A stretch of 64,000 bases of DNA, from assembly GCF_963676685.1 (NCBI RefSeq), contig NC_092348.1, positions 81,034,001 through 81,098,000 of the forward strand, written 5' to 3'. Below, in pieces: positions 1 through 64,000 of this stretch (positions within the stretch are counted from its first letter, which is position 1; every line of letters begins with the position of its first letter). Made by a program: the position numbers and the translations under genes. This DNA comes from Mytilus edulis (Eukaryota). Under the pieces are notes generated by a model. That model was not told the DNA's origin, did not search any database, and worked only from the letters and a program-made list of their open reading frames with translations.

Positions 1-489
1 TTCAAATATGTGGCTTTGCGCGTTCCTGGTGAACGTAAATCCACATAAGATTCAAACGCATGAACTTAATGATTTTATTTCATTTTTTTTTGTGTGGAAA
101 TATTGGAACTCTTGTTTTAAGTCTTTTCTAAGGCCTCTATATTAGAAAGTATCACTATGTTAGCTACTAAATCTATAAAATGTAAACACTCTGAAATATA
201 GTTCCCTATAACTCTCATTTCTGTGTACATATGCACCTATAAACATTTTGGGTTATATCTTTAGAGCAGTTCATTTAAGTAAGTATGTCTTTAGTTTTGT
301 CAACTGCATGGATAGTTATACAATTTTAATTTGGTAAGAGTAATGATACACTGTCGTCAACTACTGTTTGATACATGCTCACTTCAGGTGTAACTATTTC
401 AAACTGGTTGAAGATATCCCGCTTATATTAAGTTCGTTGAACTTTTTCGAAGAAACATTTAATAACAAATTATTGATATTTGAGACCAA

Positions 490-635
490 ATAAACTCATC
501 ATAATAAATAGGATTGACATTTTCTACATGCGCCAGACGCATGTTTCGTCTACAAAAGAATCATCAGTGACGTTCGAATAAAAAAAGGTTAAAAAGGCCA
601 AATAAAGTGCAAGTTTGAAGAGCATTGAGGACCTA
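490..635 (-). mobile_element. Decayed retrozyme-family fragment with degenerate hammerhead (530-573)
   Basis: The reverse complement reads CGTCA-CTGATGA-TTCTTTTGTAGAC-GAAA-CATGCG-TC-TGGCG, with the flanking CCTCAATGCTCTTCAAACTT motif. Confidence 0.7.
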
Positions 636-1397
636 CAACAACTAAGAACTTTCTGACGAAAATAGTTACACATTTAAACCATATCAAGGCAAACAACATG
701 GGCTCGTGAATCTGTATTGTAATAACCAGAGCTGTTGTACATTTACAAGAGTTAACTATAAAGTCAAGGTTAACTAAAAACGTTAAGTTGAGTTGTATTT
801 ACAAGGACATACAATACTAGTACCTAGTCATCTATGATGTATGAAACATGTTAAATGAGGATTTTGCTGACAATTAGCCTGAATAAATAAATGAGTTATA
901 TAACTCAGACCAACGGATTCCAACAAATGCGAGAAAAATATTATCCATTGCATGTCATGAAACAGTTACATTACCAAATTAGAATTGAAGCATCATGACC
1001 AGCATGCTCGGGTGACATTTATTTGTTCAGAAAAAAATAAAACTTATATACATTAAAGCTAAACAATACAAATCAATAAAAGCAATGGTTATAACATTAT
1101 ATTATGTGAACAGAAACACATTTCCTATCAATTAAAGGGACAAAAATAAAAAATAAAGTAATTTGAAGAAAAATTAGAATTAAACAAGTACAAACTTCTA
1201 AACAAACACTACACTTTTAATTTTAAGTTTTGAGTAGTTTTATGATGCACAAATCTAGGATGAAATATATTCTTTTTAAATTGTTTTAAATGTTTTACCT
1301 TGTACATCTTTAATATTACTTGATTGCACATTTATATTATAACAAGTGAGACAAAGACGAACAAAACAGGAACACTGATAAAGACCATTCTCTGTCT

Positions 1398-1591
1398 TTA
1401 GGCAATAGCCTGAGCTACTTTCTCTCGCTGTGTGATGGTGAACTTCTCATAGCATGTTATAACTCGGTTTCTCTGCTCTAGTTGTTTGAGCTCAAAATGT
1501 TCGGCTACTGTAGTTAACTGTGGGTTGTATAGACATCCTGCCATTAGTGATTCCGATCCTTCATCACCTACGTATATCACAAACACATCAG
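1398..1591 (-). CDS. Gene A last coding exon (ADVFVIYVGDEGS...LYNPQL...AQAIA*)
   Basis: Acceptor ATTTCAG. 194 nt long, the same length and phase as the last exon of gene B, with shared motifs. Confidence 0.88.
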
Positions 1592-4500
1592 CTGAAATAT
1601 AAATTCAGTTGAATTATGAAAATATGATTAAAGAAGATTTTGGGTATATGTCGATGAGCAGTAGATTAATAACGATATGGGAGTGCACTGAATCAAGGTA
1701 GTTTTCTCTTACGATTTAAATTTACAATATCCTTTAACCAAATGCGTGTCAATTACAATTCGATTAACCTACAGTCATTGTTTCCTGATGTTTTTTTTAT
1801 GGTACAAAAATGACACAATGGGTGTTTCCTTATATAAATAGTAGTTCTATATTTTCAAATGCGATTGTTATCACCAAAGAAGTTGTTCTTATAGCACAGA
1901 CTTGCAAAAATGGATACATCTGGTAAACAGTAAAAGATCCCGACAAAACATAGTTTAAATCAAGTCCAAGAATAAAACTAACCGCAACGATCTACAAAAG
2001 AGGGACGAAAGATACCAAAGGGACAGTCCAACTCATAAATCGAAAATGAACTGACAACGCCATGGCAAAAAAATGAAAAAGACAAACTGACAAATAATAG
2101 TACACATGACACAACATAAATAAAGTTTTGTTTTCAACCGACCCTCATTGTCAATTTCTAGATGTAAGTCAATAAAATGAGGCAGACTTAACTGTTTCTG
2201 TAGTATTCTTTATCTCTAGTTCGATGGGATATAAAAAGCGTTCAACATAGCCACCAAGTTTTGAATTATTTAGTGAAAGAACATTATCTATATAGCGGAA
2301 AGAAAGAAGTTCCTGTATGAAGTCAGCCTCATCATAATAAAGAAACAAGCTTAAGTCGACAAGAACAGGGGCACAATTGGTTCCCATTGGAATACTGACA
2401 GTCTGTTGAAAAACACGTCCTTCAAACGTAACAAATATGTTGTTAATAAGGAAATCAAGCATCTTGATAATGTCAGTTGCAGAGATATTTTTAATTAAAT
2501 CAGAGTGATTCTTTACAAAGTAGGATTTATCCCTCCCCAAGACAATATAATTGTATCTATGTTCGCCATTCTTTGTTGTGAAACAAAGAAAACACCAACA
2601 CTTTCAATTTGTCTTTTAGTTTGGAATGGGGAATAATTAGAATAGGCAGTTTTACAATAACGTTGAAGCCCGGCTTTGATTGCTGATAAAAAAGATGTTA
2701 ATAATTTAGAAAGAGGTTTCGTGAAGTACTTGGAAGATTGATTGATTGTTGGTTGCTTAACGTCTAGTGGCTGTACTTGGAAGACCCAGCAACATTTCGT
2801 TGTGTGTAAGGACACTCATGTAGTTTAGGTATCCAATACAGGGATGGAAGATCCAGTTCTTCATCTTTGGTTGAAATTCCAAAGGAACATAGAACAGAAC
2901 AAATATGAGAGAAACCATAAAACGACTACCACTAAAGTACAAGGCTCATGAATTGAGGAAGGCAGAACTAGATTGTTAGGGTGCTAAGTGCTCCACCAGA
3001 CATATGACTAGCGAACGTTGTGGTATGAAAGATTAACATAAGAACATCTTTTTAGACCAGGTTGAAAAGGAAACTGAACGTTTTCAGTTGCCGTTCTTTA
3101 CACAGAAAGCCTTACATCATGAATATTACTCGAAATGCATCGACATAGAAAATACAAACGTTCAGTTGATACACGAATGGGGTTGAAGTCAGATGTTGGA
3201 TGAAGATATTCCCGATGTTTCGAATTCTGATTCAAAATCCAATATTTGAAAATGAGTCTACTGGACAATGGAGTGAACGTACTAGAACAGCATATAACCA
3301 ATTTAGAAATAATGAGTTAAAGAACATCGACTGATCGAGCAAATTATAAGAAGAAACACGTGATGTGTCGAGTAATCCTAAAAGTTCGAGAAGTCAAGTT
3401 TACATGAAATGTCAAGAAAAGCGGATGACTCTATGCCTTGGCTGTATTTGGCGAAACTTTTAGTAGTTTTGATGTTCGTTGCTCTACAACTTCGTACTTT
3501 ATTTGGCCTGTTTTACTTTTTTGGAATCGAGCGTCACTGATGAGTCTTTTGTAGACGAGGCGTGCGTCTGGCGTAAATACAATTTGAATCCTGTTATCTA
3601 TGATGCGTTTATTTGCAACCACTGTGTCGATGCCACTGCTGCTGATGTTTTGATTCCCAGTAGGTATCAAAACGTCAGCACTACTCTGATTACATGAATC
3701 ATCATTGATATGGTCATATTAGACATGTTCACCATAAGCCGTAACCGAAACTGAATCCGAAACCGAAACCGATACCGAAACCAAAAAAAAAGGAGTGAGG
3801 TAAATAATAAATGTTTATAATGTTAAACTAACTCATCCCTTTAACTCCATTATATTGTTTTAAATTTGAATACACTAGATGGAGTATTACTTCAATTCAA
3901 CAATTTACATGCATCTATCTCACAGAGGAAAAAAAACTTCCTTTAGAAGCTAATTCTTTACCCTTCGAAGTCATTTGAACGCTTTGCTCCCGTTATCAAA
4001 TTCATGTTGAAATATAAATTCAACCTGGTGAATTCGATATCTAACTTTGTTGAAAGATCTTTGTGACTGTTCGTGTCAAAACAAATTGTTTGATTCTGTA
4101 ACAAGTGTCGGATATATTCCATTAAATGTTATTAAAGCTATATTGAAAATGTATAAAATATGATGTGCAGTATAAATGCTTATATTTATTTTTATAATAT
4201 ATATTCGATTTTCAAAATAATATTGAGACAAAGATAACAATATATATTGGTTTCACAGAAAAATAATGTTTAATTGATGCTGTTAGCCTCACGAGAACGA
4301 ACAACATATATAAATGATGTTTATATTTTAATAGTTTCCCAATTCATTTGGACCCCGATTATTACCTAATGAAAGTTTAAACCCATATCAAGAAAATGAC
4401 ATTTACCAGTAATGTATAAGACATGAAATCAATTTCTTCAGGATTACCGGTAAAACAGTATATAGTTTATAATTATATTTGATACGCATGCGAGGGCTAA

Positions 4501-7500
4501 ACAGAATAAGACCGAGGAATAAAGAAGCGATTCTTAAAAGCTGACACTTTCAAACTATCTATGAAATTTGGCAAATTCTTGATCAAGCTTTCCGATCAAC
4601 GATAACATGGCTTCAGCTAAAGAATGGGAATCTATATAGCTATGAAAGGTGATTGGCCAGAATTTGATGACGCAGTTGGATCTATTGATGACCCCCCCCC
4701 CCCCCTTTATAGAACAAATCGTCCAACCAAAAGCTTGGCGTTGTTTTATACTGGAAATCGTCATATACACTGTATTCATACACAAGTCATGATAGACACA
4801 GAAAGAAACTAGAGGCTCTCAAGAGCCTGTGTCGCTCACCTTGGTCTATGTGAATATTAAACAATGGACACAGATAAATTCATGACATAATTGTGTTTTG
4901 GTGATGGAGATGTGTTTGTAGATCTTACTTTACTGAACATTCTTCTTGCTACAATTATCTCTATCTATAATGAACTTGGCCCAGTAATTACAGTGGAAAA
5001 TATTTTCTAAAAATTTACAAAAATTTATAAAAAATGCTAACAATTAACTATAAAGGGCAATAACTCCTTACGGGTCACATTTTTTAAACTAGATACCCTA
5101 ATGATGATTGTGGCCAAGTTTGGTTTAATTTGGCCCAGTAGTTTCAGAGGAGAAGATTTTTGTAAAAGATTTCTAAGATTTACGAAAAAATGGTTGAAAT
5201 TTGACTATAAAGGGCAATAACTCCTAAAGGGATCAACTGACCATTTCGTTCGTGTTGACGTATTTGTTAATCTTACTTTGCTGAACATTATTGCTGTTTA
5301 CAGTTTATCTCTATTTATAATACCCCTATGTTCTATTTTCAGCCATGGCGGCCATCTTGGTTGGTTGGACGGGTCACGCCACACATTTTTTTAAACTACA
5401 TACCCCAAAGATGATTGTGGCCAAGTTTGGATTATTTGGTCCAGTAGTTTAAGAGGAGAAGATTTTTGTAAAAGATTTCTAAGAATTACGAAAAATGGTT
5501 AAAAATTGACTATAAAGGTCAATAACTCCTAAAGAGGTCAACTGACCATTTTGGTCATGTTGACTTATTTGTAAATTTAACTTTGCTGAACATTATTGCT
5601 GTTTACAGTTTATCGATATCTATAATAATATTCAAGATAATAACCAAAAACAGCAAAAATTCCCTACAATTACCAATTCAGGGGCAGCAACCCAACAACG
5701 GGTTGTCGAATTCATCTGAAAATTTGAGGGCAGAAAGATCTTGACCTGAGAAACAATTTTACCCCATGTCAGATTTGCTCTAAATGCTTTGGTTTTTGAG
5801 TTATAAGCCAAAAACTGCATTTTACCCCTATGTTCTATTTTCAGCCATGGCGGCCATCTTGGTTGGTTGGACGGGTCACGCCACACATTTTTTTAAACTA
5901 CATACCCCAAAGATGATTGTGGCCAAGTTTGGATTATTTGGTCCAGTAGTTTAAGAGGAGAAGATTTTTGTAAAGGATTTCTAAGATTTACGAAAAATGG
6001 TTAAAAATTGACTATAAAGGTCAATAACTCCTAAAGGGGTCAACTGACCATTTTGGTCATGTTGACTTATTTGTAAATTTAACTTTGCTGAACATTATTG
6101 CTGTTTACAGTTTATCGATATCTATAATAATATTCAAGATAATAACCAAAAACAGCAAAAATTCCCTACAATTACCAATTCAGGGGCAGCAACCCAACAA
6201 CAGGTTGTCGGATTCATCTGAAAACTTGAGGGCAGAAAGATCTTGACCTGATAAACAATTTTACCCCATGTCAGATTTGCTCTAAATGCTTTGGTTTTTG
6301 AGTTATAAGCCAAAAACTGCATTTTACCCCTTTGTTCTATTGTTAGCCATGATGGCCATCTTGGTTGGTTGGCCGGGTCACGCCACACATTTTTTTAAAC
6401 TAGATACCCCAAAGATGATTGTGGCCAAGTTTGGATTAATTTGGCCCAGTAGTTTCAGAGGAGAAGATTTTTGTAAAAGTTAACGACGACGGACGACGGA
6501 CGCCAAGTGATGGGAAAAGCATGTGAGCTAAAAAAAAAGGTACATCAAAACTGTTTTCCTAGGTCCAAACAATGACACCGATGACTAACAGATTGAAGGA
6601 TGTGAACGGTTCATACGATATATTTTGTTACTTATTTAGCTATACCATTTATCCATCTGAACATCCAAATGCAACACCATATACTATTAGGCAGCTACGC
6701 AATCAAAATGCAATTATTCACGATCAACGCAAATGTGCAAATGAAAAGATTCGTACAAGAAGAGTTTATGTAGAAAGACGAATGATAGTTTATACATATA
6801 TGTTCTCTTTATAGAATTAGTCGGAACGATATTGCACTTATTGTAGATCTATGTGGAGCTCTTTCCCCACGACGAAACCTGCTACGTGATTAATATACAT
6901 CATAAATATATTGTATCAACATCTTAAAATGTCAGTTTATATTTAATCTATGAGTTTGACTCTTCCTCTGGTATCTTTCGCCCTTATTTTATATATATTT
7001 GAATTAGTGTATTTGATAATGGTTGTTTTTAACTTAATCTTTTGATAGATTTCTGTGAATTAATGAATTGAAGTAATACTCTAGCTAGTGTATTCAATTT
7101 TCATACACTAAAATGGAGTAAAGGATTGAGTTAATTAACATTACAAACATTTACCATTTACCTCACTACTATTTTTGGTTTCTATATCGGTTTCGGTTTC
7201 GGATTTGGTTTCGATATCGGCTTATGGTGAGTATGTCTATTTGTAGATTGACTATTTACCGGGATTTGAATATTTATAATTCTTATGCTTTTTACCTCGG
7301 GATTGGATGGCCGTGGCTGTATTTGGCGACACTTTTCGGAGTTTTGGTCTTCGGTGCTCTTCAACTTCGTACTTTATTTGGCCTTTTTACATTTTTGGAA
7401 TTCAGCGTCACTGGTGAGTCTTTGTAGACGGGGCGCGAGACTGGCGTAAATACAAAATTTGAATCCTGGTATCTATGATGAGTTTATTTACCGACACACT

Positions 7501-10500
7501 GTATAACTCAATTCTAACATAACTACCATATTTTGCATCTAAAAACTTCACAAGTTTATGGTAGAATCCTTTATTTCTGGAGCTTAATGCAGTAGTTGTC
7601 ATTAATTTTCTGAATGTTTTTTATTTGATGGCGACCAATATGTCCCGTCTGTCTTATATACCTATATGGAGCTATTTTCTTTCAGAACGACAGGTCATTC
7701 TTTTTCAGAATCAACCCGGACGATACCAAGTTTCAATTAAATATGTTCAAAGGCATAAAATAATGACCTGTGTGAGGTCATTATTTTCCTTGATAAAAAT
7801 GCAATTTATAATTTACTTCAAAATTTTATTCGTCTGATAGTTTTTTGTTGCCGATTTGGAAATGTATTTTTTAAAGTTCAATCGATGATAGATGTATTTT
7901 AATTTTAGAAACAAATAACATGAAGTTTTGTTACTTGTTAATTTATCGATACAATAAAGAAAAACCTTAAAATATGCATTATCTATAACATAACTGCATT
8001 CCGGTCCCATTTCACGACGATGCCAATTTAAGAGCGGAATATGCCTACCCTAAGGGCACACAGGAGATCAGGCTATTTAAAGTGAGGCCCGTTTAGCACT
8101 GTCTTTAGATTTCAATGTTGTAATTTGTGTACTTTTGTTTCTCTGTTGAGCATTTTCTTCTTTTATTCATGACGTTGTCAGTTTATTTTTTTGACTAATT
8201 AGTTCGTATGTACCTTTGTTTTGGGGTCAAAAAGAAAAATCTTACTGTACAAAATTAATCCTTGATTCTTCAAAGTTCAGTTTAGCCATAATTAAAAGGA
8301 GTATATAACAGCAATAGAGAGACATAAACACTAGAATAAAACTGTTAAGATTTCAGGCGGAATTTATACTGTTGAGATAGTGTTAAGACATATTTAAGAC
8401 TCAGGAATGGGTCAAGACATATTCAGACATTATTTAGAATGTCAAGAATATGTCAAGACTGATCGAGACAAATTTAAGACAGTCAAGAATTGATCGAGAC
8501 TGATCCATACTCTTATAAGATAATACAGGAAGTGTCGAGAAATATTTAGACAATGTTCATACTGTCAAGACACTGGTCAACAAAATCAAGAACCTTATTA
8601 GACAAATTCATACCATATCAAGATTTGTTTTTAAATTATTCAGACAAATTAAGAATGTCGAGCAAAAATACATTCAAATTCAGACAAAAACTGGTCTTTT
8701 CAGACTTTTTGACTTTTGTAGTGCAAGCTTCAGTAACCATGTAACCTCAAGTTTCCAAAATATTTTACAGAAGCACCAAATTTAAAACATGAGGGCTCTT
8801 TAAACTACCCAAGATATATGTTTATGACCTAGAAATGTTTTACTGCAATGAGATGAAAGAATTAGGTACCTTCAACTGTCAAATTCAAGGGAATATTGTT
8901 TTAGACCTTGTTTCGTATGTAACAGGATGTGACGTACTATGATTTGGTGGTATTACACCTAAAATGTCTTTGCAAAACTTCATATTTTAATTCTCTCTAA
9001 CTGACATACGCATCAAAATGTCGGACAGTATATCTATTATACGATATATGATGGTACGCCCTAATGAACATTCTATCACGATAAAACCTACCTCCCATTT
9101 TACGGCAGGCCTGTACGGTTAATAATTTAATATCTTCTTCATCTTCACCTGGGGTCTCTAAAATAACATCTTTCTGGTTGTGGTCAACAAACACCAATAT
9201 AACTTTACAGTGAGGTATTTTCAACACACTTTTATCGTTGGTGACCACGAAATCTGCTTCGTCCATTTTTTTAATCCTCAGTCGACCCTCAACACTTGGT
9301 CTGGTGATTCTTCTATGTTTATTGTGTGTTTCTTGACTGAAACTTATAACACAGAACTTGTTTTCCAGTTCTTCTGGTTGTCTTCTCTTTATTTGTTCAA
9401 CAATACTTAGGGACTCCTGAAAATGATATTTTTGACTATTATGGCTCTTAGCTTGAAAAGTCTAGCTTCTGATTTGATACCATAAGAATGGGTCGTAATG
9501 GGGGTACCTTCGAATAAGGATAAAAATTATTTGCAAAATGAAGTTAACGTTAATTTTGGTGAATGACGATAAAATATACACTTTCTTTTCTTTTTTCGTG
9601 TTAGACGAATGATGTTATTTTTTTCCGAACATACTGGTAACGATAATCATTTGACACTGAAATTAAAGGGTTAAAGTTATAATTCCCTTATAATCAGAAT
9701 CAGGGCCAAATGATAGATCGGACAAAGTTTAATCACAATTGGCCCAGTGGTTTTACAATAGAAAGTTATATATAATTTTTGCATTAAAAAGACAAAACAT
9801 GCAGGCCTATTGAAATAAAAGACTGTTGGCAGGAGAGGCAAAATGATATACAAAAATGAACATTTTAGTAAGACGTCAATTACCACTGAACTAGTACACC
9901 TGTTTGTTTAGGGGCCAGCTGAAGCACGCCTTACGGTTGCAGGATTTTCGAGCTATATTGATCAATACCTTTTGGTGGTCTTCGGCGGTTTTCTACTCTT
10001 TGGTCGGGTTGTTGTCACTTTGAAACATTACATTCTCAATTTTAACCTTGCATAATACGCATATCTGATCCATCCCCATCCACATTCAATCATTCAAATA
10101 TGAAATACATTGTGACATATATCAATTCTCTTGGTACAGCAAGGCCAGCTGCATTTGGCTTACATTCGTCTGTTATCATTTTTGCACAATTCAGCGGATG
10201 TTATTCTTCTCATGGGCGCATCCAGAACTTTTCATAGGGGACCTAAATGAACCAATTCCAGTCATGCTTCAGTGATTCTCTGTATGATCAACCAAAAATC
10301 CCCCCCCCCCGAAATTTACCTTTGCTTCTTATTAGAAAAAAATAAAGTGTACTTACATACTGCAAAGATGGCTTATCCTTGTTTTCTGTTAGATATCTTA
10401 TTTTCTTTTCAATATCATCAATTTTGTGCTTTCTGCTATATAACAGACCCCCACATATTGACAAAACAGTGATAACAAAAGCAACAGTTGTTCTCTGTAC

Positions 10501-13019
10501 CAGTACCCATTTGTCTTCTATATCTAAAACAAAGTGTACCCATAAATCAAAATTCACATTTGTATGAACTATCATGAAAGACGTTATACTACTAATTTTA
10601 ACATACTGCAAGGGTTGTTTATCCTTGTTTTCTGTCTATTCCATGTCCTTCTGTTATAAAACTGATTACCCTGTACGGTGAAAACAACCAGAACAAAAAC
10701 AACAGTCATTTTCTGTACCAGTAACAATTTTTCTCCGATATTTAATAAAAAAGATACGATGTAAATAATTTCGAATTAAATCTTCTGCATTGTTAAACAG
10801 ACACAACATTATAACTTATTCATATATTTGTTTTGAAACTTCTCTTTCACCGGGTTGAAGGCAAATAAAGGTAACAGTATCCCGTTTTTCAAAAGTCAAT
10901 AATTGATTCAGAGAAAGCAAATCCGGGTAACAAACTGAATCCGAAGGAAACATATCAACTATTAATGTAAGAGGAAAACAACGAAACAACAGAAACACTG
11001 AGGTGCAAAAAACATCGACAATGCGACATACATAGAAACGAACTATTAGATGAAAACTACTATATTCTTGACTTGGTACAGGACAATTAAAGAAAATTGG
11101 TGGGTTAAACCTTGTATGTGGCTAGCCGAACCTCGGGCTTTATGACAATGTTAAATATCCGCTAACTTGACAACATTACATGACAGGAACACAGTACAAA
11201 TAAATGCAAAAAAAAATCAGGACAGAGAAATACAAAAGTAAATAATATAATAGTACATTTCGACATGTTAACCACAGAATTACAAACAATACCATAAATA
11301 ATTACGGACAGTACACAAAACCAGCATAATATAATTACGAACTATGCAAAATCCTCCTCTCAAATGAATAGTAAATTAGGTGAATTCAAACATACATGCG
11401 ACTTAGAATTACGGTACTTACCTGTACTCAGAATTTCTGTAGTTTTGTTTAACATGTGTAATCTGTCGGGTATTTTTGTGATCTCTTCACCATGGGTTTT
11501 TACTTCTTTTATTACAGAACCGACTGATTGATCTGTTTTATCTAATTTCACTCCTATTTTCAATATTTCTTTATGTTGTACAGTTTCCACTAATACCTTT
11601 AAGTTGGCTGACATCATACATTCTGTACTTAAGCGAGCATCAATGGTAGAAACATTCTGATAAATTGTTTTCACATCTTTTTTAATCATTTTATAAAAAC
11701 TGTTTACGTTTGCATCATTATCAAAAACATAATTTTGAGTAAAGTTTTTTAACTGAATCAATTCTTTATAGTTATCGTGCATCTTTTGACTAAACCTGTT
11801 GTTTTCTTGTTGTAAAAATGATGAATCTTTGTTAAATTTTTTCATCTGCATATTCACATTTCTAAGTCTTTCAGTATTGCCATTGAGATCATCTTTTAAA
11901 GTGAGACATTGTTCAATAGATATTTTTACTGTATTCATTTCTTCTTTAATTGTCCCAATAATAATATCTTGATCTGTTATCACAGTTTCTAGCTTTTTAA
12001 CCACGCTATCTAACTCAGACTTTTTCTTGCTCAACACTTCTTTCATTTTTGTTTCAAAATCAATTCCTATTGATCCAACCGACAGAATAAGTTCACTTAT
12101 TTTTTTACTGGCAACTGTCATTCTTTCTTCATTTCTTTTAATTCTTTTTATCGATACTGTACAACTTTCTGTCTTCCTTACAAGATTAGAAATTTTTACA
12201 TTGGATTCTGTCTCTAACTGATTTACTTTTGCAAGCAAACTTTGAGTTCTGGACTGTAAAGTTGCAACTTTTGTATACAATGATAAATTGAAAATAAGGA
12301 TCCCCAATATTCTGAAATGAAACAAATGATTGTGTAAGTATGCTTGCAGGAAAAAAATTAAATCACAAAAATACTGAAATTCGAAAAAAATTCAAAACGG
12401 ACATAAAAAAGTCCCTAATCAAATGGCAAACTCAAAAGCCCAATCACATCACACTAATGGATAACAACTATCAGATTTCTCACTTGGTACAGGCATTTTC
12501 TTATGTAGAAAAATGTGGATTGAACCTTGTTTTATACCTAGCTAAAGCTCCCACTTGTATGATAGTCACCATACTCGCGTTTTATTTAAACCACTACAAA
12601 GGAAAACCCTTGTTAAAACAAAATATCAAAAGTTTGCTTCCGTTCTAAATCTCAACATTGTGTTACATTTTGGTGGTGTGTTTCTATTGTGTCATAGTTC
12701 TCCTCTTATAATTGATGTGTTTTCCTCAGTTTTAGTTTGTAACCCAGATTTGGTTTTTTTTTTCTCAATCGATTGATGAATTTCGAACAGCGGTATACTA
12801 CTGTTTCCTTTATTTTCGAATGAAATCTGAAGAACATCTTTTTTTTCACAGATATCTTTCACTAATAGTTGTCACCCTTATTTTTAACTTCCTTATGCAA
12901 ATTATATGTTTTTTGATTAACAATCTGTACGAAATAATAAAACAAAAATATATATACCCCAACAACAGAATTATTAATAAAGACAGTTGTCTGTAAACAT
13001 AATGATTCTCTGAGGTCAT
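1398..13019 (-). CDS. Gene A (5 coding exons: 13019-12958, 12311-11422, 10523-10357, 9416-9092, 1591-1398), 545 aa: TM1 - coiled coil - TM2 - cytosolic alpha/beta (TIR/SEFIR-like) domain protein
   Basis: All introns are GT-AG. Exon lengths 62+890+167+325+194=1638 nt splice in frame to a single stop. The intron phases match paralog B and the C-terminal domains align without gaps. The start codon is less certain. Confidence 0.85.
2100..2900 (-). mobile_element. Penelope-like retroelement RT remnant (degenerate)
   Basis: FLINNIFVTFEGRVFQQTVSIPMGTNCAP and FRYIDNVLSLNN motifs. Upstream TKPLSKLLTSFLSAIK is also PLE-RT-like. Confidence 0.75.
3430..3720 (+). mobile_element. Decayed retrozyme, left part (hammerhead at ~3531-3574; GAAA mutated to GAGG)
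   Basis: Homologous to the 354-bp unit and interrupted at 3720 by a TIR element. Confidence 0.75.
3721..7238. mobile_element. Non-autonomous TIR DNA transposon, PIF/Harbinger-like (~180-bp imperfect TIRs, 3-bp ATT TSD)
   Basis: Left end AGACATGTTCACCATAAGCCG...(CCGAAA)n...GAGTATTACTTCAATTCA, with its inverted counterpart at 7064-7238. ATT at 3718-3720 and 7239-7241. Confidence 0.72.
4807..6538 (+). mobile_element. Helentron/HINE-like non-autonomous element with internal ~502-bp tandem repeats
   Basis: CCCTATGTTCTATT..GCCATGGCGGCCATCTTGG recurs at ~5324, 5827 and 6329. It ends in a (GAC/GGAC)n microsatellite followed by GAGCTAAAAA. Confidence 0.65.
7242..7490 (+). mobile_element. Decayed retrozyme, right part (degenerate hammerhead at ~7405-7447)
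   Basis: Continues the unit from the point where it was interrupted at 3720. Confidence 0.72.
8329..8723. mobile_element. Possible CACTA-type MITE with internal TCAAGAC-like subrepeats
   Basis: CACTA at 8329, TAGTG at 8719-8723 and many (GT)CAAGAC units. The TSD is not clean. Confidence 0.4.
9092..9416 (-). CDS. Gene A coding exon 4: N-terminal part of the cytosolic alpha/beta domain (ENKFCVISFSQET...VILVFVDHNQKDVILETPG...TVQACRKMG)
   Basis: Acceptor TTTTCAG and donor G|GTAGGT. Clearly homologous to 28301-28619. Confidence 0.88.
10357..10523 (-). CDS. Gene A coding exon 3: TM2 (TTVAFVITVLSICGGLLY) followed by basic SRKHK
   Basis: Acceptor TTTGTTTTAG and donor TAT|GTAAGT. Phase 1 in and phase 0 out, exactly as needed to join exons 2 and 4. 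Confidence 0.82.
10603..10745 (-). pseudogene. Degenerate tandem duplicate (pseudo-exon) of gene A TM2 exon
   Basis: Shares TACTGGTACAGA..ACTGTTG.TTTTGTT and ACAGAAAACAAGGATAA....TTGCAGTATGT with exon 3. It has an internal deletion and has lost the acceptor AG. Confidence 0.75.
11422..12311 (-). CDS. Gene A coding exon 2: end of TM1 plus ~285-aa coiled coil
   Basis: Lies within ORF 11360..12325. Acceptor TTTCATTTCAG and donor G|GTAAGT. K/E-rich heptad-like sequence. Confidence 0.88.
12958..13019 (-). CDS. Gene A coding exon 1: MTSENHYVYRQLSLLIILLLG (short tail plus first half of TM1)
   Basis: ATG at 13019 and donor GG|GTATAT in phase 2. It joins ILGILIFNLSLY of the next exon to give one continuous hydrophobic helix. 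An acceptor-like TTTTATTTTAG lies near 13134. Confidence 0.7.
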
Positions 13020-14469
13020 TCTTGAATAGTGGCTTGACTGATCGGTTTGCCTCTGTGTCAGCTAATTTTGTGTCCTCTGTTTTATCTTCTCCGCAAACTG
13101 TTGTGCACGGGTTCTGCTATTTTTGGAGTATTTCTAAAATAAAAGACATACTATCATTCGCAAAACAGTCGTAAAGAACGTGCAATGTTCTTTGATTTTT
13201 CCATATCGAACTCACAGATAATAACTGAAGACCTTGAGATGACTTCCTAAACAAAGAACAGATCTGCATTTTAAAGGTATTCTTCCTTTACTAAGCAGAG
13301 TTCAGAACGACTGACAAACAAAAGTTACCCAAAAGTGTATATTCCTAAATATATTTAAAAAAAATACACAGTTAAAATATTTTGTATTTATCATAGTGTG
13401 CATAAAACATTGCTGATAAAAGTTAAAGAAATGTATATTGATATTTACAGAATAACTGTCTAAATACAGCATGTCATACAATGTAGAAGACAGCTGACCA
13501 GCTGAGATCATTACCTGTGTTCGATGGTAGCTTAATCTTTAGTGTTCTACGTGGTGAGTTGTAAACTAGCAGTTTTCTTTTAATCTTTTTCAATCTTTTT
13601 ACCATTAGGGTTTTTTTTTCGTTTTTTTTTTTACTTATGATTTTGAATAATACTTTGGTATCCTGGCATCTTTTACTATAAACCATAGTCATAATGCCTA
13701 AAATGGGAGCCACTTTAAAAACGTTAAAAAAGATATCTAAGAATGTTCAGTACTATTACAATTTGAAGATTAGATAAAATATCTTTCATTTTAAGTTTAA
13801 AAGGGGGTATGACAATCATGAATAGACACATATATTCTATATTGTAAGACTCACCCGCAAATTTAGAACTAATTAACATTTAATTTGTTAAAAAATATTG
13901 TATATTTTTAAGGTTCAAAATGTGAAATTCTTCAAGTAGCTTAAAAGTGATTAAAACTCACGAATGTCGCCAGCTGTTATCTTACATGTTTGTTATGTCG
14001 TGTTTAATGGTTTTTATCATTAAATGATATCGTGTAAATTGTAGACCTTTAAGTGTCTTTAGTTAAAGGTTATATCTTGACCTCTTGAGGTCATTCATTT
14101 AATGATTTTAATATTTTTGGTTAAGATGGGATCGACATATATGCGTTATGAAATGTATTCTTTTGTTTTAGGAATGACTGCAATACTAATATTGCTTATA
14201 TCTGCGAAGAAATAACATCATACACGTAGTGCACACTGTATAATCCGCACAATGTGTCATTTAAAAGAAGAGTGCACTATATTTGTTAGGTTATTTAAAG
14301 CATTACTTGTTGGGTTCGTGTTGCTAAGTCTTCAGTTTTCTATGTTTTGTCTTATGTACTATTGTCTGTTTGTCTTTTTTCTTTTTGTATTTGATTGCAT
14401 GTGCATATTAAATTTATTTCAAGAAAACACAATGCAAAAGACATTCAAACTATTATTTTTAACTAATAA

Positions 14470-15170
14470 TTCTTACATCATTTGCATATCTATAAATACT
14501 TGAATTGGATTGGTCAATTCGAATTTTGCTGTTGGTTTACACTTCGATAAACCATGTTTCCGAAACTACTTTCGTAATCTATTCATGCGCGATACACATT
14601 CTTGCGGGGATACTGGGATTTTCAGCAAATTGCGATTATAAAACAATTGCTTAACAGTTGTTTCTATTCTAATGCATATATAACCCAAAAAAAAGAAATA
14701 AAACAAATGCACTAAAGCTTCAAAAATGTATGAAAATAAAATTTACATAAAATTCCGCGAAATGTCATGGAGGATTTGCCGAATTTACGTCTTGGCATAA
14801 CACGACGTCATACGGGGGGAAAGATTATTTCGTTACGTTGACGCTTCAAATTCGGCTAATATTTAATTAAAATGAAGTTTTTGAGGGAGGTGCTATATTT
14901 CATTTTTGATTCTGATGCATTAATCGGACATTTATTGATTTTATAAAGTTAAGATGGCGGCGTACTCCTTAGTTGCGACAGGTCATTGTGCTTTGATGGC
15001 AAATATAGCAGCCATACAACAAATAATGTAAATTAATAATCGCGTATGTTTGGCTGAAGAACTAGAAGGATTAAACACATTTTTTCTAGATGTTATTGAT
15101 GTGTAAACCGGGTCTCTTACTCCCCGGTTTACACATCAATAACCTCTAGAAAAAATGTGTTTAATCCTAT
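14470..15170. mobile_element. Hairpin-ended non-autonomous element (terminal ~46-bp-arm palindrome at 15067-15168)
   Basis: AGGATTAAACAC...AACCGGG / CCCGGTT...TTAATCCT. The body shares motifs with 26170-26400. The left boundary is approximate. Confidence 0.55.
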
Positions 15171-18100
15171 ATTACATTGGTTGCAATGACTTACCGTGAT
15201 TTCCCAGTGTAATAAAAACTGATAATTTCACATGTGAAATTAACTCTGTCCTTTTATTCCTCAGATATCATACAACAATAGGCCTTGCAAAGACGTTGTC
15301 GATAACGTCGAATCAACGCAAATTGTGAATGCGTAGAAAACGATATAGGTCATTAAATTTTCTACTGTAATTCTATTTAAAAGCCCATTGTCAATGTTAT
15401 AAAAAGGAAAATTATTCAAAGAATTCAAATTTCAAAAAATATTCAACTCGTAACCGAACATCAATGCTAATTAACAGATGCTCAGCGCATTTGAATTCTT
15501 TTATAGTTACTTCTTATTCAAGAACAGTAATTATTCATTGAAAGGATTGATCAATTGACATTACAGATTATTTAGAAAAAGTATGATACCTTTTACTGCT
15601 CGTGGTCGTCCCTGTATTTGTGATTGTTTCTTGTCAACTAATATTTGTCTGTTTGTCTTTTTTTCATTTTTAGCAATTGTGTTGTCAGTTTATTTTCGAT
15701 TTATGAGTTTGTCTGTTCCCCTGGAATCTTCCGCCCCTCTTTTGGTCTTTGGAGGATATATGTCTCATTGGAAGTAATATCACATTTCCTTTTTTTATAT
15801 TAAGAAACCAAGGTTTTAAGCTTCTCAGACAAAGTTTACGGCCCTTTTCATTCGGTATGTTTTACATGCTCTGTTCGAATGCTTACAAGATATACGAAGA
15901 TCTGGTAAGAGCGCCAATAAGACAACTCTCCATCCAAGTAAAACATTATAAAAGTAAACAATTATAAGTCAAGTTTCGGCTTTCAACATGGTACCTTGGC
16001 ACACACCGAACAGCAAGCTATAAAGGGCTCCATATCTGACATAACTAGTTTTAAGCATTCCTTATGGATGTTAATCAAGAAATGCGCTTCAGGGATTTAA
16101 TTATGCAAATCACAAGAAGGACATACTTGCCTCATACCTTAGATATGAAAGACCAAATTTAAGAATTTTTTTTAGGTATGAAAATATACATTTTTTTCAT
16201 GTCTTCTGATCTTTTTTCATGGTTATCTCGGAAAACGAGTTGAAACATTTGAGCACACATCAGCCTGATTGACTCAGCAGTATTTGGTATAAAAAGAAGA
16301 TGTGGTATGACTGTCAATGAGACAACTCTTTACAGCAAACCAAATGACACAGAAATTAACAATATAGGTTAAGTTCATTTCCTGTATTATACAAATACAG
16401 ATACAGAGGTGAACAAACCATTTTACAATAAGTAACGAATATGTTACCAATGCGACTCCAAACTATTCAAATTGATCATTTTTCTTTATACCGGTTCATT
16501 CGTGAGATTCATAACAAACAAATAAAAAGTGAAAGACCAAGGACTTTTTGTCTTTTGGTATTTACTTGCTTTTATTGTTATCTCGGAAAAAAATGTCATA
16601 CAACAATAGGCCTTGCAAAGACGTTGTCAATAACGTCGAATCAACGAAATTGTGAATGCGTAGAAAACGATATAGTTCATTAAATCTCGGAAAAAAATGT
16701 TATATTCGTCATGACGCGCGTCTGGCGTATCAAATTATAAGCCTGGTACCTTTTATAACTATTTGAACCAAGTTTGATTTAGAGTGGAATATTTTCTTTT
16801 ACCAAATTTAAATACAGATAAAAAATATGAAATGCCACCCTCATTTGAAGTAAAGGAGAGACAATCCAGTCTATTATAACAGCAAAGGTTATTGAATAGC
16901 AAAACAAGGAAGAAAGGAAGGTTTATAAGGATACAATACGGGGAAATAATTTTGGAAAAACGAGAAGAAAAAATATGTGAATATGTAAATCATGAAATCT
17001 AACTTATAACCACATTCGTTACCCACGTCCCTCTCTGGAACAAAACACTCATGGATCTCCTCCCGTGAACAATCAGTTATCTGTTATATATCTATAAAAC
17101 AGTTCCTTGCTTTTAAGTCTCAAGAAAAAAATAAAACGTTCATAGAGGTCATTATTATTTAAACTGATTAAGCAGAGACGCACTGACTTGAAACAAATAT
17201 TACAACATTCCACACCACACTAAATTATTTCTTCTAACCTTTTACCGGTGTATTCAAATTTGTATTTGTTTGTCATTGTTTGCACCATATGTAAAAATTT
17301 TAAACCGCGAGTTAACCATGAAATACATGTCTTACCTGATTTTGATGTGTTTACATACTTATGATCTGGAATTAATCTTTATCATTAAAGTCGAATCTTA
17401 AACAGTTATTAAGTTAAACAATGCATACACGCTACTTGAAGATTTCAGGGATTTCCACAGATTTTTATTGTTACCTTCATTTTTTCCTTTCCTTCGGTTT
17501 AAGAGATTTAAACATCGGGTTATAACAATTACCCAACTGTAATAGATATTTGTAATGTGCTTATTCAAAAGATTTTACATCCGCTTAGATACAGGGGTAT
17601 CGATATTGAATTTGTTATAGTTTGCACAAATATTTTTTTCTATTTTTATACCACAGACAAAACCTAACTATTCTGATACATCCCTTCATTTCATATCCTT
17701 TAAAAAATCTGGTATATAATCTTTCTGTGCTGAAAGTTATAAAGGAAATGATACTTTATGTTATATACTATCTTTCGAAGGAAACATGTCTATGGAAAGT
17801 CCTAGACTAAGCACCTACAATCTGCGTTAGTGCCAAATCTTACTTTGAAGATTTACTGGGTTTCTATAAAAATCAAATTTAAATATGTATTTTTGAAAGT
17901 ATAGCATGTATATCTTTTGTTAAAAAAATGTTTAAATTAAATGAAAATCTGTGTATTTGCATGTTGTTGGGTTTTTTTTCTTCTTCCATTTTTTATTGTT
18001 TTTATACACATGGTTGTTTGTTTTGTCTTGTTTACATTTACCAAAAAGATTTAATTTTGTTATTCACTACGCCAAAGATGACTCTTAACAGACGAAACGC

Positions 18101-21100
18101 GCGTCTGGCGCACCAAATGATACTTTTTATTGTTTTTGATAAATTCGTGTGACGCTCAGTTTGTTATTCTATTATGTTGTTTTTTTGTACTAACGTTAAT
18201 TATTTATAGGTGTTCGTTGTTATTTTGTGGTTAACATGTGAAAATGTACTATTACAATATTTAGCAATGTATTTCTTTGTCATGAGTGTTCTTGTATTCA
18301 ATTTGTATTGTATTCCTGTAATTTAATATTGTCATTTAGCGCGGGGTTTGGCTAGCCATAAAACCAAGTTCAACACACCATTTATTTTTAAATTTCCTGC
18401 ACTAAGTCAGGAACATGATAGTTGTTATCGATAAGTTTGTTTCTATGTATGTTTAATTGGCGTTTGTTTTTGTTGCATCCATGCACATATCCTCTTATAG
18501 TTGATGTGTTTCCCTCTGTTTTAGTTTGTAACCCAAATTTGTTTTCTCTCAATCGATTCATGACTTTTGAACAGCGATATACTACTGTTGCCTTTATTTA
18601 TATCTACTTTACCGATGACACTGCTGATGGACATTTCTTCCTCTAGACTATCATAGTTGACATGTACTCTAGTGTTCCTTGCAAAATCATCGAGACGTAC
18701 TTTTTATATAATTTTGTTGTGTATATAAAATATTGAATGTTTGGAAACACTAATATTTTCTACACCTTTTCCCACATTGTTTTACACTTAGCTTGTAAAG
18801 CCCAACGTTTAAAAAATGTTCGATATTTTCGTGGTCTTTTTAGCCTTTAAAATGCCTTAATGCTAGAGCCACTTTTAGTTTTTATGCAGAAAAAACGTTC
18901 ATTTGAATTAAATATTTAAAAGCCCTGCATCATAAATGAGTTTTTATTTTGAAAAATATTATTTCAATTTCTTCAATATTAAGACTCCTTTTATGTACAG
19001 ATTCTTACATCTCCCAATCAAAATAATGTATACATGCACATTTGATAATATAGCCACATAAACTATGCGGCACTTGATTGTTATTTTATTTTGGTAGGGT
19101 TGTTGTCTGTTTGATACGTTTCCTGTTTCCATTCTCAATTTTAAATAGAGTTACCAGGTAATCAAAGTAAAATAGCACTAGCTACTCATTATATAAATCT
19201 TTAGAATATAGTCACTTTATGTATATAGTGTTGTCCGGTATGATACTGTTCTTCGAGTATATTCATGTTGATCTGATATTTTCACGAATATATGATGTTC
19301 ATATTTTTTGGTAAGACGTGGTACACAAAAGTAACAAAGGAAATGCATGCATATAATATGTATATCCCTAGATTTAGACGTTGAAATTACCAATACTATT
19401 GCATAAATAAGATAAATTTTAAAATGAACTAATTTTTATATGACAAGGTTTTTGTCAAAAGCAGTCCAGGTTTTTCGAGTATTGTAAATGTTATATAGAG
19501 GGATAAAACAGAAGTTGTATGTGTTAAAATGTTGTCTTTAAAAGTATATTACGGTTTGAAAATACTAAACAAGTTCAAAGACATTAAACACGTTTGTTTA
19601 TGCTGTAGTATCATATTGTATAAACATACATCTAGCTAATGTAGTGTAACGAAATAGGGGTCCCTTGAAATGGAACTTGTTTCCCTAAAATTGTGTGATG
19701 ATGTTGTTGAAACCTTACCGTTAATTGACTGTTCCTATTATATATTTCTTGTGTAACTATGTTTGTTACTTTTTATTATTCTTGTCTATGCTTTTACAAT
19801 CGTAACACTTCTGAATTGTTTACTTTAAATGACGTACAGCACAATGACGTCATAACCTATTTTTTGTTATAACGTCAGCTCTGGATTTGGTAATTTAGGT
19901 GAATGGTAAGCCAAAATGGTAAAAGGTAAACCAAATCGGTAGATTGGTTTACCTAAGTATAAATACGGCGGAGAAAACTGATAAGACTTCAGTACGACTT
20001 TACCCTGGGACAGTAAAACACGCTAATTCCAAGCGATTTAAATATACATGTACCGAAACCGATTACCAGCCGAAGTAGTAACCAGACTATTTCCATATAA
20101 TGTGGGCTTGTTAGTTCCTTAACAAGTTGCATTTAGAGAATAACTTCTCGAGAGAAACATTATCATTTGACATTGAATTTGATTTACCATTTGCCGATTA
20201 CCAGACTTTAGTTTGTAAACTTTCGGGGTATATTTATAATCCGCTATCCATTTTCTTTAATTCACGATATTCTAAGGTTTATAAAGTATTTATTTGTTAG
20301 ACTAGAATAATGCTGAGAGATATACTATTTGTATGAATTGTTGATATTTAATGCATCTTAAAGTAAATATAAGTTGATTTTTATTTAACGAGTCTGTTAT
20401 TCTTACAAAAACCTTAATGGAACCAAACTAAAATATACATGGATACCACAAAGTACCACAAAAACTTATACAGAACCATCCTCAGATCTACAAGAATATC
20501 ACAGAGTACCACGCTACCAGAGTACCACGCTACCAAAGAAGGGTCGCTAGTTATAACTATAGTTCATATATATACTTATACATTGTTATAAAACACATTA
20601 TTATAGCAACACACTAAGGGTTATACATTTATAGTTTAATACCAAAGCCTGACCGCTCGGTTTTCGTTATAGTGGTAGCAGTGGAGGCACGTACCTGCAT
20701 TTTTATATTCTTACAATAAGTTTAATAATATTTAAGATAAGGCATCAATAAATATAAGAAGAATAGATAGTGCGGTAAATAAATTTAAAACACCTAGGTT
20801 TACTGCCCAGGGTAGACCAGTGCTCCCCAGATCTCGGTCCTGTGAAATATTCCATGATCTGACGACGACCGGAGAGATAAGCATAAGAGTGAACCAAGAT
20901 CAATGGCCCGCACAAGAGAATACAGATAGATACAAAAAGGATGGTATATATCATACTGACAAAAAGCCATTGCCAGGAGGTCTATCACCATCAACGAAAG
21001 TCATTGACCAAGTGAAAAATAAGGAAGTTTCAAATAGGGCAGTGGTTGTGCATTTGGAAACAAATGCGTCGTGGCCGGTAAAACAGAATCTTGGTGAAGA

Positions 21101-21479
21101 GTCAAGCGCTTTTTATAACCATGCTACCAGGTCTAGGTATGTGTATCAGAGTCAGAAAACAGAGGGTTCTACTATAGCAGAGGGTACTGATGAGGCAAAG
21201 GGTTCTGCTGAGGGAGTTTCTGGGAATACAAGACGGGTCCCGACGTCTTGTGAATCCAGATGGGATTCGGGAAATTAACCTAGGCCTTTGGACCGGGGCT
21301 TACTGCATAATATGGGGAAACGTACCAAGCATTACCTTTGACGTCCCGCGGACGATTTAGAGTTGGGGTTAACGGGACCGACCATAAACACCGTACTGAT
21401 GAAATGACCAGTAATTTTAATTATTCTGGTATTATAAATAAACCAAATGTTGCGCGTGATTAAGAAATAAACTTACAAA

Positions 21480-22400
21480 ATACAAACTGCTACAAAAAGA
21501 AACCAAGACTTTATGATTGGGAGGGTAAAGGGGAAGACTATTTAGTTCAGTTTGAATTAATTGCAGCAATTAATCAATGGTCTGACCTAGAGAAAGCTTT
21601 AGAATTAGCTACTAGCTTAAGAGGTACCGCCCAAAGTATTTTAACCAATTTAAGACCAGAGATGCGGACCAATTTGTACAACTGACTGCTGCTTTAACAT
21701 GACGTTTTCAACCAGAAAACATAGCAGAAATGTACAGGGCGCAAATTAAAAGTAAAATACGCGGACGCACGGAACAAATACCTGTATTAGGCCAAGACAT
21801 AAAACGTCAAGTAATATTAGCGTATCCATCAGCTCCAATGGCGGGTAACAAAGAACTTTCAGCCAGTGATTGTTTTATTGATTCCCTTCATGATGCCGAC
21901 ATGGAATGGGCTATTTTCCAGTCCAAAGCAAAAAATATTGATAACGCGTAAATGAATATGATAATAGGGAAATGTATTTGTCTGAACAAGTCGATGACAT
22001 TTCAGGTCGTCTTTCAAAAATGCCGTATAACAGAACTAACAACTTTAATCCAAGAAAGTGACAGGCCAAATGACTTGTCGGGGATTCTATAATTAGCTGA
22101 AACTGAGTACTAAATTTTAGCTGAGACTAATTATGATTTGGAACACACCAATCATTTTGTAAAATTGAGTCAGATACATATATTCTGATAGTTTATATAT
22201 CATTGTTAATGTTTTTGACATGAAATTAATTAAGTTGATTGATACCAAGTCCATTGTTAGTGTTTTTTGTTTGTTATTCATCCATGAATAATACCATGTC
22301 CAAGATTGTGAAGACAGTGTTAACCAATGCACGTAGTGGTTTACCCCTGGCTAAAGGAAACTTAGTTATGCCGATGGGGACTGCTGTATTACCAACGCAG
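21480..22400 (+). pseudogene. Degenerate gag (PKTYD...DYLVQFELIAAINQWSDLEKALELATSLRGTAQSIL; MYRAQIKSKIRGRTEQIPVLGQDIKRQVILAYP) and protease remnant (LIDTKS)
   Basis: Gypsy gag-like motifs interrupted by stops and frameshifts, located inside the LTR element. Confidence 0.75.
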
Positions 22401-23701
22401 TCTAATAAATACTGGGTATAGTGTCTCATTGTTGTAGATATAGATAAACTTGTATCAATGATTATTGAGTTTGAGTTTTAAAGATAAAAGTCCATGTATA
22501 TATTTGATAAGGGAAAGAGTTTTTTTTTAAGTAAATGTCAAGTCAATTCATTTCCGATTTTTATTCATATTATTTACATTTGTTGATTGTTGTGTAATAT
22601 GTAACTTATTGTCAGGAAATTCAATTGTAAAATTTTGTTTTTTGAAAGTTTGTCCCGCGGAGAATATTTGATGATGCTCTATAAACATTTGTCAAAATAC
22701 ACAGAATTAGTTCCGATTTAAAAACTTTCATTATGCGAAGAAGATGTGATGGTGCTTTATGAATATTCGGCAAGTAAAGAAGATATGTCAGTGCTCTATA
22801 AACATTAATCAAAATAAACAGAACTTGTGTTTTATGAACAATCGTTACGAGAAAAAAGAGATGGTGGTACTATAAGAACATTTTCAAGAATTTAGGATGA
22901 TAAAGAACAAGTGCGGAATTCAAACTTTGCGTGAAGACGTATACATGTATATACTTATGACGTATTTGAACAATGAACATACAGAAGATTGTATTATATT
23001 TGATCAAATATTGTTTTATAATTTTGAATATGTGTGTTATAGAATGTTTTAATGAAAGATATGGGAGAACTTGTTTTAAATTTTAGGGAAAGTCTATTCA
23101 TATTTGGGAACAAACATTATTTTTCAAAGGTGGGGAGAGTGTAACGAAATGGAGGTCCCTTGAAATGGAACTAAAATCGTGTGTTAAAACCTTGCCGTTA
23201 ATTGACTGTTCCTATTATATATTTTTTGTGTAACTATGTTTGTTACCTTTTATTATTCTTGTCTATGTTTTTACAATCGGAACACCTGTGAATTGTTTAC
23301 TTTAAATGACGTACAACACAATGATGTCATAAACTATTTTTGTTATGACGTCTGCTCTGGATTTGGTAATTTAGGTGAATGGTAAGGCAAAATGGTTAAA
23401 GGTAAACTAAATTGGAAGATTGGTTTACCTTAGTATAAATACGGCGGAGAAAACTGATAAGACTTCAGTACGACTTTACCCTAGGCAAGTAACACACGCT
23501 AATTCCAAGCAATTTACCTATACATGTACCGAAACCATTTACCAGACTAAGTAGTAACCAGACTATTTCCGTATAATGTAGGCATGTTAGTTCGTTAACA
23601 AGTTGCATTTAGAGAATAAATTCTCGAGAGAAATCTTATCTTTGACATTGAATTTGATTTACTATTTGCCGATTACCAGACTATAGTTCTTAAACTTACG
23701 G

Positions 23702-23704
<3 letters not shown>

Positions 23705-23741
<37 letters not shown>

Positions 23742-23968
23742 TCTATAAAAACGACCAACCAGCAAATTTACTATGTACCGGATCGTCTAGAATAGGCGAT
23801 ACTATGCAGATAAGGAAAAAATTATATCAGTCTAAAGATTTGCACAACGGTACTGATATAAGATGTTATAATACGAAAATGTTGTTATTTAACAACATTT
23901 TCGTATTATAACATCTTATATCAGTACCGTTGTGCAAATCTTTAGACTGATATATATATATATATATA
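23705..23968. repeat. Insertion in the 3' LTR: (TA)n-flanked segment ending in a perfect ~65-bp-arm palindrome (23823-23954)
   Basis: Absent from the 5' LTR at the equivalent GGGGTATA..TCCGCTATCC site. Confidence 0.85.
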
Positions 23969-25751
23969 TTTCCGCTATCCATTTTCTTTAATTCACGATA
24001 TTTTAAGTTTAATAAAGTATTTATTTGTTAGACTAGAATACTGCTGAGAGATATACTATTTGTATGAATTGTTGATACTTAATGCATCTTAAAGTAAATA
24101 CAAGTTGATTTTTATTTAATGAGTCTGTTATTCATACAATAACCTAAATGGAACCAAACTTAGATCTATCGGAATACCACAAAGTACCACAAAACCTATC
24201 CAGAACAATCCTTAGATCTACTAGAATACCACAAAGTACCACGATACCAGAGTACCACGCTATTAAAGAAGGGTCGCCAGTTATAACTTTAGTTCATATA
24301 TATACTTATATATTGTTATAAAACACATATATACTCTTAGGGTTACACATTTATAGTTTATTACCAAAGCGTGACCGCTCGGTTTTTGTTACAGTATATC
24401 GATTCAAACAGATACTTCTTGATGTAAATCATTCCTTTTTTATATTTCAAAGGCATCATTTTCAGGCATATGTTATATATATTCCATTGTTTATAATATA
24501 TTCCATTCAATTCAAATGTCATTCAAGATTACGTACATCTTCTTTTTATACATTTACTCCTTCGAATTTACAACCACTTGACATCACTGCCATTTTCATG
24601 ATCCAAGTCATTCTTGCTTGCTTTGCTGTTATATATGAGTTTTTTTAATAGTAGTAAAATGCATACTATTTATATCAGGAGGTACTAAATTCAAAGTAGG
24701 AAAAGCTACTTTGATTGCCTTCATGTAAATGGTGAACTGATTGTATTTGCGTGAACTAATGCTTTTGACAATATTCGACTGTATTTGCGGGGACAAACGC
24801 TTTTTTACCAATATTCGACAAGCATTGGTGAAATTCATTTTTTATTTAAAAGATGAAAAATTAGTATAGAATATCCTTGGTTCATCATGTATCATTGTTG
24901 TTTTACTAAGATTTTTTGTATCCTATTCTGACATCGGACACCGACTTCTTTTAAACCTAGTTTTAACTGTGCGAATTGCTATGTGTTTCTTAATTCCATA
25001 TTTGCTAGATGTATAGGGAGAAGGTTGAGATCTCACAAAACGTGTTTAAACTTGTCGCATTTTTGTCCCAAGTAAGGAGCCTCTGTCCTTAGTTAGTCTT
25101 TTAAGTTTTTTAATTTCATTTCATGTATATGTTATGGAGTTTGTGTGACGTCCATTTTCATTGAACTAGTACACAATTTTATTTAGGGGACAGCTGAGGA
25201 CCGCCTTCTGGTGTGGGATTTTCACGTTTCGTTTTAGACCTTTTTTGGGGCTTCGGCTGTTGTCTGCTCTTTCGTTGGGTTGTTTCTCTCGTTGACATAT
25301 TCCCCATTTCCATTCTCAATTTTAACGAATATGCATGCTGATTTTCATAACCTTAACGAAAACTATAATACATGGATATAAAACTTTGAAATAAACATAT
25401 TTGAATCTTTTAATATGCAAGTCAAATATATATGAACACAGAACGCAAGCATAAGTAGAAACTGCATAACATTTAGTAACATGTATGCAACCACTCATAA
25501 GTTTTCATTTACAAAACAATACTAAACTACAACAGCTACTCCCCTAAGCCAGAGTTTTGGAAAGATATGATTTAAATGATGCAACACATTGATATTTTAT
25601 TGTTCACATTATGACGTACAGATCCTCTTCATGTTCTATCAATTGATAATGCTTTAAAAAGAACATTTCAGTTACTTCACACACAAATCTTATGGACGTT
25701 TACCAAGAAACAATTGGCATATGAGCTGACATCGGTATCATTTATATTATA

Positions 25752-26740
25752 TTCTCTTATGGTTGGGGCCTGTTATCTAACTCCCACGTGAATAGATATT
25801 TTTCGTATCACACCGTACGGAGTGTGATATGAAAAAGTGATATCAAAATTACGTTAATTTGATTGGCTTATCTTGTAAATTTCCAATATTTTCATTGGCC
25901 GTTGATCAGGTCATTATTCAATGGAAAAGGTCATGACGGGACTACTTTTTTTCTTGACAACTGATTGTTTACTTCCGGTTTTCGCGATTTTCGTCTGCTT
26001 TATCGTCTGCATTATCTAATATAAATCTTATTATGGACGAAGAAATAAAGAAAGGAACCCGTGAACGGTTATGTAACGGAGCAAAGGGCATTATAACTGG
26101 CACAACTTCCAATTTCAATTTCCCTCTGTATGCGACAGTAAAACTACCGATGGACGTCCGCAAAGCTTCAAATACAATACAGTTATCTCTATTCTAATGC
26201 AACACAAGTTCATAATTAAATTTCAGTGTAAAATCTTCATTTAAGAAAACTCCGCGAAAAGATGTTATCTTCTTTGGTCCCTACACTACGTGACGTCATA
26301 GGTATGCTTCCGGTGTCATACATAAACACCGGGCATTTTCTGGCTTCTGTGCCGCTTCAGAATGTAATAAAATTTGATAAAAAGAAGATTTTAAGGCGCA
26401 ACAAGTGAGTTATTTGTTAATTATTGTAGAAATAACGTGTCAATACACTTGTTACAAACTAGATAACAAGCCCCAACCATAAGAGAAAGATCAGTACGCG
26501 TTGCAAAGAAAAACGGCCGTAGCAACACAACTCGCAACAAATAGGCCACGCACATACAACTTTTTGCCATAAGAGAAATAGGTTTAACAACTTGTGAGAA
26601 TTAGATATCGCTTGATATCAACTCTCGTTATTTAATTTCAATAATAATAAACTCGCCATAGGCTCGTTTATTATTATTGAAATTAAATAACTCGAGTTGA
26701 TATCAATCGATATCTAATTCTCACTCGTTATGAAACCTAT
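25752..26740. mobile_element. Hairpin-ended element(s): 28-bp inverted repeats (25752-25779 / 26460-26487), small hairpin at ~25798-25835, ~80-bp-arm terminal hairpin at 26578-26740
   Basis: The inverted repeats can be read directly from the sequence. The body shares motifs with 14650-14890. Confidence 0.6.
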
Positions 26741-27002
26741 AAATATCATATTTACAATGGAAGTTGTACATTATTAGTATTCACGCATCAACTGAAATTA
26801 AAACTCACTACATCAAAATACTGCATGACGTTAGAAAAACCCAACAAAAATTCATGGTAAGAGTTTGTTATCTGATGATCCCTCACCGTTTAAATAAAGT
26901 AAAAGTAAAAGAAAAAAAAACAACATCCAGTTGCCTAAAATATTAAGGATAAGAAAATGAAGTGTCAACACATGTCAATGATAATTTAACAAAGAATAAA
27001 GT

Positions 27003-27130
27003 CTCATGATATTGCACGGACAATATATTCTTTTTGTGAAATGTTAAATGTTTTATATACACTGATATACACTCATATACACTGAAACATCTCTGGTTGT
27101 TTTCCAATCTCTGAAAGACATGATAATTGT
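27003..27130 (-). repeat. Tandem duplicate of the 3' part of gene B last exon, in the 3' UTR
   Basis: Closely resembles ~27132-27240, with two extra 10-bp ATATACACTG/C units. Confidence 0.75.
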
Positions 27131-27131
27131 C

Positions 27132-27325
27132 TTATGATATTGAACGGACAATAGATTCTTTTTGTGTGTTGTTAAATGTTTCATATACACTGAAACATCT
27201 CTGGTTGCTTTCCAGTCCCCTTAAGACCTGATGACTTGTAAAAGCGGACAATTCCTGGTTATACAAATTACCCGGAACTAACTGATTTGATCCTCTGTCC
27301 CTCACATATGTCACAAATACATCAG
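27132..27325 (-). CDS. Gene B last coding exon (ADVFVTYVRDRGS...LYNQEL...VRSIS*)
   Basis: Acceptor TGTTACAG. 194 nt long and homologous to 1398-1591. Confidence 0.88.
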
Positions 27326-30300
27326 CTGTAACATAAATATTAGATAAGTTTTTGATGCATAAAACTTACTGTTAAACATATAAAACAAGAATGTGTCCAT
27401 AGTACACGGATGCCCCACTCGCACTACCATTTTCTATGTTTAGTGGACCGTGATATTGGGGGTAAAACTCTAATTTAGAATTTAAATTAGGAAGATCATA
27501 TCATAGGGGACCATAGGGGAAGTTAACCTGAAGCGGGACAGACGGACGAACGGACGCACAGACCAGAAAACATAATGCCCCTCTACTATCGTAGGTGGGG
27601 CATAAAAAAACTTTCTAATCAAAATAACTCAGGAAGTTAATCGTCTTAGTCAACAATAAAATGAGAACTGACCTCACATCAATGTTGTGTTGCACAGTGG
27701 AGGCGCCAAAACACAATATGATGTCTGCGGCAGCGACTGTTATTATGTATGGCAAGAGGTCACCTAAGAATGAGCTAAACGGTATTGTAATGATTCTTTG
27801 TCATGTACGTGCACAGAGTTTAACTCTTTATGTATCAAAACAATTTACTAAGACGACGGTCCATTAAAAAGTGCAACAAATGATTACAGGACTGATTAAT
27901 GTGATCTGTATTATCGATGACGTGGGAAGGCATCTTGGTGTAGCATTATAGCTTCGATTGCTGGAAATAATGGGTTCGGATCCAGCCAGGATCCAACCTA
28001 GACATTAAAGGATTCAGCGAAAAAAATAGTGGGCTCGAAATAAATTGGCGTGGTAGGGTGGCATGTTTTCCTGCGAGCTGTATAACAATATGGCAGCTGT
28101 TATCAATAATTCGTTCCTATATATGTTGGCGTTTGTTTTTGTAGCTGTTCAGTGTTTCTTGTGTTTCGTTGTTTTCCTCTTACACTTGATGTGTTTTGTT
28201 TTTTGACAAAGATTAGTCTCAGTTAAATTGATTTATAACTATCGAACAGCGGTATACTACTATTGCCTGTATGTACAATTGTTTTATGTAAAAGACTTAC
28301 CACCAAGTTTCTGAGCAGCTTGTACAGTCACAAGCTTCTTATCGCCTAAGTCCTGTCCAGGATTCTCTAAGATCACATTGCGCTCATTGAAGTCGACAAA
28401 TACAAAGATGTATCTTGCACCTGGAATATTTAGGATATCTTCATGTCTCCTGACCAGATGCTGAATGATTTCTATGTTTCCTCCTCTATTCTTTGTTGCT
28501 AGAGCCGACTTTACCAATTGTTTGTGCAAATTCATAGTTTCAGAGTAAAAACTCAATACACATACTTTGTTATCAAAGACCGGAACTCTTTGGATCCTAT
28601 CCAGTATACTAGGAGCCCTCTAAAATAGTAGCGAAAAACTCCATTCAAACAGTTTAAATATGTTAATACTATTAAGTAAAAGAGGAACGAAAGATACCAG
28701 AGGGACAGTCAAACTCATAAATTGAAAATAAACTGACAACGCCATGACTGAAACTAAAAAGACAAACTGAAGACACAACATTGAAAACTAAACACTAAGC
28801 AACACAAACCCCACCAAAAACTTGGGGTGAAATCAGGTGCTCCGGAAGGGTAAGTTTATCCTGCTCCAAGTGAGTACACATGCTAGATAAGACACAATGC
28901 CGTTATGAGTTTTCTTATTTTCATTTTGTAAATGAAAATAAATCTGAAATTTGATCCTGCTTTCATAGGGAATCGTTTCGTTCACTCAAAAACACATTCG
29001 TACCATACACGTTCACAACTTGGGTCCGTTAAACTCTGGGTTTTTTTGGTGATTAAAAGATTGATTATCAATAATGTTTTATATAAGATTATTTTTAATT
29101 GGTATTCTCAAAGCTTATTTGATATTAGTGTAATGTGTTTGGTGTAAAGTAAAATACTAAAGTTAGCGTGTAGGAGAAAAAACAATGAGGAATGTTCATG
29201 AAAAAATGAAAATTAACAGTTTGTTACTAATTTGATAGTCGTTTAAAAAATTAATCAGTTAAAAAAAACTTTAAAAAGGGTGCAAACGTGTGAAGTGCGA
29301 CGCGACCCCCTGCAAAGGCGAAAGAGAAGGTGAATCAACCAATTCGTTTCAATTTGCTAAATCAATTCTTTCCAACAGTGTTAAACCATTTGGACTATTA
29401 AAACAACCTTATTACTTTTAAATCTACTGTATATACATGTATGTGTACATGGAAAACATTCGTAAATATAAATCGAAATGCAGACATCTTATACGTTCAG
29501 GTATTTCACATTCAATTTTTTATGGTAATATGTTTTACAAAGCACAAGAATGTCGGCAACAGACTTATTTGAAACAAGGGATATAGTTACGATACTGTTG
29601 TCAGGCTATAAAAGATGGCATATTTGGCTTTATATTGATTCACTTATATGGCCAATTTTTGGCATGATACAGGTTATTTTCTTCTTATATATTTTATGAT
29701 GGTAGGATATTAAACTCCTGACAGGAGAGATTGTGCTTGGTATTTATATGATGAAGACATATTTTTTCAATCAGTTGAATTGAGATCAGGAGCTGGCATG
29801 TCAGTAACGTTTAGTAGTCCTTTTTTGATTTATGTATCATTGTCATTTTGTTTAGTTTCTTTTGTTACCTCATCTGACAGCACACTCAGTCTTCTTTTAA
29901 ATAGAATTGGCTAGATGTATTGAGGTAGGTTTGAGATCTAAAAAAAACCATATTAACTACGCCGCATTTTTGCGCCTGTTCCAAGTCAAGAGTCGCTGGC
30001 CTTATTTGTCTCGTGTGATTTTTAGATTTAGTTTCTTTTATATATTTCGGAGATGAGTATGACGTCCATTATCAATGAACACATTTGTGTTTAGGGGCCA
30101 GCTGCAGAAAGACTCAGGGTGTGAGATTTTCTCGTTGTCTTGAATACACATAGGCTGTTTTCCGCTCTTTGATCGGGTTGTTGTATCTTTGACAAATCCC
30201 CCATTTCCAATCCGAAATCTTATATAAAATAAATATGAGTAATAATTAAACATGTATTTCTTTTGTTAATACTGTATATGATAGCATCTATCTTAGCAAA

Positions 30301-33300
30301 TATTTCTTTACACTATTAATTAGTCCAGTCAACCTAGGAAAATGTAATTGCAACAGAATATTTTTAAGTTTTAATCTTTAGCATTATAACCCAATTATAC
30401 ATAGAAAAAGTCAAACAAAATAATTTGAGGAAATTAAAAAATCACGATTTTAAATTTCCTATGGAGATTTGCATTGAAATGGGAGATATAAACTCTACAA
30501 AAAAGGCAGAAATATCAATAAAAATTGATTAAAAATTATAACTTTACTACTTCTATTCAGCAGAAAGTTTTGATTCTTGATATTTTGGCCGTATTAGAGT
30601 ATTACAAAAGGATATAAATGTGTTCTCATATATCTTTTATCAAACTTGAACCTAAATTTCGTAATTCAGTAATTGACCATTTATTTAATTTTTCAACATG
30701 TCAAGGTAAAGAATCTCAAATTAAATAAAAATAATCAAACGTATATTCTTCTGTTTGTGGTTTAAAGTTTCTTTAAACAAATATAATTTACAGATATAAA
30801 AAATACCAAATTTTCACAATATTTTTTTAAATAGTCACTCAGCCATAAATTTGCAGCTCTGTAATGAAAAATGCACCCAAAAAAAGAGTACTCATAACAC
30901 TTTGGTTTTATTCATTTCATGTGCAGAAGATGATATATCAAAGTCAAATACGAACGTATATCCCCATTAAAGCATCAGTCTTTATTTGAATTTTAAGAAA
31001 CTGACTCATTTTTTCCCCTTTCCAATGTAAATTTCCATGCATTTATCAAAAGAATGAATTAATGTTGCGCCTACCATTAAACAATAAAATGAATTAGTAA
31101 AGCACGCATGAATTAAAATAATATATATGAAATTGTGTTGTTGCATGTTCATATATACACGCGTTCGTATATATTTAGTAACTTCATAAATTCTCATTGC
31201 TTCTTAAAATATTTAAAGACATTCTTATATTTTACCAAGATGAAATGATTTGTCTTCTTTCTATTTACAGAGGGAAATGATAACATTAAATTGAAGTTTT
31301 ATCTGTTTTTCAACTTATTTTTATTATCATTATATACAATAACGTTTTCCTGTGAAATCATAATTGATACCGCCCGCGTTAAACTGAGACAAACATTAAA
31401 AAGTTTTAAGTTTTTACAGGGGATGTAATATTTTGTCACTAGATTTTCCACTGTAGTTTATAAATCTCGTCTATATCCGCTTTACCATTAATTAATTTTC
31501 AAAGAATGTAGTAGTTTATAGCATATATCTGTTCATGTTTATTAACCCATAGAAACACTACTTCTTATTTATATTGTATAATTATATTTTTTGCGCTTTT
31601 TTTAAATTTTAAATAAAGGCAACAGTAGTATACCGCTGTTCAAAACTCATAAATCCATGGACGAAAAACAAAATCGGGGTAACAAACTAAAACTGAGGGA
31701 AACGCATTAAATATAAGAGGAGAACCACGACCCAACATTAAAATGTAACACACACAGAAACGGACTAAGCATTAGACAAAATCATATGAGAATAACAAAT
31801 ATAACATCAAAACCAAATACATGAACTGGGGATAGATAAGTTAGATAAAATAATATAAAACATTGTTTAAACTAAACACTAATACTGAATGCTATATTTT
31901 GTCGGTATTTAAATGTGGCATTGCACAAGGTTTGATTTTCTAAAGTGCAGGAAATTTATTTCCCCTGAATCCATAGGAGGTGTGCATATAGGCATCTTTT
32001 TCTGGGAAATCGTGATCTATTTATTAGCCGATAAAACAAAAAGCACTCAAATAACAGTTCTGTTCTTTTGATTAATTTCATGCTGAACATTAATTATTTT
32101 TGTTTTTTGGCTTTTTAATTTTGTAACAAAATTACCTGTGACAAAAAGGGTGGAGTCGAATGCGATTCTATTCTCTCATGCTCTCTAAATTGCGTTCCGC
32201 CATTATCATAGCGATAATATGTCATATAAAAAAGCGCACCAATCAACATAAATGCCAAAGCTACACATACATTGATGGGTTGGAACAGTCCTACAATGAA
32301 ACGTTTCTTAAATTAGAAGTATTTGATAGTATTTTATGTTTTTCTGATGCCAATATAAAATAAACTTTACTTATTGGATTCAATTAATATTCTTATTCCT
32401 ATATGTGTCTTGAAAAAGTTAAGTCAATTGAGTAAACCTTGCGAAATAAGTGCATGAATAAGTCAAATTGAATTTTACGATGAGAGGGAACGTTTTCTAA
32501 CTCACTTTTAGAATGTTTTGTCAAACGTAAAAGTAACTCTTTAATTACTGTAACATTTCAACTTCATCGTAGCCAGTGCCTACTGAAAATATGTTTTTAT
32601 GATTATTTAATAAAAATAAATATAAATATTTTGATAAAAAAAAAGACTGTGGAGTCTTATAATTTATAATTCATTTATATTATCAAATTTCAACTGTTTT
32701 CTTATATCCTTGTTTTTCTGACGGAAAATTGTTATACAAATATTGATATAATATATAACAATAAACTAGAGTATATTTATAACAAATGATAATATCACTA
32801 CAATTTAATTTATAATACGGTGAAGTTGAATTCCCTGTCATTTATTCACATCTACACATGAAATTGTCACATGAAAAACTATATCTATATACCTTAACCT
32901 AACTTTCAAGTATAGAAATGTGATTTTTATTTTGAGTCAAGTGCTTGTGACCATCCACTCAAATTTGTGGTAATCCGATGTTCAGTACTTCAGTACTTTG
33001 AATACTTTTGAAAGTTTATTTTTAACTATTACGGATTTTGTCTATGTATAACAGCTTTAGATATAGAGGACACAACTTAAACTTTACCTCTTTGTTCTAG
33101 TTTGGGCCGTTTCGGTATTGAGGCGAGGTTGTTGGACACATTTTCAAAACTATTTACCAAAATAATGATTGATGTTAAGTGGAATATTAAAACAAGTATG
33201 CTTAGGGCCATTTCGGTATTGAGGCGAGGTTGTTGGGCACATTTTCAAAACTATTTACCAAAATAATGATTGATGTTAAGTGGAATATTAAAACAAGTAT

Positions 33301-36300
33301 GCTTAGGGCCATTTCGGTATTGAGGCGAGGTTGTTGGACACATTTTCAAAACTATTTACCAAAATAATGATTGATGTTAAGTGGAATATTAAAACAAGTA
33401 TGCTTAACATCTTTTTTACAATGATAGTTTTAAAGTTTGATATCCTATATTGAAAAGTAAATCAAGTCAAGTTTTAAAAAAAATGATTGCTTAATTTTGC
33501 AATTAAGATTATAACGTATCATATAAGGAATCGTATTCCAGATACAATCTAAACAATAACGGTTTACAAATTGCATATAAATATTGTTTAGATTAATCCC
33601 GAATTTAAGTCCAACTACAAACATCCTAAATCGTGAATGCTTACTGCAAAACAAAAAATATTATATTTAAATTATGTTAAATATTTCACAGCCGAATCGA
33701 TTTAAAACGTGGAGACACGGATGCAGGCCTCATTTGTATTGTTCAGAGACCTGACTCTGTAATCTTATCATTGATTTTATTTGCAGATTATCAAATTTTA
33801 AGATATAAAAGCATCTGTGACGATTCATGCCAACTTCATAATACCCATTTATATTTACTTATTAAAAAAGTTGCATAGTTGCTAAAAAAAACTACATACC
33901 CGTATTTTGTGATTGCAGATTCCTAACTTGGATATCAAGTTCCCTGACTTTGGGACCCGTGTATTCTTCAAATAATTTCATTTTATTAACATCTTTGCTG
34001 AGGGAATCCACATTACTTTTAAAATGTCCAAGCTTCCCGTTGTAATCGTCTACTTTGGTAACCATGCTTCCTATTTTAACTTCTGTTTTGGAAATGTCAG
34101 TATTTAATTCACTTGTCTTCTCTAAAATTTTACCTTTCGATGTTTCTAAATCTTCTGATAATTTCGTCAATCTATGTGTTAAGTTGTCGTCAGTCTTTGA
34201 TATGTGTTGTTTGAGCTTTGTTATATCTTCATTAGACAGCTTTACTTGCTCTTCAATATTTGTCTGTTGTTCCACAGCAGAAGAAACTGCATTACTTACA
34301 CTTTCTGATGATTCCTTCAAATCTTTTAATCTCGACTCAGTATTATTTACTTCCATTTCTAAATCACGAAGTTGAACTTTATTATCCTCAAGGCTCCTTT
34401 GCATTAGAGGTAAAAGCTGATAACTGCTCCTAATCAAGGTAGCAGATTTGTTCATATTTTCTAAAGTAGGCAAATGTTTATTAATTTCATTAATTACTGT
34501 ATGTACTTCAGAGACAGATGTGTTGACATATTCAGCTTTATCACTTGCTTTGTTTAGCAAAACATTAAGACTTGTTTGATTTTGAAATGCTATTTCAAGT
34601 TTTTTCTTAATATCGGTCGTTTCATTGTTCATTGAGTCGATAGTTTTTGAGAAGTTTGAAATATCATTATCTGCCCTGGCAAGGGTTTTAGTAATTTCAA
34701 TAAATGTTTGCTGCTGTTGTGGTAAATCGACTTCCAGTTTACTACTGATCCCCTCTGTTAACTTTATTCTCATTTCTACGTTTTTCAAGGTATCGTTTGT
34801 TGTAGTCATCTTACTTTGCAAAATAACGACATGTGTATCAATATGTACTAATCGTTCCTCTAGTTTCAATAAATCGACATCTAAAATTGGCACTTTTTCG
34901 GAAAGTGTCTTCACTTTTTTCAAATATTCTTCATATTTCATCAACACTGCAAATTTATTTTCGATCTCGTATTGAGCTCGAATTATGTATACTGCCACAG
35001 CCATTGTAAACACTACAGCAGGTCTGAAAAGTGGATTGGTAAAATATATCGCAAACAATTCTTATATTTCAAAACCATTTAAAAGTCCCTTTGTAAACTC
35101 AAGTTAAGGCAAACGATCAAACAGCAGTGTAATATTATTTTTCTTGAGACAACTATTTAATTTGAATTTTCAATTTGGGATTGCAAAATACTATCCATGT
35201 GCGTGTGTGGATTGTTATTTTGATACCTACTATAAACATGCAGAAAAAATAAAACCGAATATACATTGCAAGCACAACTACAAGAACTAAAATATGAACA
35301 GAATTTAATGAGAAAAATTAAAACAAAGATTTGTTCATATTAAGTGAGCACATATCGACATATAATTATACGAAACAAATTACACAAACAGCTGCTTTGT
35401 GTTGTCTCGTACTTGTAATAATCAAGGTGCTCTGTGTTTAAGACTTCACTCAATATGACTCTATATATGTCACTATGCAGTTGCTTTGGGTTTTGCAAAG
35501 TATTTACAGGTGTTTTCTATGAAAAACTCATTAATTTAAAATATATTTATACCTTAAACATTTGATACATTTAAAGTTTAAATAAAGGCAAAACTAGTAT
35601 ATCGCTGTTTAAAAGGAAAATCAAGTCGTTAATATTCACAGAAATAAATACATATTGTCTGCACGCATATTATCACAACAAATTCAGTTAAAATGCTGTT
35701 CTTACATTCTACATATGGTTAATTGATGACGAAAATTGATAAGTATTGTTTGTGAAAGCCTTATGAAGCATTTGTCCTTTTTATCAAATGGATATCATAT
35801 ATTGCACAGTTGCGGCAAATATATAATAATATATCACACCTTTATGCGATTGCTTGTGCGACCAGTAACAGTGGTATCATTAATGGCATATCCACTGATA
35901 TGTCATCCCTAAGCAACGTTGGTACAATGTTAAAATAATGATGACTGGTATAGTTGCAGTGTACAGTATATCGTATGAGAGAAGTTTTCACAATAGAACA
36001 AAATACGAGGCTACGTCAGTTTAATGCTTTTCAAGTTTAAATAATTCAAAATGCAAAAGAAGTATTTAGATTTAGTCATAATTCGATTAAGCAAACCAAA
36101 TCCAGGTAACAAGTCATATTTTGACTATTGTATTTATTGTGTCTGTTTATTTAACGCATCAATGTAAAAATATCGGAAATTGATGAGACTGTCATTAAAG
36201 TGAGAGAGTTAGCGCTATAGAAACAGGTTAAATCCACCATTTTCTACATTTGAAAATGCCTGTACCAAGTCAGGAATATGACAGTTTTTGTCCATTCGTT

Positions 36301-39300
36301 TTTGATGCGTTTTGTTATTTGATTTTGCCATGTGATTATGGACTTTCCCAATTGATCTTCCTCTAAGTTCAGTATTTTTGTGATTTTACTTTTTTTTTTC
36401 ATATTCAAATAAATAAATAAATAGTCTTCACACACGTATTATCCCAACAAATTCAGTTAAAATACTGTTTTACGAAAAACTAAGGATTTTCTTATCCCAG
36501 GCATAGATTACCTTAGCCGTATTTGGCACAACTTTTTGGAATTTTGGATCCTCAATGCTCTTCAACTTTGTATTTGTTTGGCTTTATAAATATTTTGATA
36601 TGAGCGTCACTGATGAGTCTTATGTAGACGAAACGCGCGTCTGGCGTACTAAATTATAATCCTGGTACCTTTGATAACTATTTACACCACTGGGTCGATG
36701 CCACTGTTGGTGGACGTTTCGTCCCCGAGGGTATCACCAGCCCAGTAGTCAACACTTCGGTGTTGACATGAATATCAATAATGTGGTCATTTTAATAAAT
36801 TTCCTGTTACAAAACTTTGAATTTTACGAAAAACTAAGGATTTTTTTATCCCAGGCATAGATCACCTTAGCCGTATTTGGCACAACTTTTTGGAATTTTG
36901 GACCCTCAATGCTCTTCAACTTTGTACTTGTTTGGCTTTATAAATATTTTGATATGAGCGTCACTGATGAGTCTTATGTAGACGAAACGCGCGTCTGGCA
37001 TACTAAATTATAATCCTGGTACCTTTGATAACTATTTACACCACCGGGTCGATGCCACTGCTGGTGGACGTTTCGTCCCCGAGGGTATCACCAGCCCAGT
37101 AGTCAACACTTCGGTGTTGACATGAATATCAATAATGTGGTCATTTTAATAAATTTCCTGTTACAAAACTTTGAATTTTACGAAAAACTAAGGATTTTCT
37201 TATCCCAGGCATAGATTACATTAGCCGTATTTGGCACAACTTTTTGGAATTTTGGATCCTCAATGCTCTTCAACTTTGTACTTGTTTGGCTTTATAAATA
37301 TTTTGATATGAGCGTCACTGATGAGTCTTATGTAGACGAAACGCGCGTCTGGCGTACTAAATTATAATTCTGGTACCTTTGATAACTATTTATATTTTAC
37401 ATAAAAATTATGGCAAATTGATGACAAAAATGGATAATATATTATCTGTGAAAGCCTTGTGTAGCAGTTGTTCTAGTTATCCAAAGATACCATATATTGC
37501 ACAGTTCTGGCAATTACACAATAATATATAAAAACTGCAATTTACGCGATTGTATTTGCGACAAGTAACAGTGTTCCATTTGTGACAAAACAACTTTACT
37601 GGTATGCCATCACTAAGCAACGTTGGTACAATGTAAAAATAATGATGTCGGATATAATTGAGTGTACAATATATCGTATGAGACAATTTCTCAACATAGA
37701 ACAAAATACGATGATGTATATAAACACTACAAGTAACCGTGTTGACTTCAACAATGACCAAAACCCTCAAATATCTGGTTAACATTCGTTGTTTATCGCA
37801 TGTCGACCCTTTGGCTAAAATAGCTGTGTTTTAACAAAAAAATCAAAAACTGGATGTTGCAGTGGACTTTTTTTTAGTTTCTACAACAGGTGCCAAAAGC
37901 CCTAAATTTGAAAACTTCCCAACAGGTAATAATTGAAATGAACTGTTTTGCTCGACATGGACAAAAACGTAACAAACACTCTTGTAACATACACACTTTT
38001 GACAATATTATTTAAAACAAATCAATAGGGATTTCCTTCCCCTTGTGTGCTACCATTTAACGGTATCTAAGTTTGGTTCCAGTATATGTTTAGTCCTGGA
38101 CATATGATCGATAAACGCATTTTATATTTGTTTACAGAGACTATCACCTTTAAATATTGACCTCTGAATCCATAACAATCTTCCTAGTAACATAATACGC
38201 GAACCAAACAATTCTTATAGCTCTGTACCTACACGATTGGCAATTTTGATTTAAAAAAAACGTGTCACATCACAACTTATTCATGATCAGAAAACAAAAA
38301 TGGACGCCAAAATGGAGAAATATGCCTTGCGTAATCTAGCCAGAAGATATATATTCTGTAAGACAGTTTTCACTATTCACGATCATATATTTAGGAACAA
38401 ATATGGGTCTGCACAGTGTACAATATATCGTGTGATTGGTATTTACAAAGTGGTATGAAATAAGATTTGTTTTTGCTATATTTATGTTTGTTCTTTTTCA
38501 ACTTCATATGTTTTGGCCATCATTACTTCGTTTGATCCAAAATGCCTAATCTCGCGATCACTGATGAAAATAGCATAGGAAGATGTTACTAAATTGGAAA
38601 AACCTTTAATAGTAGCAAAACAACACACTTGACCGTTTTGTATTAGTGGAAAGATCTTCAACTCAAAACCAATGTCTATTTGTTATGATAAGTAAACGTT
38701 TCTTATCTTAACCATGTTCGAGTTATACACAAGAAGAAATATTGGCTTCTGTATTCCTGTAATAACTCTGTTAATTGACAGGTTCTTGGATACATACAAT
38801 TCCCACCAACGAACATGTTTGTCTTCCGTTGTGGTAAGGTTGTTGTTTGTATTCAAATATATAAATGAAAGAATTTCGAAGTTTCGATATTTGATTGGTT
38901 TTTTTTAACAATTTTTTAAAGAATATTTGGATTAACTCAGTAGGTATATAACAATGAATTTTAAATTATCAATGACGGTATCCTATAAACAATAACAAAG
39001 GTCTAGTGATAACCGACACTAAAAAATGTCATTGAATCAAAATGAAGCCTAAGCATACTTTCTACTTGAACAGTTTAAACAAGGAATATTCTAGTGTTGA
39101 CATTTGAAAACCAGATGCTCTGCAGGGCGTAGCTTTATACGACCGCAGAGGTTGAACCCTGAACGGTTGGGGCAAGTATGGACACAACATTCAAGCTGGA
39201 TTCAGCTCAAAATTTGGATTGTGATTAAATAGTTGACACAGCATAGGTTTCTGACACAGAATGAATGTGTTCTAATGAACTTAAAATTTTTGTTTTCTCT

Positions 39301-41746
39301 TAGAGCAATTCACTATGCTGTTGAATATTAATCCTCTCAAAAAAATGTTTGAAGAAATTTTCTTTTTTATTTATGAAATTTCAAATGAGAAAAATTGAAC
39401 CCAATTTTTTTAATCACATCCCCCTTTCCCTTATTCCAAAACTAATCTCAATTAAAATTTCTAATGGAGTTTGCAACAATAACTACTCATTTAAATACAT
39501 CATAAAATATTAAGATGTAAAAAAACTGCTTGTTATCACTGAATGGTAAAGATTATTTTAATTTATCAGTTGGTAGTAAAAAGTGAATATACATTGTATA
39601 TTGTATATAACAAAGATTTAAGTTGATTCTGGACAAAGAAAGATAACTCCAATTAAAAAAAAATATTGCTATTGCACAATATTTTGCAATTAGATATTTC
39701 TTGCTTACTATTCTGGACAAAGAAAGATAACTCTAAGTAAAAAAAAATTTGCTATTTCACAATATTGTGCAATTAGATATTTCTTGCCATTGCGCAATAC
39801 TGTGCAATTGAAAAGACTTGCTATTGCACAATACTTAATATAATAATTTTAGATCCTGATTTGGACCAACTTGAAAACTGGGCCCATAATAAAAAATCTA
39901 AGTACATTTTTGGATTCAGCATATCAAAGAACCCCAAGATTTCAATTTTTGTTAAAATCAGACTAAGTTTAATTTTGGACCCTTTGGACTTTAGTGTAGA
40001 CCAATTTGAAAACAGGACCAAAAATGAAGAATCTACATACACAGTTAGATTTGGTATATCAAAGAACCCCATTTATTCAATTTTTGATGAAATCAAACAA
40101 AGTTTAATTTTGGACCCCGATTTGGACCAACTTGAAAACTGGGCCAATAATCAAGAATCTAAGTATATTTTTAGATTCAGCATATCAAAGAACCTAACTG
40201 ATTCATTTTTTGTCAAAATCAAACTAAGTTTAATTTTGGACCCTTTGGACCTTAATGTAGACCAATTTGAAAACTGGACCAAAAGTTAAGAATCTACATA
40301 CACAGTCATGACAGTTAGATTCGGCATATCAAAGAATCCCAATTATTCAATTTTGATGAAATCAAACAAAGTTTAATTTTGGACCCTTTGGGCCCCTTAT
40401 TCTGTTGGGACCAAAACTCCCAAAATCAATACCAACCTTCCTTTTATGGTCATAAACCTTGTGTTTAAATTTCATAGATTTCTATTTACTTATACTAACG
40501 TTATGGTTGGTAAACCAAGAAAAATGCTTATTTGGGTCCCTTTTTGGCCCCTAATTCCTAAACTGTTGGGACCTAAACTCCCAAAAGCAATACCAACCTT
40601 CCTTTTGTAGTCATTAACATTGTGTTTAAATTTCATTGATTTCTATTCACTTAAACTAAAGTTATTGTGCGAAAACCAAGAAAATGCTTATTTGGGCCCT
40701 TTTTGGCCCCTAATTCCTAAAATGTTGGGACCAAAACTCCCAAAATCAATCCCAACCTTCCTTTTGTGGTCATAAACCTTGTGTTAAAATTTCATAGATT
40801 TCCATTCACTTTTACTAAAGTTAGAGTGCGAAAACTAAAAGTATTCGGACGACGACGACGACGCAGACGACGACGCCAACGTGATAGCAATATACGACGA
40901 AATTTTTTTCAAATTTTGCGGTCGTATTAAACGGATTACAAGAATGTAAGATAATTAAATTAAGATTTAGAATATTGATATAGTTCCCAATGAACGAGAA
41001 CACATATTATGACGTCTTTGTATAGGTTAATTTGCGTTTTGAGATTAAGAAGAATTGGTGGTACACATTTATAATTATTCGCTAACTATTTAATTTTTAC
41101 TTTAAAACAAATTAATTAAGTTTTATTCTGGAACCGAAAATAATAGTCCCATGTTTATCGTACATCAGTAGCAATGCGATTTCATAAATCATCTGAGATT
41201 TAAAACAACATTCTTACTTTCAACCTGATAAAGGGTTTACATTAACATAACACATGACAATCTAGCTAACGAAACTGCTATTTCAGTGAAAGAACAGAAC
41301 ACTAACTACAAGTATATCTTACTGTATCGTGATAACAAAGTTTGGAAATAGTGTAATCTAAATAGTGATGTAGAGTTTCAAGAAATAATACACTTAAATA
41401 TAATAACTGAATTAAGCTCGTCAAATTTTATCTAAATAAATAACATTTCTACAAATTAAACTTACATGGACAATTTAAAGGTAAATACGTCTGATGCTCG
41501 GCCCAAACTCTGTTCTTTTCGATCTTTTGATGACGTCTGTAAAACAGTTGGACTGTTTTCTTCATTATCAGAGAACTCATGATTTGGGTCTGGGTCGTTT
41601 GTTGAAGAATATATTGGTGTATTGCGCTGATTAGGTTCTGTGTCGTTTGTTGAAGAAGAAATTGTTTTATTGCGCTGATTTGTTTCTGGGTCCTTTATTG
41701 TAGGATGTTTAGTTTTACCTTTTCTTTCTTCTTTCGGGGATGCCAT
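27132..41746 (-). CDS. Gene B (5 coding exons: 41746-41466, 35023-33900, 32290-32136, 28619-28301, 27325-27132), 690 aa; paralog of gene A with the same architecture
   Basis: GT-AG introns. Exon lengths 281+1124+155+319+194=2073 nt give an uninterrupted ORF with phases 2,1,0,1. Confidence 0.87.
27384..27605 (+). mobile_element. Short HINE/Helentron-like element
   Basis: AACAAGAATGTGTCC start, (GACG/GACA)n microsatellite and terminal ATGCCCC...GGGGCAT hairpin followed by an A-tract. Confidence 0.6.
28301..28619 (-). CDS. Gene B coding exon 4: alpha/beta domain part 1 (DNKVCVLSFYSET...YIFVFVDFNERNVILENPG...TVQAAQKLG)
   Basis: Acceptor TATTTTAG and donor G|GTAAGT. Homologous to 9092-9416. Confidence 0.88.
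31612..31840 (+). repeat. Dispersed interspersed repeat (other copies at ~10860-11200 +, 12480-12813 -, 18340-18600 -, 28130-28270 -)
   Basis: Shared AAATAAAGGCAACAGTAGTATACCGCTGTTC end. Confidence 0.65.
32136..32290 (-). CDS. Gene B coding exon 3: TM2 (GLFQPINVCVALAFMLIGALFYMTYYRY...)
   Basis: Absent from the ORF track and found by hand. Acceptor TTTCATTGTAG and donor CAG|GTAATT. Open frame, phase 1 in and phase 0 out. Confidence 0.82.
33104..33406. repeat. Tandem repeat, 3 x 101 bp, near-identical
   Basis: The unit GGGCC(G/A)TTTCGGTATTGAGGCGAGG...CAAGTATGCTTA occurs at ~33104, 33205 and 33306. Confidence 0.9.
33900..35023 (-). CDS. Gene B coding exon 2: TM1 (IPAVVFTMAVAVYII) plus ~355-aa coiled coil with 8 N-X-S/T sequons
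   Basis: ORF 33892..35058. Acceptor CTTTTCAG and donor G|GTATGT. Confidence 0.9.
35655..36010 (+). repeat. Local duplication: uninterrupted copy of the sequence at 36430-36472 plus 37393-37710
   Basis: Shared CAACAAATTCAGTTAAAAT, CATATATTGCACAGTT, CTAAGCAACGTTGGTACAATGT and ATAGAACAAAATACGA. Confidence 0.75.
36604..36647 (+). ncRNA. Type I hammerhead ribozyme, copy 1 (predicted cleavage after C36641)
   Basis: CUGAUGA, GAAA and GUC core. Stem I GCGUCA/UGGCGU, stem II GUCU/AGAC, palindromic stem III ACGCGCGU. Confidence 0.88.
36958..37001 (+). ncRNA. Type I hammerhead ribozyme, copy 2 (predicted cleavage after C36995)
   Basis: Same core as copy 1. The stem I 3' strand reads UGGCAU (one change). 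Confidence 0.85.
37312..37355 (+). ncRNA. Type I hammerhead ribozyme, copy 3 (predicted cleavage after C37349)
   Basis: Identical to copy 1. Confidence 0.88.
39108..40930 (+). mobile_element. HINE/Helentron-like element with internal tandem arrays
   Basis: Subterminal TATACGACCGCA at the 5' end is matched by a 3' TGCGGTCGTAT hairpin. It also has a (GAC)n microsatellite and internal repeats of TTTTGGACCC/GACCAA.TTGAAAAC. Confidence 0.7.
41466..41746 (-). CDS. Gene B coding exon 1: low-complexity hydrophilic N-terminal tail (MASPKEERKGK...) with a 16-aa internal repeat
   Basis: ORF 41462..41746 with good ATG context (AAAATGG). Donor AT|GTAAG in phase 2. An acceptor TTTTTGCAG lies just upstream. 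Confidence 0.75.
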
Positions 41747-44369
41747 TTTGTCAGATTTGCTGCAAAAAGTATATAATTACAAAAAATATAACATTTGACC
41801 ATATAAACTAGTATAGCGGGGTCCTATAAAACAAACTCACAAGTTTTTTTTTTTATCAAGTCATTTTAACAAATTGAATACTGCAGCAACTTTTATTCAA
41901 AAGTTGAATGCTTTTTTGTAGTTTTATTTTTGTGTCAAAGCGTTGACAGAAGCGCATTAGATTTGAAACTTTTAACGCTTTTAAATATCTTTACTTCTCA
42001 AAACGAAACCTTAAATTCTTAAGATTACGTTTGTATTTTATAAATTTCAGACAACGAGTTAATTCAAGCCATATGGTTTTTTTTCTGTGCATTGTTTAAA
42101 CGTTTTTACTAAAAAAAAAAAAACATATTAAAGCTAATTACTATCAAATTTCCATGTGGAGGAGGGAGATGGCTTTGTCGGCGAATCCCTGAGCGACAAG
42201 TCCTACTTGAAATATCGACAGTATGTTATTCATATTTAGAGATTTCTTGGATGTTGGACGTTGATTTTCCCTAACTGCTACTTATATCTGGTTGGCTTTA
42301 ATGTTGGCTTGAGTTTTCTGGAGAATGTCTTATCAACACATAGATTGTTTATGTGCACATAGATGACATGATTTTTAGTTTGCTATGCCATGCCTCATAG
42401 TGATTGTAGGTATGTGCCATTTCTTGTTGTTGTGGTTCAATTGCTGTTGGTTGTTTTCTTCTATCCAGTACTTGTTTGCAAATGTTTCGAAAGCCGTCGT
42501 GTAGATGATTATCTCTTCTACGTCTTCAAGTGAAATAAACCACATCATGTCTAATCTTTGCTATTCAAAGTTTATCTTTCAATCGTTTATACTTCTCAAG
42601 ATTACATAGCCATAAACACGAAAAAAGATTAAAAATGTCTTTTAAGGCTGGGTTATGACTCTGAAACGATTCAACTGCAGATTTCGGCTTACTAACGTTA
42701 ATTGTTTATATAATTTTGCTGTAATGGTGTGTTCACGTTTCTCAAAATTTTGATAAATTTACCTTATGCAAGGTAAAATGTCTCTCCTTATAAAACATAC
42801 CCTCCTTTTACAGTCCAAATCAAAATTTCTCGCCATTCATCTCCAGCTGTTGTCTGCTTTATATGCTATTGTAGATTAGTTACTAATTATCTCTCTTCTT
42901 GAGATATGCATTCAATATACTAGTATGGCAATATGCATGGAGCAATAAATCACTCTTATAAACATGCATATAGATTGTAATAAGTGTACGTGGCAAGTAA
43001 ATGATTAAAAGGTCAACATGCTGAGTTATTTTAATTGTTAAAAAAACGAAACGAAAGAGCACACGTATATAAAGGAAGTTAAAGTTTAATTCATTTTATT
43101 AACGGCAGTTTAGCATGTAAACACAAATTGTAGTTTATTAAAGATAATATATAAATATAACAGGACAGTCGAAGTTTGCACACATTACATTGAATCTGAG
43201 TACCCATATTGAATACGAACAAACAAAAAGGGAGGTGGTAGGCACTGTCAACAACTCGAACCGTACTGATCAAAAGATTAACTATGGCGTACACGAAGGT
43301 ATTCTAAGGAACCACCAATGAACCGTTTCGCTCCAATAATTAACAGAAGTCAAGAACAGTGGTGTTAAACACCCAATCTAGTTACCATTTATAAAACAAA
43401 ACACCATAGTGCCACTGACTTTTCAGTTACAAATACTGATCTAAAATATCATAATCAATCAGCTCATCAAAATCAATTTGTATGGATACAACCAATCCAT
43501 CTACAATTAATTTGTTCGACACAGGACTCAACAGCAAAGCGGTGTTTGAATTTAAACACATTTCAAATAAGAATAAAATTGCATACAAGATATAGAAAAT
43601 AGCAGAACTTTAGACAAAATGATCCTGAATATCAATTGATTATTAATAAAATGGAAACTAGAAAACTGATGAAAAAAAAAGAAGAAAACAAACGTTAACA
43701 TACAGTATACAAAGAGACATAATTATAACTCAAAATTCGCAGAATAAAAAGCTATTTGACTTAGAAGAAAGAGAAACCAAAGAAATAACAAAAACCTCTA
43801 TCTATAATCTCCATGTATTACTATATAAAGATAGAACATATGGAAATGAGGAAGTGATTAATGGTTGTCACGAACATTTAAAAACCCTAGCTACATTTGT
43901 AAACTTATCCATAATTCTTCATACGACTTTAAACACCAAAACATATGTGGTGTAGATTACCTAGCAATACCATACTTACGCAGTCAAGTTTTAAACAGAA
44001 TAAAAGCAAGATCAGAATTTGTTGAAGCATTAAAATTAAAATTAAAATATTAATACAGAAAACTCAGAAGTTAGTTTTGATCTATCAATTGAACATATAG
44101 CATACATGCAGGAGAAAACTTCACGTATTATCTGCTATCCTTTGTGAATATCATCATACGTAGTATTAATACCTGAAATATTTATTATGATGTATCGCTC
44201 ACAAAGGAAGAAAAAAAGACTCCAAGAACTAACGAGGAATTGTTGTGCTATCCATGTTATGTGAAATCATTTAACACATCCCCAGAATAGACTTTTTACA
44301 AATTCTTTTGCGAAAACAATCACCACTACAAGGAGGATTTACCCACAAAGGATGACTGGGGAAGAGAAA

Positions 44370-44722
44370 TATGGTCACTTGGTCTTCTTCCGATCGGCAG
44401 TAAAACGCTTTCCAAAGTGGGGTGTCAGTTTGGCAGTGCTCAACGTCTGGTCAGAATTGGGACGTTAAAACCGATGCCTCGTGTAAAGAGAGTACCATGC
44501 TCTTAACACGTTAAGAACCCTGTCAACAACTCTTTGTGGTGTCTGTACCAGTTCATTATATACACTTCAAGTGGCAGTCAAAATTTCCCTTGTCATCCTC
44601 CCGGGAGCACTATATTATTACAAGAACTACTCATTGTATTTATTGTTAAATTGTTCTCGTCCTGAACATGCATGAAATATTTGCCAGTGGACGTTAAGCA
44701 ACCAACAATCAATCAATCAATC
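44370..44722 (+). mobile_element. SINE-like element with (AATC)n tail
   Basis: GGACGTTAAA core and 3' GGACGTTAAGCAACCAACAATCAATCAATC. The same tail occurs on the minus strand at ~2735-2770. Confidence 0.55.
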
Positions 44723-45879
44723 AAAGAGAATTTACACCTAAAACTTTCCCTTCAAATGCAGAAATTATATTTACAGAGAATATAGACGTACTAGTTATAG
44801 TCCTTTATATATAGCATTGCTCGATGCAAAATCAGAATTTGATGTTGTCAAGGCTGTAAAAAAAGGCTAGACTAAAATCAACTATTAGAATGTTTCACGC
44901 TTGAGTGACATCATAATACCAAGTCATTATCCATATAATTTACAAATTTTGGTAAACCATGCCTTACAATACAGGTAAATAAACCATTAAACTCTACAAC
45001 CAAAGAAAAGTGTCATCACTCAAGCAAAGATCTAAACAAACAAAAACAAAAAAAAGACAACCACAACTGGACGTTTAATCTTGTAAACAAAGAAATGCTA
45101 AATGTAGACAAATCAATACATTAAGAAAAAATTCTGTCAAGAACTAAATCATATACACACCATAAAGAAAACGAATTCACAAAAGCACGTAGAAATTCTT
45201 GAAAGCACGTAGAAATTCTCATTAGCATGAAGTTTACTATAGCAGCAGCCGGGTTTTTATGGGAATTACGATCTTGATCAAGTAATATATATATCAATAT
45301 ATATATCCTTCTTCGGTAATAGCACGATGTAAAATGAATCATGTCAATACATTCAAATTGAGACACTATCAAAATCTTGAACGTTTATACAATTTAAGCG
45401 GACACCACAGACGCAGGTACAATTTTAAAACTTCCAAACACGGCGCAAAGATTACAAAGATATGCCAAATAAAAATAGTTATTTGCGATGTGAACTGGCA
45501 CAACTCTAAATTTCCAAAGGTTGTGACAGTTTAGATGTGATAACTGCATAGAGGGCAGTCCTCAAACAAACAAAATCAAAAATGCCCTAACCGATCCAAG
45601 TTGATATAACATTTTAAATTTGACAACGGTACTAGGGCAATTGCAACAGAAACTACATATTTAAGCCTCCCAAACGAATAGCAGTTTAACAATGATTAGA
45701 AAAATAAGTTTTATCTAATAAGGTAAAATAATTGAACGTGGCTACGTCCTTATACATCCATCCCAAATGAATGGAGCCCTGTAATTTAAACTGGTAATTT
45801 AAAAAAATCTTCAAACTGTAAAGCCAGTACGGAAGCCGGAGTTACTGGAAACAAGTGATTACAGGAAAATGAGTGACTC

Positions 45880-46162
45880 ATTCTATGTTCAGTGTCGATG
45901 TGGCATGCAGTATGTTGGCGAGACAGAGCAGCCATTCAACTAACGCATGAATGGTCATCGAAGTGACTACACTTGCAAGCCCTACCTACCCATAAGTCGT
46001 CATTTGAGATCACATGGGCACGCCCAAGCTGATCTCAAAAACTTACCACCACAATCATAGACCACAACGAGGGTTGGTCGGAGGTCGACAGAGTCGCTCG
46101 GGAAAGATTTTGGATAAGAAAGTTAAGGACAGTTTCCCCAGAGGGCATAAATGAAAAAAGGA
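45880..46162 (+). mobile_element. Penelope-type GIY-YIG endonuclease remnant
   Basis: Translates as YVQCRCGMQYVGETEQPFN*RMNGHRSD...ISRHLRSHGH and, after a frameshift, RERFWIRKLRTVSPEGINE. Confidence 0.75.
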
Positions 46163-47299
46163 AGATTCAACTAAGAAATTCCTATACAAATATGAATTCT
46201 GTAATATCATTCAATTTTTTACAGTTTTCTAGTTTCCATTTTATTAATAATCAATTGATATTCAGGGTCATTTCGTCTATCTGCTATTTTCCGTTTCTTG
46301 TATGCAATTTTATTCTTATTTGAAATGTGTTCAAATTCAAACAAAAAAAACCGTTAGAACACGCCCCTATTGACTGCAGTGTGATAAATATAGATTCCAC
46401 AACTGCAACAAGTGTATTACGATATTTCAACACTCGAGGCAGTTTAATTATAATACTCCCAACGTCCAAAGTTGAACTTTTATGTAAATGTGGTACATGA
46501 AATCATACTAGACTCACTTGAAAGACAGCTACTATGTCAAAATAGAGATCCAGAACAAAAATGTGAATTGATATCTAGAAAATTGTGATATAAACAATTG
46601 CACACGTTATAAGAGCTAGAAGCACTGATTTGCACAATTAAACAATCAAAAATAAAATAAATAGCATGAATATAGATTACCTCGACCAGTTTCTTCAGTT
46701 GAAAATTTTGATAAATAAAGATTAAGATACCATATATGCAGAAATGTAAATGTACAAGTTGTATGATATTCAGGATGATGGAGAATTTTTAATTTACAGT
46801 CTTTTATTCTGAATAAGAGCTTGTCCTGAAGGACATGAAAATATTCAGTGGTATTATAAGGTTAATATCTCAATGAAATTAAGTTTTGAAAGTTCTATGG
46901 TATTCCATTATAAATGAACGTATATCAGATGCATACCAGCATGGGTTCTTTAAAGTTTTCATGGTTTCATACCGATGGCTACAGTGCTGAAGGTACGTAA
47001 CAAGGTTGCCTTCTGACTCGGGACGCTGGATATTTCAGTTCATCACAAAGGTTTTTTTCACCCACCACACTTCTCTGATACCGACCGAGGCGGGAGTTTA
47101 AACTTGAATGATTACATTGCGGGCCTCGGTTGGTCAAAGTCCCCAAGCCTACTTTGACCTGGAGATCAATCTTCAGATATCTCTGCGGTTTGTCTGTTCC
47201 CGTCGAGTGTCCCGGTAGTTCTTTTTGAGTTTTTAGGCATCATCCAACGATAATAATAGGCTTCTCGGTGTCCTAGCACTCCCTTTGTGTTTAGATAGA

Positions 47300-49463
47300 C
47301 TCAAAATTGAAAAAACTGATAAATAAGAAAAACAAATTTTATAAAAAGAAAAAACATGATAGCAAACATACTAAAAAATTTAAACAAATTAAAACACAAT
47401 TACAGAAAGAGATGAGAAATGCCTATTGGAATTATATCGAAAACATGATTTTTGACATTGAAATACAAGAGCCTGAAAATTCGAGATTTAACAAACAACC
47501 TTAAAAACTCTTTTCATACATAAAAGGCCAAAACAATGAAAACACTGGTATTGCACCTCTTAGGAGTGAAGGTCTACTTCATACAGATCCCTTGAAAAAA
47601 GCTAACATATTAAATGAACAATTTAAATCAGCTTTTACATCTGAGACCAATACAGTTATCCCTGACAAAGGTCCATCAACACATCCAATAATGGACGACA
47701 AAGACATCAACAGAGAAGGCATCTATAAATTAATTAAAAATATAAACCCAAAAAAGGCAACAGGACCTGATAACATCACTGGAATAGTGCTTAAAGAAAA
47801 CATCAACACATGCACAGACATACTCACTCTAATTTTTACAAAATCAATGCAAACAGGAAAAGTACCTCACGATTGGAACCACGCAAATGTAACACCTGTT
47901 TTCAAAAAAGGAGACAAACATCATCCTGGTAACTATCGTCCAATTTCACTTACATGTATTTCATGCAAATTACTAGAGCACATAATTGCAAGCAACATTA
48001 TGAAACACCTTGAATCTAACAACATACTTTATGACTTGCAACACGGCTTCAGGGCAAATAGATCATGCGAATCCCAAATAATATCACTAATTCACCAACT
48101 ATGTTCAAATAACGACAAAAATATACAAACCGATCTTATCATCATGGATTTCGCAAAAGCCTTTGACAAAGTTCCACACAACCGTTTACTATATAAACTT
48201 AAATTTTTCGGTGTATCAGATCAAGCCGCAAACTGGATAAAATCTTTCCTTTCAAACCGTACACAAACAGTTATGCTAGAAAACCATTCCTCTGATAACT
48301 TACCAGTTACATCAGGTGTTCCTCAGGGCACTGTATTAGGTCCAATACTATTTTTGATATATATCAATGACTTACCTGACTACTTACATCATAGTCAAAT
48401 CTGGCTCTTTGCTGACGATAGCATCATTTACCGACAAATAAAATCACCATCAGATTGCCTTAAACTCCAGGAAGACCTAGAAGGAGCAATCAAATGGAAA
48501 CAAGACTGGCTAATGCAGTTTCACCCTGATAAATGCAACATACTTAGAGTGACCACAAAGAAAACACCTATCCATTTTTATTACAACATGCACGGTCACA
48601 TTATTGAGTCAGTTGAAAATGCAAAATATTTAGGTATAACTATTTCATCAAATTTAAAATGGAACAAACACATTCAGAACATGACATCTAAAGCAAATAA
48701 GACCCTTGGATTCATCAGAAGAAACTTAAAAATAAACTCAGTAACCATCAAAGACCGAGCATACCAAGCCCTTATTAGACCAAAACTTGAATACTGCTGC
48801 ACTGTCTGGGACCCCTACACAACAGAGAACATTAACTCCATAGAAAAAGTTCAAAGACGTGCAGCGAGATATGTATGCTCAAACTACAAATATACTGAAA
48901 GTGTAACAAACATGATTAACACACTCCACTGGCCAACATTACAAGAAAGGAGACTCAAAAGCAGATTAAATATGTTCCATAGAATAACAAACAACAAAAT
49001 TGCCATACCACATACTGACATATTAATTAAAAGCCAATCAAACACCAGGTCTAGCCACGAACAAACATACCGACAAATTCGATGCAGCAAAGACAGTTAC
49101 AAATTTTCATTTTTCTGCCAAACTATAAAAGACTGGAACAAATTACCAGAACCAATAGCCTGCAGCACCACTACTGAGTGCTTCAAGGAGAAACTCACTA
49201 GAGAGATGCTCCTTGACACTTACAAACACCTACATGTATAATATGTATCTTGTTTTTATCTTATACCAAAAATTAAAAATAAAAATTGAAAAATATTACT
49301 TACATATACATTTGTATCATAAAAATTGAAAAATTATTTAGAAACCAAAAATATATATTTTTAATCATTAACAATATTATCAAACCAGACATGCGCCGGA
49401 AAGTAATCATCAACCAGTTGATGTTTTTCTGTATATAAAGAAGAAGAAGATGAAGAAGAAGAT
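47300..49463 (+). mobile_element. 5'-truncated non-LTR retrotransposon (CR1-group LINE) with (GAA)n tail
   Basis: RT motifs NYRPISLT, QHGFR, DFAKAFDKVPH, SGVPQGTVLGP, FADD and KYLG. In-frame stop at 47502-47504. GAAGAAGAAGAT tail at 49440-49463. Confidence 0.9.
47592..49241 (+). CDS. Reverse transcriptase part of LINE ORF2 (no endonuclease; probably non-functional)
   Basis: 549-aa ORF with the full non-LTR RT motif set. It starts at a non-ATG codon downstream of a stop. Confidence 0.8.
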   Translation: MKKANILNEQFKSAFTSETNTVIPDKGPSTHPIMDDKDINREGIYKLIKNINPKKATGPDNITGIVLKENINTCTDILTLIFTKSMQTGKVPHDWNHANVTPVFKKGDKHHPGNYRPISLTCISCKLLEHIIASNIMKHLESNNILYDLQHGFRANRSCESQIISLIHQLCSNNDKNIQTDLIIMDFAKAFDKVPHNRLLYKLKFFGVSDQAANWIKSFLSNRTQTVMLENHSSDNLPVTSGVPQGTVLGPILFLIYINDLPDYLHHSQIWLFADDSIIYRQIKSPSDCLKLQEDLEGAIKWKQDWLMQFHPDKCNILRVTTKKTPIHFYYNMHGHIIESVENAKYLGITISSNLKWNKHIQNMTSKANKTLGFIRRNLKINSVTIKDRAYQALIRPKLEYCCTVWDPYTTENINSIEKVQRRAARYVCSNYKYTESVTNMINTLHWPTLQERRLKSRLNMFHRITNNKIAIPHTDILIKSQSNTRSSHEQTYRQIRCSKDSYKFSFFCQTIKDWNKLPEPIACSTTTECFKEKLTREMLLDTYKHLHV

Positions 49464-50851
49464 GCATGGGGGTTGTCATTTTAAATCTGGAGACTGATCG
49501 TTTTAACACGTTAGTAACACAGCTACGTTAATCTCCGAATAACGGAGCAATCTACCAGTTCATAAATACATACATAATACGAAATAAAAACATAATCACC
49601 TAATAAATTATTTCGAAGGGGAGAGATGTGGACAACAAACAGACAAACTGCTACAACATTGCAGATATTGGTGACCGTCATATGATACTAGCAACTTGGA
49701 CGTAAATCTTAGATGTTTAAGCTAACTTCGACTTAATCAAAATGTCAGTTATTCAGTGATAAAATCTGAAAGAAAAATAGATGCAGAAATATAATATCGC
49801 ACATAGTTACATTAATTCATACCTGTTGACTTGTCGGCTAGGTGTGACGTACGCTAACGACGATAGTGAAAGTAGAATAATCGGAAATCCCAAATACTTT
49901 TAAATAGCAATTATGTATAAATTATGTTCAATAGATCCGGGATCAGACCGCTGGTCTTTAGAAACATGTTACATTTTCAAAAAAGCTTGTTTATATGTAT
50001 GCTCTTCTGACATCTATGACTTTGTCCGATTAATACTATATATATATTCTAAAATATCATGGTCAATGTAGTCCCGCCATTGCTTGATTGTTGTTACCGC
50101 CACTTTCGATTTTGATTTTGGATTTTCCTTTTTGAATTTTCCTCGGAGTTTAGTATTTTTGTGTTTTTACTTTTTTTTCAGCACTATTAGCTGTTTCGTG
50201 GCAGTCACTTTTTATTGATGAAGGAAGCCCAAATGCCAGGAAAGAAACACCGACCTTCGGCACGAAATATTTACATTCCTTGTAAATTCAGATTTCTTGC
50301 CACAATATCCTTGATATGGGAGTATATGTTAGTATCCTAAATTTCTCAGGGTTTTGTCATATTGTAAATTAATTGTATTCATCTTTCAGAATTCATTTTC
50401 TTGTTTGTTTCACAGAAATGATAATGGTTTCCGGTCAGGGAGAGTTAAACGAAACCAAGTAATTTATATACCCACAAATCACCAAAGACACAGAAATTAA
50501 CAACTATAGGTCATACACCGTATGACCTTCAACAATGCACAATTAAGGCCCATACCGCATAGATTAGTCAGCTATAGAAGGTACCGAAATGACAAATATA
50601 AAACAAATCAAACAAGAAAACTACCGGCCTAATTTATGCAGAAAATAATTCACGAAAAACAAATATATAACACAGCAACAAACAACAACATTTGATATTA
50701 CAGGCTCCTGACATTAGACAGGCACATACAGAATGGGGCGGGGATACACTAGTTTGTTGGTACTAGTTACCCCTCCCCCTCCCTTACCAGAGGCAGTAGT
50801 GTAGTAGAACAACACTTAGAACAAACTATAAAAATCAGTTTAAAAAGCTTA

Positions 50852-51128
50852 GGCAGCACTGAACCATTTGATTTTCGGGGGGGGGGGGGGGGGGGGGGGG
50901 GGGGGCTATGGGGTTTTTTTCTGGACAATCTATTTTTTTCGCAACAAGTCGAAAACATTTTTTTTCTTTCAATTTTAGCATTACATATAGTGGCAGCTGA
51001 GGGGGAAACAAACAATTTTTTTTTTCTCAGAATCAAAAACAAATTATTTTTTTCTCCGAAAACTGGAAACAAACTTTTTTTCCAAAAAAAACATAGCCCC
51101 CCCCCCAGAAAATCAAATGGTTGCTGCC
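50852..51128. mobile_element. PIF/Harbinger-like MITE (TTA TSD) with poly-G/poly-C subterminal tracts
   Basis: TTA|GGCAGCA..CCATTTGATTTTC ... GAAAATCAAATGGTTGCTGCC|TTA. The empty site GGCTTAACTCATCAGAT is seen in a sister repeat at ~58907-58923 (- strand). Confidence 0.8.
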
Positions 51129-51619
51129 TTAACTCATCAGATGTATACAAATAGAAATGCATCTAAAAACACTAGACGCCCACGAGTACGTATACACGTA
51201 TGATACGGTGCTTTTTGTCCGCAATTCGCTTTTTGTCCGCTTTTGCTTTTTGTCCGATAATTTTGCTTTTTGTCCGAAACTTTTGCTTTTTGTCCGTTGC
51301 TTTTTGTCCGTTTTGCCTTTTGTCCGATTATTTTGCTTTTTGTCCGAAACTTTTGCTTTTTGTCCGTTGCTTTTTGTCCGTTTTGCCTTTTGTCCGATTA
51401 TTTTGCTTTTTGTCCGAAACTTTTGCTTTTTGTCCGTTGCTTTTTGTCCGTTTTGCTTTTTGTCCGATAATTTTGCTTTATGTCCGATATAAAATGTGTA
51501 TATTTTTGGCAGGTTTCATTTTGAACTTCAAAATACCATGTCCTTTTAGGAGTTAAATACAGACCATACTCACATTATAAATGATTTGTACATGAAATTT
51601 CATGTCTTTTACAATATAT

Positions 51620-54250
51620 CGCATTACCTCTAAAATGGCTCAAAGCACTAATATCCTAGACCCGTAGGTGTTGGTCAACAGAGGGCAAGGGGAATACTCT
51701 TGTATATCCCTTAGTCTAAAAAACAACTATTGAAAGCTGGCTAAACTAAGACATACTCCAGGTAGGCCATTATACCAGAAGAAGAGGTAGTCAAACCCTT
51801 ATAAATGGCTTATAGCACTTATGTCCTGGATCTACACGAGTTTATCAGCAACGAATTAAAAGGGACATGAGTTTCGCCGGTATATCACGAAGTAAAAATA
51901 AACCTCATTATTGCCAGCTATTCAAACTAAGAGATTCTCCACGTTGGCCATTATACCAGAGGTATAGGTAGGCAGTGCCTCTTAAATGGTCCATGGGCCA
52001 TGGCACTTATGTCCTCGACCCGTACGAGTTGGTCAGAAGAGGGTAAGGGGAATACTCTAGTATATCACACAGTCCACCAAAAATAGTGACGGCTGCCCAA
52101 ACTAAGACATTTTTAGGTGCGCCCTTATACTAGATGTTGGAGTAGTCATTCTCTTAAAAATGGCTCATAGCACTTATTCTATAGACCCGAACGAGTTTGT
52201 CAACAATGAGTTAAAAGGGGGATGAATTAGCCCGGTATATAACGAAGTTGAAATAAACTGTTGCCCGCTGGCTAAACTAAGAAATTATCCACGCGGGCCA
52301 TAATATAAGAGGTCGAGGAAGGGATTGTCTCTATAAAATGACCATGAGCACGTATGACCTAGACCCGTACGAGTTAGTCAGCAAAGTGTAAGGTTGGTAC
52401 CCTAGTATATAATAAGTCGAACTAAACTATTGCTGGATGGCTAAGAGATTCTCCGCGTGGGCCATGATACCAGAGGTAGAGGTTGTCATTGCCTCTAAAA
52501 TGGCCTAAATCACTTATTCCCTAGAGAAGTACGCGGTATCATCAAAGGGTTTAAAAGGGAGTTGGAACCTCTGTTTACAAAGAAGTCGAAATAAATTATT
52601 GCCGGCTTGCTTAAGTACGAGATTCTCCAAGTTGGCCATTAATCCTAGGTTAAATGTGTGCATTGCCTTTTAAATGGCTGAAAAAACTAACGCCCTAGAC
52701 CTGTACGAGTTTGTCAGCAAAAGGTTAAAGGGGGGATGCGATGCCTCTTTTTACAACGAAAATATAAATTAAGCCGACTGGCCTAACTAAGAGATTCTAT
52801 ACGCGGGGTATTATATCAGAGGATGAGGTAGGCATTACCTCTAACATTGCCATAACACGTATGTCCCAGACCCGTGTAAGTTAATCAGCAAAGGGTAAGG
52901 GGGGTACCTAAGTATATCACAAAGTCGAAATAAACTATTGCTGGCTGGCTAAACGAAGAGATTCTCCACATGGGCCATGATACCAGAGGTAGAAGTGGCC
53001 ATAGCCTCAAAAATGGCCACTTATGCCGTAGACCCGTACCAGTGCTTCAGCAAAGTGTTAAAAGGGGGAGGTGGTATCTATGTTTACAACGAAGTCGAAA
53101 TGAATTATTGCATGCCGGCTGGCCAAACAAAGAAATTCTCCACATAGGCCATTATAACAAAGGTAGTGGTGGACATTGCATCTAAAATGGCCCATACTTC
53201 TTATTCCATTGATCTGTACGAGTTTGTCAGCAAAGGGTAAGGAGGGTACCCTGGTATATAACAGAGTCGAAATAAACTATTGCCGGATGGCCAAAAATAA
53301 AAGATGATCCACGTTTATCATGATACCAGAGGTAGAGGTGGGCCTTGCCTTTAAAATGGTTTATATCACTTATGCCAGCAAAAGGAAAGGAGGGTATTCT
53401 AGTATATCGCAAAGTCGTTATGAAATATTGCCGGCTGTTCAAACTACGAGATTCACCACATGGGCCATGCTACCAGAGGTATAGGTGGTCATTGCCTTTA
53501 AAATAGCCTATAGCACTTATATGGCATATACCCGTACGAGTTTGTCAGTAAAGATCTAAAATGAGGAGGTGGAACCTCTGTTCACATTAAAGTCAAAATA
53601 ACTGTAGCCGGTAGGCCAAACTCCGGGATTCTCTACGTGGATCATTATACCAGAGGTAGAGGTTTATTTCGACTTCGTTGTAAACAAAGGTAACACCTTT
53701 TATTTTTAACCCCTTGCAGGCAAAATCGTACAGGTCTTTGGAATTAGTGTTATATGCCATTTTAAAGGCAATTACCATATCTATCTCTGGTAAAATGGCC
53801 TACGTGGAGAACCTCTTAGTTTGGCCAGCCGCCAATACTTTATTTCGACTTTGTTGTAAACAGAGGTACCATCTCCCCCTTTTGATTCATTATTGTCAAA
53901 CTCGTACGGGTCTAGGGCATAAGTGCTATAAGAAATTTGTATGGCAATGCCCTCCTCTATCTCTGGTAAAATGGCCTACGTGGAGAATCTTTTAGTTTGG
54001 CCAGCCGGCAATTATTAAAGTGTATTTCGACTTCGTTGCAAACAGAGGTACCACCTTACCCTTTTAATTCATTGTTGTCAAACTCGTACGGGTCTTGGGC
54101 CTAAGTGATCTGTGCCTTTTTTAAGGCAATGCCTACTTCTACCTCTGGCATCATACCCCACGTGGAGAATCTCTTGGCCAGCCGGCAATTGTTTATTTCG
54201 ACTTTTTTATATACCAAGGTACTTCCCTAACCCTTTGCTGACTTACTCGC
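51620..54250. repeat. Satellite array of diverged ~170-180-bp monomers; orientation inverts at 53662/53663
   Basis: Recurring AACTAAGAGATTCTCCACG..GGCCATTATACCAGAGGTAGAGG...CTAGACCCGTACGAGTT. About 12 forward and 3.5 reverse units. Confidence 0.85.
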
Positions 54251-55038
54251 TGGCTTATCCCTTATTGTAAGTAAGTAAGTTCAATAAATATAAGACTATA
54301 TGCCAGGTCTTTCTGACAACCAATTACAAACAAATTGGGGTTTATCTAATGAGGCTTTTCCCAGGATGCAATTGCTCGTAGACTGTATACAGTTGACCAA
54401 ATAATCCACAAATTCCGCAAAAGGATCTTTTAATTAAAGGCCATGTCCATTTAGACATTAAGCAACAAAAGCCCAGCATGACCGATGCATTTGTCTTTAA
54501 CATCTCCGATATTGATTCCGCGTGGCCTTCCAATTGACATGAGTGTCCATTGGTGTTCATTGTTAAACCTTTGGAGCTATATCAGTTTGTGTGGAAATTA
54601 AGAGCACGATGACCTTCCCTTGGTGATAACAACATGACCAACAACCATATCGTGTGTTACCAAAAGCCGTCAGCGATAGTCACACCGACAATTTGCTACC
54701 TTCGTGGACAAAAGCCTGGCTTTTCGCTGGATCCTAATTAACATCTAGTGTTGTCACTACCATTTGCTGTAGAGATTTAGTTGCACAACATAACAGAAAC
54801 ATTCTTTGTAAATACTCTATGTTGATATTTTGACATTTGGATGGTTCATATACCAATTGTAGCCGAAAAATGATAATGAAACATTTCTGTTTAATATCGA
54901 TCTATTGTTGGAATTGTAAATTTTCATATTCAATTTTTGTTTGTTTAAAGATGACCATTTTAAATAAAGATTTTAATTTTTTAAAAAGCAAGTGTTAGAC
55001 TTGTGCTTTTATTGCCACTCAGTTCATATAACCTGTCA

Positions 55039-56134
55039 TTTTAGTCGAGCCTGTAACTTTTGTTGCAGAAAGCTCGACATATGAATAGTGATCCGGCGGC
55101 GGCGGCGGCGGCGTAAGTTAACTTCTGAAAAGCTTAATATTTTAGAAGGTGGAAGAATTGGATGCTTCATACTCTGTATATAGATGCCTCATGTTACGAA
55201 GTTTCTGTCAGTCAAATGTCCAATGTCCTTGACCTCATTTTCATGGTTCAGTGATCACTTGAAAAAAAAGTTCAGAATTTTTGTAATGTTGAATTCTCTC
55301 TTATTATAAGTAATAGGATGACTATATTTGGTATGTGCGTACCTTGCAAGGTACTCATGCCCGTCAGACAGTTTTCACTTGACCTCGACTTCATTTCGTG
55401 GATCAGTGAACAAAGGTTAGAATAAGTTTTGGTGGTCAAGTCCACATCTCAGATACTATAAGCAACAGGGCTAGTATATTCGGTGTATGGAAGGACTGTA
55501 AGGTGTACATGTCCAACTGGCAGGTGTCATCTGACCTTGACCTCATTTTCACGGTTCAGTGGTTATAGTTAAATTTTTCTGTCTTGGTCTGTTTTTCTCA
55601 TACTTTATGCAATGAGTCTACAATATTTGTTGTATGGAATGATTGTAAGGTGTACATGTCTAGCGGGAAGATATCATCTGACCTTGACCTCATTTTCATG
55701 GTTCAGTGGTCAAAGTTCAGTTTTTGAGTTTTGGTCTTTTTATCTAATATTATATGCCAAAGGTCACTATATTTGGTGCATGAAAATATCTTATGATCTA
55801 TATATAAGTCTCCCAGGTTTTATTTGACCATGACCTCAATTTCACGGTTCATTGCACAGTGTTAAGTTTTTGTGTTTTGGTCTGTTTTTCTTAAACTATA
55901 AGTAATAGGTCAAGTATATTTGTTGTATCGAAGAATTGTTAGCTGTTCATGTCTGCCTGGTATGGTTCGTCTGACCTTTACCTCATTTTCATAATTCATT
56001 TGGTCTTTGTTTAGCTATCTTGGTTAATGTTAAGTTTATGTGGCAGTTGTAATAAATCTTTATACTTAGGGCTATCAACATAATATGAATGATGAGTAAA
56101 GTAGGCGAGACATTTCAGTGTGTGCACTCTTGTT
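55039..56134 (-). mobile_element. HINE/Helentron-like element with TGACCTTGACC internal repeats
   Basis: Terminal GTCGAGC...GCTCGAC hairpin, (GGC)n microsatellite, repeated ATCTGACCTTGACCTCATTTTCATGGTTCA and a CTCTTGTT end. Confidence 0.65.
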
Positions 56135-57577
56135 TAAATGTGCTTATTTATCCGAGTCCTGGACTGCATTCCAGTGGCTTTCATTCGTTTACTTTTGTGT
56201 AAATTTTATACAGATCAGTATTTTTTCAAATGTTTTACCAATATTTTAGCTGCATGTAACATCTTGAACACTCAGAACAGCAAAACAAAATTTAGATTTC
56301 AGAAATAAATAGCCTTTAGTCATCGACGAATAGCCGATGATTTCAAGAGTTGTTTCCGTTAAAGGATGATTCTTTTTTTTGTGTGCAATACTTGCTCTTT
56401 CGGAGGCTCGAGGGTAATTTCAGCAAAAATTTTATCATTTTTGTTTTCATTACAAATTTTATTTATTACACTATTAGTTATAACTTTATGAATTGGCTCA
56501 AAAATCAACCCAAAAAATCGAATGATTTTGGCCTCAGATTTATTTTTCAAATGTTTATATCACTGTAAAAGCTCCAAATTGTCTCCCTTTAGTGCAATAA
56601 TGACATTTTGTTTTGGCATTAGAATTAAAATGTCTTTTTCAACTCATCGGTGACCTATAGATATTTTTCAAATATGCTTTACGGAAACTAAACAGTTGTA
56701 AAATTAAATCGATTTCTGTAATTTAGTTCTTTTTTTATTTCGATATATATATCTCTCTATTTCTCCTATTAGTTCAACTTAAAAAAAAAGTACCTTAACA
56801 AAAATGGTTGCTTCTTTCGAGGGCAGATTGTGAGCTTAAGTGAACGATAACCCCATGTTTTTATTTGATTTTTCTATTTAGTATATGATAAAAGTTCATC
56901 TATAGAAAAACAAGCAAAATCCTACATGTATATTTAAAAAATAATGGATTAATACCCTCCAGTCCCCTTAACGACAAAAAAAATAAATAGAACATTACGT
57001 TTAAGTATCACCTACAGTATTTTACAACCTCCATTGGTGATACATTATATGTATTTCTGCTGTTGTTTTATATAAGTTATTGTCCTGAATTTTTGCGTTT
57101 TTGCGTTTCAGTTTTTATTGTGAAATTTCTTCAATCAGCCAAGACAAACTTTAAATTTCGCCTTAACGATGTTTTCGCGAGAAATCCATGTATTATTATC
57201 GAATTACTGCATTTAATCATTGTCTAGTGCCCTAAAATGAGATTTTCCGAGACGCTGGGTTTGAAATTTGGATACCCTATTTAATTTAAACAATATTTGC
57301 AATCTTTTCAAAAAGATGCAGATGGGAATGTTCGTTCCTTATGAAAGTGTTCTCAAGGAGTTAAATTATAAACTCCTTATAGGATTATCAAAAAGCTACT
57401 ATTAAGGACCCCCTTGGAATAAAGATCTTCCAAGACAACGTGTTCGAGAGTTTGAGTTTAATACATGACTTTTTAAAACTTAATGGACGGAGCAGGATTA
57501 TCTTACTCTTCCAGTTAACCATACATCATCACAGTTGCATTGGTTCTTGTTGCTCAGATTTTAAATTTCAATGATTT

Positions 57578-58032
57578 CGTCCGAGACCACAATTGTCGTC
57601 CCTTGATTTTCGTTATTAGTCCCTAGTGATAACAGTGGGTTACTTGCCAATAATTTTTATACCCCTTCCAAATTTATTTCTCCTTGTTTAATGCCTCACA
57701 TTGTAAGTAGGGGGAGGGGGGGGGGGGGTGAAATTACACTGTAAAAAAATTTGGGTCCAGAATTTTACAGGAAAGTAGTGATTTGGTCCAGCTGAAAAAG
57801 GTTAAAAATTAGCACTTCGGAAGCTGTCAAAAGATTTCAAGACACCCTAAACACAAAATTGTCCATATTTTGAGTTAGACGCGATGAAGTTTTCTATAAT
57901 TTTGATATAATTTGTGTCAAAATTAGTACAACACACTGTTAAAGTTTCATTGAGAAAGCGCAGGTGGGATTTTTTTAATTTTCATTTATGTTCTAAAAGA
58001 AATGCACTACGAACTAATTGTGTTCTCGGACC
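57578..58032. mobile_element. MITE with short TIRs
   Basis: GTCCGAGACCACAATT ... AATTGTGTTCTCGGAC. Confidence 0.55.
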
Positions 58033-58294
58033 ATTTGTTTTGTGGACTGTTGTGTATCTTGTTGTTTTTCATTCAGCTGCGGCTTTGTTGGTTTGTTTCA
58101 ACCCTTTTTAGTGTGATTATCCTTTGGTACACTTTGCCTCTCTCTTATATATGATATCGCAATAATTATATATATGTAAGCGTTCATATACATTTATATG
58201 GATACAATATTGAATTAAAATAGATATAATAATTAGATGAGTGAAAAAAAAGAAAATGAAGTAATAATTGTACGTGTGAGGAGTTGGCATTCTT

Positions 58295-59320
58295 ATAAAA
58301 AAGAAGATGTGGTATTATTGCAAATGAGACAACTATCCACAAAAGACCAAAATGACACAGACATTAACAGCATTAGGTCACCGTACGGCCTTCAACAATG
58401 AGGAAAGCCCATACAGCATAGTCAGCTATAAAAGGCCCCGATAAGACAATGTAAAACAATTCAAACGAGAAAACTAACGGCCTTATTAATGTCAAAAAAA
58501 TAAATGAAAAAACAAATATGTAACACATAAACAAACGACAACCACTGAATATACAGGCTCCTGACTTGGTACAGGCACATACATAAATAATGTGGCGAGG
58601 TTACAGTCTTTTACACTAGAAATATTTTAGATCTTGTTATATAGACTAATTCTTATTCATTCTGGTCGTAAGTTAGTCTGTCATCCTCAAACGTGTGAGC
58701 AATGGTGTACGTACACCAATTTGTAGAATACATGGGATATTCAAAGACTTAAACGAACGTTAAGTCTCAGAGGCATGACTTTTTATTAGTTGTTAGTGGC
58801 TTTGAAATAGCTGTCAGATAACTGCGAGTACTCTCAGATCTGTTCATTGTGACTTTTTGTGTCGGGATGTATAAGTACCCGGCCACGTCCACTTGTATTT
58901 GTGTCTATCTGATGAGTTAAGCCCTTTTCAACTGATTTTTATAGTTCGTTCTTATGTTGTACTGTTATACCACTGTCCCAGGTAAGGGGGGGGGGGGGAT
59001 CCCGCTAATATGTTTAACTCCGGCACATTATTTAAATCTGTGCCTGTCCCAAGTCAGGAGCCTGTAATTCAGTGGTTGTCGTTTGTTTATGTGTTGCATA
59101 TTTGTTTTTCGTTCATTTTTTTACTTAAATAAGGACGTTAGTTTTCTCGTTTGAATTGTTTTACATTGTCTTATCGGGGCCTTTATAGCTGACTATGCGG
59201 TATGGGCTTTGCTCATTGTTGAAGGTCGTACGGTGACCTATAGTTGTTAATGTTTGTGTCATTTTGGTCTTTTGTGGATAGTTGTCTCATTGGCAATCAT
59301 ACCACATCTTCTTTTTTATA
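58295..59320. repeat. Inverted pair of an abundant interspersed repeat (58295-58605 +; ~58775-59320 -)
   Basis: AAAAGAAGATGTGGTAT..TTG.CAATGAGACAACTATCCACAAAAGACC... and its reverse complement. Further copies at ~16290 and ~50480. Confidence 0.75.
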
Positions 59321-60329
59321 TGCTCGAAACTTTAGAATAGTTTAGAAATTTATCAAATCAAATAATCCTTGAGTGATGGTTTCGTTATTGAAATTCTAAA
59401 TTGATGTTTAACCGCGCTAAATATTATATATGATAATCATACGAATAAGTCAGGAACGGAGTTTCAATCTGTAATTCAATAGTTGTTGTTTGTTTCTGTA
59501 TTTGTTTGTCGTATAGTGTTTTGTAAATCAATGGTTTTCTCGTTTGAATAGTTTTATCATTATGTTAAATGGTGTCGGCGTTTGCTACATGTGGAAGTGC
59601 ACACATTTACGACATGTTATTGCTTAAACGCACAGTTGCTTCTTCCCGCTAATAATATATAATCACCATTTGCACTTATATGCGAATGGCCGATTGACAG
59701 TCGCTCCAAAAATATTTTGCAACATTTCAGTTAAAAAAAACCTTTTTTATGTCTGGTAATATTTTCGTCATATTTCCAACAACTTTATTTGTCTTAAACA
59801 TTACAAATATTACAAATATAACAAACAAACAAACTTCATTTTTGGAACACTATCACAAAGTTTACGTAATACATGTGTAGCTATTTATTTAGATAAACTG
59901 TATTAATCCATACATTTCGGAATTATTTAGCAACTATATCCAAATGACGAGGAAGTTCGAGGTTATTCAAGTAATAAGATTAAGGAAACTTTGGTTAACA
60001 CAACAGCATTTTCAACAAAGTAGTTTATTTTTGTTTGACAAACTCGAAAAGAGGGGGAAAAGTAATAAAATGGTTACTTAAGCATTTACTAAATTTTAAT
60101 CACGAAATAAATGCGTTTAATATTTTAGATACAGATACAATATAGTGCATTCGTAAATGTAAAACACTTTTTAATAGAAAATTTAAAAGAGATACATCAA
60201 CAGTGTTTATTTTAGAATTGCTCAAGTCTGTAGGGCTTATTCCCGATTGTCCCACTTTTTTTTAAATTAAGAGCTCATATTGTCCCACATGAAAAGTTCT
60301 GACTGGTCCACATTATTTTATGAGGCGAA

Positions 60330-60620
60330 ATGTTCTTATCCCTTGTTAGATTGTCTCTATGGTTTTGTTTCAGATATATAAGCCAAAATCTACATTTTAT
60401 GCGATGCTCTTCTTTTAGACATTGCGGCCATCTTAATTATTGGGCGGGGTCATCGGATACTTTTTTGAAACTAAATACCCTAAGGATGATTTTGGCCATG
60501 TTTGCTTTAATTTTGCCAGTAGTTTCAGGAGAGAAGATTTTTGTAAAAATTAATGACGACGACGAATAATGAGAAAATGAGAAAAGCTCACTTAGTCCTA
60601 TGGTCCAGGTGAGCTAAAAA
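60330..60620 (+). mobile_element. 3' fragment of the HINE-like family seen at 4807-6538, abutting the right TIR
   Basis: GGCCATCTT...CCAGTAGTTTCAG.GAGAAGATTTTTGTAAAA...GACGACGAC...AAAAGCTCAC..GTGAGCTAAAAA. Confidence 0.65.
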
Positions 60621-61499
60621 GCAAAACGGACAAAAAGCAACGGACAAAAAGCAAAAGTGTCGGACAAAAAGCAAAATTATCGGACAAAAAGCAAAACGGA
60701 CAAAAAGCAACGGACAAAAAGCAAAAGTATCGGACAAAAAGCAAAATTATCGGACAAAAAGCAAAACGGACAAAAAGCAACGGACAAAAAGCAAAAGTAT
60801 CGGACAAAAAGCAAAATAATCGGACAAAAAGCAAAAGCGGACAAAAAGCAAATCGCGGACAAAAAGCACCGTATCACACGTATATATACACACAACAGAA
60901 AGACACTAAGTACATACCTAAAAGAAATGGCAGTTAATTTAACATATTCATATTTATTTATAGTGTATTGGGAAACAAGTAATGGCAACTTATATCAATT
61001 CCTTCCCACTTTGCGGGTGCGAGTGCTGCTTTGTAGCGGCCGCATTAGCCTCCCTTTTTTCGAAATCTTCAAGTGTGTCTTTTACGTGCAAGAGAATGCT
61101 CTTTCTTAACACGGGTCAGCCAATTGTCGACCCCTTCCGATGGACTTTCATCGTTTCTCAAGTCCATCCTCGCAAATTGTAATCGCAGTTATTGACAGCT
61201 ATTTTAAAGCCAATAACAACTAATGAAAAATCATGCATTTATGACTAAAATATCAATCAGTACACATCCAACGTCCATTTGATATACAAATGTAACTGTA
61301 TTCAGACGTCGTTAACAGTCAGAGAAAAACATGACCTTGTGAATGTCAATTATATAATCAGATACAGGTATGGACAGATTTTAGAGCGATGAATGTGCAT
61401 AAAATGTCTAATATAATATTTAGTTTGATTTTAATTTACTGACATCAAAATCAATGTTAATACCAATAAAAACAATACATGTATACAAATATTTTATTG

Positions 61500-62720
61500 C
61501 AGTGTTGAATTAGAAACCTTATAGAATTAGTTTACTAGTATTTGAAGGATCGAAAATTTTACACGGATCGTTTCCAAATTTCACGGCTAGATCAACAACA
61601 TCTCCGTAAAAATGCAGATGAGCTATCCCATTTGAAATAAGTTTTTACAGGAACAACCAAGCTTCAAAAACAAATCTTTATATCTATAAATCCATGCCTT
61701 GATGATTTACCAGTAATACAAAGATTACTTTCATTGAAATATAAAAACGTTACAAAAGACACGGGCACAGTGAACTAGTTGTGATATATAAACACCATAA
61801 GATGGTACCAAAGGAACATCCCCGTTAGATGGTGCCCGTTGAAAGGAACATCACCGTCCAAAAAAGGAAAACTAACGAAAAGGAACGAAACAAAGTGTTG
61901 TTGAATTTACCAATAAAATACAATTTAGACGGGTCTTTATTGATGAGTCTAGTCATAAATTGTGATTCATAACCGTGCAAGAACAAGTCCGCCTTTAAAT
62001 GTGCACAGTTGGTGCCCATAGGAATACCTATAAACTATCGATAAACTTTATTGTCGAAACGTACATTAATATTATCAAAGAGAAAATTAACAGCTTCAAA
62101 TATCTCATCACACCTCCAGTAAGAATATCTAGCATATTTAACTTTCTCATTAGTGCAGAGCTTCAATGAGTTGCTGCAAATAAACCCCGCAGCATTTTTG
62201 CGCATGTCGCAATGCAGGAGCATCTGGCCTTAGTTAGTCTTGTATGATTTTTTTAATTTTAGTTCATTTATATATTTCGGAGTTTAGTATGACGTCTATT
62301 AGCACGGAACTAGTACACATTTTTGTCTAGGGTCCAGCTGAAGAACGCTTCCGGTGCGGGATTTTCTCGCTTTATTAAGATACCCATTGGTGGCCTCCAG
62401 CTGTTTTCTGCTCTTTGGTCGGATTGTTGTCTCTTTAAAAAAAACTCCTCATTAAGGGAACGAAACAAAGTCTTGCTGAATTTATCAATTAAATGCAATT
62501 TAGACGGGTTTAGATTGATAAGTTTGGTCACAAATTGTGATTCATAACCGTGCAAGAACTAGTCTGCCTTTAAATGTGCACAGTTGGTGCCCATAGGAAT
62601 ACCTACAAACTATCGATAAACTGTATTGCCGAAACGTTCATGAATATTATCAAAGAGAAAATTAACAGCTTCAAATATCTCATCACACCTCCAGTAAGTA
62701 TATCTAGCATATTTACCTTT
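61500..62720 (-). mobile_element. Penelope-like RT remnants, locally duplicated (~575-bp offset)
   Basis: AVNFLFDNINVRFDNKVYR..GIPMGTNCAHLKADLFLHGYESQF appears twice (~61880-62130 and ~62455-62720). Confidence 0.72.
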
Positions 62721-63479
62721 TTCATTAAAGAGTTGCTGCAAATAAACACCGCCGCATTTTTGTGCCTGTCGCAAGTCAGGAGCATCTGGCCTTAGTTAGT
62801 CTTGAATTATATTTAATTTTAGTTCATTTATAAATATATTTCGGAGTTTAGTATGACGTACATTATGACCGTGAACTAGTACACATTTTTTTCTAGGGAC
62901 CAGCTGAAGCACGCTTCCGGTTGCGGGATTTTCTCGCTGTATTGAAGACCCATTCGTGGCCTTCACGGCTGTTTTCTGCTCTTTGGTCGGATTGTTACGT
63001 TGAAGATCTCTATGACACATTCCACATTTCCATTCTCAATTTCAGTGCATTCAGATTTACCAAACGACCATTTAATCAAATAGGAAACATTTTGTCAGTG
63101 ATAAGATTGTATGAATGTTAAGTAAAAAAAGTTGAAAAGTCAAAATTTTCAACAGAATCATATGGACCATCAAAAGCAAGTAGTTTATCTTAAACATTTA
63201 AAAAGAATTGTTTACAGTCCAAAAAAAGTAAATTCTATCTTTATTTCAAAAATCATGGTTTAACAGATTTTCTTTTAACTGTACCATTGTATTTTCCCAA
63301 AAAGAAATAGGACAAAATGCAGTTGAATCTTTATTTCAAATATCACAGTTAATAAACAAATTTATTTTAAAAACGTAGAATTGTAATTTTCCAAACAATC
63401 TAATTTAGTACAGGTTAAAATCTACACTAGACCAAATTGGGCAAACTTTGATACTAACATATACACATCAACGTTAAAA

Positions 63480-64000
63480 CAAGAGCTGGAATGCGAAAGA
63501 CGAAGAAAAGAAACTAGCGTGGAGGAACGTATCAAATTTCTCGAAAAATCCATTCACAAGGCAGGAAAAAAATTCATACCCAAATATAGGCAACTCAAAA
63601 GTCTAAAAACAGTAGGCAAGGCTATTTGAAACAGAAAAATAAGCGAAGCATCTAGAGATTCAAAGAATGCCCATACTTCATGGAAAAGGAAAATTAATAG
63701 TCATCAAAATGCTGATACGGAAAAAATCAATCTCACTAGCAAAAAGCGAAAATTATTTTAAAGACAGCTACAAAGACAAGCCTACCAAGAAAGAAAAAAA
63801 TATCAACAATATCATGCAAGCCTCCCAGGCCAGAAAGACAACAAAACCTTTCATAAACTTGTCAAACAACAAAGATCGAAACTTGATACCAACACAGATA
63901 TATTATATATTGGAAACCAAGCATTTGAAGGAGAAAAGATTCTATCAGCCTGGCAAACACATTTTGAAACACTGGGAACACCAAACTTTGATGAAAATTG
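63480..64000 (+). mobile_element. Degenerate non-LTR ORF2 fragment (endonuclease-RT linker), running off the window edge
   Basis: DNKTFHKLVKQQR...ILSAWQTHFETLGTP resembles the pre-RT linker of LINE ORF2. Stops are present. Confidence 0.5.

What the first reader, a model, noticed from the sequence alone, without database searches (positions are those of the whole stretch)
1398..41746. Tandem gene pair encoding a doubly membrane-anchored coiled coil fused to a cytosolic TIR-like domain: candidate undescribed receptor family
Seen in sequence: two spliced ORFs with identical intron phases and the layout tail-TM1-coiled coil(~285/355 aa)-TM2-alpha/beta domain. The coil carries many N-X-S/T sequons (8 in B; NFT, NVS and NKT in A), and TM2 of A is followed by basic RKHK, so the coil is probably extracellular or luminal with both termini cytosolic. 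Established knowledge: a coiled coil anchored at both ends is the working principle of tetherin/BST2 (TM plus GPI), and TIR-family receptors (TLR, IL-1R, and IL-17R via SEFIR) are normally single-pass with LRR, Ig or FN3 ectodomains. Inference: this could be a tether-and-signal receptor that bridges membranes or budding particles and oligomerises a cytosolic signalling or enzymatic domain. The ORF track shows only disconnected pieces and misses the TM2 exon of gene B.
Basis: partly seen in the sequence, partly recalled or inferred. Interest (0 to 1): 0.85.

Follow-up and report, generated by a model that had tools for sequence, protein, structure and literature searches.

The report
Mussel two-anchor coiled-coil membrane proteins
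Two neighbouring mussel genes encode members of an unstudied, mollusc-wide family of membrane proteins: a long, probably sugar-coated coiled-coil rod held in the membrane at both ends and joined to a conserved domain inside the cell that has a common fold and no recognisable sequence family, so what they do is still unknown.

Summary
Two intact five-exon genes lie in tandem on the minus strand. All eight introns are GT-AG with phases 2,1,0,1, giving 545 aa (A) and 690 aa (B). Both read: tail, TM1, heptad coiled coil (285/360 aa; 3/8 sequons), TM2, about 165-aa C-terminal alpha/beta domain. RefSeq models in other Mytilus assemblies match exon for exon (545 aa, M. californianus; 690 aa, M. edulis, 97-100% identical), all "uncharacterized" or misnamed after myosin-like proteins.

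A profile search found 124 clusters. Every member whose source I looked up is a mollusc (bivalves, abalone, a chiton), and most full-length members keep the layout.

- **Topology:** sequons are enriched in the inter-TM rod (200 observed, 116 expected) and depleted in the C-terminal part (40 vs 55). This supports rod outside, both termini cytosolic.
- **Evolution:** the rod evolves fast (dN/dS about 0.7) and the C-terminal domain slowly (0.01-0.16).

"TIR-like" is therefore only a fold-class statement. The tether-and-signal function is untested. No RNA reads could be laid.

The parts
12958..13019 (-). Gene A exon 1: start codon, 11-aa N-tail and first half of TM1; the donor leaves phase 2
   Evidence: Matches the N-termini of Mytilus proteins P0007 and P0008.
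11422..12311 (-). Gene A exon 2: second half of TM1 and the 285-aa heptad coiled coil with 3 N-X-S/T sequons
   Evidence: 66% identical to the M. californianus 545-aa protein P0003.
10357..10523 (-). Gene A exon 3: TM2 followed by SRKHK and the juxtamembrane linker
   Evidence: 95% identical to P0008.
9092..9416 (-). Gene A exon 4: first 108 aa of the C-terminal alpha/beta domain (strands 1-3, the invariant Glu of the (V/I)I(L/I)E motif, and one helix)
   Evidence: The six-row profile A1 that includes this exon found 124 clusters.
1398..1591 (-). Gene A exon 5: last 64 aa of the domain (strands 4-5, the invariant Gln) and the stop codon; it follows a 7.5-kb intron full of repeats
   Evidence: 95-97% identical to P0003 and P0008.
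41466..41746 (-). Gene B exon 1: start codon, about 90-aa Ser/Thr/Asn/Pro-rich N-tail and the start of TM1
   Evidence: 99% identical to residues 1-94 of the M. edulis 690-aa protein P0163.
33900..35023 (-). Gene B exon 2: the rest of TM1 and the 360-aa heptad coiled coil with 8 sequons
   Evidence: 98.7% identical to P0163.
32136..32290 (-). Gene B exon 3: TM2 and the juxtamembrane linker; this is the small exon absent from ORF lists
   Evidence: 98% identical to P0163 residues 468-520. TM score 2.1.
28301..28619 (-). Gene B exon 4: first 106 aa of the C-terminal domain (FVDFNERNVILENPG motif)
   Evidence: 97% identical to P0163.
27132..27325 (-). Gene B exon 5: last 64 aa of the domain and the stop codon
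   Evidence: 100% identical to P0163 residues 627-690.

Best explanation
A and B are intact, diverged tandem paralogues in a Mytilus genome. Judging from P0163 it is M. edulis or a close relative. They belong to a mollusc-wide, uncharacterised family of two-pass membrane proteins.

Shown here:
- the five-exon models;
- two hydrophobic segments flanking a long heptad-periodic helical segment;
- a C-terminal domain of about 165 aa that always ends the protein, folds as a five-strand alpha/beta sandwich, and has an invariant Glu and Gln;
- the same layout in most full-length family members scanned.

Inferred:
- TM1 acts as a signal anchor, so the N-tail stays cytosolic.
- The coiled coil lies in the lumen or outside the cell and is N-glycosylated.
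- TM2 returns the chain, so the conserved domain is cytosolic.

Most likely mode of action (inference, unproven): a receptor- or sensor-like protein. A fast-evolving extracytoplasmic rod, anchored at both ends, reports a change in binding or oligomeric state through TM2 to a strongly conserved cytosolic output domain. That domain would bind a ligand or partner, or catalyse a reaction, at the pocket holding the invariant Glu. Topologically this is the plan of bacterial two-TM chemoreceptors and sensor kinases (from my own knowledge) as much as of tetherin.
For: - **Gene models:**. They match RefSeq models P0003 (545 aa) and P0163 (690 aa, 97-100% identical).
- **Heptad signal:**
- **Family:** 124 clusters at E<=1e-3. 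All 31 hit clusters looked up that carry a source name, and every named hit, are molluscs, including abalone and a chiton.
- **Layout conserved:** about 45 of the 76 family proteins of 250 aa or more scanned show two hydrophobic segments at the threshold used, with the second one 40-60 aa before the domain. In the 76 family proteins with the whole domain, the chain ends 50-86 aa after the exon-4 profile, mostly 62-72 aa.
- **Topology:** over 44 two-TM members, sequons in the inter-TM segment are 200 observed against 115.6 expected. In the part after TM2 they are 40 against 54.6. Net charge is +1.2 on the C-side of TM2 and -0.3 on the loop side. There is no invariant Cys in the C-terminal domain.
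- **Modular evolution among paralogues in this genome:** for domain exon 4, dN/dS is about 0.01 (dS 0.33) and 0.16. For the coil exon, dN/dS is about 0.7.
- **Domain model:** pLDDT 90.8, pTM 0.88.
- **Full-length model of P0003:** helical from residue 6 to 347 with two breaks.
Against: - No RNA reads, protein data or localisation for this genome.
- Topology rests on statistics over related sequences, which inflates significance. The positive-inside signal is weak: 20 members against 13 at TM2.
- Two Mercenaria members carry Ig/FN3 domains N-terminal to TM1. If these are really extracellular, the topology would be inverted. They lack a signal peptide and may be fused models.
- The arrangement of the rod is unknown: full-length pTM is 0.37.
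- The receptor function is an inference from architecture and evolutionary rates only. Coiled coils evolve fast even without diversifying selection.
Confidence: 0.6

Rival explanations
1. The C-terminal domain is a true but very divergent member of the TIR/STIR superfamily. It signals by TIR-type oligomerisation or cleaves NAD+, with the invariant Glu after strand 3 as the catalytic residue.
For: - Five strands alternating with helices, as in TIR domains.
- The Atlas structure search lists DUF4062, ThsB and TIR_2 clusters at TM 0.49-0.54.
- Nucleoside 2'-deoxyribosyltransferases, which from my own knowledge share the catalytic-Glu position with TIRs, recur in Foldseek.
- The invariant Glu lies 9 residues after strand 3. 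From my own knowledge, the TIR catalytic Glu lies in about that place.
Against: - No TIR, TIR_2, SEFIR or DUF4062 hit at E<=1 on the exons and three orthologues. None of these is among the 25 families most often matched across 61 members at E<=0.1.
- hhalign against 29 TIRs of the same genome gives probability 1.1% and aligns the wrong strand. Against SEFIR it gives 0.65%.
- Residue-level superposition was not available.
Confidence: 0.25
2. The C-terminal domain is a degenerate G domain (pseudo-GTPase) that acts as a protein-binding scaffold, as IRGQ and CENP-M do.
Against: - No Walker A/G1, DxxG or NKxD motif in the family alignment.
- Only five strands, and a short helix between strands 2 and 3. 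From my own knowledge, TRAFAC GTPases have an antiparallel hairpin there.
- The margin over TIRs and receiver domains is about 1 Z unit, which the tool counts as a tie.
Confidence: 0.15
3. Tetherin-like physical tether: a parallel dimeric rod anchored at both ends that holds enveloped virions, vesicles or two membranes together. The cytosolic domain would be secondary.
For: - A coiled coil anchored at both ends with sequons in the rod.
- Tandem, copy-number-variable, fast-evolving rod exons, as expected of host-pathogen interfaces.
Against: - No sequence relation to BST2.
- The second anchor is a TM helix, not GPI.
- The rod is about three times longer than the roughly 100 residues I recall for tetherin's coil.
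- The most constrained part is the cytosolic domain, not the rod.
- Dimer prediction gave no verdict.
- There are no expression or infection data.
Confidence: 0.1
4. Inverted topology: the coiled coil is cytosolic (a golgin- or cytoskeleton-linker-like rod pinned at both ends) and the N-tail and C-terminal domain face the lumen or outside.
For: - Mercenaria members with Ig and FN3 domains N-terminal to TM1.
- From my own knowledge, most long coiled coils in eukaryotes are cytosolic.
- The positive-inside signal is only weak.
Against: - Sequons are 1.7-fold enriched in the rod and depleted in the C-terminal part.
- No signal peptide on any inspected member, including the Ig/FN3 ones.
- Cys number in the C-terminal domain varies and none is invariant.
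- Basic residues follow TM2.
Confidence: 0.12

Closest known systems
Tetherin / BST2
   Same: A coiled-coil rod with membrane anchors at both ends and N-glycosylation sites in the rod. The N-terminal anchor is a signal-anchor-type TM with a short cytosolic tail.
   Different: No sequence similarity. The second anchor here is a TM helix followed by a 165-aa conserved cytosolic domain, not a GPI anchor. The rod is 285-750 aa against roughly 100 (tetherin figure from my own knowledge). The family is restricted to molluscs, and dimerisation is untested.
TIR-domain receptors and enzymes (TLR, IL-1R, SARM1, plant and bacterial TIRs) and SEFIR (IL-17R/Act1)
   Different: No HMM or profile-profile match. 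No box 1/2/3 motifs. Two-pass rather than single-pass. A coiled-coil ectodomain instead of LRR, Ig or FN3. Structural similarity is no better than to G domains.
Bacterial two-TM chemoreceptors and sensor histidine kinases (Tar, NarX, EnvZ type)
   Same: The plan N-in, TM1, extracytoplasmic helical domain, TM2, cytosolic output domain. This is an analogy from my own knowledge.
   Different: No homology. The extracytoplasmic part here is a very long heptad rod, not a compact four-helix bundle. There is no HAMP, kinase or methyl-accepting domain.
TRAFAC G domains and pseudo-GTPases (EngB/YsxC, EngA, IRGQ, CENP-M)
   Different: No G1-G4 nucleotide-binding motifs. Five rather than six strands. Sequence identity is 7-12%.
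CLIMP-63 / CKAP4
   Same: A type II membrane protein with a long luminal coiled coil. This is an analogy from my own knowledge.
   Different: CLIMP-63 has one TM only and no C-terminal cytosolic domain. There is no sequence relation.

Membership tests
TIR (Pfam PF01582 / PF13676, STIR clan) | Match to a TIR-family profile HMM at or near the curated threshold | tested here: not met
   No TIR, TIR_2, DUF4062 or ThsB hit at E<=1 on the window's exons or on P0003, P0004 and P0008. None of these is among the 25 families most often matched over 61 family members at E<=0.1. The same genome has at least 150 canonical TIR matches elsewhere.
TIR (Pfam PF01582 / PF13676, STIR clan) | Conserved box 1 / box 2 (BB loop) / box 3 motifs in register with the strands | tested here: not met
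   hhalign of the 53-sequence domain profile against 29 TIRs of this genome gives probability 1.1%. Only 10 columns align, pairing strand 4 with TIR box 1. Power is low: the TIR-versus-SEFIR control gave 3%.
TIR (Pfam PF01582 / PF13676, STIR clan) | Flavodoxin-like five-strand fold that superposes on solved TIR domains clearly better than on other folds | tested here: inconclusive
TIR (Pfam PF01582 / PF13676, STIR clan) | Catalytic Glu in the NAD+ pocket, or TIR-TIR assembly | not testable with these tools
   An invariant Glu (P0014 E79 = P0003 E460) lies after strand 3. No residue-level superposition or assay was available.
SEFIR (PF08357) | Profile HMM or profile-profile match | tested here: not met
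   No Pfam hit. hhalign against 6 SEFIR domains of this genome gives probability 0.65%. The 24 aligned columns pair strand 1 and a conserved His in register, but the match is not significant.
Tetherin / BST2 | N-terminal TM, extracellular coiled coil and a C-terminal GPI anchor | tested here: not met
   TM1 and a heptad coil are present. The second anchor is an internal TM followed by about 200 further residues, not a C-terminal GPI signal. No BST2 family is listed for any exon or orthologue at E<=1, nor among the top 25 families over 61 members.
P-loop GTPase (G domain) | G1 Walker A GxxxxGK[ST], G3 DxxG and G4 [NT]KxD motifs | tested here: not met
   Absent from the 14-sequence domain alignment. 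The loop after strand 1 reads SFxxxT...H with no glycine-rich motif.
The mollusc family itself (no name; defined here by profile A1) | C-terminal domain with the (V/I)I(L/I)E motif and invariant Gln, preceded by TM2 within about 60 aa, with a long helical segment and TM1 upstream | tested here: met
   Both window genes meet all points. Of the 76 family proteins of 250 aa or more scanned, about 45 show both hydrophobic segments, and 44 were usable for the two-TM statistics. The domain always ends the chain.

The most novel reading that the evidence does not exclude
The family is a mollusc-specific class of innate-immune receptor. A hypervariable, glycosylated rod anchored at both ends captures or senses particles or membrane distance. 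It then switches on a new cytosolic enzyme or signalling domain, a very distant TIR/NADase-like relative that uses the invariant Glu. That would be a tether and a signal generator in one chain.
Probability: 0.12. Interest if true: 0.85.

Novelty: new variant of a known kind. Interest (0 to 1): 0.5.

Why it matters
Molluscs lack adaptive immunity and have large, poorly understood lineage-specific receptor repertoires. This family has several unusual features:
- It is old, shared by chitons, abalone and bivalves.
- It is tandemly expanded and varies in copy number among Mytilus species.
- It has an unusual design: a long rod pinned to the membrane at both ends.
- It pairs a fast-evolving outer part with a cytosolic domain under very strong constraint that no domain library covers.

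If the domain proves to be an enzyme or signalling module, it would add a new output domain to animal membrane receptors and a second, independent use of the tetherin principle.

If not, it is still a well-defined orphan family and a new domain worth a Pfam entry. It is currently misnamed in databases as myosin-, paramyosin-, KIF15- or LRR-like.

Tried and rejected

- Exons were searched one by one by reference. Database orthologues (P0003, P0014, P0016, P0163) served as full-length proxies.

**Searches that found nothing useful**
- Pfam on the exons, on orthologues and on 61 members gave only coiled-coil families.
- PADLOC: nothing.
- PDB by sequence and by profile: only INTS13 at E 0.014, not significant.
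- Viral fold library: nothing at E<=0.001.
- The Atlas feature search gave only weak, unnamed clusters.
- Four literature searches gave nothing relevant: TIR / bivalve / coiled-coil terms, twelve LOC identifiers, and tetherin plus mollusc.

**Tests without a usable result**
- Homodimer prediction of the rod (P0003 residues 31-323, two copies): no verdict, score 0.01. It counts neither for nor against binding.
- The full-length AF2 model has pTM 0.37, so the geometry of the rod (hairpin, arch or straight) cannot be read from it.

**Rejected**
- Gene fusion or mis-splicing artefact: the same layout recurs in RefSeq models of several species and in compact transcript-like contigs.
- A cleavable signal peptide in place of TM1: in B and many relatives TM1 lies 60-550 residues from the N-terminus.
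Full report
**1. What is in the window**

The window is AT-rich animal DNA, 31-37% G+C over the gene region, from a 1.37-Gb genome. Protein hits identify the genome as Mytilus.

On the minus strand I placed two five-exon genes from stop-free frames, splice-site inspection and colinearity with database proteins.

- Gene A exons: 12958-13019, 11422-12311, 10357-10523, 9092-9416, 1398-1591. Length 545 aa.
- Gene B exons: 41466-41746, 33900-35023, 32136-32290, 28301-28619, 27132-27325. Length 690 aa.

All eight introns are GT-AG. The phases are 2,1,0,1 in both genes, and no exon has an internal stop.

Exons were searched singly by reference, and full-length database orthologues were used as proxies.

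**2. Independent support for the models**

- The M. californianus RefSeq protein LOC127700774 (P0003) is 545 aa and colinear with A's exons.
- The M. edulis RefSeq protein P0163 is 690 aa and matches B's five exons at 97-100% identity, with the same boundaries. This includes the small TM2 exon, residues 468-520.
- Several assembled contigs are too short to contain introns yet hold whole proteins of this layout: 545 aa in 1959 nt (P0004), 687 aa in 2421 nt (P0169), 379 aa in about 1.45 kb (P0025) and 629 aa in 2808 nt (P0062). All of them have both hydrophobic segments. I infer that these are spliced transcripts.

**3. Anatomy**

- TM1 straddles the exon 1/2 junction. TM2 is its own exon, and in A it is followed by SRKHK.
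- Between them lie 285 aa (A) and 360 aa (B) with almost no Pro or Gly.
- The hydrophobic periodicity there is 3.54 and 3.50 residues. Its power is 3.8-4.1 against 0.8 +/- 0.3 in shuffles, and 0 of 200 shuffles reach it. This is a genuine heptad coiled-coil signal.
- A carries NFT, NVS and NKT. B carries eight sequons.
- An AF2 model of the full-length orthologue P0003 is helical from residue 6 to 347, with breaks at 94-100 and 213-219. Its pTM is 0.37, so the spatial arrangement cannot be read from it.

**4. The family**

A profile of exon 4 from the six copies in this genome (A1) found 124 clusters at E<=0.001 among 1.84 billion representatives.

Every hit whose source I looked up, 31 clusters plus the named hits, is a mollusc: five Mytilus species, Pecten, Crassostrea, Saccostrea, Tegillarca, Mercenaria, Mya, Mactra, Dreissena, Potamilus, Sinanodonta, Solemya, Haliotis and the chiton Liolophura. 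Their names are 'uncharacterized' or borrowed from coiled-coil proteins (myosin-, paramyosin-, KIF15- or LRR-like).

Of the 76 family proteins of 250 aa or more scanned, about 45 show two hydrophobic segments at the threshold used. The second lies 40-60 aa before the domain, and the segment between them is 60-750 aa long. In the 76 family proteins that carry the whole domain, the chain ends 50-86 aa after the exon-4 profile, mostly 62-72 aa.

This genome has six copies, all on the minus strand of one chromosome: four at 80.92-81.06 Mb (three A-type and B) and two at 77.05-77.09 Mb. M. galloprovincialis lists at least six adjacent loci, LOC143079071-77. In a tree of the domain, the A-type copies form a Mytilus-only clade on a long branch. 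B groups with the 77-Mb type and lies nearer the family consensus.

**5. Topology**

- Over 44 two-TM members, the inter-TM segment holds 200 N-X-S/T sequons against 115.6 expected from composition. The part after TM2 holds 40 against 54.6.
- Net charge in the 15 residues after TM2 is +1.2, against -0.3 on the loop side. At TM1, K+R is 2.0 on the N side against 1.45 on the loop side.
- No Cys is invariant in the C-terminal domain.

Together these favour N-in, rod out, C-in. The sequences are related, so the statistics overstate the significance, and the charge bias is weak.

One caveat: two Mercenaria members carry Ig and FN3 domains N-terminal to TM1. They have no signal peptide and may be fused models, but if real and extracellular they would argue for the inverse topology.

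**6. The C-terminal domain**

No Pfam family matches it in the exons, in orthologues or in 61 members. PADLOC finds nothing. No solved structure matches by sequence or by profile.

I folded the natural domain-only protein P0014 (M. trossulus, 164 aa) with a 61-sequence alignment. The result is pLDDT 90.8 and pTM 0.88, with five strands alternating with helices.

| Search | Result |
|---|---|
| Foldseek against PDB | E >= 3.6e-4, TM <= 0.52: IRGQ, flavodoxins, nucleoside deoxyribosyltransferase, RRS1 TIR |

The tool's own note puts these values in the range common for models with no clear relative. The Atlas structure search likewise mixes DUF4062, flavodoxin and TIR clusters at TM about 0.5.

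Profile-profile alignment to 29 TIRs and 6 SEFIRs taken from this genome is not significant (1.1% and 0.65%). The TIR-versus-SEFIR control is not significant either (3%), so this test cannot exclude a very distant relation.

There are no G1, G3 or G4 GTPase motifs. The strictly conserved polar residues are one Glu, in (V/I)I(L/I)E nine residues after strand 3, and one Gln in the last helix. Nearly invariant are an Asp and a Ser after strand 4, and an Arg before strand 5. That pattern suggests a functional pocket at the C-terminal edge of the sheet.

So 'TIR-like' is acceptable as a fold-class description but is not shown as family membership.

**7. Evolutionary pattern**

| Comparison within this genome | dS | dN | dN/dS |
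|---|---|---|---|
| Exon 4, A vs the 80.923-Mb copy | 0.33 | 0.004 | about 0.01 |
| Exon 4, A vs the 81.007-Mb copy | 0.68 | 0.106 | 0.16 |
| Coil exon, A vs the two neighbouring paralogues | 0.58-0.61 | 0.40-0.42 | about 0.7 (40-42% identity) |

DNA similarity between paralogues stops within about 20-40 nt of the exon 4 and 5 borders.

The output end is therefore under very strong purifying selection, while the rod is nearly free or diversifying. The lower dS of the 3' exons also leaves room for exon-limited gene conversion. The pairing of coil and domain exons in the two neighbouring paralogues is assumed from their order on the chromosome, not verified.

**8. Reading**

The best-supported explanation is a two-pass, receptor-like membrane protein with three parts:
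- a cytosolic tail;
- a glycosylated extracytoplasmic coiled-coil rod pinned at both ends;
- a conserved cytosolic alpha/beta domain of a new sequence family.

That it senses and signals is an inference from architecture and rates. The plan resembles bacterial two-TM sensors as much as tetherin.

The rivals remain open, with the odds given in the report sections: a true divergent TIR or NADase, a pseudo-GTPase scaffold, a pure tether, and an inverted topology. A homodimer prediction of the rod returned no verdict and is not evidence either way. I found no paper on these genes.

**9. Verdict**

The genes are already predicted in public annotations but are unnamed and unstudied. I rate the finding of moderate interest (0.5). 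It is a clean, ancient, mollusc-specific orphan family with an unusual double-anchored rod and an unclassified conserved domain, but it has no functional evidence yet.

Noticed in passing
window 36469-37392 (hit at 36958-37001, + strand): A tandem array with a period of about 354 nt lies in intron 1 of gene B. One copy reaches Rfam's gathering score for the type I hammerhead ribozyme (35 bits, threshold 34). Similar short reading frames recur in gene A's long intron (about 3.4-3.7 kb and 7.2-7.6 kb).
   Followed up: partly
window 47592-49241 (+): An intact 549-aa open frame with a reverse-transcriptase domain (RVT_1, E 3e-38). It is a retroelement upstream of gene B. I observed it only and did not analyse it further.
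   Followed up: partly
window 2172-2815 (-): Open frames with a reverse-transcriptase-like motif lie inside the 7.5-kb intron 4 of gene A. The 2172-2603 frame has no Pfam hit at E<=0.001. They are probably a decayed retroelement.
   Followed up: partly
window 5000-6520; L003 and L007 (G000:C5:80.95 Mb): A tandemly repeated element of about 500 bp lies in intron 4 of gene A. Copies 72-84% identical sit next to the coil exon of a paralogue about 90 kb away.
   Followed up: no
P0072 and P0065 (Mercenaria mercenaria RefSeq): These family members have Ig (x3-4) and FN3 (x3) domains N-terminal to TM1 but no signal peptide. They are either real fusions that bear on topology or merged gene models.
   Followed up: partly
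G000:C5:80.92-81.02 Mb (L002-L010) against window gene A: Divergence among A-type paralogues is mosaic. Exons 4-5 are nearly identical (dN 0.004-0.007, dS 0.15-0.33) and the coil exons are 40% identical (dS about 0.6). DNA similarity ends within about 20-40 nt of the exon borders, which may reflect exon-limited gene conversion.
   Followed up: partly
window 41466-41746 (-), N-tail of gene B: The 90-aa tail is rich in Ser, Thr, Asn and Pro. It contains an internal repeat of about 19 aa (NQRN...SSTND twice) and is likely disordered.
   Followed up: no
whole genome G000: At least 150 matches to the canonical TIR model were scored out of 655 candidates, mostly in long single open frames (TLR-like). 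There are six SEFIR matches. This illustrates the large innate-immune repertoire of this mussel.
   Followed up: no

Follow-up and report, generated by a model that had tools for sequence, protein, structure and literature searches.

An undescribed family of putative mollusc membrane receptors with a predicted flavodoxin-like tail

We analyzed a window of 64,000 nucleotides from the genome of Mytilus edulis (contig NC_092348.1, positions 81,034,001 to 81,098,000); positions below refer to this whole stretch unless a contig is named. On the minus strand, the segment 27132-28619 consists of the final two exons of a gene that we call gene B (28301-28619 and 27132-27325), separated by a 975-base, phase-1 GT-AG intron. 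Joined, the five exons of gene B encode 690 amino acids and match a Mytilus edulis model in the database, protein P0003, residue for residue. The observation made here in an earlier note is real: the segment belongs to an intact, spliced gene. The features of gene B are as follows, with residue numbers of the domain taken from the 168-residue model described below.

41466..41746, minus strand: exon 1, encoding a polar N-terminal tail and the start of the first membrane helix
33900..35023, minus strand: exon 2, encoding the remainder of the first membrane helix, then a coiled-coil ectodomain of ~360 residues
32136..32290, minus strand: exon 3, encoding the second membrane helix (about residues 474-492) and a linker
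28301..28619, minus strand: exon 4, encoding the linker end and domain strands 1-3, helices A-C, and the acidic loop
28341..28394, minus strand: the Asp that closes strand 3, followed by loop 75-91 with the 'ILE' Glu (28365-28367)
28308..28340, minus strand: helix C, with Thr (28326-28328) at the inferred match to the TIR catalytic Glu
27326..28300, minus strand: phase-1 intron within the domain, directly after helix C
27132..27325, minus strand: exon 5, encoding strands 4-5, helices D-E, an invariant Gln (27162-27164), and the stop

The ectodomain encoded by exon 2 bears eight N-glycosylation sequons and no Cys. A second gene of the same design, gene A, extends from 13019 to 1398 on the minus strand and encodes 545 or 543 amino acids, depending on the choice of donor site in its first coding exon.

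12958..13019, minus strand: first coding exon, with two possible in-frame donors (12958 or 12964)
11422..12311, minus strand: coiled-coil ectodomain exon
10357..10523, minus strand: second membrane-helix exon
9092..9416, minus strand: domain exon 1
1398..1591, minus strand: domain exon 2 with the stop, preceded by a 7.5-kb intron

Sequencing runs support the splicing of both genes, and alleles or paralogues may contribute to this support. The intron within the domain is skipped in four of four runs for gene A and likewise for gene B; one of these, X24, was chosen by its species label and is the only run recorded as RNA, the others being presumed RNA. Both splice joints of gene B exon 4 are present in all four runs, and a single contig of 1,802 bases traces all five exons of gene A or a close relative.

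The window holds further traces of duplication and mobile DNA. The end of the gene A membrane-helix exon is repeated ~250 bases upstream, within the preceding intron (10598-10635), and a decayed tandem copy of the 3' end of the gene B last exon, with 73% identity, lies directly past the gene B stop (27001-27124), likely in the 3' UTR. Upstream of gene B, a 578-residue open frame resembles a LINE reverse transcriptase (47505-49241). Between genes A and B are broken frames (20736-21948) that we take to resemble a Gypsy-type gag region. A diverged tandem array of ~170-base units, ending in an inverted block, occupies 51621-54250, and two near-perfect palindromes, 132 and 163 bases long, lie at 23823-23954 and 26578-26740, respectively.

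As the earlier note had claimed, the C-terminal regions of A and B form a gap-free alignment from a conserved NK to the stop (154 residues, 65 identities, 42%; the maximum among 10,000 shuffles was 22 identities), with a two-residue gap just upstream of this block. Their ectodomains, described in the note as dissimilar by eye, indeed lack detectable similarity: their best BLAST alignment scores 17.7 bits, and shuffled sequences average 16.6 bits and reach up to 30.0. The residues shared by the two genes, which the note had treated as invariant, do not hold family-wide: among 63 non-redundant members, only Gln159 (model numbering) is invariant.

A profile built from 11 domains retrieved 223 clusters at 50% identity (E up to 0.001). 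We looked up 30 clusters among the best 150 of the 223, and 25 had a named organism: 24 molluscs and one brachiopod (Lingula). The mollusc clusters include several snails as well as bivalves ranging from Solemya to oysters and clams. A homologue search with a diverse alignment returned 18 proteins, and those with a named organism were all from molluscs. A single pattern scan of genome contigs, a weak test, gave 197 pattern matches and no confirmed prokaryotic relative. Members are named in databases as uncharacterized or after myosin, kinesin, or titin, the latter names owing to the coiled coil. Searches of Pfam, PADLOC, NCBIfam, and PDB sequences found nothing consistent on the domain; in one profile search, the first 25 of 354 families were listed, nearly all of them coiled-coil. 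A match of the domain to PAE2307 was not significant (E 0.11-0.21, ~60 residues covered) and was set aside. We found no description of the family in the literature; supplementary tables and subscription journals, which lay outside our search, may list these genes. Genes A and B belong to a family of mollusc membrane proteins that is large, unnamed, and undescribed in the literature searched.

The M. edulis genome contains at least seven family loci, and the intron after helix C is apparently common to all of them.

C5:80.92-81.08 Mb: four head-to-tail loci
C5:77.05-77.09 Mb: two loci
C10: one divergent locus

In M. galloprovincialis, six closely numbered loci on one chromosome carry the domain, which suggests that array size varies. 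Broken extra copies of ectodomain exons lie between intact M. edulis genes (G000:C5:80988429-80989321 and 81016881-81018678; L075, L078) and are a possible trace of ectodomain shuffling through unequal crossing-over. Just past the 3' end of the array are two open frames (G000:C5:80900986-80906661, L067), presumably encoding RING-finger, TRIM-like proteins. We built a tree from 63 non-redundant full-length domains (<70% identity), drawn from 116. It sets apart, with support of 100/100, a clade of eight, with members in both bivalves and snails, in which the acidic loop is missing. The divergent locus on C10 (G000:C10:83409922-83412509; L058, L059) belongs to this clade, and its bivalve and snail relatives share a short, conserved ectodomain; the C10-type member may be the ancestral low-copy form.

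To describe architecture, we used the 56 non-redundant members that are at least 250 residues long. Two hydrophobic helices precede the domain in 36 of these, one in 19, and none in one, and the domain starts a median of 32 residues past the last helix. In 62 of 63 members, the domain forms the C-terminal end of the protein. The loop between the two helices ranges from 62 to 710 residues and, in 27 of 36 cases, carries a heptad signal above that of all shuffles. N-glycosylation sequons are enriched in this loop (150 versus 85 expected), whereas the linker and domain together contain 50 versus 56 expected, and basic residues favor the outer flanks of both membrane helices. Together, sequon enrichment and basic flanks indicate that the inter-helix loop is likely outside the cell and the domain likely cytoplasmic. 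A hairpin ectodomain, sought as an excess of proline in mid-loop, was not found, and profile searches revealed no recognizable ligand-binding module in the ectodomain.

The two ends of the protein evolve under markedly different constraint. Gene B and three relatives share 81-89% identity in the domain, whereas their ectodomains are 21-22% identical. The domains of gene A and of the 80.92-Mb copy differ by 23 synonymous and two non-synonymous changes. Across three pairs, domains have dN/dS values of 0.019-0.23 and ectodomains have values of 0.63-0.73, the latter from local alignments that are possibly imperfect. Purifying selection is thus strong on the domain and constraint is weak on the ectodomain; as the ectodomain values lie below 1, they indicate relaxed constraint only, not positive selection.

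Structural models of the domain computed from 11 and from 65 sequences agree (pLDDT 84.7 and 94.7). The modeled domain comprises 168 residues, with five strands (16-21, 48-53, 68-74, 106-112, and 148-151) that alternate with helices (24-39, 57-62, 92-102, 137-144, and 157-167), as the earlier note had anticipated, and two long ordered loops (75-91 and 113-136). In the deeper model, loop 75-91 is well ordered, with a block pLDDT of 92-98. A fold search against 48,161 representative chains scored EngA and IF2-like G domains at 9.4, the RRS1 TIR domain at 9.3, IRGQ at 9.1, and receiver domains at 8.4, and rescoring of Foldseek candidates placed a processome G domain at 10.2 and the RRS1 TIR at 9.6. 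These top matches have only 5-16% identity and an rmsd above 3; those to the RRS1 TIR and receiver domains run end to end. By Foldseek E-value, flavodoxins and a glycoside hydrolase domain rank best, at a TM of about 0.4-0.5. No SEFIR-titled entry appears among the PDB fold-search matches listed, and a viral fold library gave weak matches only (best TM under 0.5). The strand order 21345 is suggested by the structural matches rather than by coordinates. Such tied scores argue that the fold class is right and leave the family unpinned: a plant TIR domain is among the best matches, as the note's reading foresaw, but TIR is not singled out, with G domains scoring equal or higher. We therefore predict a flavodoxin-like alpha/beta fold, TIR-like or G-domain-like. 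This part of the note's reading is supported, and membership in TIR or SEFIR is not demonstrated: no TIR or SEFIR profile matches, and G domains tie with or outscore TIR.

The conserved residues of the domain cluster at strand ends, the usual place of ligand binding in such folds. An acidic residue follows strand 3 in 61 of 63 members and strand 4 in 56; Ser or Thr is found at strand 5 in all 63, and helix A carries His or Tyr in 53 (His in 43, Tyr in 10). The Glu of the 'ILE' loop is kept in 54 of 63 and missing in nine, including the whole cross-mollusc clade, such that the gene B segment 28341-28394 is conserved in expanded subfamilies and absent from that one clade.

The domain lacks several hallmarks of TIR domains. 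Pfam TIR and TIR_2 were absent from the five families matched by the 11 domains and from the 14 matched by 26 members (E up to 10), while the M. edulis genome has 150 TIR_2 matches, none inside the window. HHalign comparison of the domain with 14 mussel TIRs gave probabilities of 0.07-0.3%, below shuffles; a control comparison of TIR with SEFIR also failed (0.69%), which indicates that these profile-profile tests have low power. Helix C of gene B (92-102) contains no Glu. At the column register-matched to the TIR Glu, with the register taken from the distance to strand 4 and not from superposition, the 63 members have Thr (52), Ala (4), Ser (3), Phe (3), or Cys (1), whereas the helix C Glu is invariant in 14 of 14 mussel TIRs. 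The BB-loop Asp-Phe-x-x-Gly after strand 2, near-invariant in the same 14 TIRs, is not conserved in the family, and in the model strand 2 and helix B lie only three residues apart. The closest solved TIR chain is that of Arabidopsis RRS1 (4c6s, 4c6t), and the helix C Glu is required by TIR NADases and lacking in RRS1 (PMC7282519). The mussel domain differs from TIR in its two long conserved loops, and the proteins differ from Toll-like and IL-1 receptors in having a coiled-coil ectodomain, often anchored twice, instead of LRR or Ig domains. At the level of sequence, canonical TIR-NADase motifs are absent. The proposal that the 'ILE' Glu supports NADase activity is also weakened, as this residue (model residue 83) lies in loop 75-91, outside helix C.

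SEFIR domains are found in IL-17 receptors and Act1. The mussel domain likewise sits in the position of a receptor tail, and its helix A His aligns with a His invariant in seven of seven mussel SEFIRs, in an alignment that is not significant. HHalign against these seven gave E 0.13-0.15 and a score of 14.7 versus a shuffle maximum of 19.8, again in a low-power test. Pfam SEFIR (PF08357) is not among the families matched by domains or members and has seven genome matches, on other contigs; in contrast to SEFIR receptors, the mussel proteins have no FN3 ectodomain.

The G-domain comparison covered TRAFAC G domains and pseudo-GTPases (EngA, 2dyk; IRGQ, 8q6q; CENP-M, 4wau; and SSU-processome chain SI). 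These have six strands, whereas the mussel domain has five and shares its polypeptide with a membrane helix and an ectodomain. The G1 and G4 motifs, in the forms scored here, both also appear in an alignment of mussel Ras proteins. The P-loop GxxxxGK[ST] occurs in 0 of 63 members and [NT]KxD in one; as read from the aligned proteins, canonical GTPase motifs are absent. HHalign of the domain against 13 Ras-family sequences, also of low power, scored 12.9 versus a shuffle maximum of 20.9. Ras-family genes without introns are numerous in the M. edulis genome itself and form tandem clusters, with frames of 250-420 residues (L029-L051; G000:C1, C2, C6, and C9), an apparent mussel expansion. Receiver (CheY-like) domains are defined by an Asp after strand 3, an acidic pair after strand 1, and a Lys after strand 5. 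The mussel family shares the Asp or Glu after strand 3 (61 of 63) but lacks a conserved acidic pair and Lys at the other positions, and its domain is about 45 residues longer.

Language-model features of two members retrieved look-alikes at 0.81-0.90, comprising unnamed chordate, echinoderm, and cnidarian clusters and chordate clusters that bear DUF4630 (PF15443). The latter are the nearest named clusters by this measure (0.86; 0.87 and 0.81), where scores under 0.9 are leads only and no alignment or E-value lies behind the link. PF15443 covers 18-43% of the members of those clusters and has no match in the M. edulis genome or among the family members searched. We presume that the DUF4630 family is linked to C2orf72.

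Our preferred reading, held tentatively, is that the stretch encodes a C-terminal, likely cytoplasmic domain that acts as a non-catalytic docking scaffold and relays a signal from the bound or clustered ectodomain. Binding or clustering of the variable coiled-coil ectodomain would pass a signal inward: coiled coils would oligomerize, clustering would bring the tails together, and the clustered tails would recruit a conserved cytoplasmic partner, as the tails of TLRs and IL-17 receptors do. An immune or non-self-recognition role would be the likeliest setting, as suggested solely by the evolutionary pattern. The absence of TIR and GTPase catalytic signatures makes a signaling scaffold likelier than an enzyme that cuts NAD. 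Conserved polar residues at strand ends fit a pocket and a docking surface equally well and, with the invariant Gln159, count against a purely passive surface. An enzyme or small-molecule sensor of non-canonical type, akin to TIR domains or nucleoside deoxyribosyltransferases and switched on by clustering, would have such a pocket, formed by the Asp after strand 3, the helix A His, and a Glu supplied from the loop. The conserved acidic and polar strand ends, the order of loop 75-91, and the dN/dS of 0.019 between two A-type domains are in line with this. Counted from strand 3, the loop Glu appears to precede the TIR Glu position by about two residues, and nucleoside 2-deoxyribosyltransferases reach Foldseek ranks 11 and 13, at a TM of only 0.39. 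We nevertheless consider it unlikely, as helix C lacks Glu, the loop Glu is missing from an entire clade, and no enzyme family stands out in fold searches.

Descent from a P-loop GTPase through loss of the hairpin strand and the P-loop, with a role as a membrane-trafficking or autophagy adaptor and kinship to the chordate DUF4630 proteins, seems improbable to a similar degree. The N-terminal domain of IRGQ and CENP-M would be its models, and pseudo-GTPases that do not bind nucleotide exist (PMC5593906). Yet TIR and receiver matches fall within about 1 Z unit of the G domains, effectively tied; G domains are numerous in the fold library and match at only 5-15% identity; the Ras-family comparison falls below shuffles; and the DUF4630 lead stays under 0.9, with PF15443 unmatched in the genome. 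Least probable in our judgment is a structural tether or adhesion rod, in which a doubly anchored coiled coil, for which tetherin offers a comparison, holds membranes, particles, or neighboring cells while the tail links to the cortex or endocytosis. In most longer members (36 of 56), a heptad-rich loop lies between two membrane helices, the range of loop lengths is spacer-like, and the gene B ectodomain has neither Cys nor a globular module. Against this, a single helix was detected in 19 of 56, and in eight of the 36 the first helix begins within 12 residues of the start and resembles a signal peptide (some in either set are possibly partial models), which implies that not all members are doubly anchored; the tail is also much more constrained than a passive anchor requires.

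A broader idea, which we regard as doubtful, is that the domain is an unrecognized, animal-wide receptor signaling module that stands beside TIR and SEFIR and is shared with cnidarian, echinoderm, and chordate proteins, including those with DUF4630. Molluscs would have built from it arrays of coiled-coil receptors, whose clustering would activate a non-canonical acidic pocket or a dedicated adaptor in the sensing of non-self or pathogens.

What lies at this locus is an undescribed family of putative membrane receptors with a predicted flavodoxin-like tail, a common fold, and not a demonstrated TIR domain or NADase. It carries the marks of a receptor family: a constant inner domain, a variable outer part, and tandem arrays. 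Immune repertoires of bivalves are surveyed through Pfam domains, an approach that overlooks this family. Its 168-residue domain folds confidently in prediction and offers named candidate residues, making the mechanism directly testable. If the family signals, it would add a class of receptors to mollusc biology and provide a handle on the look-alikes in other animals.

What the first reader, a model, noticed from the sequence alone, without database searches (positions are those of the whole stretch)
36469..37392. Intact hammerhead retrozyme array in intron of gene B, predicted to release 354-nt circularisable RNAs
Three intact type I hammerhead cores lie exactly 354 nt apart. Plus-strand transcription would self-cleave after 36641, 36995 and 37349 to give two monomers. 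Stem III is the tiny palindrome ACGCGCGU, which favours dimeric (two-ribozyme) folding. Established knowledge: metazoan non-LTR retrozymes of about this size form circular RNAs and are thought to be mobilised by Penelope-like elements, whose RT and GIY-YIG remnants occur in this window. The permuted start and 2.6-unit length fit rolling-circle reverse transcription of a circular RNA. The array is antisense to gene B, so it would not cut that pre-mRNA.
Basis: partly seen in the sequence, partly recalled or inferred. Interest (0 to 1): 0.7.

Follow-up and report, generated by a model that had tools for sequence, protein, structure and literature searches.

The report
Mussel retrozyme with Naiad-type ends
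This is one slightly mutated copy of an abundant mussel repeat of an already described kind that carries a predicted self-cutting RNA, and nearly all copies end just before a folded RNA segment shared with ribozyme-free Naiad jumping genes, which likely supply the enzyme that copies it.

Summary
Real, and a member of a known kind. The 354-nt array (36468-37392) has three type I hammerheads. It lies antisense in intron 1 of a Mytilus edulis gene, and its hammerhead has 7,135 exact genomic matches. It fits the mussel non-LTR retrozymes of Cervera and de la Pena 2020. The stems covary between subfamilies. Family RNA is abundant on the ribozyme strand, but no read can be tied to this locus.

Published mussel monomers cleave without a dimer. 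The middle hammerhead has a broken stem I pair. The 2.6-unit layout does not prove a ribozyme-made circle, because hammerhead-free Naiad tandems show it too.

The added point is at family level. 74 of 78 copies end 34-44 nt past the cut site, directly before a 71-nt covarying structure. That structure is 85% identical to the leader of an intact, young Naiad Penelope-like element, the likely helper. My four literature searches did not find this link in print; a 2026 preprint ties vertebrate retrozymes to Penelope-like elements in general. This scan noted the link before on other DNA of this genome.

The parts
36468..37392 (+). Retrozyme array, 2.6 units of 354 nt; starts at unit position +181 (counted from the cut site), ends at +43
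36604..36647 (+). Type I hammerhead 1, predicted cut after 36641; matches the family majority form
36958..37001 (+). Type I hammerhead 2, predicted cut after 36995; core intact, stem I has a C-A mismatch from G>A at 37000 (CpG site)
37312..37355 (+). Type I hammerhead 3, predicted cut after 37349
36642..36995 (+). Predicted monomer 1 (354 nt)
36996..37349 (+). Predicted monomer 2 (354 nt; 7 differences from monomer 1)
36686..36756 (+). Structured leader, 84.5% identical over 71 nt to the 5' leader of the autonomous Naiad
37040..37110 (+). Second leader copy; T>C at 37045 breaks one pair of the outer stem
37350..37392 (+). 43-nt tail after the last cut site; its end is the family's fixed 3' insertion end
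35024..41465 (-). Intron 1 of gene B (P0001, coiled-coil protein), host of the array
35629..36008 (+). Older paralogous host segment without the array (empty-site analogue of 36398-36467 plus 37393-37711)
36116..36400 (+). Separate 5'-truncated repeat with a T-rich fixed 3' end, about 70 nt upstream; not part of the retrozyme
1995..2898 (-). Truncated, broken Naiad copy (RT remnant, 72% amino acid identity to the intact family, plus its 3' end)
45899..46158 (+). GIY-YIG-like endonuclease remnant of a Penelope-like element (about 41% identity to the Naiad endonuclease)

Best explanation
The array is a 5'-truncated insertion of the mussel non-LTR retrozyme, a non-coding repeat whose RNA is predicted to self-cleave and circularise and which is likely copied into DNA by a hammerhead-free Naiad Penelope-like element. 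Steps. (1) Multimeric family RNA is made on the ribozyme strand: shown for the family, not for this locus. (2) Hammerheads cut it into about 354-nt monomers and a host RtcB-type ligase closes them: published for M. galloprovincialis, inferred here. (3) The Naiad protein recognises the structured leader: inferred. (4) It primes on nicked AT-rich DNA at the tail|leader junction 39-44 nt past the cut site: the fixed end is shown, the priming is inferred. (5) It copies back through the ligated cut site and round the template until it drops off, giving a fixed 3' end, a random 5' end and near-identical units: the pattern is shown. A cleaved linear monomer cannot give this end, so the template is a circle or an uncleaved multimer. 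This copy has since drifted about 1% and is probably a passenger in gene B's intron.
For: Hammerheads and period. 7,135 exact copies. Stem covariation between subfamilies. Fixed 3' end in 37 of 40 best-match arrays at +39..44 and in 74 of 78 position-ordered loci at +34..44; 48 of the 78 are shorter than one unit. The 350-nt and a third subfamily also end just before the leader (read by eye). The leader matches the segment just upstream of the ORF in 14 of 14 fetched Naiad loci (13 distinct sites); score 95 against 14.3 +/- 2.5 shuffled. Naiad insertions end at the same tail|leader boundary. One leader pair is G-C, A-U and U-A in three families. Many Naiad copies have a 1000-codon open frame, with no hammerhead by regex or Rfam. 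Units within arrays disagree at 5.4% of family-polymorphic sites against 34% between arrays. Stranded reads favour the ribozyme strand about 3- to 9-fold, run through the cut site and join head to tail. No consistent hammerhead-bearing coding element in 106 loci.
Against: No biochemical test of Naiad on this RNA. Similarity to Naiad is confined to the leader: the remaining 279 nt score at shuffle level, and the tail match is weak (13 of 300 shuffles as good; none for the 350-nt family). Only one intact Naiad family was examined, and other Penelope-like families were not surveyed. Short reads cannot tell circles from uncleaved multimers or read-through, and only 126 of 6,066 reads in X21 were 99% or more alike. 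The monomer is not unusually structured (z -0.74), and the hammerhead is not the minimum-energy fold in isolation. Leader covariation rests on 3 pairs among related sequences. 5' ends cluster at +51..57 (9 of 69, scan p 0.0013), which also fits linear templates that start in the leader.
Confidence: 0.7

Rival explanations
1. Same helper, linear template. The RT copies uncleaved leader-to-tail transcripts and makes tandems by jumping from the 5' end back to the 3' tail. The circles are a by-product and the leader is a promoter or transcript start rather than a priming signal.
For: Hammerhead-free Naiads make the same tandems: upstream and downstream ends of one element differ by 0.23% against 1.6% between elements (9 elements). 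Retrozyme 5' ends are enriched at +51..57. Published mussel cleavage is slow, about 0.1 per min.
Against: The hammerhead would cut the tail off a linear template, yet it is conserved with compensatory changes in two subfamilies. 5' ends are not enriched at the cut site (1 of 78 at +1..5). 39 of 41 Naiad copies with a whole leader run on into another unit's 3' end. No pile of read starts appears in the leader.
Confidence: 0.17
2. The helper is a different, hammerhead-bearing Penelope-like element (Neptune, Poseidon or Hydra type), and the retrozyme is its detached pLTR, as proposed for Xenopus. The Naiad leader match reflects shared ancestry or capture.
For: bioRxiv 10.64898/2026.07.22.740005 links 24 of 57 Xenopus retrozyme families to 22 Repbase elements, 21 of them PLEs, at their termini. 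Other RT and GIY-YIG remnants lie in the window. The hammerhead half of the unit has no Naiad homology.
Against: In 106 hammerhead loci, 21 had Naiad-like coding hits, in scattered positions and orientations, with no recurring RT-end-then-hammerhead layout (the probe was the Naiad protein only). The insertion boundary coincides with the Naiad boundary.
Confidence: 0.1
3. A satellite-like repeat amplified at DNA level, by unequal crossover or slippage, after a single monomer insertion.
For: Low within-array divergence is also expected from local duplication. Long homogeneous arrays exist (L044, 10 units).
Against: Thousands of dispersed copies have a fixed 3' end and graded 5' truncation. The non-integer unit count and the empty paralogous site fit a single insertion.
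Confidence: 0.03

Closest known systems
Mytilus galloprovincialis non-LTR retrozymes (Cervera and de la Pena 2020, PMC7229834; parts 1-4 of 6 read, supplement not readable)
   Same: Same genus; 350-390 bp tandem units (their clone Mg353, here 354); type I hammerhead; thousands of copies in more than one hammerhead family; low GC; abundant RNA; PLE helper proposed.
   Different: Sister species. Sequence identity to their clones could not be tested. In the parts read, the paper gives no fixed 3' end, no leader structure and no specific helper clade.
Naiad Penelope-like elements (Craig et al. 2021, PMC8557442; passages and supplement rows seen; Naiad_Mgal and Naiad_Mcor listed)
   Same: Partial tandems with 5' truncation, fixed 3' end, few target-site duplications; shared 71-nt leader at the unit start.
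   Different: The retrozyme has no ORF and has a canonical hammerhead, which Naiads lack. Homology is limited to the leader.
Vertebrate non-LTR retrozymes as PLE derivatives (Li, Clavereau and Pollet, bioRxiv 10.64898/2026.07.22.740005; parts 1-3 of 5 read)
   Same: Non-autonomous hammerhead tandems linked by sequence to PLE termini.
   Different: No molluscs sampled (0 hits for Mytilus, mollusc, mussel, bivalve). There the link is to pLTRs; here it is to the 5' leader of a hammerhead-free clade.
Non-autonomous Chlamys elements such as MRC1 (PMC8557442, passage)
   Same: Non-coding head-to-tail insertions that depend on an N-terminal-endonuclease PLE.
   Different: Those resemble their helper at the 3' end, and the passage reports no hammerhead for them. 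Here the shared part is the 5' leader.

Membership tests
Metazoan non-LTR retrozyme | Type I hammerhead in every unit of a short tandem repeat (about 150-450 bp) | tested here: met
Metazoan non-LTR retrozyme | Non-coding, low GC, dispersed multicopy, no LTR structure | tested here: met
   No ORF of 70 aa or more overlaps the array; region GC 0.34; 7,135 exact matches; array ends
Metazoan non-LTR retrozyme | Hammerhead stems kept by compensatory change | tested here: met
   Four pairs changed on both sides between the 354-nt and 350-nt subfamilies
Metazoan non-LTR retrozyme | Self-cleavage of the RNA | not testable with these tools
   Published for a M. galloprovincialis repeat; middle site here is weakened
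Metazoan non-LTR retrozyme | Accumulates as circular RNA | tested here: inconclusive
   Strand-biased, continuous, head-to-tail reads without piles of ends; multimers would look the same
Metazoan non-LTR retrozyme | Highly self-paired monomer | tested here: inconclusive
   -80.9 kcal/mol, z -0.74 against shuffles; only the leader is significant
Mg353 family of PMC7229834 | Sequence identity to the published clones | not testable with these tools
   Supplement not readable; no nucleotide collection holding those clones among the tools
Dimer-dependent hammerheads (amphibian or minimal PLE type) | Stem III of one base pair or none | tested here: not met
   Two pairs plus a GCGC tetraloop; for the published distinction
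Naiad (the proposed helper, L069) | N-terminal GIY-YIG before the RT | tested here: met
   GIY-YIG at 135-172 (weak, E 0.034) and RVT_1 at 645-854, both below the Pfam cut-offs
Naiad (the proposed helper, L069) | CxC and DKA motifs | tested here: met
   Read by eye in the translation; definition
Naiad (the proposed helper, L069) | No canonical hammerhead | tested here: met
   No core by regex on either strand of one unit; no Rfam hit in L069
Naiad (the proposed helper, L069) | Placement in the Naiad clade by RT phylogeny | not tested
   No tree was built
Autonomous Penelope-like element (the array itself) | Encodes RT and GIY-YIG | tested here: not met
HDV-like or other known ribozyme (the leader) | Rfam ribozyme match or catalytic core | tested here: not met
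   No Rfam hit over the leader at E up to 5; by eye no room for the HDV P4 and J4/2 (motif recalled)

The most novel reading that the evidence does not exclude
The 71-nt leader is the RNA signal by which Naiad RT finds its template and primes internally, just upstream of it, on a circular RNA. Naiads themselves would then replicate through a tail-to-leader circle made without a hammerhead, which would explain pLTRs. Mussel retrozymes would be minimal circular parasites made of this signal plus a hammerhead.
Probability: 0.3. Interest if true: 0.75.

Novelty: new member of a known kind. Interest (0 to 1): 0.42.

Why it matters
The locus itself is one of thousands. The family-level anatomy addresses two open questions: which reverse transcriptase mobilises animal retrozymes, and how Penelope-like elements prime and build their tandem ends. 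It offers a named candidate helper with intact natural copies, a 71-nt candidate signal with covarying pairs, and a priming site known to within a few bases. All three can be tested in a cell or in vitro assay. If internal priming on RNA circles holds, it would link telomerase-related RTs to circular templates and could inform circular-RNA tools.

Tried and rejected
Target-site duplications: matches of 8 nt or more in 4 of 113 insertions against 2 of 113 mismatched controls; only two are convincing (22 and 40 nt). At this locus only TTTTAC recurs at both junctions, and it is also element sequence.
Enrichment of 5' ends at the cut site: not seen (1 of 78 at +1..5). A first count of 12 of 72 at +45..60 was inflated by my length threshold and was replaced by 9 of 69 with a scan test.
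The leader as an HDV-like ribozyme: a crossing helix can be drawn, but it has no compensatory change, there is no Rfam hit, and no read ends pile up there. Rejected.
Homology of the retrozyme middle or tail to the Naiad 3' UTR or ORF: shuffle level or marginal.
The upstream repeat as part of the element: none of its 11 other copies has a leader or hammerhead on the same strand nearby.
Pfam found nothing on the window's PLE fragments; tblastn did.
The sigma-70 promoter scan does not apply to an animal and gave nothing.
No RNA holder was listed for the unit; only the four raw-read runs were laid.
No spliced read for gene B intron 1 appears among the joints shown (234 rows not shown).
The supplement of PMC7229834 could not be read, and bioRxiv supplements are closed. 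Either may bear on sequence identity and on novelty.

Full report
1. Observation. The array spans 36468-37392, period 354, 2.6 copies. Three Hammerhead_1 matches lie on + at 33, 35 and 33 bits, gathering score 34. The cut sites follow 36641, 36995 and 37349, and the two monomers differ at 7 positions. Each ribozyme has a 6-bp stem I (two G-U), a 4-bp stem II and a 2-bp stem III closed by GCGC. In the middle copy G>A at 37000 breaks a stem I pair; the competent fold scores -0.3 against -5.7 kcal/mol. The host gene encodes P0001, which its source names as a Mytilus edulis protein. Its minus-strand intron 1 is 35024-41465, so the array is antisense to the pre-mRNA. A paralogous host segment at 35629-36008 lacks the array, which marks it as an insertion.

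2. Family. The exact 37-nt hammerhead occurs 7,135 times, control 0. A 350-nt subfamily with a different hammerhead occurs 3,101 times and a third variant 2,701 times. PMC7229834 (parts 1-4 of 6 read) describes M. galloprovincialis retrozymes: about 5,000 hammerheads in two families, 350-390 bp units, a single repeat cleaving at about 0.1 per min, abundant circles, and RtcB ligation of Mg353. Its supplement was not readable, so identity with those clones is inferred from genus, size and features.

3. Insertion anatomy. Of the 40 best-matching arrays, 37 end at +39..44 after the cut site. I then fetched 80 loci in order from the first 100 listed places on contig C1 and dropped 2 segmental duplicates. 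Of the 78 left, 74 end at +34..44 and 70 at +39..44; 48 are shorter than one unit, 20 hold one to two units and 10 hold two or more. 5' ends are spread over the unit. This array starts at +181 and ends at +43. Target-site duplications are rare (4 of 113 against 2 of 113 controls). Units within arrays differ by 1.4% (126 pairs) against 3.7% between arrays (4,718 pairs). At 14 family-polymorphic sites they disagree in 96 of 1,763 comparisons against 22,631 of 66,192. This array carries 9 non-majority alleles, each in one unit only, as expected for drift after insertion. The first set was chosen for likeness to this unit and is biased towards it.

4. The helper. The window's RT remnant (2172-2603) led to a young family with 1000-codon open frames in 3,370-bp tandems. 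The protein has GIY-YIG before RT (both below Pfam cut-offs) and CxC and DKA motifs, the Naiad diagnostics of PMC8557442 (passages; its table lists two Mytilus Naiads). No tree was built. The unit has no hammerhead. In 14 of 14 fetched loci (13 sites) the 63-71 nt before the ORF match retrozyme positions +45..115 at 83-86%. Naiad insertions end directly before this leader's position, as retrozyme insertions do. The natural retrozyme unit is therefore leader, middle, hammerhead, tail, with a Naiad-type boundary. The match is confined to the leader: score 95 against 14.3 +/- 2.5, whereas the rest scores 27 against 25.3 +/- 4.1 and the tail is marginal. The leader folds well in both (z -3.8 and -3.2; -2.0 in the mutated second copy). 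On 14 aligned variants 3 of 22 pairs change on both sides; these sequences are related, so the shuffle counts are not probabilities. I found this link. The scan's notes show that two earlier agents reached it on other DNA of this genome; those notes are not independent evidence.

5. What the architecture does and does not show. In 9 Naiad elements the upstream partial copy differs from the same element's downstream end by 0.23%, against 1.6% between elements. 39 of 41 Naiad copies with a whole leader run on into another unit's end; 11 more of the 52 examined are truncated inside the leader or ORF start (copies were chosen for intact N-termini). Same-template recopying thus happens without a hammerhead, and the 2.6-unit layout is not diagnostic of a ribozyme-made circle. 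It does exclude a cleaved linear monomer as template, because every insertion crosses the cut site. Retrozyme 5' ends longer than one unit cluster at +51..57 (9 of 69, scan p 0.0013). That may be an RT pause in the leader or a transcript start. In 106 hammerhead loci 21 had Naiad-like coding hits, with no recurring layout.

6. RNA. Four raw-read runs with a coded species label were laid. In three stranded runs depth over 36440-36733 was 649, 792 and 1,546 with the first mate on minus (ribozyme-strand RNA in the usual protocol) against 192, 210 and 222; the unstranded run gave 142 against 155. On one exact period, coverage is continuous across the cut site (1,986 to 1,712 in X21), no pile of starts or ends is listed, and head-to-tail joins number 333, 453 and 552 against 33, 54 and 35. 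Most reads are 90-99% alike, so this is family RNA, perhaps from a sister species. It fits circles but also uncleaved multimers. Nothing shows that this locus is transcribed on +.

7. Mechanism. Shown: anatomy, covariation, fixed end, shared leader, same-template units, family expression. Taken from the literature on the sister species: cleavage, ligation, circles. Inferred: Naiad as helper, the leader as its signal, priming at the tail|leader junction of a circle. The dimer fold is energetically possible but not required by the published monomer data.

8. Novelty. Four searches found the PLE-helper idea in PMC7229834, PMC7761336 (passages) and PMC8557442, and sequence links to pLTRs in a 2026 preprint on 35 species without molluscs (parts 1-3 of 5). 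None of the text I saw reports a leader shared with Naiads or the fixed end. Subscription papers, Repbase and the unread supplements may. Verdict: a real, ordinary copy of a known kind of element, with a family-level clue that makes the helper question testable. Interest 0.42.

Noticed in passing
window 36116-36400 (+): Young 5'-truncated repeat (98-99% identical copies) with a fixed T-rich 3' end. It holds a weak twister-P1 match at 36225-36288 (24.5 bits against gathering 67.2), with plausible P2 and P4 stems but poor pseudoknot letters.
   Followed up: partly
window 39086-41143: A composite repeat in the same intron attracts very deep, strongly stranded RNA reads (about 600-3,100x, minus-strand RNA), with a sharp read start at 39420; family-level signal, element not identified.
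   Followed up: no
window 495-630 (-), 3436-3721 (+), 7289-7449 (+), 16723-16770 (+), 18091-18110 (+): Further decayed retrozyme fragments. Two flank the Naiad remnant in inverted orientation, probably as independent insertions.
   Followed up: partly
L162-L179 (350-nt subfamily): Second retrozyme subfamily with a fully compensated hammerhead, which Rfam did not report in L162 at E up to 1; it shares the leader and the end position.
   Followed up: partly
L166 (G000:C1:22878000-22882500): Array with 363-364-nt units caused by a 9-10-nt insertion in the small hairpin after the leader.
   Followed up: no
L005, L151: Retrozyme copies inserted in Naiad RT remnants at or next to the same TTTAC-GGACGCC site.
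   Followed up: no
L207, L209, L210, L204: Naiad copies whose open frame is 1032 codons (three of them) or that carry a duplicated leader (L207).
   Followed up: no
window 8997-13116 and 27135-41746 (-): Genes A and B are tandem paralogues sharing a C-terminal domain (36% identity at 9072-9449); a third remnant lies at 1401-1598.
   Followed up: no
window 51191-60886: 9.7-kb element bounded by 271-nt, 96% inverted repeats built of 20-nt subrepeats, with internal 147-176-nt tandem arrays.
   Followed up: no
window 47505-49241 (+): 578-codon open frame with an RVT_1 domain (E 4e-38) of a LINE-type element, unrelated to the array.
   Followed up: no
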